NCBI GenBank assembly: GCA_963704755.1 | Contig: OY969938.1 | Location: forward strand, 3,540,001-3,572,000 | Origin: an uncultured Chloroflexia bacterium | GTDB taxonomy: Bacteria; Chloroflexota; Anaerolineae; Anaerolineales; Anaerolineaceae | Direction of reading: 5' to 3' | DNA: 32,000 bases | Shown: piece after piece, positions 1-32,000 of the stretch | How the letters are laid out: every line of letters begins with the position of its first letter | Position numbering within the stretch: the stretch's first letter is position 1 | Translations under genes and position numbers: made by a program | The notes under the pieces: generated by a model | The model's input: the letters and a program-made list of their open reading frames with translations, nothing else | The model's database searches: none | Told to the model about the DNA's origin: nothing

Positions 1-746
1 TCCTGGCCCAGGACAAAATTGCGGTCGCGGTGCTCGCGGATACTCACCTGGCCGGAGGTGTATAAACTGAGGAACTCGCTCATGGCCTGGCAGGTGCCAT
101 TTTGCGCCAGGATCGGCGCGATTTTGGCGACCAGGGCGCGTTGGCGCTCGACCGGCAGGTCCTGGTCGAGGTCGAGCCCAAACCAGGAGCCCAGCCAGGG
201 CAGGAAAGCCGGTGGGGCCAGGTTGGGGTCGAAGTAACAGTCGACCTGGTCGATTTGGCCGGAGATGGGCTTCCAGAAGCTGTCGATCAGCATCAGAAAG
301 CGGTTGGTGAGATCGTCCCGGTTATAGATCTCGGGCAAATAACGCATCGACTCGGCGGTCCGGTTGACCAGGATGCGCTGCTCCACCCGCGCGACCGGGT
401 GGCCGGCCGGGTCGAATAGGCCGGCCTGGCAGGGCAGGTAACCCTGGGGGGCATTCAAGTCCACGCGGGCCAGGACGACCAGTTCGTCCGCGGCCGGCCG
501 GCAGCCGGGTTTCCAATCCCATTCCAGAACGATCTTGTTCTCGGTCTCGCTGGCGTACACCGGGGGATGGCCGCCAGCGTCCAGGAGGTGGAAGTCGTCG
601 AGCTTGAACAGATCCGGGAGGACGAGCTGCGCATAGCCGTTAAAACCGGGGTCCTGGATTTCTAAGCGCAGGTGGAATTCCACCGTCTCGCTCGGGTAAC
701 AGGTATAGCGGCTGGCTGCAAAGGCTAAGGTTTCTGGCAATTCCAT
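1..746 (-). CDS. Baseplate wedge protein, P2 gpI-like (Afp12/Cis12 position); 3' end lies outside the window
   Basis: Absent from the ORF track because it runs off the window. My minus-strand translation from ATG 746..744 stays open down to nt 3: MELPETLAFAASRYTCYPSE...SMRYLPEIYNRDDLTNRFLMLIDSFWKPISGQIDQVDCYFDPNLAPPAFLPWLGSWFGLDLDQDLPVERQRALV... The YLPxIY..RFL..(L/F)DP..AP..FLPWL..W.G pattern is the P2 gpI / TIGR02242 phage-tail-protein signature. It starts 5 nt after the baseplate-J stop. Confidence 0.85.
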   Translation of the reverse strand, partial: MELPETLAFAASRYTCYPSETVEFHLRLEIQDPGFNGYAQLVLPDLFKLDDFHLLDAGGHPPVYASETENKIVLEWDWKPGCRPAADELVVLARVDLNAPQGYLPCQAGLFDPAGHPVARVEQRILVNRTAESMRYLPEIYNRDDLTNRFLMLIDSFWKPISGQIDQVDCYFDPNLAPPAFLPWLGSWFGLDLDQDLPVERQRALVAKIAPILAQNGTCQAMSEFLSLYTSGQVSIREHRDRNFVLGQ

Positions 747-751
747 GGCGG

Positions 752-2854
752 TTAACTGTTCTTCCCGGTCATATGGGGCATTTCGACGATGGTGACCTGG
801 TGTTCGAGCGAGCAGACTAACCCGTTTTCCGCTATCCACAGAACGCGGCCCTGTAAGGGCTCGAGCGGTTCTTCCGGGTCGATTTCGTCCACATGCAGGC
901 GCTCGTGTTCCGGGTCCACCGGGCGCGTATTGAGCTGGACGTCCACCACGTATTTCACCCCCGGCACGCGCTGGATTAGCGAGGAAATTTCGGCCAGGAA
1001 CAGCCCGCGCCCGAAAGGCCAGCCCTCCCAATCGGCAGGCAGCAGTTCGTCGTATTCGCCGCCGGGGATCGCAATCGGCGAGAGGTAGCGCTTGAGGCAG
1101 TTGATGACCCGCGCCTGGACCAGCTCGGGCGAGTTGAAATCATCCACCACGATCTCGACCTGGGCCTGGACGCCCACGTATTTGGGCTCGCGGATCTGGA
1201 TCGAGGTGGTCAGCAGGCGGTATTGGTTGAGGTAGGCTTTGGCGTCTTTGACGAAATTGGAGGGCAGCCCCAGGTTGTACAGGTCGCCGGCCATCAATGA
1301 ATCGGCCACGGACGGCACGACCAGCAGCTCGACCGTGCCCGGCTTGAGCCCGCTGGTTTCGTCCTGGGGCGAGAGGCACTTGACCCGCGCTACGCTGCCG
1401 CTGAAGTTCTTGACCAGCAACTCGTAATCCTGAACCGTCACGGCCCGTTTTTGGGCCTGGAGTTCGCGCTGGGCGCGCATCTTGATCTCTTCCAGGGTCT
1501 CCTGGTCGCGGCCGCCGCTGGCGCGGTGCAGGTTGTTGACCCGCGCGAGGTAGGCATAGGAAGCGGTCAATACCTGCAGTGAGTTTTCAGGCACGTTGCC
1601 CTGCGAGCCGCTGCCGAAGCGGTAGCGGTGGAAGCGCACCCCGCGGCCGTTCTCGGGAATGCGGCCGTACTGGCGGATGGTGCCGTCCGGCTGGCGCACG
1701 GCCGGCCCCAGTGAGACCGTCCCGTTGGCCGGGTCGAGCTTGAAATGGCGGTCGAAAAGGGTCGAATTGGCAAAGCTCTGCACACAGGTCCAGGACACGA
1801 AAACCGTCTCGTCGTTGCGGTTCTCTTCGATTTCCAGAGTCTCGCCTTCTTGCAGCGACAGCACGGGGAAGTTTTGCAGGTGGAACTCCTGGCCCGGGTC
1901 GCCGTTGCTCTGGCCGAGGTGTTCGTTATCCACCACCTGCGAATGAGTGGCCGAAATGGTCACGCCGATCGATTCGGCCGTCAGCGAGACGATGCGCGGG
2001 GAGGCGGTGTAAAAACCTTGGGTCTCATTGCGCTGTTCGTAGCGGCAGCGCAGCCAGTAGCCGGATTGTCCGTAGACGGTATCCGGTAAGGCGGAGATGG
2101 GCAGGTACAGCACCAGCGCGCCGGAGGGGTTGTTCAGGCCGCCGGTGGTGTCCTTTTCGCCGGAGAAGCTGCTGGGATGGATTTCTTTCCAGGCGCCGTT
2201 GCCGAGCGAGCACTCCCACACCAAAGGCGGGTCCTGGCGGCGGATGCCGACCGCTTCGGTGGGCTCGCAGGTAAAGTTGAGCCGCAAAATGTGCCCGCTG
2301 ATGTCCTTATCCAGGTTGAAACCGATATAGAAGGTATCCCCCTGGCGGGGCTTCTCCTGGAAAGGTTGGAAAAGCTCGATGCCCAGCCGGGGCAGGTAAT
2401 TGCGATGGTATTCGCCGTCCTTGCGCAGTTGGGTCAACTGGGGCGGAAAGACCTCTTTGGTATAGTCGGTCGAGAAGGTAATCTCCTCGGCGCTGCTGCC
2501 GCTGGCCGTGCGGACCTGCAATCCTTGCGGCACGGTGACGGTCTGCTGGCTTTCTTCATCGATGGGCAGCGAGGTGGAAAGCCAGAAGGTCAGGTCGGTG
2601 GTCGAGCTGCAAGCCGGCTGGAACTGCAAGCCCAGCAGGTCGAGGAACTTGATGTAGTTTTTCTCGGGCACGCGGTTGAGACGGTAGGTCAGCAGTTCCG
2701 TCATCCAGGCAAACAGCTCGATCAGGGTGATCCCCGGATCGCTCAGGTTGTATTCGGTCCATTCGGGACAATAATGGATGATGCGTTTGCGGGCTTCGTC
2801 CACCAAATCGCGCTGAAAACGCAGGTCATCCAGGTTAGGGCTTGGTAAGGGCAT
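752..2854 (-). CDS. Baseplate J-like protein (Afp11/Cis11 position, T4 gp6 analogue)
   Basis: 700-aa ORF. The N-terminus LPSPNLDDLRFQRDLVDEARKRI..CPEWTEYNLSDPGITLIELFAWMTELLTYRLNRVPEKNYIKFLDLLG is a typical Baseplate_J / eCIS baseplate assembly protein opening. A GAGAGGA Shine-Dalgarno lies upstream of ATG 2854. Synteny is gp25 -> J -> I. Confidence 0.9.
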   Translation of the reverse strand: MPLPSPNLDDLRFQRDLVDEARKRIIHYCPEWTEYNLSDPGITLIELFAWMTELLTYRLNRVPEKNYIKFLDLLGLQFQPACSSTTDLTFWLSTSLPIDEESQQTVTVPQGLQVRTASGSSAEEITFSTDYTKEVFPPQLTQLRKDGEYHRNYLPRLGIELFQPFQEKPRQGDTFYIGFNLDKDISGHILRLNFTCEPTEAVGIRRQDPPLVWECSLGNGAWKEIHPSSFSGEKDTTGGLNNPSGALVLYLPISALPDTVYGQSGYWLRCRYEQRNETQGFYTASPRIVSLTAESIGVTISATHSQVVDNEHLGQSNGDPGQEFHLQNFPVLSLQEGETLEIEENRNDETVFVSWTCVQSFANSTLFDRHFKLDPANGTVSLGPAVRQPDGTIRQYGRIPENGRGVRFHRYRFGSGSQGNVPENSLQVLTASYAYLARVNNLHRASGGRDQETLEEIKMRAQRELQAQKRAVTVQDYELLVKNFSGSVARVKCLSPQDETSGLKPGTVELLVVPSVADSLMAGDLYNLGLPSNFVKDAKAYLNQYRLLTTSIQIREPKYVGVQAQVEIVVDDFNSPELVQARVINCLKRYLSPIAIPGGEYDELLPADWEGWPFGRGLFLAEISSLIQRVPGVKYVVDVQLNTRPVDPEHERLHVDEIDPEEPLEPLQGRVLWIAENGLVCSLEHQVTIVEMPHMTGKNS

Positions 2855-2929
2855 ATTGGTTTCCTCTCGCTATGGATGTAGAGGGTGCATAAAAGATCTG
2901 TTTTAACGGCTCAACGTCGTTCGGTAAAT

Positions 2930-2984
2930 CCCTAATTTGAGATGTTTGTTGGGGCAAAGCCCCAACAAACATCTCAAATTAGGG
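2930..2984 (-). promoter_or_regulatory. 25-bp perfect inverted repeat (RNA hairpin) in the 152-bp gap between gp25 and baseplate J
   Basis: The left arm ccctaatttgagatgtttgttgggg (2930-2954) is the exact reverse complement of ccccaacaaacatctcaaattaggg (2960-2984). The loop is caaag. No U-tract of more than 3 follows on either strand. Confidence 0.6.
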
Positions 2985-3006
2985 GGATTGCAGGTTAATG
3001 AACCGG

Positions 3007-3420
3007 CTACCATTCTTCTTGCGCTTCGATAAAAAATGGGTATACGATGCTGCGCTGGTCGTGCGAAGACTTGATCTGGTAGTCGATGTACACCAGCACG
3101 GCCCCATCGATATCGGGGTCGAACTCGGGCCGCACGTCCACGACCTGGATGCGCGGTTCCCAGCGCGCCAATGCTTTGGTGACCGAGGTGCGGATGCGGC
3201 CGGCCAGGACGGCGTCGCGCGGCTCGAAGACCAGGTCCTGGACCTCGCAGCCGAATTCCGGGCGCATGACCCGCTCGCCGATGCGGGTGCCCAGGATGAT
3301 GCCGATGGATTGTTCGATGTCTTTTTCGGCGCTGACCAGCTCGAAAGCACCCAGGGCGTTGACGCGGATGGGAAAATTGAGGCCGGAGCCGAGGAAGGCT
3401 GTGCGGGGGTTTTCGCTCAT
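3007..3420 (-). CDS. gp25/GPW baseplate wedge protein (Afp9/Cis9 position)
   Basis: 137 aa. IEQSIGIILGTRIGERVMRPEFGCEVQDLVFEP is the GPW_gp25 core motif (i.qSi..iL.T..GER.m.P.fG..l..l.F.p). Confidence 0.92.
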   Translation of the reverse strand: MSENPRTAFLGSGLNFPIRVNALGAFELVSAEKDIEQSIGIILGTRIGERVMRPEFGCEVQDLVFEPRDAVLAGRIRTSVTKALARWEPRIQVVDVRPEFDPDIDGAVLVYIDYQIKSSHDQRSIVYPFFIEAQEEW

Positions 3421-3431
3421 GGTTTCTCTTT

Positions 3432-3719
3432 CTAGCCGCCGATCATAACTTTCAAGGCGCCTTTTGCGACGGTGGTGGATACGGGCACGCCGGTGGCCGG
3501 GTTGGCGCCGGCGACAACGCTGGTCACCCGCGCGGCCGGCCGCCCGCCGATCAGCACAGTCAGGCTGCCCATGGTGATGGAGCCCACACAGGCGGCCCCG
3601 TTGACCAGGTCGCCCACCACCGAGGCCGGCAGGTTTTCGATCAACACGGTCGGCACGCCTGGCCCGGTGATGGTGTCACCGGTGGCGGTCATATCACTAA
3701 CGCGTGCGGCTGGAAACAT
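3432..3719 (-). CDS. PAAR-domain spike tip protein
   Basis: 95 aa with two literal PAAR motifs (MFPAARVSD, GGRPAARVTS). It is Gly/Val-rich with small beta-cone-like composition. An AGGAGAA RBS precedes ATG 3719. Confidence 0.92.
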   Translation of the reverse strand: MFPAARVSDMTATGDTITGPGVPTVLIENLPASVVGDLVNGAACVGSITMGSLTVLIGGRPAARVTSVVAGANPATGVPVSTTVAKGALKVMIGG

Positions 3720-3756
3720 TGTTTGTTCTCCTGAATTTTTTACTGTTAATCAACAG

Positions 3757-5658
3757 TTAGTTAATCTTGACCAGGCCGCCCTTGATTTCTGCGATGCCCT
3801 GGCCGTTGAGGGACAGCAGCGAGTTGGCCTTTACGTCCACTTTCATGCCGGCCACCTCGACGCCGGCCATTTTGATGGACACCTGGTTGCCGCCCGGGGC
3901 CTTGAGCACCACCTCTTTTTTAGAGTCGACCGTAAAGCCTTGCTGGAGGGAAAATTGGGCATTGGCTTTGGAATCAAAGGTCATGTCGCCCTGGCTCTTG
4001 ACGATAAATTTGCCGCCGGCTTCGATCACGAAATCCTTCTTGGATTTGAAGGTGATCGTGTCCTCCTTCGAGTCGATCACAATACTGTTCTGGCCGTCCT
4101 TGTCTTGAATGATGATCTGTTCTTTGTTTTCGGTGTCGTCCAGGATGACGGCGTGGCCGCTGCGCGAGCGGATGACGCGCTGGTTGACCTTGTTGTTTTC
4201 CTGCACCTTGGCGGATGTGCCCTTGGGCGGGGTGTCCTTCTTGTTCCACAATCCGCCGATAATGAAGGGGAAGTTGATGTCGCCGTGGTCGAAGGCCACC
4301 AAGACCTCGTCGTTGATCTCGGGGGTGAAGAAGATACCGCGGTCTTTGCCGCCGCCCAGGGTGGCCAGGCGGGCCCAGTTGCTGGAAAGCTCGCCGGCCT
4401 TGCCGCCGGGGGTCAGCCAGGGAAATTTGACTTTGATGCGCCCGAGGTTGTCCGGGTCGTTGATCTCGGTCACCAGACCGATGACCGCACCGCTAACTTT
4501 TTTGCTCTCGGGGGCGCGCCCGGCGTGCAGCAGGCTGTACAGGGTGTGCGGGCTGCTGCCGGAAAGGTCGAAATTGACGGTATACTGGCCGCGGCTGATG
4601 TGATGGCGGGCTTTGGTCACCGTGTAGGTGCCGGAAAAACGCTTGCCCACGTTGGCAATTTTGACCTGGCACCCGGCCAGCACGTTGGGGTTGCCGTCGG
4701 CCAGGTAGCCGCTGGCCTGGATAAAGTTGCTCTCGCGGGCGGAGAAATCGGCCCCGGCGATGGCCTTGAGCAGGTCCACGGTAAAGGCCGGCTGGTCCAC
4801 CACCACGTCTTCGGCGGCCCCAAAGGCTTTCTTGAGCGCGGCGCTGCCGGTATCGCTGATGCCGGTCTTGGGGGCATTGCTGGTCGCGGCGGAAGTGGCC
4901 TGGCCGACGAAGGCGGTCTTTTGATCCGGGTTCCAGCCATAGGCGGCCGTTTCGGAGACCTGGTTCATCAGGGATATGCGCGGCTCGAAGCTGGTCAGGT
5001 TGTTGCCCCACTCCAGGGTAACCGGCTGCCCGGTTTTGCGGGCTGTGTCGGCCTTCTGGAAGCAGAGAGTCTTATCGTCACAATAGACCTGGTACCCCAC
5101 CTGGCAGGCGCGCGACCAGAGGTAGTCCCAATCAGACTGGTTGTACTGCATCATGTAGGGATATTTAAGACTAGAAATGCCCGACGAATCGATCTTGGAG
5201 GAAAGCCCGGCGTCCTGGATGATTTTGGAGATGATCTGCTGCTCGGAGATCGAGCCGGGCTGCCCGTCCCCGAAGGTACGGGTCTTCTTGCCGCGGGTCA
5301 GGCGGTGCGATCGGTCGTATCCGCGCACGCGGAAAAGCGGTTTGCTGTCACGGCCGTAGACCGGTTCGACCGAAGTGATTTCGCCGGCAAACAACTGCCC
5401 CTTGATCTTTTCAGCGATACCGTCCCAATTGACCTCCATTGTAATTTCGACCGGCGCCCCGATTTTAAAGGTGTCGCTGTCGGCGTATTTCATGCTGTGG
5501 GTCTTCTCGTTCTCGTCATCCAGCAGAGTGACCGAGAACATGGCCGGCAGGAACGCATCGGTATCCACCACCAGCTCGACCAGGTCGTCCAGGTCCTGGT
5601 CCTTGATGGCGGTCCCGTTTACTTTCAGGGTTACGAGTGAATCCAGCTTGGTCGGCAT
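3757..5658 (-). CDS. VgrG-like spike (phage gpD + gp5/base_V OB-fold + C-terminal beta-helix; Afp8/Cis8 position)
   Basis: 633 aa. GRIKVKFPWLTPGGKAGELSSNWARLATLGGGKDRGIFFTPEINDEVLVAFDHGDINFPFIIGGLWN is the classic Phage_base_V/VgrG OB-fold motif. The N-terminal half is gpD-like and the C-terminus has repetitive beta-helix-like K/D/V-rich strands. Confidence 0.92.
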   Translation of the reverse strand: MPTKLDSLVTLKVNGTAIKDQDLDDLVELVVDTDAFLPAMFSVTLLDDENEKTHSMKYADSDTFKIGAPVEITMEVNWDGIAEKIKGQLFAGEITSVEPVYGRDSKPLFRVRGYDRSHRLTRGKKTRTFGDGQPGSISEQQIISKIIQDAGLSSKIDSSGISSLKYPYMMQYNQSDWDYLWSRACQVGYQVYCDDKTLCFQKADTARKTGQPVTLEWGNNLTSFEPRISLMNQVSETAAYGWNPDQKTAFVGQATSAATSNAPKTGISDTGSAALKKAFGAAEDVVVDQPAFTVDLLKAIAGADFSARESNFIQASGYLADGNPNVLAGCQVKIANVGKRFSGTYTVTKARHHISRGQYTVNFDLSGSSPHTLYSLLHAGRAPESKKVSGAVIGLVTEINDPDNLGRIKVKFPWLTPGGKAGELSSNWARLATLGGGKDRGIFFTPEINDEVLVAFDHGDINFPFIIGGLWNKKDTPPKGTSAKVQENNKVNQRVIRSRSGHAVILDDTENKEQIIIQDKDGQNSIVIDSKEDTITFKSKKDFVIEAGGKFIVKSQGDMTFDSKANAQFSLQQGFTVDSKKEVVLKAPGGNQVSIKMAGVEVAGMKVDVKANSLLSLNGQGIAEIKGGLVKIN

Positions 5659-5661
5659 AGC

Positions 5662-6360
5662 TTAATCCAGGGGCGGGATAATCAATACCTGCCCGGGTCT
5701 CAATGATTCGACGTGGTCGATATGGTTCACCTCGGCCAGGTTGCGCCAGAAGTGCGGCTGCCCGTATTCTTCGTAGGCGATCGTGTCCAGCCTTTCGCCG
5801 GACTGGACGATGCGGGTCTTGCGCGGTTCGGTGCGCGAGGTCGGGTTCTGAGGCGGCAGGGGATCGTCGTCGTGATCGTTTTGGGTAAAGGTGATGGCCG
5901 CCCGGGCGCGGATAGGGGTGCCATCGGCCAGGAAGAGCACATAGGTAATGGTCAGGCTGGTGATCACCGCCTGGAACAGCTCGAATTTGCCCCACACAAA
6001 GGCCACCGTGGGCGGCTCCAGCAGCACGTCACTCTTGCCGTGACTGCCGCCGCCCTTCAGGGTCAGGCTGAGGAGCTGGTTGGTATAGGCCCGCACGTCG
6101 TCGCCGCTGCCGGAAGTGTCGAAGGTCAGGTTGATCTGGCAGGTGGTGGGTGGGCTGCCCTGGAACTGCATAATGGCCGAGTTGAGCAGCGGCAGGGTGG
6201 TCCCGTTCCAGTTGACCTGGCGCGAGATCGACAGCTCCTGGGGGTTGAACTGGCAGGGGATGGATTGGCTCGTGCCGACCACCACGATCTTGGCTTTTTG
6301 CAGGTTATTCTGGTGCCCGAAGACCATTTCGGAGGCTTTGTTTTTCAGGGTATCAAGCAT
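5662..6360 (-). CDS. LysM-containing tube-initiator / gpX-like protein (Afp7/Cis7 position)
   Basis: 232 aa. The N-terminal tube-like fold segment is AKIVVVGTSQSIPCQFNPQELSISRQVNW. The C-terminal LysM is RIVQSGERLDTIAYEEYGQPHFWRNLAEVNHIDHVESLRPGQVLIIPP. The stop lies 3 nt before the VgrG start. Confidence 0.85.
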   Translation of the reverse strand: MLDTLKNKASEMVFGHQNNLQKAKIVVVGTSQSIPCQFNPQELSISRQVNWNGTTLPLLNSAIMQFQGSPPTTCQINLTFDTSGSGDDVRAYTNQLLSLTLKGGGSHGKSDVLLEPPTVAFVWGKFELFQAVITSLTITYVLFLADGTPIRARAAITFTQNDHDDDPLPPQNPTSRTEPRKTRIVQSGERLDTIAYEEYGQPHFWRNLAEVNHIDHVESLRPGQVLIIPPLD

Positions 6361-6380
6361 TTACGTCTCACTTTCTTCCT

Positions 6381-8897
6381 TCAAGAACGCCAGCTTCCAT
6401 TGAAGGAACGCTCTTTTTCGATTTCCAGCTTGCGTAAAAGGATGGGATAGACCTGGCTGGCGATCTGATCCAGGTCGAGGGCCTGGCGAGGATTGGGCTG
6501 GGGCTGGGCTTGCGGCTCGGGACTGCCGGCTGTTGCCGGTTCGAGGGCTGCACCACCGCCGCTGGAAGGGTCTGCCGCCGTGCGCTGGACCAGGCCGGTG
6601 TCGGCCGGCGCCGGGGCCGGATGGGGCAGCGGCAGGGGCATCTCGGCATAGGCAGCCGGCTTTGCGGATGGGTGCGGGCTCTCGGTGGCCGGCTCCCGTT
6701 GGACGGTGGCATTGGCCGGCGTCGAAGGTGGGGCTGCCGGGTGAGCCAGCGTCCGCTCGAGCGGCTGCACGGCTTTGGCGGCTGCATGGGCGGCATACTT
6801 GCGCTGGATCTGTTGGGGCAAGGTTCGCTCCGGCCGGGGCTGGATTAGCGCCGGGGCTGATGCCGTCCGGGCCGGCCGGGCGATCAACGCGGCAATTTGG
6901 GCAGGGCGCGCAGCCTGGCCGGGCCGTGGCAGGGGAACTGCCTGGACGACGGGTGGTTGCCTGCCGGGGAGTGAAAGCGGTGCCTGGGGGCCAGGCAGTG
7001 GGGAAAGCGGTTGGGAATCCGGCCGCGCGGGTTGGGCGGCGATGCCTGGGCGCCGTTCGGGCGTGGGGCGATCGGCAGATTTTGGGCTAATCTGCCGCTG
7101 GATCAGCGCCGGCCGGCCGGGCTGGGACATACGCCGTAAGGGGGGCCGGGTTAGCAAAGGAACGGCCCGGCCGAAACGCTTGAGTGGAAGGCCCAGGCGC
7201 TTTTGCTCGCCGCCCGGTTCTACCGGGATTGCCAATCGAGGCGCAGGCCCAAGCGGGCGGGCCGGATTGGCCTCGGAAGGGAAGGGCAGTTCGAGTGCAG
7301 AGCGCTGCTCCGCGTTGGCGGCCGGGGGAGGGGTCGCTGCTGGTAGAGGGGTCGCTGCCGGTCGCGGCAGCACCATCTCACGCTGAACGGCAAGTGGCGC
7401 GGGTCGCTGCGCCGGCCGGGCAAATTTGCGCAGGGGCAGGCGGGCCAGCTTGATTTCCTGGATCTTGCGAACGGGTGAGCTGAGACGGGCCGGCGGCCGG
7501 TGCGGCTGGCGCAGGAGATGCGGCCTGGGGTTGGAAAGGGGTGTCGCCGGAAGGCTGGCCGGGGTTGTCGCGGCTGGCCGGGGGGTAAGCTCCGCCGGAG
7601 TGGGCCGGGTTGGGACAGGGGCCGGCCCGGTCGATCGGTCCGTCTCCTGTGCGGGATCTGGTTCCACCGGCGCGTGCGGATATTCACGCCGCACCTGGGA
7701 AGCAATGGCTTCGCGCTGGACCGTTCCGGCGGATTCTGGCGGTCGCGCAGCCGGCCGGCTCACCGGGCGGGCCTCGATCCGCCGGGGCGCCGGGGCGGGG
7801 ATATCGTGATGGGTCGTCGCCGGTGTTTTGGATGCAACCGGCGCTGTGCTTGTGGGAGGTTCAGGTTCCGGTTGGACGAGCGCTGCCGGGCGAGGATTTT
7901 CCGCTTCAGGTTGGCGGCCTGGCTCCTGGGAGCGAGGGGCTAAATCTGCGGGCGGCCTTTGCGGGGAGTTAATTGGGGGCTCGCCGGTGGCCTGGTTGGG
8001 CCGGTTGAGCGGCCGGGCGGGCATGCGCTGGACGGTGGGCGGCTCGCTCCGGGCAGGCGCTTTGGATGGCGGAAGCTGGCTTGGGCGGCGAACGACCGGG
8101 ACCTGGTAAGTCTCAATTGGCGGCCGTGCGGGGGCAGGCGCTTCGGCTTGGGCGGGCCGGGTGGGCTGGCCGGCCTTGAAGGGACGCTCTGGCGTTGAAG
8201 GGGCGACCTCTCTTTGAACAGCCGCCAGCGACTGCGGTACCAGTCTGGGACTTGCCGGTTCAACAGGCGCGATTTCCCGTTGGACGGTAGGGGCTGAAGG
8301 CGAGTTGGCGGCAGGCGCTTCGCCTGCGCTCGAATTATCGCCTTTCGGGTGCACCTCTTCAATGCGGCTGTGGATGCGCTGGCTGGGCAGTACGACCGGC
8401 TTTTTGGCCGCCGGCCTGGCGGCCGGGCGCATATTTTCCGGGATATAGTTCGGGTCGTTCTCTTTGCGTGGAATGACCTGCCCGACAGACAGCGAGGGTA
8501 CACCCAAATTCCCCTGGGTGAGCGGGCTGCTGCCCGCTAGTAGGTTCGGGCCGGCCGGGGCGCCTGCGCCGGGCAGGGCCAATTCCAGCGACGGCCAGGC
8601 TGTGGAGGTTTCTCGTTTGGCCTGCCCGGTATGGATCAATTTGTGCTGCAAATCGCCCAGGTAGCGGCTCTTGAACTGGCGGTAAAGGTCGCCGGGCAGA
8701 CTGCCGGCGGTAATTTTCCCGATTTTCTGCGCGCGGTTCTGCAAGGTAAAAAGATTGCGCTGTTTGAATTTCTGGCTGAAATGAATGTTGGATTCGGCCA
8801 GAATACGGCCAGAGACCGGCGGGCTGGAAGGACCGGCCGGGGCTGGCCCAGTTTTGGGCACGATTCCGCGGAAAATGGGAGGCAAATCTATGGGCAT
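6381..8897 (-). CDS. 838-aa Pro/Ala/Arg-rich low-complexity protein in the tape-measure slot (function unproven)
   Basis: Longest ORF on the operon strand. ATG 8897 lies 2 nt after the stop of the upstream tube-like gene, and the stop lies 20 nt before the LysM gene. Only the ends look ordered: residues 1-110, and the C-terminal LDLDQIASQVYPILLRKLEIEKERSF. The interior carries nine [VI]QR motifs. No family was recognised. Confidence 0.7.
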   Translation of the reverse strand: MPIDLPPIFRGIVPKTGPAPAGPSSPPVSGRILAESNIHFSQKFKQRNLFTLQNRAQKIGKITAGSLPGDLYRQFKSRYLGDLQHKLIHTGQAKRETSTAWPSLELALPGAGAPAGPNLLAGSSPLTQGNLGVPSLSVGQVIPRKENDPNYIPENMRPAARPAAKKPVVLPSQRIHSRIEEVHPKGDNSSAGEAPAANSPSAPTVQREIAPVEPASPRLVPQSLAAVQREVAPSTPERPFKAGQPTRPAQAEAPAPARPPIETYQVPVVRRPSQLPPSKAPARSEPPTVQRMPARPLNRPNQATGEPPINSPQRPPADLAPRSQEPGRQPEAENPRPAALVQPEPEPPTSTAPVASKTPATTHHDIPAPAPRRIEARPVSRPAARPPESAGTVQREAIASQVRREYPHAPVEPDPAQETDRSTGPAPVPTRPTPAELTPRPAATTPASLPATPLSNPRPHLLRQPHRPPARLSSPVRKIQEIKLARLPLRKFARPAQRPAPLAVQREMVLPRPAATPLPAATPPPAANAEQRSALELPFPSEANPARPLGPAPRLAIPVEPGGEQKRLGLPLKRFGRAVPLLTRPPLRRMSQPGRPALIQRQISPKSADRPTPERRPGIAAQPARPDSQPLSPLPGPQAPLSLPGRQPPVVQAVPLPRPGQAARPAQIAALIARPARTASAPALIQPRPERTLPQQIQRKYAAHAAAKAVQPLERTLAHPAAPPSTPANATVQREPATESPHPSAKPAAYAEMPLPLPHPAPAPADTGLVQRTAADPSSGGGAALEPATAGSPEPQAQPQPNPRQALDLDQIASQVYPILLRKLEIEKERSFNGSWRS

Positions 8898-8899
8898 GG

Positions 8900-9532
8900 C
8901 TAGAACAGCGCGGATGGGCTCATGGGTACGCCGGCGATTTTGCTGAGCGAGATGGTCTCGAAAGCGATTTCGATGCTCTCGATGGCGACCTGGTTGGTAT
9001 TGTTGACGTCCAGGGTGGAAAGCGACCAGCTAATCGGATAAGCGCCTTCGAAATCCCAGTTCTTGACGATGCCGGGCCCTTTCATGCCGACCACGCTGAG
9101 AGCGCTCATCCCGGGACCGCCCTGGATGATGCTCATGTTCTGGCGTTTGACCTTGGCGTCGTATAACCCTTCGCCGAACCAGTTCCACAACTCGCTGGAG
9201 ACCGAGAGCCCGCGTTTGAGGGTAATGTGGCCGGCTTTTACCCGGCCGGGCAGGGTATGGACGTGGTCGTTCAAGCCCCCCTCGGGCAGCTCTTCGACCT
9301 GGCGGTTGACGCCCAGTCCTTCGCAGGAGGTGAACAGGCCCACCACCAGCCCGGAAATGCTGACGTAAAACAAATATGCCGGAGCGGGGTCGAAGCGGAT
9401 GCCGATCAGCTTTTCCATCTCGCGGACGAGGGTGGTGCCTAACATGCCTTTGGCCTGGTTGAGGGCCTGGCCTAATTCATCGCCCCCCGCCAGAGGCCCG
9501 GGTAGTTTGGTAGGCCCGTTGATCACACTCAT
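8900..9532 (-). CDS. Tube-like protein, T4 gp19 family with ~50-aa N-terminal extension (Afp5/Cis5-like)
   Basis: 210 aa. YLFYVSISGLVVGLFTSCEGLGVNRQVEELPEGGLNDHVHTLPGRVKAGHITLKRGLSVSSELWNWF matches the gp19/TIGR02241 tube pattern (F.v.i.g...g.F..v.Gl......e..eGG.n...h.lPG.....itLkrG......l..W). Confidence 0.85.
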   Translation of the reverse strand: MSVINGPTKLPGPLAGGDELGQALNQAKGMLGTTLVREMEKLIGIRFDPAPAYLFYVSISGLVVGLFTSCEGLGVNRQVEELPEGGLNDHVHTLPGRVKAGHITLKRGLSVSSELWNWFGEGLYDAKVKRQNMSIIQGGPGMSALSVVGMKGPGIVKNWDFEGAYPISWSLSTLDVNNTNQVAIESIEIAFETISLSKIAGVPMSPSALF

Positions 9533-9705
9533 GGCATTCTTCCTTCGCGTTCGTTCTCAATTGACAATTCGTTTTTCATCATCTCGATAATTTTGTCCGC
9601 CAGTTGCTCCAATTCCAGATAACCCAAAAAAGCGCATCCGGCTTGCGATGGGCTTCTTTCCCCGGCGGGTTGTTTGGGTGAAAAGGACTGGTCGATGGTT
9701 GCCAT
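9529..9705 (-). CDS. 58-aa micro-ORF (below the ORF-track cutoff), unknown function
   Basis: My translation: MATIDQSFSPKQPAGERSPSQAGCAFLGYLELEQLADKIIEMMKNELSIENEREGRMP. An AGGA lies 7 nt upstream of ATG 9705. Its TGA overlaps the next gene's ATG (ATGA at 9529-9532), which implies translational coupling. The C-terminal helix motif is shared with the end of the Pro-rich protein. Confidence 0.6.
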   Translation of the reverse strand: MATIDQSFSPKQPAGERSPSQAGCAFLGYLELEQLADKIIEMMKNELSIENEREGRMP

Positions 9706-9716
9706 AAAATTCCTGT

Positions 9717-9884
9717 TCAGGCCTGGCCGATGCGCTTGTTAATATTCGCAATTTGTCGCACCCATTCCCGGCGGTTTTGGTGCGGCAAATTGTAGATCGT
9801 ATCCAGGTCCCAATGAAAATGGTAGGCGATGTAGGCTACCTCCTCATTAATCTGCTCGAGGGGGTAGCCTTTTATTCCCCCCCC
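9717..9884 (-). CDS. -1 frame extension of the chaperone gene (E-prime-like, DUF6760-like sequence), reachable by slippage on the G8 run
   Basis: The -1 frame reads GGG GGG GGA ATA AAA GGC TAC... = GGGIKGYPLEQINEEVAYIAYHFHWDLDTIYNLPHQNRREWVRQIANINKRIGQA*. The frame is closed by TAA at 9899-9897 just upstream. It has no ATG/GTG start, and the only in-frame TTG lies ~90 nt into the frame. The sequence looks protein-like and, from memory, resembles small conserved proteins of CIS loci. Confidence 0.55.
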   Translation of the reverse strand, partial: GGGIKGYPLEQINEEVAYIAYHFHWDLDTIYNLPHQNRREWVRQIANINKRIGQA

Positions 9885-10240
9885 AGTTTTGCAAGGTTAA
9901 TCTCCATTTCTTTGTTGCAATGGGGGCAGGTAATGACCCGTATTACCGAGGCATTCTCGTTAATTTGCTGGTAAAAGGCCTGCAAGAACGCGATATCGGA
10001 AGCAAACAGGTTTTCGATCACGTTGGTGGTAATGTGTTTCAGCGTTCCCAGGCTGGTAATGACCCGGGTCAGCAGGACGATCGAAAGGTAGGCCTCGTTG
10101 GTCTGCACGCGCATATCGTTGAGCGGCGTGATTTCGTCCATGGCGGTAGCCAGGCGCATGGTGCCTTGCTTGTGGAGCGTGCCTTCTTTGTCCACGTAGC
10201 CGATGGGCAGTTCAAAATCGAATTCGGTTTGAATGGTCAT
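9872..10240 (-). CDS. Tail assembly chaperone-like protein (P2 gpE-like), short form
   Basis: 122 aa. FELPIGYVDKEGTLHKQGTMRLATAMDEI resembles the gpE-type chaperone opening (short beta hairpin plus l.lR.pta.D). There is a CPHC pair near the end. The ORF ends ...AAA CTG GGG GGG GAA TAA, inside a G8 run. It sits after the tube genes, as in P2-type tails. Confidence 0.7.
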   Translation of the reverse strand: MTIQTEFDFELPIGYVDKEGTLHKQGTMRLATAMDEITPLNDMRVQTNEAYLSIVLLTRVITSLGTLKHITTNVIENLFASDIAFLQAFYQQINENASVIRVITCPHCNKEMEINLAKLGGE

Positions 10241-10251
10241 AAAAATAATAC

Positions 10252-10731
10252 CTAATGTTCGAGATCTTCACGATCGATCGATTCGCATACGAGCGTGATC
10301 GAAAACTGGGCCCGGTTGGTAACCGATTGATCGAAATTAAACCCGGATAATTTCGATGGCCAGACGTTAATCAAGTGCCACTGGACGACGGGTTTGTATT
10401 CGTTTTTTACATAGGCGTTCAGGCTGATGGTTGCATTCTTGCGCGCGCCAAAGATATCGCCTTTTACGACCTGGTTGAACCAGTTGTACAGATCGGCAGT
10501 CTTTCCGTAGCCGCTTTCCAAGGTGATCGGCTGGTTCTTGAGCGGGCCGGGGATAAGCAACGTAGAAAATCCGCCATTCTCGTACACCACCTGGTGGTGA
10601 ATGACGTCGATTTCTACTTCTCCCCCGGAGATCTTGTCAAAGACTCCTAACTGCACGCCTTCAATTTCCAGCGTGTAATGGATATTCAGGGGTGAAATTA
10701 TGTGATCGGAAGGCTGCTTGGTATCTGCCAT
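10252..10731 (-). CDS. Tube protein paralogue 2, T4 gp19 family
   Basis: 159 aa. HYTLEIEGVQLGVFDKISGGEVEIDVIHHQVV..GGFSTLLIPGPLKNQPITLESGYGKTADLYNWF and VQWHLINVWPSKLSGFNFD match the gp19/Afp1-type pattern. Confidence 0.88.
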   Translation of the reverse strand: MADTKQPSDHIISPLNIHYTLEIEGVQLGVFDKISGGEVEIDVIHHQVVYENGGFSTLLIPGPLKNQPITLESGYGKTADLYNWFNQVVKGDIFGARKNATISLNAYVKNEYKPVVQWHLINVWPSKLSGFNFDQSVTNRAQFSITLVCESIDREDLEH

Positions 10732-10749
10732 AATTTAGTAGGAAAAGGC

Positions 10750-10776
10750 ATGGGCGGACTTCCCTTGTCCGCCCAT
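10750..10776 (-). terminator. GC-rich 10-bp hairpin plus short U-tract between tube 1 and tube 2 (candidate attenuator or 3'-end stabiliser)
   Basis: atgggcggac (10750-10759) pairs perfectly with gtccgcccat (10767-10776), with a 7-nt loop. On the minus-strand RNA it is followed by GCCUUUUCCU, then by the tube-2 AUG 18 nt downstream of the stem. Confidence 0.5.
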
Positions 10777-10790
10777 ACCCCATCGGATTG

Positions 10791-11234
10791 TTAAGAAACC
10801 CGTTCCAATCCTTCGTGAACGATGGTTACATCTTCGATCATGATATTGGAGCCGGAGGAATCCATCTCAGGCCCGGAGACTTTGCTGGGCCAGGCGTTGG
10901 TGAAGTTCCAGCGGGCCGTCTCGGTGTTGTCCTGCGAGAGGGCCACGATGGAGCAGTTGGTGCGGGCGTCGTCGATCTTGCCTTCCACGACCATTTTGCG
11001 CCAATCCCAGATATCCAGGTTGGTGGTCACCCCGCGTTTGAGGGTGATCTCGGTCCAGGTGTGCCGGCCAGGGATCTTATTGATCTGGGTCTCGCCGTTT
11101 TCACCGGTCACTTTTTGTTCGATGACCTCGGTCTCGGAACCAATACCGGTTACATTGGTGAAATAACCGCTTAATTTCCCTTCGATTTCCAGGGCAAATT
11201 TAAATGCAACAAGTGGATCTTCTCTGTCTGCCAT
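10791..11234 (-). CDS. Major tube protein, T4 gp19 family (Afp1/Cis1-like)
   Basis: 147 aa. DPLVAFKFALEIEGKLSGYFTNVTGIGSETEVIEQKV...IPGRHTWTEITLKRGVTTNLDIWDWR...RWNFTNAWPSKVSGPEMD is a textbook gp19/TIGR02241 tube signature. It starts 15 nt after the sheath stop, with a GAGG RBS. Confidence 0.92.
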   Translation of the reverse strand: MADREDPLVAFKFALEIEGKLSGYFTNVTGIGSETEVIEQKVTGENGETQINKIPGRHTWTEITLKRGVTTNLDIWDWRKMVVEGKIDDARTNCSIVALSQDNTETARWNFTNAWPSKVSGPEMDSSGSNIMIEDVTIVHEGLERVS

Positions 11235-11249
11235 GCTTCTTTACCTCAC

Positions 11250-12890
11250 TTATTCGGAATCGGGTCCAGCCCACTGGCTGATGCGGAAAATGACGAATTC
11301 GGCGGGTTTGACTGGCGACATACCGATTTCGATAATCAGGCGGCCAAGATCGCGCGATTCGGGTGGGTTCAGCTCATCGTCGCAGCGGACGTAGAAAGCC
11401 TCGTCGGGAGTGCTGCCGAACAAGGCGCCGTCGCGCCAGACTGTGCGCAGGAAAGCGCCCACGTCGCGGCGGACGCGCGCCCACAGTTTGCGGTTGTTCG
11501 GTTCGAAGACGACCCATTGGGTGCCGTTTTCGATCGATTTTTCGACGTAGTTGAACAGCCGGCGTACGTTGATGTAGCGCCAGGACGGGTTGCTGGAGAG
11601 GGTGCGCGCGCCCCAGATGCGGATACCGCGGCCGGGGAAGGAGCGGATGCAGTTCACGCCGATCGGGTTGAGGGTATCCTGCTCGCCTTTGGTGATCTGG
11701 AAGCCCACGCCGATGGCGCCCTGGACGACTTCGTTGGCCGGGGCCTTGTGCACGCCGCGGGTGTTGTCGTTGCGGGCCCACACGCCGGCCACGTGGCCGG
11801 AGGGCGGGATGGCAACCACCTGGCTGGTGGCCGAGTCCATCACCTCGATCCAGGGGTAGTACATGGCCGCGTAGCTGGAATCAAAGCCGGTGACGTCCAT
11901 GCGCCATTGTTTGATCTCCTGGGGGGTCAGGTCGGGCGGGCAGTCGAGGATGGCGACCCGGTCGCCGAGCGATTCGCAGTGGGCGATCAGGGCGGTCTGG
12001 ATGGCCTTGACCAGGGTCAGGTCGAGTTTTTCGCCGGGCATGGTGGTCATCAGGTCGGGGACGCAGACCATGGTGACGTCATCCAGCGCTTCCAACCCGC
12101 CGATACCGGTCCGTTTGGCCACTTCACCTTCGAATTCGCCGCTGGTGGTGGTGGGCAGGAGTTTTTTGTCGATGTTCAAAGATTGTTCCTGCTCTTTGGG
12201 CATCACTTTTTCGAGGGAGGCTTCCGCGTCCAGGACATCCAGGACGACGTATTTGGGCATCGCATTGTTCTTGAAAGCCACCTGGGTGAGGACCTGGTTT
12301 TCGACTTTGGTCGGGCGCAGTTTGACTTCGCGGAACGATTCCAGTTCCATCCAGCCGCCGTCGCTCTTCAGGCGCTCTACCACCAGGGTGAAGGACTGGT
12401 CGGCCGGGTCGATGGCTTTCTTTTCGGCATCGGCCGGGGCTTTGTCGTCCTTCTTGGGGGCGGGCAGTTGGGGAATATCCTGGACGCGCACGCGCATCTT
12501 GAGCGCATCCACCCCCGCCAGTCGGGCGCGGACGGCGATGGCGGGTTTACCCTGGCTGTTGAGCAGGGTAGCTTCAGCCTTGGGGAAATTGCGTACACTG
12601 ACGACGTAGCAGCGCGAGCCGCCGTTCATGAAATAGCCATAGACCGATTGGGGCAGGTAAGCGCCAGGGACAAAGCTCCCGTACCGTTCGGTGAACTGAG
12701 TCCAGTTGGTGATGAGCTGGGGTTTATTCAGCAGGTCTTCGACGACCACTTCGCCGTTGATTTTGCGGGCCATTTCGGCTTTTTCGGTGAAGCCGACAAA
12801 AGCTGCCATGGCCGTCCCAACGCCTTCGATCGGTTTTGGGCCACGGTCAACTTCTTCTACATAAACTCCAGGGGATAGATATTCTGGCAT
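11250..12890 (-). CDS. Contractile tail sheath protein (Afp2/Cis2-like)
   Basis: 546 aa. MPEYLSPGVYVEEVDRGPKPIEGVGTAMAAFVGFTEKA is the canonical sheath N-terminus. The C-terminal NCIRSFPGRGIRIWGARTLS...WRYINVRRLFNYVEKSI is the Phage_sheath_1C motif. A strong GGAGG RBS lies 5 nt before the ATG. Confidence 0.95.
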   Translation of the reverse strand: MPEYLSPGVYVEEVDRGPKPIEGVGTAMAAFVGFTEKAEMARKINGEVVVEDLLNKPQLITNWTQFTERYGSFVPGAYLPQSVYGYFMNGGSRCYVVSVRNFPKAEATLLNSQGKPAIAVRARLAGVDALKMRVRVQDIPQLPAPKKDDKAPADAEKKAIDPADQSFTLVVERLKSDGGWMELESFREVKLRPTKVENQVLTQVAFKNNAMPKYVVLDVLDAEASLEKVMPKEQEQSLNIDKKLLPTTTSGEFEGEVAKRTGIGGLEALDDVTMVCVPDLMTTMPGEKLDLTLVKAIQTALIAHCESLGDRVAILDCPPDLTPQEIKQWRMDVTGFDSSYAAMYYPWIEVMDSATSQVVAIPPSGHVAGVWARNDNTRGVHKAPANEVVQGAIGVGFQITKGEQDTLNPIGVNCIRSFPGRGIRIWGARTLSSNPSWRYINVRRLFNYVEKSIENGTQWVVFEPNNRKLWARVRRDVGAFLRTVWRDGALFGSTPDEAFYVRCDDELNPPESRDLGRLIIEIGMSPVKPAEFVIFRISQWAGPDSE

Positions 12891-13204
12891 TGTTCCTCCA
12901 TGCGTGAATGATGATGTTTATTCCGTAACGAAACAGCTTTCGCGAGTGGGCTGTTTTCTCCTGTAGGCTGAGGTACTTTTTGGTCAATTTCAGGCCATGA
13001 GTTTGCCTGGTCGAATAATCTCAATCCAAATGGAAAGGGCCCGGCCAAAGGCCAAAGGCGTTACTCCAAATGAATGGTCAGGCCTGTTCTGTTTTTGATT
13101 GATGGGGATAATTGGTGATAAATGTATGTTTCTCCTTTTCTGCTTACGAACCATATCGCTGCTCGATCCGTGCTGAGGTCCATGTTGCCCGACCGGAGCA
13201 GCCG

Positions 13205-14029
13205 CTAAACTTCAATCGATAATTGTTCACCCATAGGGACGGTAAATTTTGTCCTTCTCAGGATCCGATCATCTATCAAAACAGAAATATGATAGGTGCC
13301 CGCCATTACCTTGGGAATAGAAAATTGACCATCCTTGATCTCGATTTTGGTATTCCTTTCTTCCCAGGTCAGCGTCAATGCATTGGGGTCGTATTTTGTA
13401 GATTTGATTTCGCCTTTGACCATCCAATACCGTCCGGCGATGGCTTCGTCGTTGCCGGAGCGATCCGTCTGGCGAATGCTCACCTCGGCCGATTGGACCA
13501 TGGGTGAAATTACCGGGCGATAAGGATCGATCAGCAGGGTCACTTTTACGGTGAAACCCGGACGGTATTTGTTATTGAGCGTGGTCCAGAATTCGCCCCA
13601 GTTCCTGTTTTCGTCCGCTTGAGCGGTGGTCAGCGGTATGGGCAGGGGCTGGCTGATCATGCCCTCGGCAAAGACGTCTTCCGGCAGGAAAGGCGTTCGC
13701 AATAAGGCCATAAGCGCCAGGCCGAGCAGGTGATGCTGGTCCTGCTCTTTCTTGCTCCAGGCGGTCACCAGGTAGGTCAGGTCGATACGGGCCGGGTTAC
13801 GGCGGATCTCGGCCCGGCCGTCGGGCAGGGCATGTTTGCTGAACTGTTCGGAGCCGCGTAACTGGCGGTTTTCCTGAATATCATAGAGAAACAAGTTCAG
13901 GGTAGGTTTGACTACTCTGGCCGACCATTCCCCGGTGGGCTGATCGAATAAGATATCGATTTCGCTTCTCGTGATGGGTATCTCTTTGATCAGCAGGTTT
14001 TTCAGGGTCTCGTCGAGTGAGTCAAACAT
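13205..14029 (-). CDS. DUF4255 / Pvc16_N tail terminator-cap protein (Afp16/Cis16-like) with extra C-terminal beta domain
   Basis: 274 aa. LDETLKNLLIKEIP....IDILFDQPTGEW......PTLNLFLYDIQENRQLR....RIDLTYLVTAWSKKEQDQHHLLGLALMALLRTPFLPEDVF is the DUF4255 pattern. The C-terminal ~80 aa (GEIKS...DGQFSIPKVMAGTYHISVLIDD) looks like a carboxypeptidase-regulatory-type beta sandwich. Confidence 0.9.
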   Translation of the reverse strand: MFDSLDETLKNLLIKEIPITRSEIDILFDQPTGEWSARVVKPTLNLFLYDIQENRQLRGSEQFSKHALPDGRAEIRRNPARIDLTYLVTAWSKKEQDQHHLLGLALMALLRTPFLPEDVFAEGMISQPLPIPLTTAQADENRNWGEFWTTLNNKYRPGFTVKVTLLIDPYRPVISPMVQSAEVSIRQTDRSGNDEAIAGRYWMVKGEIKSTKYDPNALTLTWEERNTKIEIKDGQFSIPKVMAGTYHISVLIDDRILRRTKFTVPMGEQLSIEV

Positions 14030-14046
14030 AAATAGGTTCTCTGAGC

Positions 14047-16704
14047 TTAGAATGTGGCGTTACGGGCCAGCAGGATATTCTTGATGGCTTCTTTTCTAAC
14101 CGCCGGATCATCCGTGGTGAAGACCGTGTTCAGATCCTGGAATTCAGCCGTGGCGTGCAGCAAGCGGCTGATGGATAGCTCGGGCATCAGGTCGTGCCGG
14201 ACGGATTTGGGCGCATTACCGGAGGTCAACAAGTCGTTGTACACATCGTTGGACTCTTTGGCTACATCACTGACGCGGACGTTCAGAGTGGTTTTCTTGC
14301 CGGTCTCGTCCGTGGAATCCAGGCTCCTCATCCGGTCCTGACGGTATTCCTTGATGTTTCGGTAACCGGATTGGTCGAATTTGCGGCCGACGGTGAAATA
14401 ATTCTTGATCTTGTTGACAATCGGCTTGGCGATGCTGGCGCCCAGGTTGGTGAGCATACCGGCCAGCTTGAGTTTCGAGCCAATATCGCCGCCGATGCCA
14501 TAGCCTACCGATTGGGTCACATTCCCCAGGGTTTGAATGGAATCGTTGGTAATATCCAGCGCCTGGCCGGAAGCTTTTTTGCCCTGGGCGTCTGCCAGGG
14601 CGGCTTTGAGCCGGGGGAACACACTTTGCTCTTTGCGCCGGCCGAAATCGGTCAGGTGCCGGCTGGGGACATACTTGATATCCAGGATCTTTTTCTTGCG
14701 GCTGTTCGCCAGGCCGGCTTTGGTGCTGCGAGCTGCCAGGCTTAACCCGCTGGCCCCGGCGGCTACGGCATATTTGGCGGTACCCAGGCCGTTCCCGGCC
14801 GTGCTTTGCCCGATGCTCAACGAAGGATTATCCAGCCTGTCCTTAAAGGTGACGCCAGCCTGCCCAAAACCCAGGCCGGCGTTGGTCAGGCCTAGCAACC
14901 CGTTCAACATGTGGTAAGAGGCTTCTGTTCCCGATTGCCACATGGCGCTGCCGCTGATGCTATCGTGGAAACTGCGGGCCTGGTGCAGCCTGGCCCAGTT
15001 TGCGCCGGATTGGGTCAGCGCACCGACGCCCTGGATGGCGGTGACCGAGTTGGACATGATTCCACCGGCCAGTTCGGTGCCCATCCCGGCCCCGTTGCCG
15101 ATGTGCAGGTGGTCGGAGCCGAGCATGTTGAGATATTCCAGGCTCTTGACACCGGCACCTGCGCCGCTGATGAGCGGCAGCAGCCAGGAGTTTTGCATCA
15201 TATCGGCCGCGCCGAAGGCCCGGTCGGTGTGCGAATTGCGACCGCGGCCTTCGCCCCAGGTTGAGCCGATGAAACCGCTTTTGAGCGTGCCCTTGATGCC
15301 GGGATCCTCATAGCGAGTGGAGCCGACACCCTGGCGCTCGTACCCGCCGGTCAGGGTGACGATGTGATTAATCGATACCCCTTTGGCCGCCAGCGCATCG
15401 AAGTCACGGGCCTTGATGAGCGTAATGACCTCGTCGACGTCCTCAGGACCTAATTTTCCCAGGTTCCCGCGCCCAACATCTCGCATGACTTTCAATAAAG
15501 ATCCGGAGGGTATTTGAGCTAACGCAGCTTGTTCGGAAACGTAGGTTTTAATGCCTTCTTCGAGTTCGGGATCGGGGGCTGGAGGTCTGGTCTGGCTTGA
15601 GCCCGATTCGTTTGGGGCAGTGCGCGGTTTGAACCGTTTGGTCAGTACTGCTTGCGGGTCAAAGGCAGTATCCTTCTTGGCCCGCATGGGTGGTTCAGGC
15701 GGTTTGCGTCTGGGCGGTTGGGAAAAATCTATGGCAGGTTGGCGATGATGATGGCGCCGGGGTGGAGGCGGAGGCCGCCGTTTCGGCATGGGGATGGTGG
15801 GGTCAAAACCTTGCTCTGATTGTTGCTCTTCTGGCGGTTTACTCAAATTCAGGTCAGCCTGAATTTGAGCGACATCGACCAGGTAGAGCTTGAGCGTAGT
15901 CATGTCAAACTCGTCGATATTGCGACCTTCCATTAATATCGCTGAAATGACGGGATCTTTTTGAGCATTGCGCTTGGCCGTCCAGCGTTTGACCATTTCT
16001 TCGGTCACGCTGCCCCCAAAGGCAGCGGCAATGGCGCCGAAGTCCAGTTCGCGCTGGATGGCGCTGCCCACGGCGGAAGAGCCGGCGCTAGAAAGGCCGC
16101 CCCCACTTTGGGCGTTGCGGGCAGCCTGCTGTTCTTCGGCCGTATCCGGGTCGCCTAACTTTAGCCTGCCGGAGGGGGCTCGGCCGCCTTGTTGCACCAC
16201 GTGGGTCAATTCGTGTTTAAGGGTCTGTTGGCCGCGCTGGGATTCGGGCGCGAAGGCGCCCTGGCGGAAAAAGATGTCCGGGCCGGTGGTGAAGGCCCGC
16301 GCGCTGATCTGGCGGCTGAGGGCATCGGCGTTCTGGTCGTGGTGCAGCCGGACGCCGCTGAAATCGGTGTTGAAGCTGTGCTCCAGGTCCTCGCGTAAGG
16401 CCGGGGGCAGCGGCTGCCCCGATCCGCGTGCATTCTGGATCGCGGTAGAAATGCGATTGTTCAGGATGCCCTGTCGATCGGTAACCGGCTCACGCTGGAC
16501 GGTGTTGGAGGCCAGCCAACCATTAACGGCAATATTCCCCGCCTTCTCTTGCAGGCGGAGGATATCTGCGGGTGTGGCCGATTGGGGATCGCTAAGCGCG
16601 TTTTGTAATTCGGATTGGTTCTCTTGCGACGCGTTCTCCCCGGCTCTCTGGGGCTTTTGTTTGGTTTGGGAAACTTCTTTGGTTTTTAATTGTCCATATT
16701 TCAT
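14047..16704 (-). CDS. DUF4157 (HExxH) domain protein with Pro-rich linker and Gly-rich C-terminal region; candidate CIS effector
   Basis: 885 aa. The DUF4157 core is GQPLPPALREDLEHSFNTDFSGVRLHHDQNADALSRQISARAFTTGPDIFFRQGAF...TLKHELTHVVQQGG, with HELTH encoded at 16215-16201. The linker is PKRRPPPPPRRHHHRQPAIDFSQPPRRKPPEPP. The C-terminal ~500 aa has glycine-zipper-like stretches and no domain I recognise. It is the first gene of the operon. Confidence 0.9.
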   Translation of the reverse strand: MKYGQLKTKEVSQTKQKPQRAGENASQENQSELQNALSDPQSATPADILRLQEKAGNIAVNGWLASNTVQREPVTDRQGILNNRISTAIQNARGSGQPLPPALREDLEHSFNTDFSGVRLHHDQNADALSRQISARAFTTGPDIFFRQGAFAPESQRGQQTLKHELTHVVQQGGRAPSGRLKLGDPDTAEEQQAARNAQSGGGLSSAGSSAVGSAIQRELDFGAIAAAFGGSVTEEMVKRWTAKRNAQKDPVISAILMEGRNIDEFDMTTLKLYLVDVAQIQADLNLSKPPEEQQSEQGFDPTIPMPKRRPPPPPRRHHHRQPAIDFSQPPRRKPPEPPMRAKKDTAFDPQAVLTKRFKPRTAPNESGSSQTRPPAPDPELEEGIKTYVSEQAALAQIPSGSLLKVMRDVGRGNLGKLGPEDVDEVITLIKARDFDALAAKGVSINHIVTLTGGYERQGVGSTRYEDPGIKGTLKSGFIGSTWGEGRGRNSHTDRAFGAADMMQNSWLLPLISGAGAGVKSLEYLNMLGSDHLHIGNGAGMGTELAGGIMSNSVTAIQGVGALTQSGANWARLHQARSFHDSISGSAMWQSGTEASYHMLNGLLGLTNAGLGFGQAGVTFKDRLDNPSLSIGQSTAGNGLGTAKYAVAAGASGLSLAARSTKAGLANSRKKKILDIKYVPSRHLTDFGRRKEQSVFPRLKAALADAQGKKASGQALDITNDSIQTLGNVTQSVGYGIGGDIGSKLKLAGMLTNLGASIAKPIVNKIKNYFTVGRKFDQSGYRNIKEYRQDRMRSLDSTDETGKKTTLNVRVSDVAKESNDVYNDLLTSGNAPKSVRHDLMPELSISRLLHATAEFQDLNTVFTTDDPAVRKEAIKNILLARNATF

Positions 16705-16787
16705 AGTTTCACTTCATAAGAAGGAGCATTGGGACAGTTTCTCTTTCATTATCCGCCTATCCGCAGGGCACCGTATTGAAAAATGCG

Positions 16788-16806
16788 TTAATTTCAGTTT
16801 AATTTC
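16788..16806 (-). promoter_or_regulatory. Exact 8-mer direct repeat at 11-bp periodicity (candidate SARP operator of the CIS operon promoter)
   Basis: The plus strand has TTAATTTC at 16788-16795 and again at 16799-16806. Read on the minus strand, this gives GAAATTA-AACT-GAAATTA-ACGCATTT-TTCAAT: heptamer, 4 nt, heptamer, 8 nt, then a -10-like hexamer at 16780-16775 pointing toward ATG 16704. Confidence 0.4.
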
Positions 16807-16818
16807 CTGTAAAGTTTT

Positions 16819-16847
16819 TTAGCGGTCCTATGAATACGCCGTATAAT
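16819..16847 (+). promoter_or_regulatory. Candidate sigma70-type promoter for the SARP regulator gene
   Basis: A perfect TATAAT lies at 16842-16847, with a weak -35 ttagcg at 16819-16824 and a 17-nt spacer. It is 78 nt upstream of ATG 16925 and 115 nt upstream of GTG 16962. Confidence 0.3.
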
Positions 16848-16961
16848 ATCTTATGTTAAGCCACAGGCGTGCCTAAAGCGTTACGAATGCGTGTCCACCT
16901 AATCTCTGGCCAGCGAAATCACGCATGAATCTCCTTGACATAAATTTATTTCGCCAATTTA

Positions 16962-19900
16962 GTGTTAAAATATGGGGGATCTGCCGTTACCGGTTTCAAG
17001 TCCAACAAGGCCAGGGCGCTATTGGCTTACCTGGTGCTGGAACCCCAATTTGCCCATTCACGCAATTCCCTGGCCGGCCTGCTTTGGCCGGACCTGCCCA
17101 ACGAAGCGGCCAGCGCCAATTTACGCTCGGTACTGGCCAATTTACACAGGGTATTCGCAAATTACCTTGGCCCGGATATTTCGGTGCTCCGGGTGGATTA
17201 CAACGAGGTCCAGATCAACCGCGAAGAAATCCATTGCGACGTGATCGATTTCGAGGAGCGGGTCGAGCAAAACGATTTCAAGGCCGCGGCCGACCTGTAC
17301 CAGGGCCGCCTGTTGGACGGTTTCGCTTCTGGCAGTACGCCATTCGACGACTGGGTGCAGATCAAGACCGAGATTTTCCATCAAAAGGGCCTGTATGTGC
17401 TGCAAACTCTGTCCGATGAACTGCTGGACCAGGGCGACCTGGCCAACAGTATGGCCTACGCCAGGCGCGTGCTGGAATTAGAGCCCGGCCTGGAAGAGGC
17501 TCACCAGCAGATGATTTACCTGTTCGCGCTCAACGGCCAACGCAGCGCCGCCCTCTTGCAATTCGAACAGTGCAAACGCCTGCTGACCAAAGAACTTTCG
17601 GTAGCGCCGAGTGCCGAGACCCTGAAGCTGGTGGACAAAATTCGTACGGGCAGTATTTCTCAGCAAGGCGGCGTACGGGGCAAGCTCGAAGAAACGGACC
17701 GGGCAGCCCCGGAGCAGGCCAATAACGGGATCGTGGCCCGCGAGGTTGAACTGGCCTGGCTGGAAAACCGGCTCGAATCCGCGATCCAGGGGCAGGGCAA
17801 GGTGCTGTTTATCACCGGCGATTCGGGCAGCGGCAAAACCACCCTGGCAAAGGCTTTCGTTGCGCGGGCATTTACCCTCTCCGACAATATCATCGCCCTG
17901 AAAGGTACCTGTTCCATCCCCGGCGGGGTGGGCTCGCCCTACCAGCCTTTCCGCGAGATTTTGCTCAACCTGACCCGCCTGGAAGAACGTTTCTGGAACC
18001 TGGACGAATATCCCCAACAATTTGCCGGCCAGCTGATGGAAGCCCGCCGGATCGTTTTACGGTTTCTGGAACAGCAGTACCCGGATTTCAACGCGATGCT
18101 GCTTTCGCCCCCGGTGCCGCTGCCCAGCGGCACGGCGGATGGGCCGGATCCGTTTGCGGTTGCCCTCCAGACCGGCCGGCTGTTCGACCAATTTGTCCAG
18201 TTGTTTTCCAGGCTTTCTGACCATTACCCCTTGCTGTTCGTTCTGGATGATTTGCAGTGGGCCGATGAAGAATCGCTGCAACTGCTCTCTTATTTGGGCC
18301 GGCAATTGAACGGGCTGGCGGTGCTGCTGGTCGGGATTTACCGCACCGAGGAGGTCTCCGCCGGGCGGATGAACCGGCGCCATCCGATCGAGACGGTGGT
18401 GAATGAGCTCAAGCGCAATTACGGTGAGATCTGCCTGGACTTGAACAACACCGATGGCCGCAGTTTTGTCGGCGCCTACCTGAACAATTTCCCCAACCAG
18501 TTGGGGCAAAATTTTAGCGAGACGCTCTACCAGCATACCGGTGGGCACGCGCTGTTCACGGTTGAATTGATCGAGCAGCTCAAGCATTCCGGCGGCTTGG
18601 TCAAGAACGAGCGCGGATTGTGGATCGAAGGCGAAGACCTGGATTGGGACAAGCTGCCGGACCGGGTCGAATCGGTCGCAGCGGAGCGGGTCAATCGCCT
18701 GCCGCCGTTCTGGCAGACGGTGCTGAAAACGGCCAGCGTGGCGGGTGACCGCTTCATCGCCGAAGTGCTGGCGGATGTACTCAAAAAAGACGAGCGCATC
18801 ATCGTCCAGGGGTTGAGCCAGGTGGCTGCCCGGCAGCATGGCCTGGTGGTATCTTCGAGCACGCGGGTAGCCGGGGACCGGCGGTTGACCCTGTACCGCT
18901 TCCGCTACCATATATTTCAGCAATATTTATACAAAAGCCTGGACGCTGCCGAACTGGCTTTGCTGCACGGGCTGGTCGGCGATTTACTCGAGGCGCTCAC
19001 GGCCGACGGCGGCAGCGAGCCCGTCTCGCTGGCAGCCAACCTGGCCTGGCATTACGAAGAGGCCGGCAATTACAAGAAGGCTATTCATTACAACATCATG
19101 GCCGGCCGCGAAGCCAACCGCCTGGGGGCCATGAACAAGGCCGCCGGCCATTTCAATCACAGCCTGGACCTGCTCGAGAAGATCCCGGCGGATGGCGAGC
19201 ACATCAACCAGAAGCTGAGCGTGTTGAGCGAACTGGACCTGACCTACCTGGCCCTGTACGGTTGGGGCAGCCAGGAGCGCGGCGAGATCTTCGAGCGGGC
19301 CTACCGGCTATATGGCCAGCAGGGCGATATTTCGAAGCAGTTGCGCTGCCTGGGCGAGATAGCCAACAATGGCCTGGGCCGGCGGGACTACGAGAAGACC
19401 ATCGAGCGCTGCCAGAGTCTGCTGCAGCAGTCGCTGAAATTGGGCAACCCCAGCTTCACCATGCTGGCCAAGAAAATCATGGGGGAATGTTACAGCTTCA
19501 GCGGCAAATTGACCTTGGGGCGGCGCTATCTTAAGGAAATTTTGCCTTATCTGATTGAATGCCCGCAGGACCCGGCTTTTCAGTATCAGGGCGGCGATGA
19601 TCGCACATCCCGGATTTACCTGTGCTACAACCTGCTGATCTCCGGGTATCCCGACCAGTCCAGGCGCTGTTTGCAGGAGAACCTGGCCCTGCTGGAAAAG
19701 GTGCCCCAGCCTTTCGTGCGGGGTTTTTGCCTGACCCTCAATGGCATCGACCAGAGCATCATCCTGCACGATGAAGAGGCGGTCTCGAACTACGCCGGGC
19801 AGTTATATGAACTGACCCAACAGGGCGAATATACCGTTTTTCAACCTTGGGTCAGGTTTGCCGAGGTGTGGAAACACGCCAGCGCCAGTTTGGACCGGGA

Positions 19901-20387
19901 TCACCTGGATGCGTTGTGGGCCTGGGTGAACACCTACCTGCCGCACGCCAGCACGACCGGATTCCTCTTCTCGTTTTGTGCGCTGGCCGGCCTGCTAATC
20001 GACGCCGGCAATGTCGCTGAAAGCCAAAAGATCATCGACCTGATTTTGAAAAGCGTCGAGGGCCTCTCGACGAGCTCGCTCTGGCCGCTCGTTCTACGCC
20101 TGAAAGGCGAACACTGCCAGTTGAGCGGGAAACTTGATGAAGCCGAAAAGTGCTTCTTGCAATCGATCCAGGTTGCCCAGGAGCAGGAGGCCAAATTGTG
20201 GGAGTTGACCGCGGTGACCAACCTGTACAAGCTGAAACAGCAGCAAGGCAAAGAGGCGGTGGTACTGCCGATGCTTTCCCGTGTTTATGCCTGGTTTAGT
20301 GAGGGCCTGGACACGGCCCCGCTCAAGACTGCCCGGGATTTGCTGGAAGAATACGAGGCTATTCCTGGCCCTGGCGTTGCCCGTTAG
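16962..20387 (+). CDS. SARP-family (winged-helix + BTAD) / P-loop NTPase / TPR large transcriptional regulator
   Basis: 1141 aa from GTG 16962. The winged-helix and BTAD region reads TGFKSNKARALLAYLVLEP...LAGLLWPD...ANLRSVLANLHRV....DVIDFEE......AAADLYQGRLLDGF....FDDWV...LELEPGLEEAHQQMIYLFALNGQRSAALLQFEQCKRLLTKELSVAPSAET. Walker A is ITGDSGSGKTTLA and Walker B is LLFVLDDLQWADEESL. The C-terminal third is TPR-like. The first ~15 codons of the domain appear to sit in another frame (see findings). Confidence 0.9.
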   Translation: MLKYGGSAVTGFKSNKARALLAYLVLEPQFAHSRNSLAGLLWPDLPNEAASANLRSVLANLHRVFANYLGPDISVLRVDYNEVQINREEIHCDVIDFEERVEQNDFKAAADLYQGRLLDGFASGSTPFDDWVQIKTEIFHQKGLYVLQTLSDELLDQGDLANSMAYARRVLELEPGLEEAHQQMIYLFALNGQRSAALLQFEQCKRLLTKELSVAPSAETLKLVDKIRTGSISQQGGVRGKLEETDRAAPEQANNGIVAREVELAWLENRLESAIQGQGKVLFITGDSGSGKTTLAKAFVARAFTLSDNIIALKGTCSIPGGVGSPYQPFREILLNLTRLEERFWNLDEYPQQFAGQLMEARRIVLRFLEQQYPDFNAMLLSPPVPLPSGTADGPDPFAVALQTGRLFDQFVQLFSRLSDHYPLLFVLDDLQWADEESLQLLSYLGRQLNGLAVLLVGIYRTEEVSAGRMNRRHPIETVVNELKRNYGEICLDLNNTDGRSFVGAYLNNFPNQLGQNFSETLYQHTGGHALFTVELIEQLKHSGGLVKNERGLWIEGEDLDWDKLPDRVESVAAERVNRLPPFWQTVLKTASVAGDRFIAEVLADVLKKDERIIVQGLSQVAARQHGLVVSSSTRVAGDRRLTLYRFRYHIFQQYLYKSLDAAELALLHGLVGDLLEALTADGGSEPVSLAANLAWHYEEAGNYKKAIHYNIMAGREANRLGAMNKAAGHFNHSLDLLEKIPADGEHINQKLSVLSELDLTYLALYGWGSQERGEIFERAYRLYGQQGDISKQLRCLGEIANNGLGRRDYEKTIERCQSLLQQSLKLGNPSFTMLAKKIMGECYSFSGKLTLGRRYLKEILPYLIECPQDPAFQYQGGDDRTSRIYLCYNLLISGYPDQSRRCLQENLALLEKVPQPFVRGFCLTLNGIDQSIILHDEEAVSNYAGQLYELTQQGEYTVFQPWVRFAEVWKHASASLDRDHLDALWAWVNTYLPHASTTGFLFSFCALAGLLIDAGNVAESQKIIDLILKSVEGLSTSSLWPLVLRLKGEHCQLSGKLDEAEKCFLQSIQVAQEQEAKLWELTAVTNLYKLKQQQGKEAVVLPMLSRVYAWFSEGLDTAPLKTARDLLEEYEAIPGPGVAR

Positions 20388-22509
20388 GGTAAAGGTAGTC
20401 CTCTTCTTTAATAAAGCGGCCCATCTTGAGCATTTCCTGGCGGCAGGCTCGCAGCAAATGGTCCATACCCATCACGCCGCCGGATTGGGCTGCCAGAAAC
20501 GCGGCCGAGACGAGGATATTGCGGATGTTACCGCCGGCGAGGGTGTATTTGCGGGCCAGGAATTCCCAATCGATATCCGCGGCGACCGGCAGGCTTTCCG
20601 GTAGGAGCACATTCCAGATTTTGGCCCGCTGGGTTTCGTCGGGCAGGGGAAAATTGACGATGAAGTTGATCCGGCGGGTGAAGGCCTCGTCCATGTTGGC
20701 GCGCAGGTTGGTGGCCAGGATGGTCACACCCCCGTAGGTTTCCATGCGCTGCAGCAGGTAGCCAACCTCGATGTTAGCGTAACGGTCGTGGGCATCTTTC
20801 ACTTCGGAGCGCTTGCCGAAAATCGCGTCGGCCTCGTCGAAGAACAGCACGGCGTTGCTGTTCTGGGCTTCCTCGAAGATTTTCTCCAGGTTCTTTTCGG
20901 TCTCGCCGATGTATTTACTGACCACGTTGGAGAGGTTGATGCGGTACAGGTCGAGCTGGAGCTCGTTGGCGATGATCTGGGCCGCCAGGGTCTTGCCTGT
21001 GCCCGGGTCGCCGGAAAACAGGGCCGAGATGCCCGCGCTGGAAGTGAGCTTTTTCCCCAGCCCCCACTGCTCGAGCACCAGCGCGCGGTAACGCATCATC
21101 GAGATGATGTCGCTGAGGGTGTGCAGTTCTTCGTCCGGCAGGATGATGTCGTCCCAGGTGTAGCGCGGCTCGATCTTTTGGGCCAGCTCGTTGAGGTGAT
21201 GGGCGGACTGCTGGCGGGCGGCGAAAAAGAGGTCCTCGCGTGAGAAGGGCTCGCCGCTCTGGAAGGCGGCGTTTTGGACGGTAAAAACGGCGTTTTCGAT
21301 CTGGCCGCTGGTGAGCACGAACTGCCCGGCGATATCACGCAGGGTTTCGGCGGGGATCGACTGGCCGGCCAGGGCCTGTTCCCACAACCGGGCCCGTTCC
21401 AGGCTGGAGGGCAGTTCGAACTGGACTCGATAGACCAGCCGGCTGCCCTTGCGCGAGATGCGCCAGGGTGTAGGCGTACCCAGGATAAATATGCCGGCGA
21501 ACACGGCCATTTCCTCGAGGATCTCGTCCGGAATGAAGCCGTCCGCATCCAGCACCCTGTCCCAGCCGCGGATGTACAGGATCGCGTCCAACAGGCAGGC
21601 GTCGCGGATGAGCAGGCGCAAGGTCGCCAGGGTAAAGGGACTTTCGGCGCAGACCTCGTTGAGATCCACCTGCAGCAGGGGCATATTGAAGCGCTGAGCT
21701 ACCTTTTTGGCGGCCAGGAGCTGGCGGTCCAGGTCTGGCCCGACGAAGGACAGGAAAGGTCGTTTTTCGAAAATACGCTGCCAGTCCAGGGAAAAATCCT
21801 GGGCGTATGGGCTGGCGGAAATGGCCCGGTCTAACTGGTCCCATAATTCCAGGTGCAGCCAGTTTTTTTCTGGAAAATATTGGCCCACCAGCCAGGAGAT
21901 CAGGGCGGGCGAGACTTCGAAGAGCTGGCTCAGGCGCGGCTCCTGCCAGTCGGTGCCGGGATTGACCGGACGCAGCAGGTGATACTTGACCAGGGTGCCC
22001 CTGGCGCTGAATACACCCAGCCAGGTCAGGCGGTTGAACTCGGGCCGGTCCTCGACCAGCAGATCGAGGATCAGGTTGACGCCGGCCTGCTTTTTGGTGA
22101 CGTCGTTTTGCAGGTAACCGAAAATGCGTTCGTAGCGCAGGTCCAGGGTGGGCAGCAGGCAGATCAGGAAAGCGTGGTATTCGAAATCCGACAGGCCGAA
22201 GTATTCCCGCAGCAGGGGCAGGCGCAGTTTAACATTCCTGGACTGGGCCTGCACTTCGATCTGGCGGCAGGCGGCCTGGGCATTCTCGATGAAGGCCGCC
22301 GCGGACGAATTGTCGAGCCCTTTGGCGACCACCGGTGCCTGGCTTAATGCCTGCGCCTCTTGCGGAGAAATGTACAGGCCGCGGAAGCGGTCGTTGGCTT
22401 CCTGGCCGGTTTGCAAAGCCGCATCCAGGGCGCGTTTGACCAGCAGGTCAATTTGCGAGATCTCAATGGAGAGATAACGCAGGTTCAGGTCTTCGGGTAT
22501 AGTATCCAT
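20359..22509 (-). CDS. AAA+ ATPase, Afp15/Cis15-type CIS assembly ATPase
   Basis: 716 aa, with a long N-terminal domain and a single C-terminal AAA+ module. Walker A is FSGDPGTGKTLAA and Walker B is VLFFDEADAIFGKR. The second region of homology is VTILATNLRANMDEAFTRRINF. Its 3' end overlaps the convergent SARP gene by 29 nt. Confidence 0.92.
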   Translation of the reverse strand: MDTIPEDLNLRYLSIEISQIDLLVKRALDAALQTGQEANDRFRGLYISPQEAQALSQAPVVAKGLDNSSAAAFIENAQAACRQIEVQAQSRNVKLRLPLLREYFGLSDFEYHAFLICLLPTLDLRYERIFGYLQNDVTKKQAGVNLILDLLVEDRPEFNRLTWLGVFSARGTLVKYHLLRPVNPGTDWQEPRLSQLFEVSPALISWLVGQYFPEKNWLHLELWDQLDRAISASPYAQDFSLDWQRIFEKRPFLSFVGPDLDRQLLAAKKVAQRFNMPLLQVDLNEVCAESPFTLATLRLLIRDACLLDAILYIRGWDRVLDADGFIPDEILEEMAVFAGIFILGTPTPWRISRKGSRLVYRVQFELPSSLERARLWEQALAGQSIPAETLRDIAGQFVLTSGQIENAVFTVQNAAFQSGEPFSREDLFFAARQQSAHHLNELAQKIEPRYTWDDIILPDEELHTLSDIISMMRYRALVLEQWGLGKKLTSSAGISALFSGDPGTGKTLAAQIIANELQLDLYRINLSNVVSKYIGETEKNLEKIFEEAQNSNAVLFFDEADAIFGKRSEVKDAHDRYANIEVGYLLQRMETYGGVTILATNLRANMDEAFTRRINFIVNFPLPDETQRAKIWNVLLPESLPVAADIDWEFLARKYTLAGGNIRNILVSAAFLAAQSGGVMGMDHLLRACRQEMLKMGRFIKEEDYLYPNGQRQGQE

Positions 22510-22584
22510 AAGGCAGCGGCAATGCGGTAAAGAAGGCCCTGACGGGGTTTCTCTACCGGTGAGGTGAATACGGCTTTCGGGTCA

Positions 22585-23922
22585 TTAATTTTCTGCTTTG
22601 GCTTCCAGAGCGCGGGCTGCCAACTCATTGTGCAGGTTGGTGATATCTTTGGGGATAAAGTAGATCGCGCCCAGCAGGAAGACCACGCACAGGATCCAGG
22701 CGATGCTGCAAATGAGGATGATCGAATTGCCGACCGAGGTGGCGTCGGCGATGGCGCCGGCGATCAAAGGCGCGCTGGCCGCACCGAACGATTCGAGGAA
22801 GCTCTCGAGAGCATTGGCGGTCGAGCGGACCTCCGGGACGGTGACATCGTACATGGTGGAGATGATGTTCGGCGAGGCGAAAGGCATAAAGAAGGCGGTG
22901 AAACACAGCAGAATGGCGAACAAAAGCACCTGGGAGTTGGCCGTGTGCATGGCAAAGTACAGCCCCACCAATCCGCAGAATACGCCGATCACGCTGGCGA
23001 TCAGGCGGCCGCGTTTGGTGCGTTTGAATAATTTGTCGCCCAACCAGCCGCCGGCCGGGTACCCGCCGGCCATGAGTAAAATAGCCGGGGCCATGATCAG
23101 CAGGGTGGTCGAGTCGCTGTAGCCGCGTTCTTTGCCCAGGTAGCCAAAAATGTAATAGGTGATCACGTTCCAGGGGAAGACGCCGAAAAATCCCTGCAAA
23201 TAGACCAGGATCAGGCTCTTCTTTTTGAAGATCGTGGCGGCGGTTTTCCAGCTAAATTTATATTTGGCGGTTTCGACACCCTGAAGCTCATCCTCACCGC
23301 TGCCCCGCGGGACATCTTTGACGGTGAAGAAGATCGCAACGGCCAGGAAAATGCCGAGCGTGCCGGTCAGGAAAAAGACGTGCCGCCAGCCTCCCAACGC
23401 ATCGGTGAACAGCAGGGCGATGACCATGCCGATCAAATAGCCGATCGGCTGGGTCAATTGCAGCACCCCGTAGATTTTGCCGCGCGCCTGGGGTGAAAAC
23501 AGGTCCGAGATCAGGCTGTACATACCGGGGTAGCTAGAATCATCGATACCGGTGGAGGAGCGGGTGACCATAAACGAAGAAAAGGTCGGCGCAATTGCGC
23601 TGAACCAGGTGGTCGAGCCCCAAATCAAGGAAGCCAACGCCAGCAATTTGCCGCGGTTGTACTTGTCGTTCAGCCAGCCCCACAGTGGGTAGAGAGCCGA
23701 GCCGACGATCAGCGCGCCGGTGTTGATCATGCCCCACTGCGTATAGGTCATGTGGAACGTATCCATGATCGGGTTCTGCAATGGCCCGATCAGGAGCTTA
23801 TCGGTCTGGTGCAGCAGCATGAAAATGAAGAAAACAACAACAGAGGTCTTGGCAGTGCGACTGAACGTTTTTTTACTTCGTTGTGCTTCGACAGCTTCCA
23901 TTAATGCTCTCTCGCAGCCCAT
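22585..23922 (-). CDS. MFS transporter
   Basis: 445 aa with ~12 hydrophobic segments. It has MFS motif-A-like WGWLNDKYNRGKLLALASLIW and a second-half repeat GGWLGDKLFKRTKRGRLIA. The start is uncertain (ATG 23922 or ATG 23901). Confidence 0.85.
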   Translation of the reverse strand: MGCERALMEAVEAQRSKKTFSRTAKTSVVVFFIFMLLHQTDKLLIGPLQNPIMDTFHMTYTQWGMINTGALIVGSALYPLWGWLNDKYNRGKLLALASLIWGSTTWFSAIAPTFSSFMVTRSSTGIDDSSYPGMYSLISDLFSPQARGKIYGVLQLTQPIGYLIGMVIALLFTDALGGWRHVFFLTGTLGIFLAVAIFFTVKDVPRGSGEDELQGVETAKYKFSWKTAATIFKKKSLILVYLQGFFGVFPWNVITYYIFGYLGKERGYSDSTTLLIMAPAILLMAGGYPAGGWLGDKLFKRTKRGRLIASVIGVFCGLVGLYFAMHTANSQVLLFAILLCFTAFFMPFASPNIISTMYDVTVPEVRSTANALESFLESFGAASAPLIAGAIADATSVGNSIILICSIAWILCVVFLLGAIYFIPKDITNLHNELAARALEAKAEN

Positions 23923-23955
23923 ATATTGGTTTGTTTCTTGTTGGGGGACTCTGCA

Positions 23956-23985
23956 ATTCTAGCGCGGTTTCTTTGAAATTGTCAA
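23956..23985 (-). promoter_or_regulatory. Near-consensus sigma70-type promoter reading into the MFS and ATPase genes
   Basis: The minus strand reads TTGACA (23985-23980), an 18-nt spacer, then TAGAAT (23961-23956). It is about 35-55 nt upstream of the two candidate MFS start codons. Confidence 0.55.
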
Positions 23986-24236
23986 ACGATTTTGCCGAGG
24001 GATTGGCTAATAATCCGGTGATCCGGGCAGGAGGAGTACCGGTAGGCGCTGATTTTCGCCGCAGCAGCAACGCACCGCCCGGCCTGGGCTAAGAAAACCT
24101 GCCCGCGTGTATTCTTTCTGTTTTGAGGCGCAGCAGGTTCCTACCCCGGGCATGGGGCTGCCGGCGCGATTCCGGCGATCACAGCCGGTTTACGGTCGCG
24201 CCGGGCGTCTGGGTGCCCGGGGGTACATCCCTGTAT

Positions 24237-24956
24237 TCACTTACCGTCGTTAACCTGGGTAAAAGTGATGGCCAGGCGCTTGGTGTAGGTTTGGGCATTT
24301 TTATCCCAGGTGCCTTTCAGGCAGGTAATCAGGGTCAGGTCGGCGGGGAAATTAGGATCGGTCAGTTGGCTTTCATCCGAACCAACCTGATAAACCTGGT
24401 TGACCTGATAGTCGCTGCTTTTATCGGGGGTCACAATCGTGACCACATCCCCAATCTTGAGCTGGTCAACATTGAAGAAGGGCCCCTGGACGCTGCCGAC
24501 CAGGTCGAGGTGGCCGATGATGGCCTTGTTCCCGGGCTGGTCGAGGGGAGCCGAGCCTTCCAGCCAGCCGGCATTCACGCCCAGGTTCGAGAGATCCCAT
24601 CCCGACGCGGTGAGGGGCACTTTGACCACCGGGAGGTCCAGTTTCAATCGAGGAATTTCGAGCCTGGCGATGACTTCCTCCGTGCTGCCGGGCAGACCTT
24701 CCCCGGCGGCCGGCAGGATAAAAGCCTGGGTGGGTTTCGCGGCCGGCGGCCGGGCAGGCGCGCTGGTCGGCTCGGGTGTATTGGTCGGGAGGGGCGTGCT
24801 GGTCGGTAAAGGCGTACTGGTGGGCAGGGGTGTGTTGGTCGCCAGGGGCGTATTGGTAAAACCCAACATGCTGGAGCTGGCCGTCGAATGGGGCCTGGCC
24901 AGCAGCAGGGTGACGATACCGATCAGGGCGATGTACAGGACGAACATTTTTTTCAT
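24237..24956 (-). CDS. Sortase-family transpeptidase, membrane-anchored, with TP-rich linker
   Basis: I prefer ATG 24956 (MKKMFVLYIALIGIVTLLLA), which is preceded by GGAGG 7 nt upstream, over the track's GTG 24980. The catalytic triad context is AIIGHLD (His), LTLITCLKG (TLxTC-type Cys) and TKRLAITF (Arg). Confidence 0.85.
   Translation of the reverse strand: MKKMFVLYIALIGIVTLLLARPHSTASSSMLGFTNTPLATNTPLPTSTPLPTSTPLPTNTPEPTSAPARPPAAKPTQAFILPAAGEGLPGSTEEVIARLEIPRLKLDLPVVKVPLTASGWDLSNLGVNAGWLEGSAPLDQPGNKAIIGHLDLVGSVQGPFFNVDQLKIGDVVTIVTPDKSSDYQVNQVYQVGSDESQLTDPNFPADLTLITCLKGTWDKNAQTYTKRLAITFTQVNDGK
24768..24857 (-). repeat. Five tandem 18-nt coding repeats (hexapeptide T[NS]TP[LE][AP]) forming the sortase stalk
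   Basis: The plus-strand units are cggctcgggtgtattggt / cgggaggggcgtgctggt / cggtaaaggcgtactggt / gggcaggggtgtgttggt / cgccaggggcgtattggt. They translate to TNTPLATNTPLPTSTPLPTSTPLPTNTPEP. Confidence 0.8.
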
Positions 24957-24976
24957 GAATAAACCTCCGAAGAAGA

Positions 24977-27829
24977 TCACCGTATAACCAGCGGCAAATC
25001 GACCAGATGGTACGTTGTGGTGTCCATGTGGAGGAAAGTTGCCGGGTCGCCAAGCAAGGAAAAAGTATCCAGGGCATCCAGGCCCTGGTCGGTTTGGTTG
25101 GCCAGGTTGAGTTTACCTGCCAGGGTGGCTGCGCCGATGGAAACATCGGCGCCGGGATCCAGCAGGGCCAAAAAACCATTGGCCAGCAGGTCTTGAGAGG
25201 AAGAATAACCGAAGCCGGTCGAGCCCCACACGGCGATGGCGCCGCCGTTGGGCTGGCGCAGCAGGCTTTCGTCCAGGGTGGGCAAATTGGGCACCTGGAA
25301 TGAGCCGGTCAGGCAGGTCATCTCGAGTAAAACGGGCAGGCGCGGCGCGTTGGTCAGGCCGGAGACGTCATCCAGGTGGAAGAAACGCTCGACGCCCCAT
25401 TGGTGGATCGACGAATGCCCGTGATAGACCATAATCTCGTCGCCGTCCTGCCACTGGTTGAACACGGCCTGGCGGAAGGCGGCGTCATCGTTCTGGGCCG
25501 GGTTGTAATACAGCTTGCGTGCGATCTGAGGTGGCTGGGTCAGTTCCTGGATCCAGGCGTTGGCAGTGGCCTGAAAATTGCTGGTGCTGTCGGCCGTATC
25601 GGCCACGAAAGCCATGGTCTGGCGCCACAAGCCAGGGGTGGGGGTCTGATCGTATTGGACCAGTTTTTGGACCACCGCGGCCAGTTCGGCTGTCGAGTTG
25701 ACCGGCAGTCGCCCGAGCAGATAGTCGGGCAGGTCGTCCGCGCCATCGACCGTCACGTACTGGTTATCGGCGGCGGTTTCCCCGGCCAGCGGATCCACAT
25801 CCGCCAGGTAGGGCGGGATATAGGTTGCACTCGAGCTGGACAGGTAATGCTTGGGGTCGGCCGTGCCATCCCCGACCAGAAGGATGTAGTCCGGCCGGGG
25901 GCTCCAGGTGGTGTAAATCGAAGCCAGGTAGGCGCGGATCGCGTCCGCGGTGGGACGGCCGTCGTACCAGTCGTAAATCCCCTGGACGTCCTGGACGGCC
26001 ACGCTCAGCCCCTGGGAGCGGCGCAGGTTGACCAGGCTGCTCAAGCCGGAGATGAAGGCCTGCGGGGCGATGATCAATTCGTTCGCGCCGCTGGCGGTTT
26101 GCAGCGCGGTGGTCATGCGCACCCTGGCCGGGGCCAGCAGCCCGGAAGCGTTGGAGAGGCTGTAACTGTGGGCGCTTTCCGCGCCGGCCGGGTCGCCAAA
26201 CTGGACGGTATTGCCGTTGGTGACCATATTTTCCAACTGCCTGGGCTGGTCGGGGTCGGTCACGTCGTAGGCGAGCAGGCCGGTCAGGTTCGAAAGCCCG
26301 ATCGTATAGCGCTCTCCGCCGGTATCCTCCCCGCGGACCTGGGCCTGCTGCCCGACTGCACCGGTGGTGCGGACGTAATCCAGCGCAAAGGCGTCCAACC
26401 ACAGCCCTTCCACCGTGATGCCGGGCAAGGAGGGCAGGGTCAGCTTCAGGCTGTTGGCGCCTGTCTTGAGCACATTGGCCGGGATGGCCAGGGTCGTCGC
26501 GGCGGCCTGTTTGCCGTCGAAGGTCAGCGAGCCCAGGCTGGTGCCGTTGACAGCGGCCTGGATGCGATGGTCGTTCGCGGCGGCTACATCCGTGTAGCCG
26601 ATGACCCACAAGGTCAATTGGGCTGCACTGGTGGTATCCGGGTCGGTCAGGTTGAAGGTGTAGGTCGCCGAAGTGCGGTCTGGAAAGCGCAGGTCGTCCC
26701 ATACCCAGCGGTCGCCGTCCCGGCCGGCCGGGATAGGCGCGCAGTTGCAATCCGGGGTGTACAGGTTGTTTTGTTCGAAGGTTTGCTGCACGTGCGCCTG
26801 GCCCTGGGTAAGCCCGCTCGGGTCGCCATCCTGGGTGGGGATGAGCTCGGACGGATCGGCCGAAAAGCTCAGAAAATACACATCCGTGCTGGTGTAGCGG
26901 CTGAAGCGTGGGGCCGCATAGAACAAGAAGTATTCGTTGCTTTCGAAGGTAGTGTTGTCGTTGCCCTGCCACTGGATGGGGATTTCGACACCGGCACGGG
27001 TCAGGTGCAGGTCGTGCGGATCGACCTGGCCGACCGGGAAACCGGCGCTTTGCAGTTCGGCGTAGGTCACGGCCGTGATCCCGATCTGCGAGACCTCGAT
27101 GGCAGCCCGCGGGCTGCCGCCGGACCCCTGGATGGCTGCCGTTTGCGGGGCGGTTTCGGCCGGCGTCACCTGGGCCTGCTGGGGGTTGAGCAATTCGGCC
27201 CGCACGGTATCGACCAGCGGGTCGGAATTACCCTGGATATCCACCCTGGGCGACTCCACCTGGAAGTTGATGCTGGCCTGGATATGGGTCACGGCCACCA
27301 ACCCGCCGGCGCTGATGCGCAGCGGGTAAAGGGTCAACTGGGCCAGGTCCAGGCCGGCTACCCGTCCCAGGTACTTGATCTGCACTGGGTCGGGCGAAAA
27401 ATCGTCTTGATAGGGTTGGGCGGGCGGGGTGGTTTCGCTGCCATCCGGGTTGAGGGCAGGCTGCTGGTCAGCGGCCACCCAGGCGCCATCGGGCAGGGAC
27501 AGGTTTTGTTCGTCCAGGCCGGTCACCACCACCTCAGGTTCGGCGCCGGGAGGCAAAGCCACCAGCTTGCGGCAGACCGGCAGGGCCGGCTGGCCGGGCT
27601 CGTCCAGGGGCACGCAGCCGTCCAGGCTCAAGGTAGCTGCCCCATCCGGGCCGGCCTGGATGGTCGGCGTGTCGAACAGCCAGTCCAGGTCCAATCCATC
27701 CGGCCGCAGGGTGACCTGCAAGCCAGGATCCGGGCCGGCCGTTGCCGGGGACGGCCTCGGGCCGGCACCGATGGCGCTGCTCAGCCCGAGGACTACCCCA
27801 AAAAAAATTCGCATGGCGCGCAGGCTCAT
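24977..27829 (-). CDS. Secreted peptidase C25 (gingipain-like) family protein
   Basis: 950 aa. The signal peptide is MRIFFGVVLGLSSAIGA. The C25 core reads ELIIAPQAF...YILLVGDGTADPK...GRLPVNS. The catalytic His is in IMVYHGHSS and the Cys in LLEMTCLTGSF, about 40 aa apart. Its ATG overlaps the upstream stop (ATGA at 27826-27829). Confidence 0.88.
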   Translation of the reverse strand: MSLRAMRIFFGVVLGLSSAIGAGPRPSPATAGPDPGLQVTLRPDGLDLDWLFDTPTIQAGPDGAATLSLDGCVPLDEPGQPALPVCRKLVALPPGAEPEVVVTGLDEQNLSLPDGAWVAADQQPALNPDGSETTPPAQPYQDDFSPDPVQIKYLGRVAGLDLAQLTLYPLRISAGGLVAVTHIQASINFQVESPRVDIQGNSDPLVDTVRAELLNPQQAQVTPAETAPQTAAIQGSGGSPRAAIEVSQIGITAVTYAELQSAGFPVGQVDPHDLHLTRAGVEIPIQWQGNDNTTFESNEYFLFYAAPRFSRYTSTDVYFLSFSADPSELIPTQDGDPSGLTQGQAHVQQTFEQNNLYTPDCNCAPIPAGRDGDRWVWDDLRFPDRTSATYTFNLTDPDTTSAAQLTLWVIGYTDVAAANDHRIQAAVNGTSLGSLTFDGKQAAATTLAIPANVLKTGANSLKLTLPSLPGITVEGLWLDAFALDYVRTTGAVGQQAQVRGEDTGGERYTIGLSNLTGLLAYDVTDPDQPRQLENMVTNGNTVQFGDPAGAESAHSYSLSNASGLLAPARVRMTTALQTASGANELIIAPQAFISGLSSLVNLRRSQGLSVAVQDVQGIYDWYDGRPTADAIRAYLASIYTTWSPRPDYILLVGDGTADPKHYLSSSSATYIPPYLADVDPLAGETAADNQYVTVDGADDLPDYLLGRLPVNSTAELAAVVQKLVQYDQTPTPGLWRQTMAFVADTADSTSNFQATANAWIQELTQPPQIARKLYYNPAQNDDAAFRQAVFNQWQDGDEIMVYHGHSSIHQWGVERFFHLDDVSGLTNAPRLPVLLEMTCLTGSFQVPNLPTLDESLLRQPNGGAIAVWGSTGFGYSSSQDLLANGFLALLDPGADVSIGAATLAGKLNLANQTDQGLDALDTFSLLGDPATFLHMDTTTYHLVDLPLVIR

Positions 27830-30800
27830 CGCACCACAAACGGCAGGTAGAGATGGTAATCGCCCGGTATTTCGCCCAGGATGGCCGAGATTGGATACAG
27901 CGAATGCGGGGTTGCCACGCCGTGGGTATCCACGTCTTCCAGCCAGTAGTACCAGATGCCCGTTCCAGGGGGTGTGTCGGTGTACTGGTAGCTGGCGCCG
28001 TTGTTTTCAGAGCCGGTGGCTTCGGAGGGCACGTAAGTAAGCTGCTCGGCCTGGGAGAAGTCATTGACCGGGGCGCGGTAGAGGTAAAAGCCAACGTTAT
28101 CGATCTCGGTGGCCGTTGCCCAGGTTACCAGGATGTCGGTGTCATTCGACTGGGCTGTGGCTTTGAAGTAAAGCAAAGTGACCGCGGTGGGGTTGGAGAT
28201 GGCCGTATCGGTTGGATCGGAAGGTGTGCTCGTGCCCGGGTCGTCGGTAACACCATCGATCATGTTGGTCGCACTGAGTACGGCCTGGTTGGCAATGGTA
28301 GTGACTCCCGCCGGGAGGGGTGCATCGTGGATGCGCACCACGTAGGTGATGGTCGCCGTCGCGCTGGGGTCGAAGTCGCCCAGGTCGATTTGGACGCTAC
28401 TGTCTCCGGAGGTGTTGCCTTGCAGAATGGTGCCCACGTCGCTGGTGACGGTGCCGGCCTGCAGGTCGGTGTTCGGGTCGGGGGTGTCGTCCACCACCAG
28501 GCTCAGGGCGCTGATCGTGCCGGAGTTGGTCATGTGAATGGTGTACAACACGCTGTCGCCGGGGTTGATCAGGCCATTGTGGTCGGCATCGTTGCTCAAC
28601 ATGACCGACTTGGTGGCCACGATTTGTGGCGCACCGACCGGCGTGATGGTCGGGTCATCCGGGGTGATGGTGCCGGGGTCATCGGTAGTCAGCGGGGCGA
28701 AGTTATCGCCGCTGACCTGGCCCTGGTTGCTCACCTGGGTCAAACCGGCTGCCAGCGGGCTTTCGATCTGCACCTGGAAGGTCAGGGTGTAATCTCCGCC
28801 GAGGGCCGTGATGGAGGGAATATCCACTTCGACGGTGGTATCGCCCGAGGTATTGCCCACGGCCACCGTGCCGCCGGTGTCCGCGCTGACCGAGCCTGCC
28901 ACCAGGGTAGTGTGCTCGTCCGGCTGGTCGCTGAAGACGACGTTGGCCGCATCGGCCGAACCGGCATTGTGGATCGCGATGGTGTATTCGAGAATGTCAC
29001 CCGGGCCGATCAAGCCGTCGCCGTCCTGGTCGATCAGGGTAGCCGTCTTGGTAGCAGAGATGACCGGGGCCTGTTCGATAGTTACATCGGAGGTACTGGT
29101 GTTGTTGCTCCCATCCGGGTCGCTGGTGCTCGCGGAGACCGTCGCGGTGTTACTCAAGGTACCGTAGAACTCGGGGTGCACCATGACCACCAGGGTAACG
29201 CTGGTTTCATCCCCGGAGGCCAGGCTGCTGGAAAGGGTGCAGTTGACGGTCTCGCTGCTGTCCGGGTTGACCGTGTCGCCACAGGTCCAGCCGGTGCCGC
29301 TGGCCGAGATGTAACTGACATCGGTTGGCAAGGGGTCGCTGAGCTGCACGTCCTGGGCATCGGATGGGCCGTTGTTGTCCACCGTGAGGGTGTAGGTGAG
29401 CGGCTGGCCGGGGAGATAGCTGCTGAGGCCGTCCGTATCGGTTTTGGTCACGACCAGGTCGGCTTGTGGATCGGCCGCATCGCTATCCTCGGCGGTGGCA
29501 TCCGCGCTGATCGGGGAGGTCAGCGTGGCCGTGTTGACCAGGTTGCCGCCCTTGTCGGCCCCAATCGTGGGGGAGGTCACGGTGTAGGTGAGCGAGGATC
29601 CGGCCGGCAAATTGACCGTATCGGTGAAGGAATTAGCCGTGCCGGCGTCGCAACCACTGGCGCCGCCGGTGGCATCGCTGCAGGCCCAGCTCCAGGAATC
29701 CAACTGAGCAGGTTTGCTGTCGGTCAGGGTAGCAGCCGGCACATCGGATGGGCCGGCGTTGCTGAGCACGACCGTGTAGGTCAACTGCGTCTGGCCGGGG
29801 ATGTAGCTGGTCAGGCCATCGGTTTTACTCACGCTCAACACCGCATAGGACCCGGCGCTATCCGTGTCGGTCGCGGAGTTGTTGCTCGTGTCGGTTTCTG
29901 CTTCACCGGTGCCGCGGGTCACCGTGACTGTGTTGGTCAGTTCCGAAGTGAGCGAGGAATCGGTCTTGGCAGCCACTGTGTAGGTGATCGACGCACCGGC
30001 CGGCAGGCTGACCGTATCGTTGAAGTCGTCGCTCGAGTTTACATAGCCGGTATTGTCGCAGTCGCTGGCTCCGTCCGCCTCGCTGCAGGTCCAGGTCCAG
30101 GAGGTCACCTGGGCCGGTTTGGCGTCCGCAACGACCGCACCGACCGAATCGGAGGGGCCGGCGTTGGCGACCACGATGGTGTAGGTTACCGTCGCGCCGG
30201 GAGCATAGCTGTCCGAGTGGTCGTCTTTGGACACACTCAAGGCGACTGTCGGATTGGCCGTATCGGTGTCGCTGATGTCGGTGTTGTTGGTCGAATCCGG
30301 GTCGCTGATGCCTGCCGGAGCGCTGGCCGTCGCGCTGGCCGTGTTGACCAGGTCTCCGCTGGCGTTCGAGCGCGGGGTAGCGTTGATCGTATAGGTCACC
30401 GAACTGCCGTTGGGCATGGCCAGCGTCTGGGAAATAGCGCTGCTGCCGCTGCCATCCGCACAGCCGGTCGCCCCGGACGCAACGCAGGTCCAGGACCAGG
30501 TGTCGAACTGGGCCGGCAGCGGGTCGCTGAAGTCCACCGCGGCGGCATCCGAGGGGCCATCGTTGCTGACCACAACCGTGTAGGTCAACGGCGTACCGGG
30601 GATGTAGCTGTCCAGGCCATCCGTCTTGGTCACAACGATATCCGCCTGGCTAGCACTGGAATCGCTATCGGTCACGGTGTTTGCCTTGACGCCGGGATCG
30701 GTTACCCCGGCGGGTGGGGTGATGGTGGCCGTATTGACCAGGCTGCCGGTCTTGTCCGAGGCGATCGTCGGGCTGGTGACCGTGTAGGTGATCGAAGAGC

Positions 30801-32000
30801 CGGCCGGCAGGTTGACGTAGTCCTGGAAATCCGCCGTCGAGTCACTGTAGCCGGTATGATCACAGCCGCTGGCGCCGTCATGCTCGACACAGGTCCACGT
30901 CCACGAATCCAGTTGGGCGGGGAAAGCGTCGTCCAGTACGGCGTTATTGGCATCCGAGGGGCCGTCGTTGCCGATGGTTACGGTGTAGGTCAGTTGGCTC
31001 TGGCCGGGGATGTAGCTGGTCACCCCATCGGTTTTGGTGACCCACAATTCCGCCTGTGGCGTGAAGGTATCGGTATCCGTCGAGGAATCCGAGCTGAGAG
31101 TGGCGGTTACACTGGCGGTATTGGCCAGGTTACCGGTCTGGTCGGAGGCGATCTTGTCCGGAGTGGTTACGGTGTAGACGATCGAAGAACCGGCCGGCAG
31201 GTTGACAAGATCATCGAAGTTCGCCGTAGAATCGCTATAGCCGGTGTTGTCGCAGCCGTTGGCGCCGTCATTCTCCACACAGGTCCAGGTCCAGGAGCTG
31301 ATTTGAGTCGGGAGGATGTCGGTCACTTCGGCGCCGGTGACATCCGACGGGCCGGCGTTGCTGACAGTGATCGTGTAGGTCGGTTGGGACTGGCCGGGGG
31401 TATAGGCACCGGTCCCATCGGTTTTGCTGATGCTCAACGTCGCAGCGGCTACGGCTGTGTCCGTGTCGGTGGCCGAATTGTCGTCCGTGTTGGATTCCGT
31501 CTCTCCGGGCCCACGGGCCACGCTGGCCGTATTGGCCAAATCGGACGTGAGCGCGGAGTTGGTTTTGGCGACCACGGTATAAGTAATCGTTTCGCCGGCA
31601 GGCAGGTCGACGGTATCGCTGAAGTCGGCACTATTTTCAGCAGCCTCATGACAGGTAGCATCGCCAGTCGGGCTACAGGTCCAGGTCCAGGAGGTGATTT
31701 CAGGCGGTTTGGCGTCCGTGACGACCGCCCCGAACGAATCGGAGGGGCCGGCGTTGCTGACCACGATGGAGTAGGTCACGTCGGTGCCGGGGGTGTAGGT
31801 CGTAACAGTAGCCCCATCGGTTTTGGTCAGGCTCAACGCTACTTCCGGGGCGGCATCGTCGCTTTCGGAACTGCTGTTATTGCCGGGGGTGGGATCTTCC
31901 GTTCCGGTCGCTCCGGAGACCGCGACTGTGGCGGTGTTGGTCAGCGTGCCGCGGAAAGAAGATTTGGTCAAGGCCGTCACGGTATAGGTGATCGAGCCGC
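27826..32000 (-). CDS. Giant DUF11-repeat surface protein; 5' end outside the window
   Basis: There are at least 7 modules of ~130 aa with the DUF11/TIGR01451 pattern (L.vsKTDG...Y.PGq.ltYTi.vsNaGPSD...a.v.D..P.q..sWtWtC....GasgC.....s..F.D.V.LPAGssitYTVt), then 2 more divergent modules and a ~120-aa C-terminal domain. The frame stays open upstream of the track's GTG 31980 (...GSITYTV TALTK), so the gene continues beyond nt 32000. Confidence 0.9.
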   Translation of the reverse strand, partial: GSITYTVTALTKSSFRGTLTNTATVAVSGATGTEDPTPGNNSSSESDDAAPEVALSLTKTDGATVTTYTPGTDVTYSIVVSNAGPSDSFGAVVTDAKPPEITSWTWTCSPTGDATCHEAAENSADFSDTVDLPAGETITYTVVAKTNSALTSDLANTASVARGPGETESNTDDNSATDTDTAVAAATLSISKTDGTGAYTPGQSQPTYTITVSNAGPSDVTGAEVTDILPTQISSWTWTCVENDGANGCDNTGYSDSTANFDDLVNLPAGSSIVYTVTTPDKIASDQTGNLANTASVTATLSSDSSTDTDTFTPQAELWVTKTDGVTSYIPGQSQLTYTVTIGNDGPSDANNAVLDDAFPAQLDSWTWTCVEHDGASGCDHTGYSDSTADFQDYVNLPAGSSITYTVTSPTIASDKTGSLVNTATITPPAGVTDPGVKANTVTDSDSSASQADIVVTKTDGLDSYIPGTPLTYTVVVSNDGPSDAAAVDFSDPLPAQFDTWSWTCVASGATGCADGSGSSAISQTLAMPNGSSVTYTINATPRSNASGDLVNTASATASAPAGISDPDSTNNTDISDTDTANPTVALSVSKDDHSDSYAPGATVTYTIVVANAGPSDSVGAVVADAKPAQVTSWTWTCSEADGASDCDNTGYVNSSDDFNDTVSLPAGASITYTVAAKTDSSLTSELTNTVTVTRGTGEAETDTSNNSATDTDSAGSYAVLSVSKTDGLTSYIPGQTQLTYTVVLSNAGPSDVPAATLTDSKPAQLDSWSWACSDATGGASGCDAGTANSFTDTVNLPAGSSLTYTVTSPTIGADKGGNLVNTATLTSPISADATAEDSDAADPQADLVVTKTDTDGLSSYLPGQPLTYTLTVDNNGPSDAQDVQLSDPLPTDVSYISASGTGWTCGDTVNPDSSETVNCTLSSSLASGDETSVTLVVMVHPEFYGTLSNTATVSASTSDPDGSNNTSTSDVTIEQAPVISATKTATLIDQDGDGLIGPGDILEYTIAIHNAGSADAANVVFSDQPDEHTTLVAGSVSADTGGTVAVGNTSGDTTVEVDIPSITALGGDYTLTFQVQIESPLAAGLTQVSNQGQVSGDNFAPLTTDDPGTITPDDPTITPVGAPQIVATKSVMLSNDADHNGLINPGDSVLYTIHMTNSGTISALSLVVDDTPDPNTDLQAGTVTSDVGTILQGNTSGDSSVQIDLGDFDPSATATITYVVRIHDAPLPAGVTTIANQAVLSATNMIDGVTDDPGTSTPSDPTDTAISNPTAVTLLYFKATAQSNDTDILVTWATATEIDNVGFYLYRAPVNDFSQAEQLTYVPSEATGSENNGASYQYTDTPPGTGIWYYWLEDVDTHGVATPHSLYPISAILGEIPGDYHLYLPFVVR

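Follow-up and report, generated by a model that had tools for sequence, protein, structure and literature searches.

The contractile injection systems (CIS) of Streptomyces coelicolor and S. venezuelae (CIS-Sc, class IId; PDB 8BKY, 8BL4, 9GTP, 9GTS) are the closest solved relatives of the locus described here. Class IId systems, described as lacking a "typical" tape measure (PMC10066040, PMC12237407), also occur in Chloroflexota, and those of Roseiflexus, Thermogemmatispora and Deinococcota, whose hosts (Chloroflexia, Ktedonobacteria and Deinococcota) are thermophiles or extremophiles, were seen as particles free in the cytoplasm, for which intracellular action was proposed (Gaisin et al. 2026, PMC12998442). 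The released extracellular systems (eCIS) Afp, PVC and AlgoCIS share a homologous cap, ATPase, tube, sheath and baseplate with our locus, but differ in their sheath, which is longer or consists of two or three proteins, in possessing Afp13 fibres and a helical Afp14 tape measure, and in encoding toxins at the 3' end.

We analysed a window of 32,000 nucleotides from an uncultured member of the Anaerolineae (Chloroflexota) and confirm that its positions 1-22509 carry a genuine CIS locus. The operon genes listed by an initial annotation were all found in place on the minus strand and are supported by profile searches; its inventory had omitted one ORF, encoding DUF6760, between the chaperone and the micro-ORF. 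The features of the locus are as follows:

1-746, minus: gpI-like baseplate wedge protein (Cis12 equivalent); Tail_P2_I, E 3e-9
752-2854, minus: baseplate J-like wedge protein (Cis11); Baseplate_J, E 1e-14
3007-3420, minus: gp25-like sheath initiator (Cis9); GPW_gp25, E 2e-24
3432-3719, minus: PAAR spike tip (Cis10); PAAR_motif, E 2e-15
3757-5658, minus: VgrG-like spike (Cis8); Phage_base_V, E 4e-24
5662-6360, minus: tube initiator with a weak C-terminal LysM (Cis7); CIS_tube, E 2e-26; LysM, E 3e-3
6381-8897, minus: 838-aa Pro/Ala-rich protein in the tape-measure position; 19.6% Pro, nine [VI]QR motifs, conserved C-terminal helix LDLDQIASQVYPILLRKLEIEKER
8900-9532, minus: gp19-type tube adaptor (Cis1b / CIS5-like); Phage_T4_gp19, E 2e-29
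9529-9705, minus: 58-aa micro-protein, its C-terminus repeating the C-terminal helix of the Pro-rich protein
9717-9896, minus: DUF6760 ORF without start codon, in the -1 frame of the chaperone; PF20546, E 1.5e-11 on the fusion
9872-10240, minus: tail assembly chaperone, 122 aa; PHROG 508, E 9e-8
9877-9884, minus: G8 run (CTG GGG GGG GAA TAA), candidate -1 slippery site at the end of the chaperone gene
10252-10731, minus: extra gp19-type tube paralogue; Phage_T4_gp19, E 1e-20
10791-11234, minus: main inner tube protein (Cis1a); Phage_T4_gp19, E 3e-36
11250-12890, minus: single-piece sheath (Cis2); Phage_sheath_1 and Phage_sheath_1C
13205-14029, minus: cap / tail terminator (Cis16, DUF4255); Pvc16_N, E 3e-31
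14047-16704, minus: putative cargo, 885 aa, with HELTH motif; eCIS_core (DUF4157), E 2e-28
16853-16895, minus: candidate SARP box and structural-operon promoter; GACACG-N5-GTAACG-N5-GGCACG, 9 nt, TAACAT
16925-20387, plus: SARP/STAND regulator (wHTH-BTAD, AAA_16 P-loop, TPR); BTAD, E 5e-16; AAA_16, E 3e-23; TPR_12; Trans_reg_C only E 0.2
20359-22509, minus: Afp15-type AAA+ ATPase (Cis15); WHD, E 2e-27; AAA, E 1e-28

As originally described, the gaps between genes are mostly 2-20 nt or 4-nt overlaps according to the gene coordinates, with four wider ones (cap-sheath, 314 nt; gp25-baseplate J, 152 nt; tube1-tube2, 59 nt; VgrG-PAAR, 37 nt). The remainder of the window encodes an MFS transporter, a sortase, a C25-type peptidase and a DUF11 surface protein.

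Judged by its sequence, this chromosomally encoded locus is of class IId, the previously known Streptomyces/Chloroflexota kind, because, among solved systems, the S. coelicolor CIS is the one that its sheath and baseplate J resemble most closely. The sheath matches 8bky/8bl4 across its full length (E 1e-162, ∼50% identity), followed by Anabaena tCIS (1e-56), PVC/Afp (∼1e-52, the similarity to the released systems being confined to the C-terminal half), pyocin (1e-17) and T4 (1e-9); for the 700-aa baseplate J, the best solved relative is the S. coelicolor baseplate chain 9gtp_1K (E 9e-113). Both systems have a single sheath, Cis1a and Cis1b, the Cis7 LysM initiator (here with a second LysM match, PRK11198, E 2e-4), VgrG (here also matching Phage_GPD at E 4e-6, under Pfam's cut-off), gp25, J, I, a DUF4255 cap and an AAA+ ATPase, and both lack an Afp13 fibre, a typical Afp14 tape measure and ClpV. 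Our locus differs from CIS-Sc in belonging to another phylum, in having one more gp19 paralogue, in the placement of the ATPase, DUF4157 and cap genes directly upstream of the sheath, and in its regulator, a SARP/STAND protein. No CisA homologue was found within the window, and the Roseiflexus set likewise has no close cisA homologue. Within that set, the Chloroflexia MAGs come nearest to our locus, with about 50% identity in the sheath; the nearest loci of all are in Anaerolineae MAGs, with sheaths 71-80% identical.

The features that the initial annotation had called unusual are present, but mostly correspond to lineage norms or known associations. Two gp19 proteins plus Cis7 are standard in class IId (Cis1a, Cis1b, Cis7), so that of the three tube paralogues reported beside the LysM initiator only the copy at 10252-10731 is truly extra, and it is variable, occurring as a separate gene in only some relatives; the adaptor also matches CIS5_fam (E 7e-23, under NCBIfam's cut-off). 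No Afp13-type fibre gene lies within the window, which is a published class IId trait; a fibre or membrane adaptor may be encoded left of position 1. The gpI-like gene is cut by the left window edge, with the C-terminal 70-80 residues lying beyond it (full-length relatives have 311-336 aa).

Comparison with about 120 related loci brought out three features of assembly and regulation for which we found no description in the literature: a motif and helix shared between proteins, a frameshift signal in the chaperone gene, and a regulator box. The initial annotation contained neither the frameshift signal and DUF6760 ORF nor the shared [VI]QR motif and the regulator's candidate binding box.

The Pro-rich protein had been singled out for standing where a helical tape measure is expected. 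It does stand there, but so does a Pro/Ala-rich protein in 65/65 loci examined, a position conserved across phyla and in keeping with the published class IId trait. The protein is not helical, matches no family in Pfam, NCBIfam or PHROG, tape-measure families included, and shows no hydrophobic segment, DUF4157 or recognisable enzymatic domain; among related loci its length ranges from 436 to 1630 aa. The [VI]QR motif occurs nine times against 0.41 expected (0/2000 shuffles reach 9) and 447 times against 19 expected in the Pro-rich proteins, and the DUF4157 cargo has it as well. The C-terminal helix is matched by an HMM made from 61 relatives (E 1.5e-8); the HMM of Pro-rich C-termini also matches the micro-ORF (E 0.0067, among 21,800 ORFs) and, in about 38 loci, the small ORF in the corresponding place. 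The micro-protein is 46% identical to its copy in related locus L116. CIS-Sc likewise encodes a Pro/Ala-rich protein that carries [VI]QR motifs and this C-terminal helix, but in Streptomyces-type loci its gene directly follows the chaperone gene, whereas here the micro-ORF and Cis1b precede it. The tape-measure-related effectors Tme and Sle1 of Streptomyces (PMC11126660, PMC13277306) are comparable as large, mostly disordered proteins encoded just upstream of the hub/spike genes and linked physically or genetically to DUF4157; Tme itself, from a different CIS group, combines DUF4157 with transmembrane helices and a nuclease domain.

The chaperone is the most conserved small gene of the locus, with 48-86% identity across phyla. 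DUF6760 lies in the -1 frame relative to it in 82/82 loci, has no start codon within 30 nt in 37 of these and none at all in 30, and in 79 the final 30 nt of the chaperone gene contain a G-run of at least 5. From its sequence, this arrangement, shared with CIS-Sc, looks like the programmed -1 frameshift of phage chaperones (lambda G/GT, P2 E/E+E'), in which a small chaperone gene, homologous to PHROG 508 and preceding the tape-measure position, ends in a slippery homopolymeric heptamer and overlaps a -1 ORF without its own start. We propose that the DUF6760 ORF is the frameshift extension, a counterpart of phage T / E'. It differs from these in that the extension is a DUF6760 domain with weak phage matches only, that a micro-ORF and the tube adaptor separate it from the tape-measure-like gene, and that frameshifting is here predicted. 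In about half of the loci a GTG or ATG of DUF6760 overlaps the chaperone stop codon, so that coupled re-initiation is an alternative to frameshifting there.

DUF4157 proteins are a typical marker of eCIS toxins (PMC8213781, PMC11297309), and the putative cargo has a disordered N-terminus in which a VQREP motif is invariant in the alignment, followed by DUF4157 (HELTH), a Pro-rich linker and, at the C-terminal end, an orphan domain of 505 aa. This architecture resembles that of AlgoCIS Cgo1/2, which are loaded by an Afp15-like ATPase, and fits a published cargo model of disordered N-terminus, DUF4157 and variable C-terminus with AAA+ ATPase loading (AlgoCIS preprint 10.64898/2026.05.27.728243). 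Among 1.84 billion representative proteins, just 8 are related to this C-terminal domain, which has no relationship to the effectors proposed for Streptomyces and yields a low-confidence predicted structure (pLDDT 48.6).

In SARP promoters, the target site is made up of direct repeats that recur every 11 bp just before the -10 element. The candidate box follows this rule, with direct hexamers at 11-nt spacing beside a -10 element; its matches are the sole ones in the window, against 0.18 expected, and the architecture of box and -10 is kept in the related loci L116, L119, L120 and L121. The regulator itself sits on the opposite strand between the ATPase and DUF4157 genes, convergent with the ATPase gene (3' ends overlapping by 29 nt; ATPase 78% identical to the L116 copy), and has the same position and orientation in those four loci despite 36-43% regulator identity; three further loci have small SARPs upstream of the ATPase. 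The separation of the ATPase by an embedded SARP, another point raised as unusual, is thus real but conserved in the sublineage, and BTAD is a published eCIS "shell" domain (PMC8213781). With large AfsR-type regulators of actinomycetes the protein shares the order wHTH-BTAD, P-loop NTPase, TPR and the divergence from its target operon, but AfsR itself is only weakly similar (NF053617, E 4e-6, far under cut-off), the repeat is GnCACG versus TCGAGXX-type boxes, and control of a CIS instead of a biosynthetic cluster is proposed. The box precedes the DUF4157 start by 160-190 nt and the regulator's ATG 16925 by only 27-59 nt, so it could serve autoregulation. That start is indicated by homologues (N-termini of L116, L120 and L121) and implies a 1-nt frame shift in the A4 run 16967-16970, the ORF as read being 16962-20387 with a GTG start at 16962; the gene may therefore be inactive or mis-sequenced in this genome.

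The initial reading of the locus as a CIS or eCIS, neither prophage tail nor T6SS, holds. A defective prophage tail or R-type tailocin would account for the generic phage homologies (sheath to PHROG 23, E 3e-77; chaperone to PHROG 508) and the phage-style chaperone with its frameshift signal, but we regard it as extremely improbable: the locus has a DUF4255 cap, DUF4157 and an Afp15-type ATPase, the sheath is much nearer the solved CIS than pyocin or T4, and the best phage sheath, that of Bacillus phage BCD7, is 32% identical over its full length versus 50% for Streptomyces. Moreover, the synteny of this locus is stable across dozens of genomes spanning several phyla, and, as had been claimed, profile searches of the 32-kb window found no head, capsid, portal, terminase, lysis or integrase genes; nor were tRNA genes, Rfam matches or a tRNA attachment site found in it. 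Scarcely more credible is a membrane-anchored T6SS variant (T6SS-iv-like) or a thylakoid-type anchored CIS. FHA-domain and membrane proteins encoded after the baseplate genes in relatives do recall the Fha/threonine-phosphorylation control of some T6SS, but the window proteins include no TssJ/L/M/K or ClpV homologue, the sheath is single-piece, cap and ATPase are of eCIS type, and baseplate J lacks the long extensions of the Anabaena tCIS protein (1231 aa; E only 2e-6).

Whether the particle is released or acts inside the cell had rightly been left open; in class IId, the lineage of this locus, intracellular action has been demonstrated or observed (PMC10066040, PMC12998442). In a released eCIS of the Afp/PVC/AlgoCIS kind, lysis would free the particles, fibres encoded left of the window would attach them to another organism, and the DUF4157 toxin would be injected into it. 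The toxin marker (PMC8213781, PMC11297309) and the PAAR tip fit such a role, which the Roseiflexus study left open (PMC12998442), and large Ig-like-domain proteins after the baseplate genes in relatives (Big_3_5 in L082, 10826-16377) could be binding proteins. Yet what follows gpI in relatives is a DUF4159 protein and FHA-domain or membrane proteins, with no Afp13-type fibre; the window has no lysis cassette, and the characterised members of the lineage are cytoplasmic and contract upon lysis instead of staying extended. Release thus seems to us possible but rather unlikely.

Taken whole, a class IId CIS of the lineage of the Streptomyces cytoplasmic and Roseiflexus intracellular systems, working as follows, is in our view the probable explanation. 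The divergent SARP/STAND regulator would bind three direct hexamers (G-N-[C/A]-ACG, 11-nt period) ending 9 nt upstream of the -10 element and turn on a single long transcript from the DUF4157 gene through the baseplate genes, its ATPase and TPR parts presumably gating transcription in response to a signal. The baseplate would be built from PAAR, VgrG, Cis7, Cis1b, gp25, J and I. The chaperone would be made in a short form and, through a -1 ribosomal slip on the G-run, a DUF6760-extended form, and might hold the Pro-rich protein as in phage G/GT. The Pro-rich protein would dock in the hub via its C-terminal helix; during polymerisation of tube and sheath as far as the cap, it may serve as a ruler, as luminal cargo or in both roles. 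The AAA+ ATPase would load the DUF4157 protein through its disordered N-terminus, and contraction would expel spike, tube contents and cargo. By analogy with the intracellular action of the lineage (PMC10066040, PMC12237407, PMC12998442), this system would most likely fire from within the cell under stress.

The initial annotation had read this stretch as a contractile injection system (CIS), and its gene list agrees almost exactly with the ORF listing and the profile searches, which give the following features:

20359-22509, minus strand: WHD + AAA ATPase, Afp15-type AAA+ (WHD E 2e-27; AAA E 1e-28)
16962-20387, plus strand: BTAD + AAA_16 + TPR regulator, between the ATPase and the remaining CIS genes
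from 16704 downward (to 14047), minus strand: DUF4157 (eCIS_core) protein, 885 aa, with a HELTH motif (eCIS_core E 2e-28)
after the DUF4157 gene, minus strand: cap, DUF4255/Pvc16_N (Pvc16_N E 3e-31)
after the cap, minus strand: sheath, a single 546-aa protein (Pfam match above cut-off)
after the sheath, minus strand: two gp19 tube proteins (Pfam matches above cut-off)
after the gp19 pair (9872-10240), minus strand: chaperone, 122 aa (PHROG 508 'tail assembly chaperone', E 9e-8)
after the chaperone (9529-9705), minus strand: micro-ORF, 58 aa (ORF listing)
after the micro-ORF, minus strand: third gp19-type protein (Pfam match above cut-off)
after the third gp19-type gene (6381-8897), minus strand: Pro-rich protein, 838 aa, 19.6% proline, without family match
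after the Pro-rich gene, minus strand: CIS_tube protein (above Pfam cut-off) with a weak LysM
after the CIS_tube gene, minus strand: VgrG, PAAR, gp25 and baseplate J, in that order (Pfam matches above cut-off; Phage_GPD weak)
ending at nt 1, minus strand: Tail_P2_I protein (baseplate I), truncated at the window edge (Pfam match above cut-off)

The CIS reading was correct: sheath, tube, VgrG, gp25 and baseplate J/I of the eCIS core all match Pfam families above cut-off (LysM and Phage_GPD being weak), and the Pfam profile search also recovers the eCIS markers, namely the DUF4255 cap, the Afp15-type ATPase and DUF4157. As had been claimed, profile searches detect no head/capsid, portal, terminase, lysis or integrase genes in the 32-kb window; capsid, portal, terminase and integrase genes are likewise missing from the 10-kb flanks of the relatives examined, and tRNA and Rfam scans of the window gave no matches. 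A type VI secretion system had been dismissed with good reason, as the sheath is in one piece and the window proteins include no TssJ/L/M, TssK, two-part VipA/B sheath or ClpV. Neither an Afp13-type fibre nor a typical Afp14 tape measure nor ClpV was found within the window. The lack of a fibre, already pointed out in the initial annotation, is a published trait of class IId, the cytoplasmic CIS lineage of Streptomyces and Chloroflexota, whose members are described as being without a conventional fibre, a typical tape measure and ClpV.

The sheath was compared with all solved structures searched, with the following result.

Matches of the window sheath among all solved structures searched
Streptomyces CIS sheaths 8BKY/8BL4/9GTP/9GTS: full length, E 1e-162
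9ezm: E 1e-117
Anabaena tCIS: E 1e-56
PVC / Afp / AlgoCIS: E about 1e-52
pyocin: E 1e-17
T4 gp18: E 1e-9

Baseplate J matches the S. coelicolor baseplate chain 9gtp_1K (E 9e-113), and the structure entries matched by the two proteins were traced to Streptomyces papers. Because both match Streptomyces CIS structures best, we assign the locus to class IId, a lineage already known in Chloroflexota; the assignment was made by E-value ranking against solved structures. The best phage sheath, that of Bacillus phage BCD7, is 32% identical. The nearest sheath genes in MAGs are those of Anaerolinea, Anaerolineales and Anaerolineaceae (71-74% identity), and two metagenomic contigs (L116 and L119 among the roughly 120 loci of relatives compared) are closer still, with 79-80% identity. 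In Streptomyces the CIS particles are found in the cytoplasm and bring about stress-induced death (PMC10066040, PMC10020575, PMC12237407), and free intracellular particles are made by Chloroflexota (Roseiflexus, Thermogemmatispora) and Deinococcota (PMC12998442). A location inside the producing cell is known only for Streptomyces, Roseiflexus and members of the Deinococcota; by analogy with them, the particles of this locus would most likely fire from within the cell as well.

In relatives, the genes after gpI encode a conserved DUF4159 protein, a protein of 360-490 aa whose N-terminus is FHA-like, and a membrane protein, followed by a very large protein that begins with an FHA domain and also has Ig-like (Big_3_5) domains; the best of these relatives, L081 and L082, have 68-69% baseplate J identity. 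Other relatives carry a 530-620-aa membrane protein after gpI instead, and no Afp13-type fibre follows gpI in the relatives examined. The DUF4159/FHA/membrane module (L081 3680-7938; L082 7401-16377; L086-L088 and L094, about 13100-19900) could serve membrane anchoring or phospho-threonine control of the CIS; the window shows no part of it. The remaining window genes encode an MFS transporter, a sortase, a C25-type peptidase and a DUF11 surface protein. The last three belong to a tightly packed surface cluster with 4-nt overlaps, unrelated to the CIS:

24237-31980, minus strand: surface cluster
within 24237-31980, minus strand: surface protein, 1384 aa, nine DUF11 repeats
within 24237-31980, minus strand: Peptidase_C25-like protein, 950 aa
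within 24237-31980, minus strand: sortase, 247 aa, with a Pro/Thr-rich linker

The MFS transporter gene (22585-23922, minus strand) lies just upstream of the ATPase gene, and its 72% identical homologue in L106 (16243-17580) is found at the opposite end of the CIS locus, 3.4 kb past gpI; the MFS gene may mark the chromosomal flank of an island inverted in one genome relative to another. A scan for consensus promoters and terminators yielded sites no more numerous than chance. Upstream of the MFS gene stands the best sigma-70-like promoter of the scanned region (TTGACA-18-TAGAAT, 23956-23985), and MFS and ATPase may therefore be co-transcribed. The gap between cap and sheath (12891-13204, minus strand) measures 314 nt, versus ~80-150 nt in relatives, and contains a terminator-like hairpin at 13038-13053; this may allow separate, higher expression of sheath and tube. 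In L120 (6406-7231) the cap gene is split into two called ORFs (161 + 110 aa), where the other loci have one of 274 aa; a frameshift or a faulty assembly of this contig is the probable cause.

Most of what had initially been listed as unusual turned out to be the norm of the lineage or a published association, BTAD for instance having been catalogued before among the eCIS 'shell' domains (PMC8213781). Exceptions are the conserved embedded SARP/STAND regulator with its candidate target site, the extra tube paralogue and the orphan domain of the DUF4157 protein. In most Anaerolineae relatives ATPase, DUF4157, cap and sheath genes are consecutive on one strand without a regulator between them. 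The four closest relatives (L116, L119, L120 and L121) share the layout of the window, with the ATPase, a large SARP/STAND gene on the opposite strand and then DUF4157; in the window the 3' ends of the regulator and ATPase genes overlap by 29 nt. Since the regulators of this layout are only 36-43% identical, the embedded arrangement must be old and maintained. A small SARP lies upstream of the ATPase in three further loci, which belong to other classes and phyla. The window regulator contains BTAD (E 5e-16), AAA_16 (E 3e-23), AAA_22 and TPR_12 (E 4e-7) domains, and thus the central P-loop STAND NTPase and C-terminal TPR of the AfsR-like SARP subtype; Trans_reg_C, the profile for the OmpR-type winged helix expected at the N-terminus of this subtype, reaches only E 0.2, even with the N-terminus repaired. 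At its 5' end the gene appears to have shifted frame by 1 nt within an A4 run (16967-16970, plus strand): the frame from ATG 16925 (plus strand) encodes MNLLDINLFRQFSVK, which matches the conserved N-terminal first strand in L116, L120 and L121, and the main ORF resumes from GTG 16962 in another frame. Recent inactivation, use of a downstream start and a sequencing error in the long-read assembly are the three possible explanations.

By aligning the regulator/DUF4157 intergenic regions, we found a conserved block on the operon strand, consisting of two to three direct hexamers G[ATG][CA]ACG with 11-nt spacing, followed after 9 nt by TAnnAT. In the window it reads:

16868-16895, operon strand (minus): hexamers GACACG-N5-GTAACG-N5-GGCACG
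16853-16858, operon strand (minus): -10-like TAACAT, 9 nt beyond the hexamers

This box is the sole match in 32 kb (0.18 expected) and stands at the equivalent place in L116, L119, L120 and L121, that is, in five loci including the window; a relaxed search gave no second box upstream of the ATPase or the sheath. SARP-activated promoters have direct repeats one helical turn apart that abut the -10 element. Because the conserved box fits this architecture, we infer that the regulator activates the structural operon through it, with the caveat that the regulator's own start is closer to the box than the DUF4157 start is. An earlier candidate site, TTAATTTC present twice at 16788/16799, was dropped since, unlike the GnCACG box, it is not conserved in relatives. 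A triple repeat of GCCACG, GCCACG and GACACG with 11-nt spacing also occurs in L122 (9890-9930, minus strand), in the divergent intergenic region of tandem SARP/STAND paralogues that do not adjoin a CIS and are 35% identical to the window regulator. This points to general recognition of GnCACG-type boxes by the Anaerolineae SARP/STAND family, which is large (578 hits at E<=1e-20).

A second conserved feature lies at the end of the chaperone gene. A 52-aa DUF6760 gene is called between chaperone and micro-ORF in L120 and L121, and the corresponding window ORF (9717-9896, minus strand; KGYPLEQINEEVAYIAYHFHWDLDTIYNLPHQNRREWVRQIANINKRIGQA) matches PF20546 with E 1.5e-11 when searched as a chaperone-DUF6760 fusion. 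It contains no ATG, GTG or TTG, and its reading frame, -1 relative to the chaperone, extends uninterrupted through the final codons of the chaperone gene, which ends CTG GGG GGG GAA TAA and offers a candidate slippery G GGG GGG at 9877-9884. We surveyed 82 non-identical loci from Chloroflexota, Actinomycetota (including Streptomyces), Acidobacteriota, Verrucomicrobiota and others. DUF6760 occupies the identical relative -1 frame in all 82; a start codon is absent within 30 nt of the junction in 37 and absent altogether in 30. The last 30 nt of the chaperone gene hold a G-run of at least five in 79/82 loci, with a perfect G GGG GGG heptamer in 29/82 and GGGAAAA in one. In L073, a Dormiibacterota MAG, CTGGGAAAAGCGTGA replaces the G-run at the chaperone 3' end (~3290-3308) and contains the classical heptamer G GGA AAA, which fits selection for slippage and not for Gly-Gly codons.

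The junction thus carries what appears to be the signature of a phage-type programmed -1 frameshift, and we infer frameshifting from it. Lambda G/GT and P2 E/E+E' likewise have an overlapping -1 ORF without its own start and a slippery heptamer at the junction. The identity of the upstream gene agrees with its PHROG 508 homology and, in Streptomyces-type loci, with its position directly upstream of the large Pro-rich gene; in the window the micro-ORF and Cis1b (a class IId tube/adaptor-type gene) intervene. A sequencing error might account for the missing DUF6760 start in a single genome, but was rejected because the frame relation recurs in 82 independent loci. Coupled re-initiation is an alternative to the frameshift where a GTG or ATG overlaps the chaperone stop codon. 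Searches of open-access literature gave nothing relevant on a chaperone frameshift in CIS, on DUF6760 or on the [VI]QR motif described below, and the main Streptomyces CIS papers make no mention of any of them.

The proline-rich protein in the place of a tape measure had been regarded as an oddity, but all 65 loci in which the region is readable have a large gene for a Pro/Ala-rich product (436-1630 aa, 8-25% Pro). Streptomyces-type loci have the order chaperone, big gene, Cis1b, Cis7 (the initiator), and Anaerolineae-type loci such as the window chaperone, micro-ORF, Cis1b, big gene, Cis7. The window protein has no Pfam, NCBIfam, PHROG or PDB match, and the N-termini of the Pro-rich proteins gave no convincing alignment. 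What these otherwise unalignable proteins have in common is a C-terminal helix (~LDxLAxxVYxxhKRxLxhExER) and a repeated [VI]QR. From 21,800 stop-to-stop ORFs, an HMM of the helix retrieved the big proteins together with ~38 small ORFs; almost all of these small ORFs are micro-ORFs at the equivalent position (window micro-ORF, E 0.0067; others down to 1e-7). Because of these matches, we take the micro-ORF to be a genuine gene whose product repeats the docking end of the big protein. Searches of solved structures with the chaperone, the Pro-rich C-terminus and the DUF4157 protein returned nothing meaningful.

Compared with Afp14 and phage tape-measure proteins, the Pro-rich protein shows no match to a long helical or coiled-coil family and has 19.6% Pro. 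It may work like a ruler, and should not be filed among the tape-measure families. A tape-measure gene has been stated to be absent from the S. coelicolor cluster, and all particles are nonetheless 268 nm long. Given its position after the chaperone, its hub-proximal conserved end and its large length variation, we consider the protein a candidate ruler, a candidate luminal cargo, or both; it is comparable to Tme and Sle1, which are tape-measure-related effectors.

The [VI]QR motif occurs 9 times in the window Pro-rich protein versus 0.41 expected (0/2000 shuffles), 447 times versus 19 expected over the Pro-rich proteins of the 65 loci, and just once in all remaining structural proteins of the window combined. 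The DUF4157 proteins of these loci carry the motif as well, in their disordered N-termini, where it often forms VQRxxEEEEELQxK repeats; in the window protein and the three homologues closest to it, a VQREP directly preceding the DUF4157 domain is invariant. The DUF4157 protein consists of a disordered N-terminus, DUF4157 and a variable C-terminal domain, the same architecture as that of AlgoCIS cargo, in which a disordered N-terminal loading sequence precedes DUF4157 and a variable C-terminus, and which an Afp15-like ATPase loads (preprint 10.64898/2026.05.27.728243). Its C-terminal domain (505 aa) is nearly an orphan, with 3 homologues in a 5.8-billion-protein index and 8 among 1.84 billion representatives, all fused to DUF4157 and confined to the sublineage of the window. 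An AlphaFold model of the domain, mostly long helices, is unreliable (pLDDT 48.6, 4-sequence alignment). A pore-forming or membrane-active role was considered, against which speaks the lack of a hydrophobic segment.

Class IId CIS have been described as having no tape measure, and yet their particles are uniform in length (268 nm in S. coelicolor, 238 nm in C. chliarophilus, 365 nm in D. aquatilis). We tentatively propose that class IId CIS own an overlooked, complete phage-like module for length determination and loading, a reading that we hold to be possible rather than probable with all its parts taken jointly. The chaperone would be made in two forms, alone and fused to DUF6760, through a conserved -1 slip on the G-run; a non-helical Pro-rich ruler or luminal protein would be anchored by its conserved C-terminal helix; in Anaerolineae-type loci, a mini-protein would bear this helix only; and the [VI]QR of the ruler and of the DUF4157 N-termini would be a recognition signal for loading or processing. 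If true, a frameshifting chaperone and an atypical ruler would explain the fixed 268 nm of the S. coelicolor particle without a recognisable tape measure. The [VI]QR common to the ruler candidate and the cargo is a concrete, mutable candidate for a loading signal, which matters for engineering CIS particles as delivery devices. The chaperone frameshift, the docking helix of the micro-ORF and [VI]QR are signals at the level of the lineage, more useful than the locus alone, and each is directly testable in Streptomyces; the regulator and its predicted box allow testing which signal switches the system on. The locus extends Streptomyces-type CIS to the Anaerolineae, a group of filamentous bacteria, common in sludge and sediments, most of which are uncultured. 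This is in keeping with the idea that CIS of this lineage are of use in multicellular, filamentous lifestyles.

What the first reader, a model, noticed from the sequence alone, without database searches (positions are those of the whole stretch)
9717..10240. Apparent programmed -1 frameshift on a G8 run in the tail-assembly-chaperone gene, giving two nested products
**What the sequence shows.** The 122-aa gpE-like ORF ends ...AAA CTG GGG GGG GAA TAA, with the G8 run at 9884-9877. Slipping back one base on G GGG GGG opens a 53-codon frame: GIKGYPLEQINEEVAYIAYHFHWDLDTIYNLPHQNRREWVRQIANINKRIGQA*. This looks like a real conserved small protein. The frame is closed by TAA only 13 nt upstream of the run, and it has no ATG or GTG start.

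**Context.** A short product plus a frameshift-extended product, made just upstream of the tape measure, is the conserved tail-chaperone strategy of lambda G/GT and P2 E/E+E'. I am not aware of it being part of the standard eCIS gene model.

**Alternatives.** The extension could initiate independently at the ATA codon that occupies the position of a start (giving MKGYPLEQ... if decoded as Met). The polymerase could slip on the G run during transcription. Or the G run could be a homopolymer miscall.
Basis: partly seen in the sequence, partly recalled or inferred. Interest (0 to 1): 0.72.

Follow-up and report, generated by a model that had tools for sequence, protein, structure and literature searches.

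The report
Frameshifted tail-assembly chaperone in an eCIS
A phage-tail-like injection-system gene cluster carries an assembly-chaperone gene that almost certainly makes a short and a longer protein by programmed ribosome slippage on a run of Gs, a trick well known in phages but not described or annotated for these systems.

Summary
On the minus strand, a 122-aa ORF (10240-9872) ends CTG GGG GGG GAA TAA. The -1 frame then runs 53 codons to a TGA at 9719-9717, has no usable start codon, and encodes Pfam DUF6760 (E=1.6e-12).

Evidence for programmed -1 ribosomal frameshifting, from 80 orthologous loci in different Chloroflexota species:
- 79 loci (80 of 81 with the window) keep DUF6760 in the -1 frame.
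- The G-run always starts at codon position 3, giving a G GGG GGN heptamer.
- The two glycine codons are GGG in 63/63 and 78/79 cases, against 19% GGG elsewhere in the same genes.
- 22 of the 80 informative loci have no canonical or near-cognate start codon.
- A hairpin with 11 base pairs lies exactly 8 or 5 nt downstream and shows compensatory changes.

More distant relatives keep the layout with other heptamers (U UUA AAU, U UUU UUA). One lineage encodes the short and long forms as two separate genes.

ORF1 is a tail assembly chaperone by profile (PHROG 508, E=9e-8) and by fold (T4 gp51-like, Mu FS-gp41).

It is a new member of a known kind. The "just upstream of the tape measure" context is not verified.

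The parts
9872..10240 (-). ORF1, the short product: 122-aa tail assembly chaperone, with its TAA stop at 9874-9872
   Evidence: translation; the fused query finds 1,133 homologues; the listed top hits are ~122-123 aa, cover only the ORF1 part and end in LGGE or similar, and some are named 'phage tail assembly protein'. PHROG 508 'tail assembly chaperone', E=8.8e-8. AF2 model pLDDT 84; fold matches to phage BCD7 J9PUD8 (9e-8), T4-like baseplate hub assembly protein (5e-6) and Mu FS-gp41 (3.6e-3).
9878..9884 (-). Slippery heptamer G GGG GGG in X XXY YYZ phase. The first G is the third base of Leu119 CTG. The eighth G (9877) begins the next codon, GAA.
   Evidence: the run starts at codon position 3 in 80/80 loci; lengths are G8 in 58, G7 in 11, G6 in 7 and G5 in 4. 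GGG in 63/63 and 78/79 at the two Gly codons against 19% elsewhere; third-position entropy about 0 bits; all 77 Leu codons at position 119 end in G.
9870..9877 (-). 8-nt spacer (GAAUAAAA) that contains the ORF1 stop codon
   Evidence: the spacer is exactly 8 nt in 57 loci and 5 nt in 23. The ORF1 stop begins 0, 3 or 6 nt after the heptamer in all 80.
9834..9869 (-). Downstream stem-loop, a candidate frameshift stimulator: 5' arm GGCUACCCCCUC (9869-9858), 12-nt loop (9857-9846), 3' arm GAGGAGGUAGCC (9845-9834); 11 pairs and one C.A mismatch
   Evidence: the MFE fold contains it, -29.6 kcal/mol, z=-3.77, 0/200 shuffles as stable; 96.6% of cells paired against 31-63% when slid; 28 double-change cells against 7.2 +/- 2.1 in shuffles (0/500). 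RNAalifold predicts most of the same stem (10 of the 11 pairs); synonymous sites of both arms are nearly invariant.
9717..9878 (-). -1 frame extension: 53 codons plus TGA, the DUF6760 domain. The long product is 10240-9878 joined to 9878-9720 (174 aa).
   Evidence: PF20546 E=1.6e-12, 47.8 bits (cut-off 27); in the -1 frame in 80 of 81 loci; low-confidence model with a disordered junction followed by three helices.
9529..9705 (-). Conserved 58-aa ORF immediately downstream. It is context only, not part of the recoding unit, and is a candidate Cis6-like spike plug.
   Evidence: orthologues in most loci carry the C-terminal motif DLxxLAxxIxxLLKxELxxExERxGR; no significant PDB or Pfam match; the motif is shared with the C-terminus of the 838-aa ORF.

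Best explanation
This is a programmed -1 ribosomal frameshift site in the tail-assembly-chaperone gene of an extracellular contractile injection system (eCIS).

Most ribosomes translate ORF1 to its TAA and release the 122-aa chaperone. A fraction pause with Gly-tRNAs on G GGG GGG (9884-9878), held 8 nt upstream of a stable hairpin (9869-9834). They slip back one base and continue in the -1 frame. The result is a 174-aa long form in which the chaperone carries a C-terminal DUF6760 domain of about 50 aa.

Shown here:
- the two-frame anatomy;
- the frozen in-phase heptamer;
- the fixed spacer;
- the covarying hairpin;
- the absence of any start codon in many species;
- replacement by other canonical heptamers in distant relatives;
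- a lineage with separate short-form and long-form genes;
- chaperone homology of ORF1.

Inferred:
- that slippage actually happens, and at what rate;
- that, by analogy with lambda gpG/gpGT, P2 E/E+E' and Mu gp41/FS-gp41 (Xu, Hendrix and Duda 2004; my own knowledge), the shared chaperone domain holds the tape-measure-like protein while the DUF6760 extension docks it to tube or hub subunits;
- that both forms are needed for assembly and are absent from the finished particle.
For: 1. The -1 frame encodes a curated domain, DUF6760, at E=1.6e-12, and it has no start codon.
2. 80 of 81 loci from different species keep DUF6760 in the -1 frame. The run always begins at codon position 3.
3. Synonymous freezing: GGG in 63/63 and 78/79 against 19% at other Gly codons of the same genes, including five other conserved Gly columns at 11-28%.
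4. The hairpin: z=-3.77; 96.6% paired; 28 compensatory cells against 7.2 +/- 2.1 (0/500 shuffles); pairs 33-58 (CG 66, UA 7, UG 4) and 39-52 (CG 39, GC 18). RNAalifold agrees.
5. The spacer is exactly 8 or 5 nt, and the hairpin is kept in every start-codon class.
6. 22 of 80 loci have neither a canonical nor a near-cognate start codon.
7. Across species the codon at the 'start' position reads mostly Ile, Met, Val or Leu, which fits a sense codon. ATG appears when the ORF1 stop is TGA rather than TAA.
8. Distant relatives keep the layout with other heptamers: CC U UUA AAU (L091, DUF6760 1e-10), AAU UUU UUA (L086/L087) and G GGG GGA (L090, 4e-17).
9. L081 has a 108-aa ORF1-only gene followed by a 159-aa in-frame ORF1-DUF6760 gene.
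10. Myophages BCD7 and L087 have sheath, tube, this chaperone, the -1 DUF6760-like extension, then a tape measure (L087) or a very large unannotated ORF (BCD7).
11. ORF1 hits PHROG 508 at E=8.8e-8. Its fold matches include Mu FS-gp41.
Against: - There is no experimental evidence (protein, Ribo-seq or reporter), so the efficiency is unknown.
- G GGG GGG is not among the best-studied bacterial heptamers.
- Four loci have only G5, where tandem slippage is not possible.
- 19 of 80 loci have an ATG, TTG or GTG overlapping the ORF1 stop. The G-run could act as a Shine-Dalgarno-like element, so a free 52-aa DUF6760 could be made there. Gene callers do call such proteins.
- The hairpin arms encode conserved residues (GYP and EEVA), so part of the pairing conservation reflects protein constraint. 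Several compensatory cells may descend from a few events.
- Some lineages lack DUF6760 altogether (L092, L093).
- In phage pSt2308 the extension lies in the +1 frame.
Confidence: 0.8

Rival explanations
1. DUF6760 is translated on its own. Ribosomes terminating at the ORF1 stop, or binding the G-rich run as a Shine-Dalgarno-like element, would initiate at the codon that overlaps the stop (ATA here; ATG, TTG or GTG in some species). That would give a free protein of about 52 aa and no fusion.
For: - 19 of 80 loci have ATG, TTG or GTG exactly at this position, as an A-TG-A overlap.
- L091 has an in-frame TTG preceded by AAGGA.
- Databases hold 15 called 51-68-aa DUF6760 proteins; 14 of them begin M/V-x-G-Y.
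- The Pfam profile starts only about 5 residues upstream of the match.
Against: - 22 of 80 loci have no canonical or near-cognate start at all, with codons such as GTC, GTA, CTA, TTA or ACT.
- The window itself has ATA, a very poor initiator.
- The heptamer's phase and its GGG codons would not need conservation to serve as a Shine-Dalgarno element.
- A stable hairpin starting 5-8 nt from the site would occlude an initiation region.
- Natural in-frame fusions exist: P0158 in L081, and apparently P0196 and P0221, which were read only as protein sequences.
- ATG tracks the TGA-versus-TAA choice of the ORF1 stop.
Confidence: 0.08
2. Transcriptional slippage. RNA polymerase stutters on the C8 template run and adds one G to a fraction of the mRNAs (G9). 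Those transcripts encode the fusion in a single frame.
For: A homopolymer of 8 is present in 58 of 80 loci. A G9 transcript would give exactly the same long product. This is not excluded as a minor contributor.
Against: - Slippage by the polymerase does not depend on reading phase, yet the run starts at codon position 3 in 80/80 loci.
- Runs of G5-G7 are kept in 22 loci.
- Relatives use U UUA AAU, which is not a homopolymer, and U6.
- A conserved hairpin downstream of the run cannot act on a polymerase that has not yet transcribed it, but its distance fits a ribosome.
- From my own knowledge, known bacterial slippage sites are mostly A/T runs of 9 or more.
Confidence: 0.07
3. Artefact or DNA-level variation. 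The true sequence would be G9 (one continuous ORF), or the run would be a phase-variable tract or the gene a decaying pseudogene.
For: Homopolymers are error-prone. One locus, L016 (from its MFD isolate name probably a long-read MAG), has G7 where close relatives have G8, which puts DUF6760 in the +1 frame. P0021 is a 176-aa 'fusion' from a 706-bp contig.
Against: - 79 independent assemblies from different species and platforms, plus the window, agree on the -1 layout.
- ORF1 homologues almost always end at the same LGGE-type stop.
- Both frames are under strong purifying selection.
- The upstream part of P0021 looks frameshifted, so it is itself an error.
Confidence: 0.03

Closest known systems
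Phage tail assembly chaperone frameshift: lambda gpG/gpGT, P2 gpE/gpE+E', Mu gp41/FS-gp41 (Xu, Hendrix and Duda, Mol Cell 2004, listed in the references of PMC9024508; the content is my own knowledge)
   Same: - A short chaperone and a C-terminally extended long form come from one gene by -1 slippage on an in-phase X XXY YYZ heptamer near the end of the first ORF.
- The second ORF has no start codon.
- The gene follows the tube gene(s).
- The layout is conserved while the slippery sequence changes between lineages.
- The sizes (122 + 53 aa) are, from memory, close to those of P2 E/E+E'.
- The ORF1 fold matches Mu FS-gp41.
   Different: - The host element is an eCIS cluster (eCIS_core, Pvc16 cap, AAA ATPase), not a phage or an R-type tailocin.
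- The heptamer is all-G and is backed by a strongly conserved hairpin.
- The extension is DUF6760, not the lambda T domain or the P2 E' family.
- The gene is not directly adjacent to a recognisable tape measure.
- There is no sequence hit to P2 gpE families.
T4 gp51-type 'baseplate hub assembly' proteins (Pfam T4_baseplate PF12322, PHROG 150) and Bacillus phage BCD7 gp BCD7_0090
   Same: - These are the best fold matches to ORF1.
- L087 and BCD7 proteins of this type sit between the tube gene and a tape measure (L087) or a very large unannotated ORF (BCD7), and carry a -1 DUF6760-like extension.
   Different: - They are tandem duplications of about 250-270 aa, whereas the window's ORF1 is a single 122-aa module.
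- Window ORF1 hits PF12322 only weakly (best E=0.058 in 3 of 12 members).
- Slippage is not annotated in BCD7.
Canonical eCIS gene model (Afp/PVC, tCIS, AlgoCIS: Cis1-Cis16)
   Same: The cluster has sheath, tube, Cis5-like, LysM/CIS_tube, VgrG, gp25, Baseplate J, Pvc16 cap, AAA ATPase and eCIS_core proteins.
   Different: The model lists no tail assembly chaperone and no recoded gene. The small protein it does list, Cis6, is a spike plug (PMC8894136, PMC12546770). No paper in the library mentions DUF6760 or links CIS with a chaperone frameshift.
dnaX-type bacterial -1 frameshift signals
   Same: An in-phase heptamer is followed by a stable stem-loop after a short spacer, and the 0-frame stop lies within a few codons (my own knowledge).
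   Different: No conserved upstream Shine-Dalgarno-like stimulator was seen. The heptamer is G-only rather than A AAA AAG. Here the shift extends the protein, whereas in dnaX it truncates it.

Membership tests
Tail assembly chaperone with programmed -1 frameshift (G/GT, E/E+E', gp41/FS-gp41 class) | Two overlapping ORFs, with the second in the -1 frame and lacking its own start codon | tested here: met
   80 of 81 loci have the -1 layout. 61 of 80 have no canonical start and 22 of 80 have not even a near-cognate one.
Tail assembly chaperone with programmed -1 frameshift (G/GT, E/E+E', gp41/FS-gp41 class) | X XXY YYZ slippery heptamer in the 0-frame phase near the end of ORF1 | tested here: met
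   G GGG GGG at 9884-9878. The phase is conserved in 80/80 loci and 76/80 have G6 or longer. The codons are frozen at synonymous sites.
Tail assembly chaperone with programmed -1 frameshift (G/GT, E/E+E', gp41/FS-gp41 class) | Layout conserved among relatives even where the slippery sequence differs | tested here: met
   U UUA AAU in L091, U UUU UUA in L086/L087 and G GGG GGA in L090. One exception has the extension in the +1 frame (pSt2308).
Tail assembly chaperone with programmed -1 frameshift (G/GT, E/E+E', gp41/FS-gp41 class) | Position between the tube gene and the tape measure gene | tested here: inconclusive
   The gene directly follows two tube genes. Two genes then intervene, and the 838-aa ORF has no tape-measure signature. 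In the phage-like relative L087 the tape measure is adjacent; in phage BCD7 a very large unannotated ORF is adjacent.
Tail assembly chaperone with programmed -1 frameshift (G/GT, E/E+E', gp41/FS-gp41 class) | ORF1 homologous to known tail assembly chaperones | tested here: met
   PHROG 508 E=8.8e-8. Weak Gp41_Mu hits in 7 of 12 members. Foldseek: BCD7 9e-8, T4-like hub assembly protein 5e-6, Mu FS-gp41 3.6e-3. The top PDB hit is the HK97 chaperone, but at E=0.21.
Tail assembly chaperone with programmed -1 frameshift (G/GT, E/E+E', gp41/FS-gp41 class) | Both products made in vivo at a fixed ratio, both needed for assembly, neither present in the particle | not testable with these tools
   This needs proteomics, reporters and genetics. 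The two-gene arrangement in L081 is indirect support that both forms are needed.
Pfam DUF6760 (PF20546) | Score above the curated gathering threshold | tested here: met
   47.8 bits against 27, E=1.6e-12, profile positions 6-51 of 89.
Extracellular contractile injection system (eCIS) | Co-located sheath, tube, VgrG spike, gp25, Baseplate J, Pvc16-type cap, AAA+ ATPase and eCIS_core/DUF4157 protein | tested here: met
   All are found between 752 and 22509, and all lie on the minus strand.
Cis6/Afp6/Pvc6 spike plug (considered for DUF6760) | Sequence similarity to the Cis6/Pvc6/Alg6 chains of solved CIS particles | tested here: not met
   No PDB chain matches the DUF6760 part or the fused-product profile at E<=10 apart from designed coiled coils. 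The downstream 58-aa ORF fits the Cis6 description better, but that too is unproven.
Transcriptional slippage site | A long homopolymer whose effect does not depend on reading phase or on downstream structure | tested here: not met
   The phase is fixed in 80/80 loci, runs are as short as G5-G6, relatives have non-homopolymeric heptamers, and a conserved hairpin lies downstream.
   No such Pfam or NCBIfam hit even at E<=5. The resemblance is functional and architectural only.

The most novel reading that the evidence does not exclude
DUF6760 is the general 'long-form' domain of a single chaperone superfamily. That superfamily would unite eCIS ORF1, T4 gp51-type 'baseplate hub assembly catalysts' and Mu gp41. 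On this reading, a large branch of eCIS, together with several myophages annotated without it, depends on an unannotated recoded gene for tube or hub assembly. In species with an A-TG-A overlap, the same site may also release free DUF6760 by termination-reinitiation, which would make it a three-output device.
Probability: 0.35. Interest if true: 0.6.

Novelty: new member of a known kind. Interest (0 to 1): 0.5.

Why it matters
1. It gives DUF6760 a concrete role as the frameshift-encoded C-terminal extension of a contractile-system assembly chaperone.
2. It exposes a systematic annotation gap. The fused query found 1,133 proteins, with the listed top hits almost all ORF1-only, while the DUF6760 query found only 15 called proteins. 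Part of that gap reflects the short query. Phage BCD7 carries no slippage annotation.
3. It adds a chaperone pair to the gene model of a large eCIS branch. This matters for anyone who expresses or re-engineers these particles heterologously. A synthetic, codon-optimised or 'cleaned-up' cluster would destroy the heptamer and hairpin and so lose the long form.
4. The heptamer, fixed spacer and covarying hairpin form a compact, well-defined bacterial -1 frameshift signal from Chloroflexota that can be tested directly.

Tried and rejected
- **Sequence searches against solved structures.** ORF1, DUF6760, the fused-product profile and the 58-aa ORF family gave nothing meaningful.
- **tblastn of the window's fused protein against annotated phages.** No match. 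Only the more distant L087 query reached phages.
- **AF2 of the fused product.** Low confidence (pLDDT 61), so it was not used for fold search.
- **Rfam.** No family covers the region.
- **Source genome.** The look-up found no record.
- **DUF6760 as the Cis6 spike plug.** Considered and rejected for lack of any similarity. The neighbouring 58-aa ORF fits that description better.
- **The 3' hairpin arm GAGGAGGU as a functional Shine-Dalgarno sequence for an internal start.** Rejected because no start codon follows at a suitable distance.
- **P0021, P0141, P0184 and P0229 as natural fusions.** Rejected because their upstream parts look frameshifted or error-laden.
- **Literature.** Eight full-text searches found no description of this feature in CIS.
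Full report
**1. The observation**

On the minus strand, a 122-aa ORF (10240-9872) ends AAA CTG GGG GGG GAA TAA. The G8 run lies at 9884-9877.

Reading from the seventh G in the -1 frame gives GIKGYPLEQINEEVAYIAYHFHWDLDTIYNLPHQNRREWVRQIANINKRIGQA, followed by TGA at 9719-9717. It has no ATG, GTG or TTG until well inside the domain, and the ORF listing reports no ORF there.

The -1 peptide is a real protein domain. It matches Pfam DUF6760 at 47.8 bits against a cut-off of 27, E=1.6e-12.

The run by itself is not improbable. Shuffles of the window contain 7.4 +/- 3.4 G8 runs and the window contains one. An in-phase heptamer plus a long open -1 frame occurs at 3 of 76 mechanical ORF ends in this GC-rich window. 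The case therefore rests on the evidence that follows.

**2. Context**

The window is an eCIS-type cluster. All the genes below lie on the minus strand:

| Coordinates | Gene product |
|---|---|
| 22509-20359 | AAA+ ATPase with winged-helix domain |
| 16704-14047 | eCIS_core protein |
| 14029-13205 | Pvc16 cap |
| 12890-11250 | sheath |
| 11234-10791 and 10731-10252 | two tube proteins |
| 10240-9872 | ORF1 |
| 9878-9717 | DUF6760 (-1 frame) |
| 9705-9529 | 58-aa ORF |
| 9532-8900 | Cis5-like tube protein |
| 8897-6381 | 838-aa ORF |
| 6360-5662 | CIS_tube + LysM |
| 5658-3757 | VgrG |
| 3420-3007 | gp25 |
| 2854-752 | Baseplate J |

**3. Comparative test**

ORF1 belongs to a large family. The fused query found 1,133 homologues, and the listed top hits are about 122-123 aa, cover only the ORF1 part and usually end in LGGE or LGGES. 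A genome scan returned 80 loci from different Chloroflexota species.

- **Frame.** In 80 of 81 loci, counting the window, DUF6760 lies in the -1 frame relative to ORF1. The exception is L016, whose MFD isolate name suggests a long-read MAG. It has G7 where its close relatives have G8, so it is probably a homopolymer miscall.
- **Phase and length.** The run begins at codon position 3 in all 80 informative loci, giving G GGG GGN. Run lengths are G8 in 58, G7 in 11, G6 in 7 and G5 in 4.
- **Codon usage.** The two Gly codons are GGG in 63/63 and 78/79 sequences. GGG is only 19% of Gly codons elsewhere in the same genes, and 11-28% at five other conserved Gly columns. All 77 Leu codons at the preceding position end in G. 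Third-position entropy there is about 0 bits, against 1.5-1.9 at comparable sites.
- **Start codons.** Between the run and the domain, 19 loci have ATG, TTG or GTG overlapping the ORF1 stop. Another 39 have only ATA, ATC, ATT or CTG. The remaining 22 have none.
- **The codon at the 'start' position.** Across species it encodes mostly Ile, Met, Val or Leu, and ATG appears when the ORF1 stop is TGA rather than TAA. This looks like a conserved hydrophobic sense codon rather than an initiator.

**4. A downstream RNA element**

The same entropy scan showed a second stretch of frozen synonymous sites, at GGC TAC CCN (aa 125-127) and at GAG GAG GTA GCC (aa 133-136). These two segments are complementary. 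GGCUACCCCCUC (9869-9858) pairs with GAGGAGGUAGCC (9845-9834) around a 12-nt loop.

- The window's MFE fold contains this hairpin: -29.6 kcal/mol, z=-3.77, and 0 of 200 shuffles are as stable.
- On 77 distinct sequences, 96.6% of cells form standard pairs, against 31-63% when the partner is slid by 1-3 columns.
- 28 cells carry changes on both sides, against 7.2 +/- 2.1 in shuffles (0 of 500).
- Pair 39-52 alternates between C-G (39 sequences) and G-C (18). Pair 33-58 alternates between C-G (66) and U-A (7). Pair 28-63 shows one G-C to A-U change.
- RNAalifold predicts most of the same stem, 10 of the 11 pairs.
- The spacer from heptamer to stem is exactly 8 nt in 57 loci and 5 nt in 23. The hairpin is kept whether or not a start codon is present. 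The ORF1 stop lies 0, 3 or 6 nt after the heptamer.
- No Rfam family covers the element.

Two caveats apply. The arms encode conserved residues, and several compensatory cells probably descend from a few events. I count at least four independent ones.

**5. Wider relatives**

- **L090** (63% GC) has G GGG GGA with a -1 DUF6760 (E=4e-17).
- **L091** (35% GC) has CC U UUA AAU in phase with a -1 DUF6760 (E=1e-10). An in-frame TTG is also available there.
- **L086 and L087**, two viral-collection contigs, have GCA AAU UUU UUA UAA with a -1 DUF6760-like extension (E=1.4e-3). Their gene order is sheath, tube, chaperone, extension, tape measure (PhageMin_Tail).
- **Bacillus phage BCD7** has the order sheath, tube, tube, BCD7_0090, then a very large ORF. 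BCD7_0090 ends CTG GGG GAG TAA and has a -1 DUF6760-like extension (E=1e-4). No slippage is annotated.
- **L081**, from another eCIS lineage, has a 108-aa ORF1-only gene immediately followed by a 159-aa gene in which an ORF1 paralogue is fused in frame to DUF6760. The short and long forms are thus encoded separately.
- **L092 and L093** lack DUF6760.
- **Streptomyces phage pSt2308** has the extension in the +1 frame.

**6. What ORF1 is**

- There is no Pfam or NCBIfam hit at the default threshold.
- ORF1 matches PHROG 508 'tail assembly chaperone' at E=8.8e-8.
- Weak Gp41_Mu hits occur in 7 of 12 family members.
- A confident AF2 model (pLDDT 84, pTM 0.71) matches BCD7 J9PUD8 (9e-8), 'Baseplate hub assembly protein, bacteriophage T4-like' (5e-6) and Mu 'Probable tail assembly protein FS-gp41' (3.6e-3, probability 1.0).
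- The top PDB hit is the HK97 tail assembly chaperone, but it is not significant (E=0.21).
- 'gpE-like' in the strict sense is not supported by sequence.

**7. Mechanism**

The best-supported reading is programmed -1 ribosomal frameshifting, at confidence about 0.8. It would work by tandem slippage of Gly-tRNAs on G GGG GGG, stimulated by the hairpin 8 nt downstream. The products would be the 122-aa chaperone and a 174-aa chaperone-DUF6760 long form.

The functional split is inferred by analogy with lambda gpG/gpGT, from my own knowledge: the common domain would hold the tape-measure-like protein and the extension would dock to tube or hub subunits.

The rivals rank as follows:
- **Independent or coupled initiation (0.08).** This may coexist with frameshifting in the 19 loci that have a start codon.
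- **Transcriptional slippage (0.07).** It is disfavoured by the fixed phase, the short runs, the non-homopolymeric heptamers in relatives and the downstream hairpin.
- **Sequencing artefact or phase variation (0.03).** It is disfavoured by 79 concordant assemblies.

**8. Novelty**

The chaperone frameshift is a textbook feature of long-tailed phages (Xu et al. 2004). It is not part of the published eCIS gene model, whose small protein Cis6 is a spike plug (PMC8894136, PMC12546770, PMC12210884).

No paper in the library mentions DUF6760 or links CIS with a chaperone frameshift.

I classify this as a new member of a known kind. Its practical consequences are for annotation and for engineering eCIS.

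Noticed in passing
window 9529-9705 (-): A conserved 58-aa ORF lies right after DUF6760. It has a variable low-complexity N-terminus and a conserved C-terminal helix, DLxxLAxxIxxLLKxELxxExERxGR, and is present in most of the 80 loci. Its size and helix position resemble the published description of the Cis6/Pvc6 spike plug. Only weak DUF5908 hits were found, and there is no PDB match.
   Followed up: partly
It has about 9 repeats of a [TAL][VI]QR[EKMQT] motif and no family hit. Its C-terminal helix (LDLDQIASQVYPILLRKLEIEKERS) matches the profile of the 58-aa ORF family (hhalign probability 93%, E=2.9e-7). These are the only two proteins in the window with this motif.
   Followed up: partly
L081 5668-6480: Another eCIS lineage encodes an ORF1-only protein (108 aa, no zinc ribbon) and, immediately after it, an in-frame ORF1-DUF6760 fusion (159 aa). 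This is a two-gene equivalent of the frameshift.
   Followed up: yes
L089 (Bacillus phage BCD7, JN712910) 3926-4880: BCD7_0090 is annotated 'hypothetical protein'. It is a tandem chaperone of the T4 gp51 type whose -1 frame encodes a DUF6760-like extension that ends just before the very large downstream ORF (probably the tape measure). No ribosomal slippage is annotated.
   Followed up: partly
L094 (Streptomyces phage pSt2308) ~3150-3420: Here the DUF6760-like extension (..YLVTYSEYEQLVDAYKWSLTEIRKLTFRERKHWL..) lies in the +1 frame of the chaperone gene, and no obvious slippery site is present. It may be a +1/-2 shift or an independent GTG start.
   Followed up: no
L016 ~3345-3400: This is the only locus with DUF6760 in the +1 frame. 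It has G7 instead of G8, and its MFD isolate name suggests a long-read MAG. It is probably a homopolymer miscall, which shows how easily this site is mis-assembled. A real phase variant is not excluded.
   Followed up: partly
window 9834-9845 (-): The 3' arm of the hairpin, GAGGAGGU, is a perfect Shine-Dalgarno-like sequence and is nearly invariant across 77 sequences. No start codon follows it. Whether it has a second role, such as ribosome pausing, is unknown.
   Followed up: no
P0121, P0122, P0127, P0128 (representative search): Many relatives are tandem duplications of the ORF1 module (244-252 aa). This is the same architecture as the phage gp51-like proteins, which suggests repeated duplication and fission in this chaperone family.
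   Followed up: no
L092 226-827: In a 47%-GC lineage, ORF1 is followed directly by the Cis6-like small ORF and no DUF6760 frame is present. The long form is therefore not universal.
   Followed up: no
window 16962-20387 (+), 24977-27829 (-), 27826-31980 (-): Next to the cluster lie a divergently oriented BTAD/AAA_16/TPR (STAND-type) regulator, a 950-aa C25 peptidase and a 1384-aa protein with nine DUF11 repeats. They are possible regulator and cargo or surface components. They were not examined further.
   Followed up: no

Follow-up and report, generated by a model that had tools for sequence, protein, structure and literature searches.

A DUF4157 protein encoded beside the cap gene of a Chloroflexota CIS is a candidate cargo with a possibly membrane-perturbing C-terminal region

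The gene at 14047-16704 of the window (the whole stretch analysed, 32,000 nt of contig OY969938.1 from an uncultured Chloroflexia bacterium) is predicted to encode a CIS cargo with a membrane-perturbing C-terminal payload, and this reading as a whole is given a probability of about 0.45. The protein is likely to be a loaded cargo or effector of the CIS, and a membrane action of the payload, judged separately, is rather doubtful. We infer its loading, its ejection and any membrane activity. A conserved leader, a DUF4157 domain and a swappable C-terminal domain together make up a cargo layout that is already known. An earlier sequence-only reading had proposed a candidate effector, and the comparison of related slots strengthened this proposal (shared leader, DUF4157, unrelated C-terminal parts). 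The slot architecture is that of Cgo1/Cgo2, which are experimentally loaded in AlgoCIS.

The gene, its locus and its relatives

The minus strand of 14047-16704 carries an intact 885-aa ORF with an ATG start, and the plus-strand translation of the same interval is broken up by stops throughout. Full-length orthologues, 38-49% identical and encoded in syntenic loci, show that the gene is real. The arrangement reported earlier was recovered: the gene is the first of the CIS structural operon and lies right upstream of the cap gene, and no small immunity-like ORF adjoins it. The spaces separating it from the cap gene on one side and from the divergent BTAD/AAA_16/TPR regulator on the other are too small for ORFs of at least 25 aa. 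The DUF4157 gene and this regulator share a 257-nt intergenic region, and the regulator was found in the same place in loci L001, L002, L003 and L085.

By Pfam, the locus is a complete CIS with cap, sheath, CIS_tube/LysM protein, VgrG-like spike, Baseplate_J, AAA ATPase and three gp19-type tube paralogues (Table 1). The CIS lineage is the Chloroflexota/Actinobacteria type, and the sheath is ~50% identical to Streptomyces CIS sheaths. The AAA ATPase, whose gene sits next to those for DUF4157 and the cap in related loci by the dozen, is presumed to be the cargo loader, by analogy with work on Alg15/Pvc15 (bioRxiv 10.64898/2026.05.27.728243; PMC11495950). The motif (T/A)[VI]QRE occurred both around DUF4157 and nine times in the 838-aa protein at the tape-measure position (0.84 expected), which hints at a functional link between the two proteins.

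Table 1. Positions of the DUF4157 gene, its encoded parts and the other CIS genes in the window
Feature	Position (nt)	Strand	Basis or remark
Complete DUF4157 protein gene, 885 aa	14047..16704	-	ORF list and translation; orthologues P0002-P0008 full-length
N-terminal region, aa 1-97	16414..16704	-	Polar, basic, few aromatics, largely disordered
Conserved leader helix ATPADILRLQEKAGNIAVNGWL, aa 43-64, motif LxLQxxxGNxAV	16513..16578	-	Leader HMM
DUF4157/eCIS_core domain, aa 98-174	16183..16413	-	PF13699 E 1.9e-28; AF2 pLDDT ~70
Helical middle domain, family-specific, aa 216-290	15835..16059	-	AF2 pLDDT 73-85; invariant AIQRE motif precedes
Disordered Pro/Arg/His-rich linker, aa 291-378	15571..15834	-	pLDDT <50; 24% Pro; pI 10
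Subdomain a, small helical bundle, aa 379-457	15334..15570	-	AF2 pLDDT 75-84, both models
Gly/Ala/Ser-rich cationic region, aa 538-771	14392..15093	-	Five long predicted helices
Invariant glycine zipper G734-x3-G738-x3-G742, GYGIGGDIG	14479..14505	-	8-sequence alignment
Subdomain c, compact alpha/beta, aa 784-880	14065..14355	-	AF2 pLDDT 80-89
Pvc16_N tail terminator/cap gene	13205..14029	-	PF14065 E 2.7e-31; 17 nt downstream of DUF4157 gene
BTAD-AAA_16-TPR (SARP-like) regulator	16962..20387	+	Pfam; divergent from DUF4157 gene
WHD and AAA ATPase, counterpart of Afp15/Pvc15/Alg15	20359..22509	-	PF22977 and PF00004
Remaining CIS structural operon	752..12890	-	Pfam
Sheath	11250-12890	-	Pfam
Tube, two genes	10791-11234 and 10252-10731	-	Pfam
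Tail-assembly-chaperone-like ORF	9872-10240	-	PHROG 508 match of 122-aa ORF
Tube-initiator-like gene	8900-9532	-	Pfam
Pro/Ala-rich ORF at tape-measure position, 838 aa	6381-8897	-	
CIS_tube/LysM protein	5662-6360	-	Pfam
VgrG-like spike	3757-5658	-	Pfam
Baseplate_J	752-2854	-	Pfam

In all 17 close relatives (Anaerolineae and related Chloroflexota MAGs with at least 55% sheath identity and a readable region upstream of the cap gene), the slot upstream of the cap gene was occupied by a DUF4157 protein; the nearest detected ORF upstream of Pvc16_N was a DUF4157 ORF of 238-1663 aa in 17/17 cases, at gaps of 2 nt to 2.2 kb. By BLAST, the regions after DUF4157 of 33 slot proteins formed at least 24 groups unrelated to one another, and the C-terminal part was swapped for unrelated sequence even where the sheath was still 63-74% identical. 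The longest slot protein (locus L014, 1663 aa) combines DUF4157 with a non-specific endonuclease domain at its C-terminal end. Compared with locus L001, identity was 46% for the DUF4157 protein, 81% for the sheath, 86% for the tube, 63% for the cap and 64% for the ATPase.

The C-terminal family is very rare: eight full-length members (seven clusters at 50% identity) were found among 1.84 billion cluster representatives, homologues beyond these eight were not detected, and every member is fused to DUF4157. Synteny was kept in all six members with readable surrounding DNA.

N-terminal leader, DUF4157 module and linker

The N-terminal region (aa 1-97) has a GRAVY of -0.98, is rich in Q/N/S/A, with AF2 pLDDT <50 for aa 1-31 and 56-81, and carries a net charge of +1 to +6 in 8/8 members of the C-terminal family. 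It is a putative loading sequence, by analogy with the N-terminal region of Cgo1/Cgo2 (bioRxiv 10.64898/2026.05.27.728243). The HMM built from aa 30-97, in which the conserved leader itself spans aa 30-66, matched same-slot DUF4157 proteins with unrelated C-terminal parts (L005-L009, L011, L013 and L051) and also three ORFs without a DUF4157 match (190 aa in L009, 603 aa in L012 and 1116 aa in L044).

The DUF4157 domain had been placed at about aa 95-175 with an intact HELTHVVQQ, and the PF13699 match agrees closely with this. The motif lies at aa 164-172 (nt 16189-16215), and H164, E165 and H168 were invariant in 8/8 family members. PF13699 is now named eCIS_core in Pfam, DUF4157 being the older name. 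The domain is a strong effector marker: as a core domain specific to eCIS, it precedes the toxic part of many toxins (PMC8213781); it occurs in 36% of known eCIS toxins versus 0.06% of other proteins, and 983 of 1130 predicted DUF4157 toxins have no further annotated domain (PMC11297309).

The middle-domain HMM matched family members only. When aa 1-300 were used as the query, coverage ended before the middle domain in the non-family relatives listed, with one exception among them, the 240-aa P0071, by coverage alone (83%). The Pro/His linker noted earlier is present and disordered, with PKRRPPPPPRRHHHRQ (aa 307-322, nt 15739-15786) and PPRRKPPEPP (aa 330-339, nt 15688-15717) both found verbatim, but it is largely an insertion specific to the 885-aa protein (aa 291-385, 95 aa versus 36-71 aa in orthologues, 13-31% identity). 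Likewise, the DUF4157 module, the linker and an uncharacterised C-terminal region of the proposed three-part layout hold, but the protein has more than three parts, namely the leader (aa 30-66), the middle domain (aa 216-290) and a split C-terminal region.

The C-terminal region

The C-terminal region consists of two subdomains, confidently folded in the AF2 models, around a long helical cationic stretch. In subdomain a, PSG (aa 399-401), R433/F435 and GVSI were invariant in the 8-sequence alignment, with MPSG in 7/8 members and KARDFD around R433/F435 in most. The stretch at aa 538-771 (pI 9.5-10.3 and net charge +7 to +17 in 8/8 members) is predicted to form helices H538-577, H581-625, H639-675, H686-735 and H741-771, for which pLDDT is mostly low or medium (mean 54-56, at an alignment depth of only 5-8 sequences). 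Subdomain c contains the Arg-rich motif GYRNxxEYRxDRMRSL and the conserved tail REAIKNILLxR, and residues R782, E786, Y787, R788, R791, R793, R870 and R881 in or near it were invariant in the eight sequences.

The C-terminal ~500 aa had been described as lacking a known toxin family, and this was borne out: no match was found in Pfam, NCBIfam or PHROGs, in PDB sequences, whether the query was the protein alone or a profile, or, at significance, in Foldseek searches against the PDB; neither subdomain a nor subdomain c had a fold match. The PDB profile and Foldseek searches also gave no structural CIS component as a match, and the best BFVD fold match was below significance.

The four "zipper" stretches quoted earlier were each present verbatim, LISGAGAGV at aa 511-519, GNGAGMGTELAGGIMS at aa 536-551, GLLGLTNAGLGFGQAGV at aa 602-618 and GYGIGGDIGSKLKLAGMLTNLGASIA at aa 734-759, and three of the four fall in aa 538-771. 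The label "glycine-zipper-rich" stands for the Gly-rich composition but not for motif enrichment, as the counts of [GAS]xxx[GAS]xxx[GAS], GxxxG and GxxxGxxxG were all within shuffle expectation. The zipper argument for membrane activity is also weakened by hydropathy, the top 19-residue Kyte-Doolittle window being 1.13 (1.2-1.63 in orthologues) against the usual cut-off of 1.6 for a transmembrane helix, and by the residues D740, K744 and K746 inside the zipper segment. In its favour are the cationic helices, the conserved Gly and the invariant zipper, one of two GxxxGxxxG occurrences in the whole protein. GLGFG (aa 610-614) was also invariant across the eight sequences. Within aa 538-771, Gly was invariant at 11/34 positions versus 23/200 for other residues (p = 0.003). 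Gly was 3.4-3.7 times as likely as other residues to be invariant. Invariant His or Cys was absent from the C-terminal region, and only three Asp and three Glu were invariant across 500 residues. Among the slot C-terminal parts, 8/33 had a transmembrane-grade segment and 12/33 a Gly-rich low-charge segment.

Points in favour of a membrane role are the invariant zipper, the preferential conservation of Gly, the cationic helices, the recurring hydrophobic or Gly-rich slot segments, and the transmembrane segments of effectors of the related Streptomyces CIS (PMC10066040, PMC11126660, PMC13277306), effectors that occupy the lumen (PMC10066040). Tde1 and TelE permeabilise membranes by means of glycine zippers (PMC10240207, PMC10434224). 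An immunity gene is usual for characterised glycine-zipper antibacterial toxins (PMC10434224), so its absence next to the gene counts against a membrane toxin.

Proposed cargo function and known systems

In the proposed mechanism, the disordered polar N-terminal region with the LxLQxxxGNxAV helix would act as a system-specific loading signal, which the AAA+ ATPase (20359-22509) would recognise, threading the protein into the inner-tube lumen. DUF4157 would be a generic eCIS-core adaptor or processing module alongside such cargo, and aa 216-885 a lineage-specific payload expelled upon sheath contraction. This payload looks non-enzymatic and mainly alpha-helical, and the most likely action of its cationic, Gly-conserving helices with GxxxGxxxG would be to attach to a lipid membrane and disturb it. 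The payload could then be a toxin, or could serve in translocation as the hydrophobic segments of phage tape-measure proteins do.

A loaded effector whose C-terminal toxin or modulator has a soluble intracellular target, either a novel-fold enzyme or a nucleic-acid- or protein-binding domain, is an unlikely but appreciable alternative, in which the Gly-rich helices would be mere helix packing or a compact or unfoldable form suiting the tube lumen. Among validated DUF4157 toxins, enzymes are in the majority (ADP-ribosyltransferase, deaminase, nuclease, transglutaminase; PMC8213781, PMC11297309), aa 379-457 and 784-880 are confidently folded and non-hydrophobic, the hydropathy is below the transmembrane threshold, and the Arg/Tyr/Glu-rich invariant motif and basic helices would suit nucleic acids or phospholipid head groups equally. 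However, the few invariant acidic residues and the lack of invariant His or Cys give no catalytic signature, no enzyme family or fold was matched, and Gly is the residue most often conserved. That the protein is a phage-derived, tape-measure-related effector or translocator of the Tme/Sle1 class, whose Gly-rich helices would line the lumen of the tube and later open a passage through the target membrane for the protein itself or co-packaged cargo, is quite improbable. Its best BFVD match, to a tape-measure protein from a Klebsiella phage, has E 0.019 and probability 0.93, and further matches are tape-measure, minor tail and internal virion proteins, but TM-scores are ≤0.24 with a low-confidence model, and long low-confidence helices would match such proteins anyway. 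In Tme, tape-measure homology occurs together with DUF4157 and predicted transmembrane helices (PMC11126660), the Tde1 glycine-zipper region has tape-measure homologues (PMC10240207), and the same-slot L014 protein is Tme-like; against this, PHROGs and Pfam (to E 5) and tblastn against 50,697 phage records (E to 10) gave no tape-measure similarity, hhalign against the L014 protein gave 0.2% probability, the tape-measure position is taken by the separate 838-aa ORF beside the tail-assembly-chaperone-like gene, the DUF4157 gene has no nuclease domain, and the cluster's largest ORF is another one.

It is also rather improbable that the protein, instead of being an ejected toxin, is a lineage-specific accessory or assembly factor. 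DUF4157 would then serve as an adaptor or a protease, and another component would be tethered, chaperoned or processed by the C-terminal region; this component could be the cap, the VQRE-repeat protein at the tape-measure position or a separate effector whose gene lies beyond the window. The DUF4157 slot is kept beside the cap gene in 17/17 close loci, several slots hold only a small DUF4157 protein (238-311 aa) resembling Sle2, the adaptor that links Sle1 with the spike complex (PMC13277306), the QRE motif is shared with the tape-measure-position protein, and Tme, which also contains DUF4157, is recovered together with spike and tube-initiator proteins on purification (PMC11126660). The collinear, syntenic retention of the whole protein in its own sub-lineage (6/6 loci) would also fit a conserved accessory component over a variable toxin. 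However, C-terminal replacement at 63-74% sheath identity does not look like the behaviour of a protein that pairs structurally with conserved components, the DUF4157 protein changes faster than every structural protein compared, no solved CIS component was matched, and Cgo1/Cgo2, with the same layout, are cargo without which assembly proceeds (PMC8894135).

Like the glycine-zipper effectors, namely the Tde1 N-terminus (T6SS; PMC10240207), TelE (T7SSb LXG; PMC10434224), and Tse4, CdzC/D and VacA as cited therein, the candidate payload has a conserved GxxxGxxxG in an all-helical context, with Gly as the most conserved residue, and is associated with a secretion or injection machine. Their zippers lie in hydrophobic transmembrane-grade segments, and toxicity is lost upon a single-glycine mutation, whereas the present candidate segment is polar or charged (hydropathy ≤1.13); the antibacterial toxins have adjacent immunity genes, unlike the present locus. 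For Sco4256-4258, lineage-specific luminal cargo of the related cytoplasmic S. coelicolor CIS (PMC10066040), a dedicated immunity gene is likewise not described. They share a conserved N-terminus, variable C-termini and a membrane-interacting segment, but have a single clear transmembrane helix and, in some, ricin-type domains, and are not reported to carry DUF4157; for them, a role in regulated producer death is demonstrated.

Tme of the S. davawensis CIS (PMC11126660) and Sle1/Sle2 of the S. lividans SLP (PMC13277306) belong to the related lineage with ~50% sheath identity and share an N-terminal DUF4157, long disordered stretches and helical hydrophobic or Gly-rich segments, although homology to the present protein is not detectable. 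Tme, a tape-measure-related endonuclease effector, is a proven effector with a terminal non-specific endonuclease domain (PMC11126660); its 2247 aa, tape-measure position, predicted transmembrane helices and EndA-like nuclease have no counterpart here. Sle1 lacks DUF4157, which Sle2 supplies in trans, whereas both are fused in the present protein. Cgo1/Cgo2 fill the AlgoCIS tube lumen, and their loading needs the N-terminal region, not DUF4157 (PMC8894135; bioRxiv 10.64898/2026.05.27.728243). They belong to a Bacteroidota CIS lineage, their sequence similarity is confined to DUF4157, and the present gene differs in lying at the 5' end beside the cap gene; loading and ejection are demonstrated for them, and for the present protein we infer both. 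In common with it, they are encoded within a CIS cluster that includes an AAA+ ATPase and have a disordered N-terminal region, DUF4157 with HExxH and then a variable, more ordered C-terminal domain, which is large in the 1228-aa Cgo2 as it is here.

Operon context of the DUF4157 gene

Every amino acid string quoted in the sequence-only reading was present in the minus-strand translation of 14047-16704, and its description of the gene as a whole was accurate. A plus-strand reading of this interval was ruled out since the frame is full of stop codons. As had also been proposed, the gene is the first of a cap-sheath-tube-spike-baseplate operon, and the cap gene (Pvc16_N, tail terminator/cap) lies directly downstream after a gap of 17 nt. 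Pvc16_N is followed by the sheath gene, two gp19-type tube genes, a 122-aa tail-assembly-chaperone-like ORF, a third tube-like gene, an 838-aa Pro/Ala-rich ORF, a CIS_tube/LysM protein, a VgrG-like spike and Baseplate_J. On the upstream side, a 257-nt AT-rich spacer separates the DUF4157 gene from a divergent regulator. No immunity-like small ORF was found next to the gene, in agreement with the earlier statement, and scans for promoters and terminators gave nothing above the shuffle background. The features are listed in the table.

Features of the DUF4157 gene, its upstream neighbours and the encoded protein
Feature	Position	Strand	Remark
DUF4157 protein gene	14047-16704	-	ORF, 885 aa, ATG start
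BTAD-AAA_16-TPR regulator	16962-20387	+	Stands between the ATPase and DUF4157 genes in the window and in the related loci L001, L002, L003 and L085
WHD-AAA ATPase	20359-22509	-	Same strand as the operon, beyond the divergent regulator
Disordered regions	aa 1-31, 173-218, 288-378, 454-548, 721-789		Predicted (AlphaFold2)
DUF4157			Moderately confident predicted fold (AlphaFold2)
Helical middle domain	aa 220-290		Predicted (AlphaFold2)
Helical subdomain	aa 380-450		Predicted (AlphaFold2)
Five long helices	aa 538-771		Predicted, mostly low/medium confidence (AlphaFold2)
Alpha/beta subdomain	aa 790-880		Predicted (AlphaFold2)

In the other Anaerolineae loci where both the ATPase and the DUF4157 genes were found (L006-L009, L011, L013 and L018-L020), the two lie on one strand with the ATPase gene upstream, and no BTAD gene was detected between them. 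The two genes are directly adjacent in all of these loci except L018. The BTAD regulator was the fastest-diverging gene of the compared set, with 38% identity to its counterpart in L001.

The 122-aa ORF (9872-10240, minus strand) matched PHROG 508 'tail assembly chaperone' (E 8.8e-8), had no match in Pfam and was 86% identical in L001. The PHROG 508 match supports the view that the 838-aa ORF lying downstream corresponds to a tape-measure gene. Counterparts of the 122-aa ORF in related loci are followed by small ORFs, of 52 aa (DUF6760) and 57 aa. Upstream of the CIS region, two very large genes occupy 24977-31980 on the minus strand, the first encoding a 950-aa Peptidase_C25 (gingipain-type) protein (E 4.7e-84) and the second a 1384-aa protein with nine DUF11 repeats. 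An MFS transporter sits between this gene pair and the ATPase gene, and the pair has no evident link to the CIS.

Conserved N-terminal module and variable C-terminal part

The match to PF13699 (eCIS_core, 'eCIS core domain', formerly DUF4157) covers aa 98-174 with an E-value of 1.9e-28 and 98.9 bits against a gathering score of 22, spanning positions 1-77 of the 79 in the profile, and all eight family members match it. Pfam detected nothing else in the studied protein, neither a nuclease nor any other C-terminal domain. The HELTHVVQQ described earlier as intact is located at aa 164-172, and its HExxH (H164-E-L-T-H168) is invariant across the eight-sequence alignment. HE[LIVMA]xH occurs in 128 of 131 proteins compared, most of which, with few exceptions, are DUF4157 relatives. 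The preceding leader (aa 1-97) is a putative loading sequence by analogy, with a GRAVY of -0.98, few aromatic residues and pLDDT values below 50 at aa 1-31 and 56-81 in the AlphaFold2 model. A motif LxLQxxxGNxAV in a basic polar context was recognisable in the leaders of many DUF4157 proteins encoded upstream of cap genes.

In the studied protein, TVQRE (aa 68-72, nt 16489-16503) and AIQRE (aa 215-219, nt 16048-16062) flank DUF4157 at invariant positions. The 838-aa ORF at the tape-measure position (6381-8897, minus strand) contains nine copies of [VIL]QR, mostly (A/T)VQRE, compared with 0.84 predicted, and none of 2000 shuffles reached nine. The two proteins may share VQRE as a motif for recognition or cleavage. 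xVQRx or IQR motifs also recur in the slot DUF4157 proteins of L005, L009, L012 and L014, where slot denotes the gene place upstream of the cap gene. In L012 (2602-5301, plus strand), tandem acidic repeats of the type PLVQRAPEEEEELQxKP precede the DUF4157 domain, with a masked run (X) in their middle.

To place the window, sheath sequences were compared in a genome scan. The nearest relatives were from Anaerolineae and other Chloroflexota MAGs (60-74% identity), and the sheaths of Streptomyces and other Actinobacteria were near 50% identity; the window therefore probably stems from an Anaerolineae-like bacterium, and its CIS belongs to a lineage that includes the characterised Streptomyces systems. 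Module by module, HMMs of the studied protein were then run on the ORFs called in 83 loci. A sheath identity of at least 55% and a readable region upstream of the cap gene were combined in 17 loci; in all of them, the ORF detected closest to the cap gene on that side was a DUF4157 ORF (238-1663 aa, gaps of 2 nt to 2.2 kb), usually directly after the ATPase gene. The middle-domain HMM and the three C-terminal HMMs had no match outside the family. The regions after DUF4157 of 33 proteins from related loci formed at least 24 groups unrelated by BLAST, hhalign put the probability between the studied C-terminal part and other slot C-terminal parts at 4% or less, and Pfam was blank in 18 of the 19 slot C-terminal parts tested. 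Between the window and L001, identity was 81% for the sheath, 86% for the tube, 63% for the cap and 64% for the ATPase, but only 46% for the DUF4157 protein. In these sequence comparisons, a putative address label that is conserved and a payload that is apparently exchanged at a rapid rate mark the slot as one for polymorphic cargo. The proposal that the protein is a candidate effector is thus strengthened by comparative genomics.

The exception in Pfam was the slot protein of L014, an Anaerolineales MAG (1906-6897, plus strand, 1663 aa). Its coiled regions are rich in Ala and Glu, several of its helices are hydrophobic (Kyte-Doolittle 1.6-1.9), and it ends in a non-specific endonuclease domain (Endonuclea_NS_2, E 7e-8). 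This is the same architecture as that of the Streptomyces davawensis effector Tme (PMC11126660).

The C-terminal part of the studied protein is very rare. When aa 200-885 were compared with 5.8 billion proteins in a word-indexed search, only four homologues came back (41-43% identity, 812-821 aa), all with an N-terminal DUF4157. With an HMMER profile run exhaustively over 1.84 billion cluster representatives, nine proteins reached E <=0.001, namely five full-length proteins (813-885 aa), three fragments and one spurious repeat-protein match. Seven of these are counted as cluster representatives of the C-terminal family, five full-length and two fragments; the third fragment (P0009) comes from the L003 gene, which is full-length but split, and corresponds to its N-terminal half. 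A scan of 185,579 GTDB species-representative genomes with the C-terminal alignment pattern found none. The eight full-length family sequences align end to end except in the Pro/Arg/His linker, which is hardly conserved and has 95 aa in the studied protein against 36-71 aa elsewhere. All six family members with readable surrounding DNA share the order of ATPase, divergent regulator, DUF4157 gene, cap, sheath and tube, the shorter contigs showing only the part that they cover.

The L003 orthologue (10001-12436) is split into 419 and 388 aa by an in-frame TAG, which stands where relatives have a Lys codon (GTI*DKTLG vs GTIKDKTLG). Since L085, a second contig of the same long-read assembly, has split cap and tape-measure-position genes too, the split is probably an assembly error and not a real split or a pseudogene.

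Predicted structure and membrane-related features of the C-terminal region

No match to Pfam, NCBIfam or PHROGs was obtained for aa 200-885, consistent with the earlier view that the C-terminal region belongs to no recognised toxin family; for Pfam and PHROGs, every family member was scanned down to E = 5. Two AlphaFold2 models were built, one of aa 375-885 from five sequences and one of the full length from eight, and these agreed on the region calls with a low overall confidence (mean pLDDT 54 and 56). Remote-homology and structure searches of the C-terminal region, with PDB profiles and Foldseek besides Pfam and PHROGs, likewise gave no match. In the PDB, sequence searches with the single protein and the profile returned only unrelated enzymes or eIF5 (best E 0.085-0.18, the profile reaching 0.085 with unrelated enzymes). 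Foldseek against the PDB gave no match at E <=0.001 with either low-confidence model (lowest E 0.13 with the C-terminal model, 2.4 with the full-length one), and its sub-threshold matches were long-helix proteins of a generic kind, among them ABC-transporter membrane domains, BAR domains and designed bundles. For aa 379-885, no similarity to a structural CIS or phage-tail component (cap adaptor, tube, sheath, baseplate or tape measure) was seen in Foldseek-PDB with the low-confidence model, the PDB profile search, Pfam or PHROGs.

The C-terminal 500 residues contain 12% Gly, 10% Ala and 9% Ser. Enrichment of glycine-zipper motifs was rejected, as the counts of [GAS]xxx[GAS]xxx[GAS], GxxxG and GxxxGxxxG were within those of same-composition shuffles. 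Classical transmembrane helices were ruled out by hydropathy, the best 19-residue Kyte-Doolittle window scoring 1.13 against the conventional membrane-span threshold of 1.6; the maximum in orthologues was 1.2-1.63. The zipper segment GYGIGGDIGSKLKLAG contains Asp and Lys and is not in a hydrophobic membrane-spanning helix.

Across the eight sequences, G734-x3-G738-x3-G742 is invariant, which is the GxxxGxxxG pattern of glycine-zipper toxins, and G610-L-G-F-G614 is invariant as well. Glycine was invariant at 21 of 61 C-terminal positions, compared with 58 of 439 for all other residues (p = 1e-4), and no invariant His or Cys was found in this region. In each of the eight proteins, the net charge of the helical region lies between +7 and +17, and the flanking regions are neutral or acidic. 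These features fit cationic helices in tight packing, which could bind anionic membranes. For the reading of the zippers as membrane-active, the conserved GxxxGxxxG and the preferential conservation of glycines speak in favour, but motif counts at shuffle expectation and sub-threshold hydropathy make the evidence for membrane activity weaker than was implied.

Among slot proteins of L004-L083 upstream of the cap gene, a transmembrane-grade segment (19-residue Kyte-Doolittle >=1.6) was present in 8 of 33 C-terminal parts and a Gly-rich low-charge segment (>=7 Gly in a 25-mer) in 12 of 33, as counted within slot proteins only; these suggest that membrane-interacting elements recur in the cargo of this CIS lineage. 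The L009 slot protein has the transmembrane hairpin VALVSGLLCLIPGAAAGFAPIAAVASMIALVAGLC, and the L006 slot protein has the Gly-rich segment FGLGIAGAALSGLGIAGGI.

Predicted role and comparison with known systems

The DUF4157 protein is predicted to be luminal cargo, with a probability of about 0.7. The ATPase of the locus would recognise the N-terminal leader and thread the protein into the tube, DUF4157 would travel along as an adaptor or processing module, and the family-specific aa 216-885 would be the payload, released on contraction. This payload looks non-enzymatic. The preferred mode of action, held tentatively, is that it binds and perturbs membranes via cationic, glycine-packed helices; glycine zippers mediate membrane permeabilisation in Tde1 and TelE (PMC10240207, PMC10434224). 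A soluble target may be acted on instead.

The protein may also have a non-ejected accessory or adaptor role, as does the small DUF4157 protein Sle2, which bridges the partly membrane-associated Sle1 to the spike complex (PMC13277306); the exchange of C-terminal parts in the slot argues for cargo. A tape-measure-derived translocator may be considered as well. The top match in a BFVD fold search was a phage tape-measure protein (E 0.019, TM 0.24, below significance), other tape-measure and internal virion proteins were among the weak matches, and the zipper region of Tde1 has tape-measure homologues (PMC10240207). Weak fold matches of this kind are to be expected for any long-helix model, and tape-measure sequence homology was found neither with PHROGs or Pfam at E up to 5 nor in 50,697 phage records, which were searched by tblastn up to E 10.

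A wider joint reading, which extends the membrane-perturbing payload, is considered improbable. The C-terminal region would be the first of a new class of helical-hairpin modules, cationic and with conserved glycines, which need no classical transmembrane segment to insert into or permeabilise membranes. Together with the unrelated hydrophobic or Gly-rich slot C-terminal parts in Chloroflexota and Actinobacteria CIS loci, it would mean that the cargo delivered by this lineage is mainly membrane-targeting. The membrane acted on might be that of the producer itself, in regulated cell death, by analogy with the cytoplasmic Streptomyces CIS, and the shared VQRE would connect the cargo with the protein at the tape-measure position, as a site that the HExxH module of DUF4157 recognises or cleaves in both.

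If the protein is loaded cargo, a new and very rare payload family would be added to the eCIS effector catalogue. To our knowledge, no CIS has been characterised in Chloroflexota (Anaerolineae-like). The fixed slot between the ATPase and cap genes, with a conserved leader, DUF4157 and a freely exchanged C-terminal part, gives a simple rule by which many further candidate effectors can be harvested, and the leader plus DUF4157 is a natural cassette with which the loading of foreign proteins might be attempted. Should the C-terminal region act on membranes in spite of its sub-threshold hydrophobicity, a broader range of sequence features would predict membrane-targeting toxins. What is new here is a very rare C-terminal family inside a well-known kind of protein. 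Of the by-products, two are of most use: the definition of the variable DUF4157 slot in CIS loci of the Chloroflexota type, and the VQRE motif, which the protein has in common with the one at the tape-measure position.

DUF4157 is an eCIS-specific core domain that is N-terminal to many toxins (PMC8213781, PMC11297309). Of 1130 predicted DUF4157 toxins, 983 have no annotated C-terminal domain (PMC11297309). As most predicted eCIS toxins were already known to be DUF4157 proteins with an unannotated C-terminus, the finding is incremental and not surprising. In the cytoplasmic Streptomyces CIS that mediates cell death, Sco4256-4258, each with a single transmembrane helix, fill the lumen (PMC10066040). 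Tme combines DUF4157, predicted transmembrane helices, tape-measure homology and a nuclease (PMC11126660). The studied protein resembles Tme in its N-terminal DUF4157 but has neither predicted transmembrane helices nor a nuclease domain, and its gene is upstream of the cap gene, whereas the tape-measure position is held by the separate 838-aa ORF. In AlgoCIS, Cgo1 and Cgo2 consist of a disordered N-terminal region, DUF4157 and a C-terminal domain, occupy the lumen of the tube and are gone after contraction (PMC8894135); their loading needs the N-terminal region and is brought about by Alg15, an AAA+ protein, and DUF4157 is dispensable (bioRxiv 10.64898/2026.05.27.728243). The studied protein matches such cargo in its location in a CIS cluster that includes an AAA+ ATPase and in its variable C-terminal domain.
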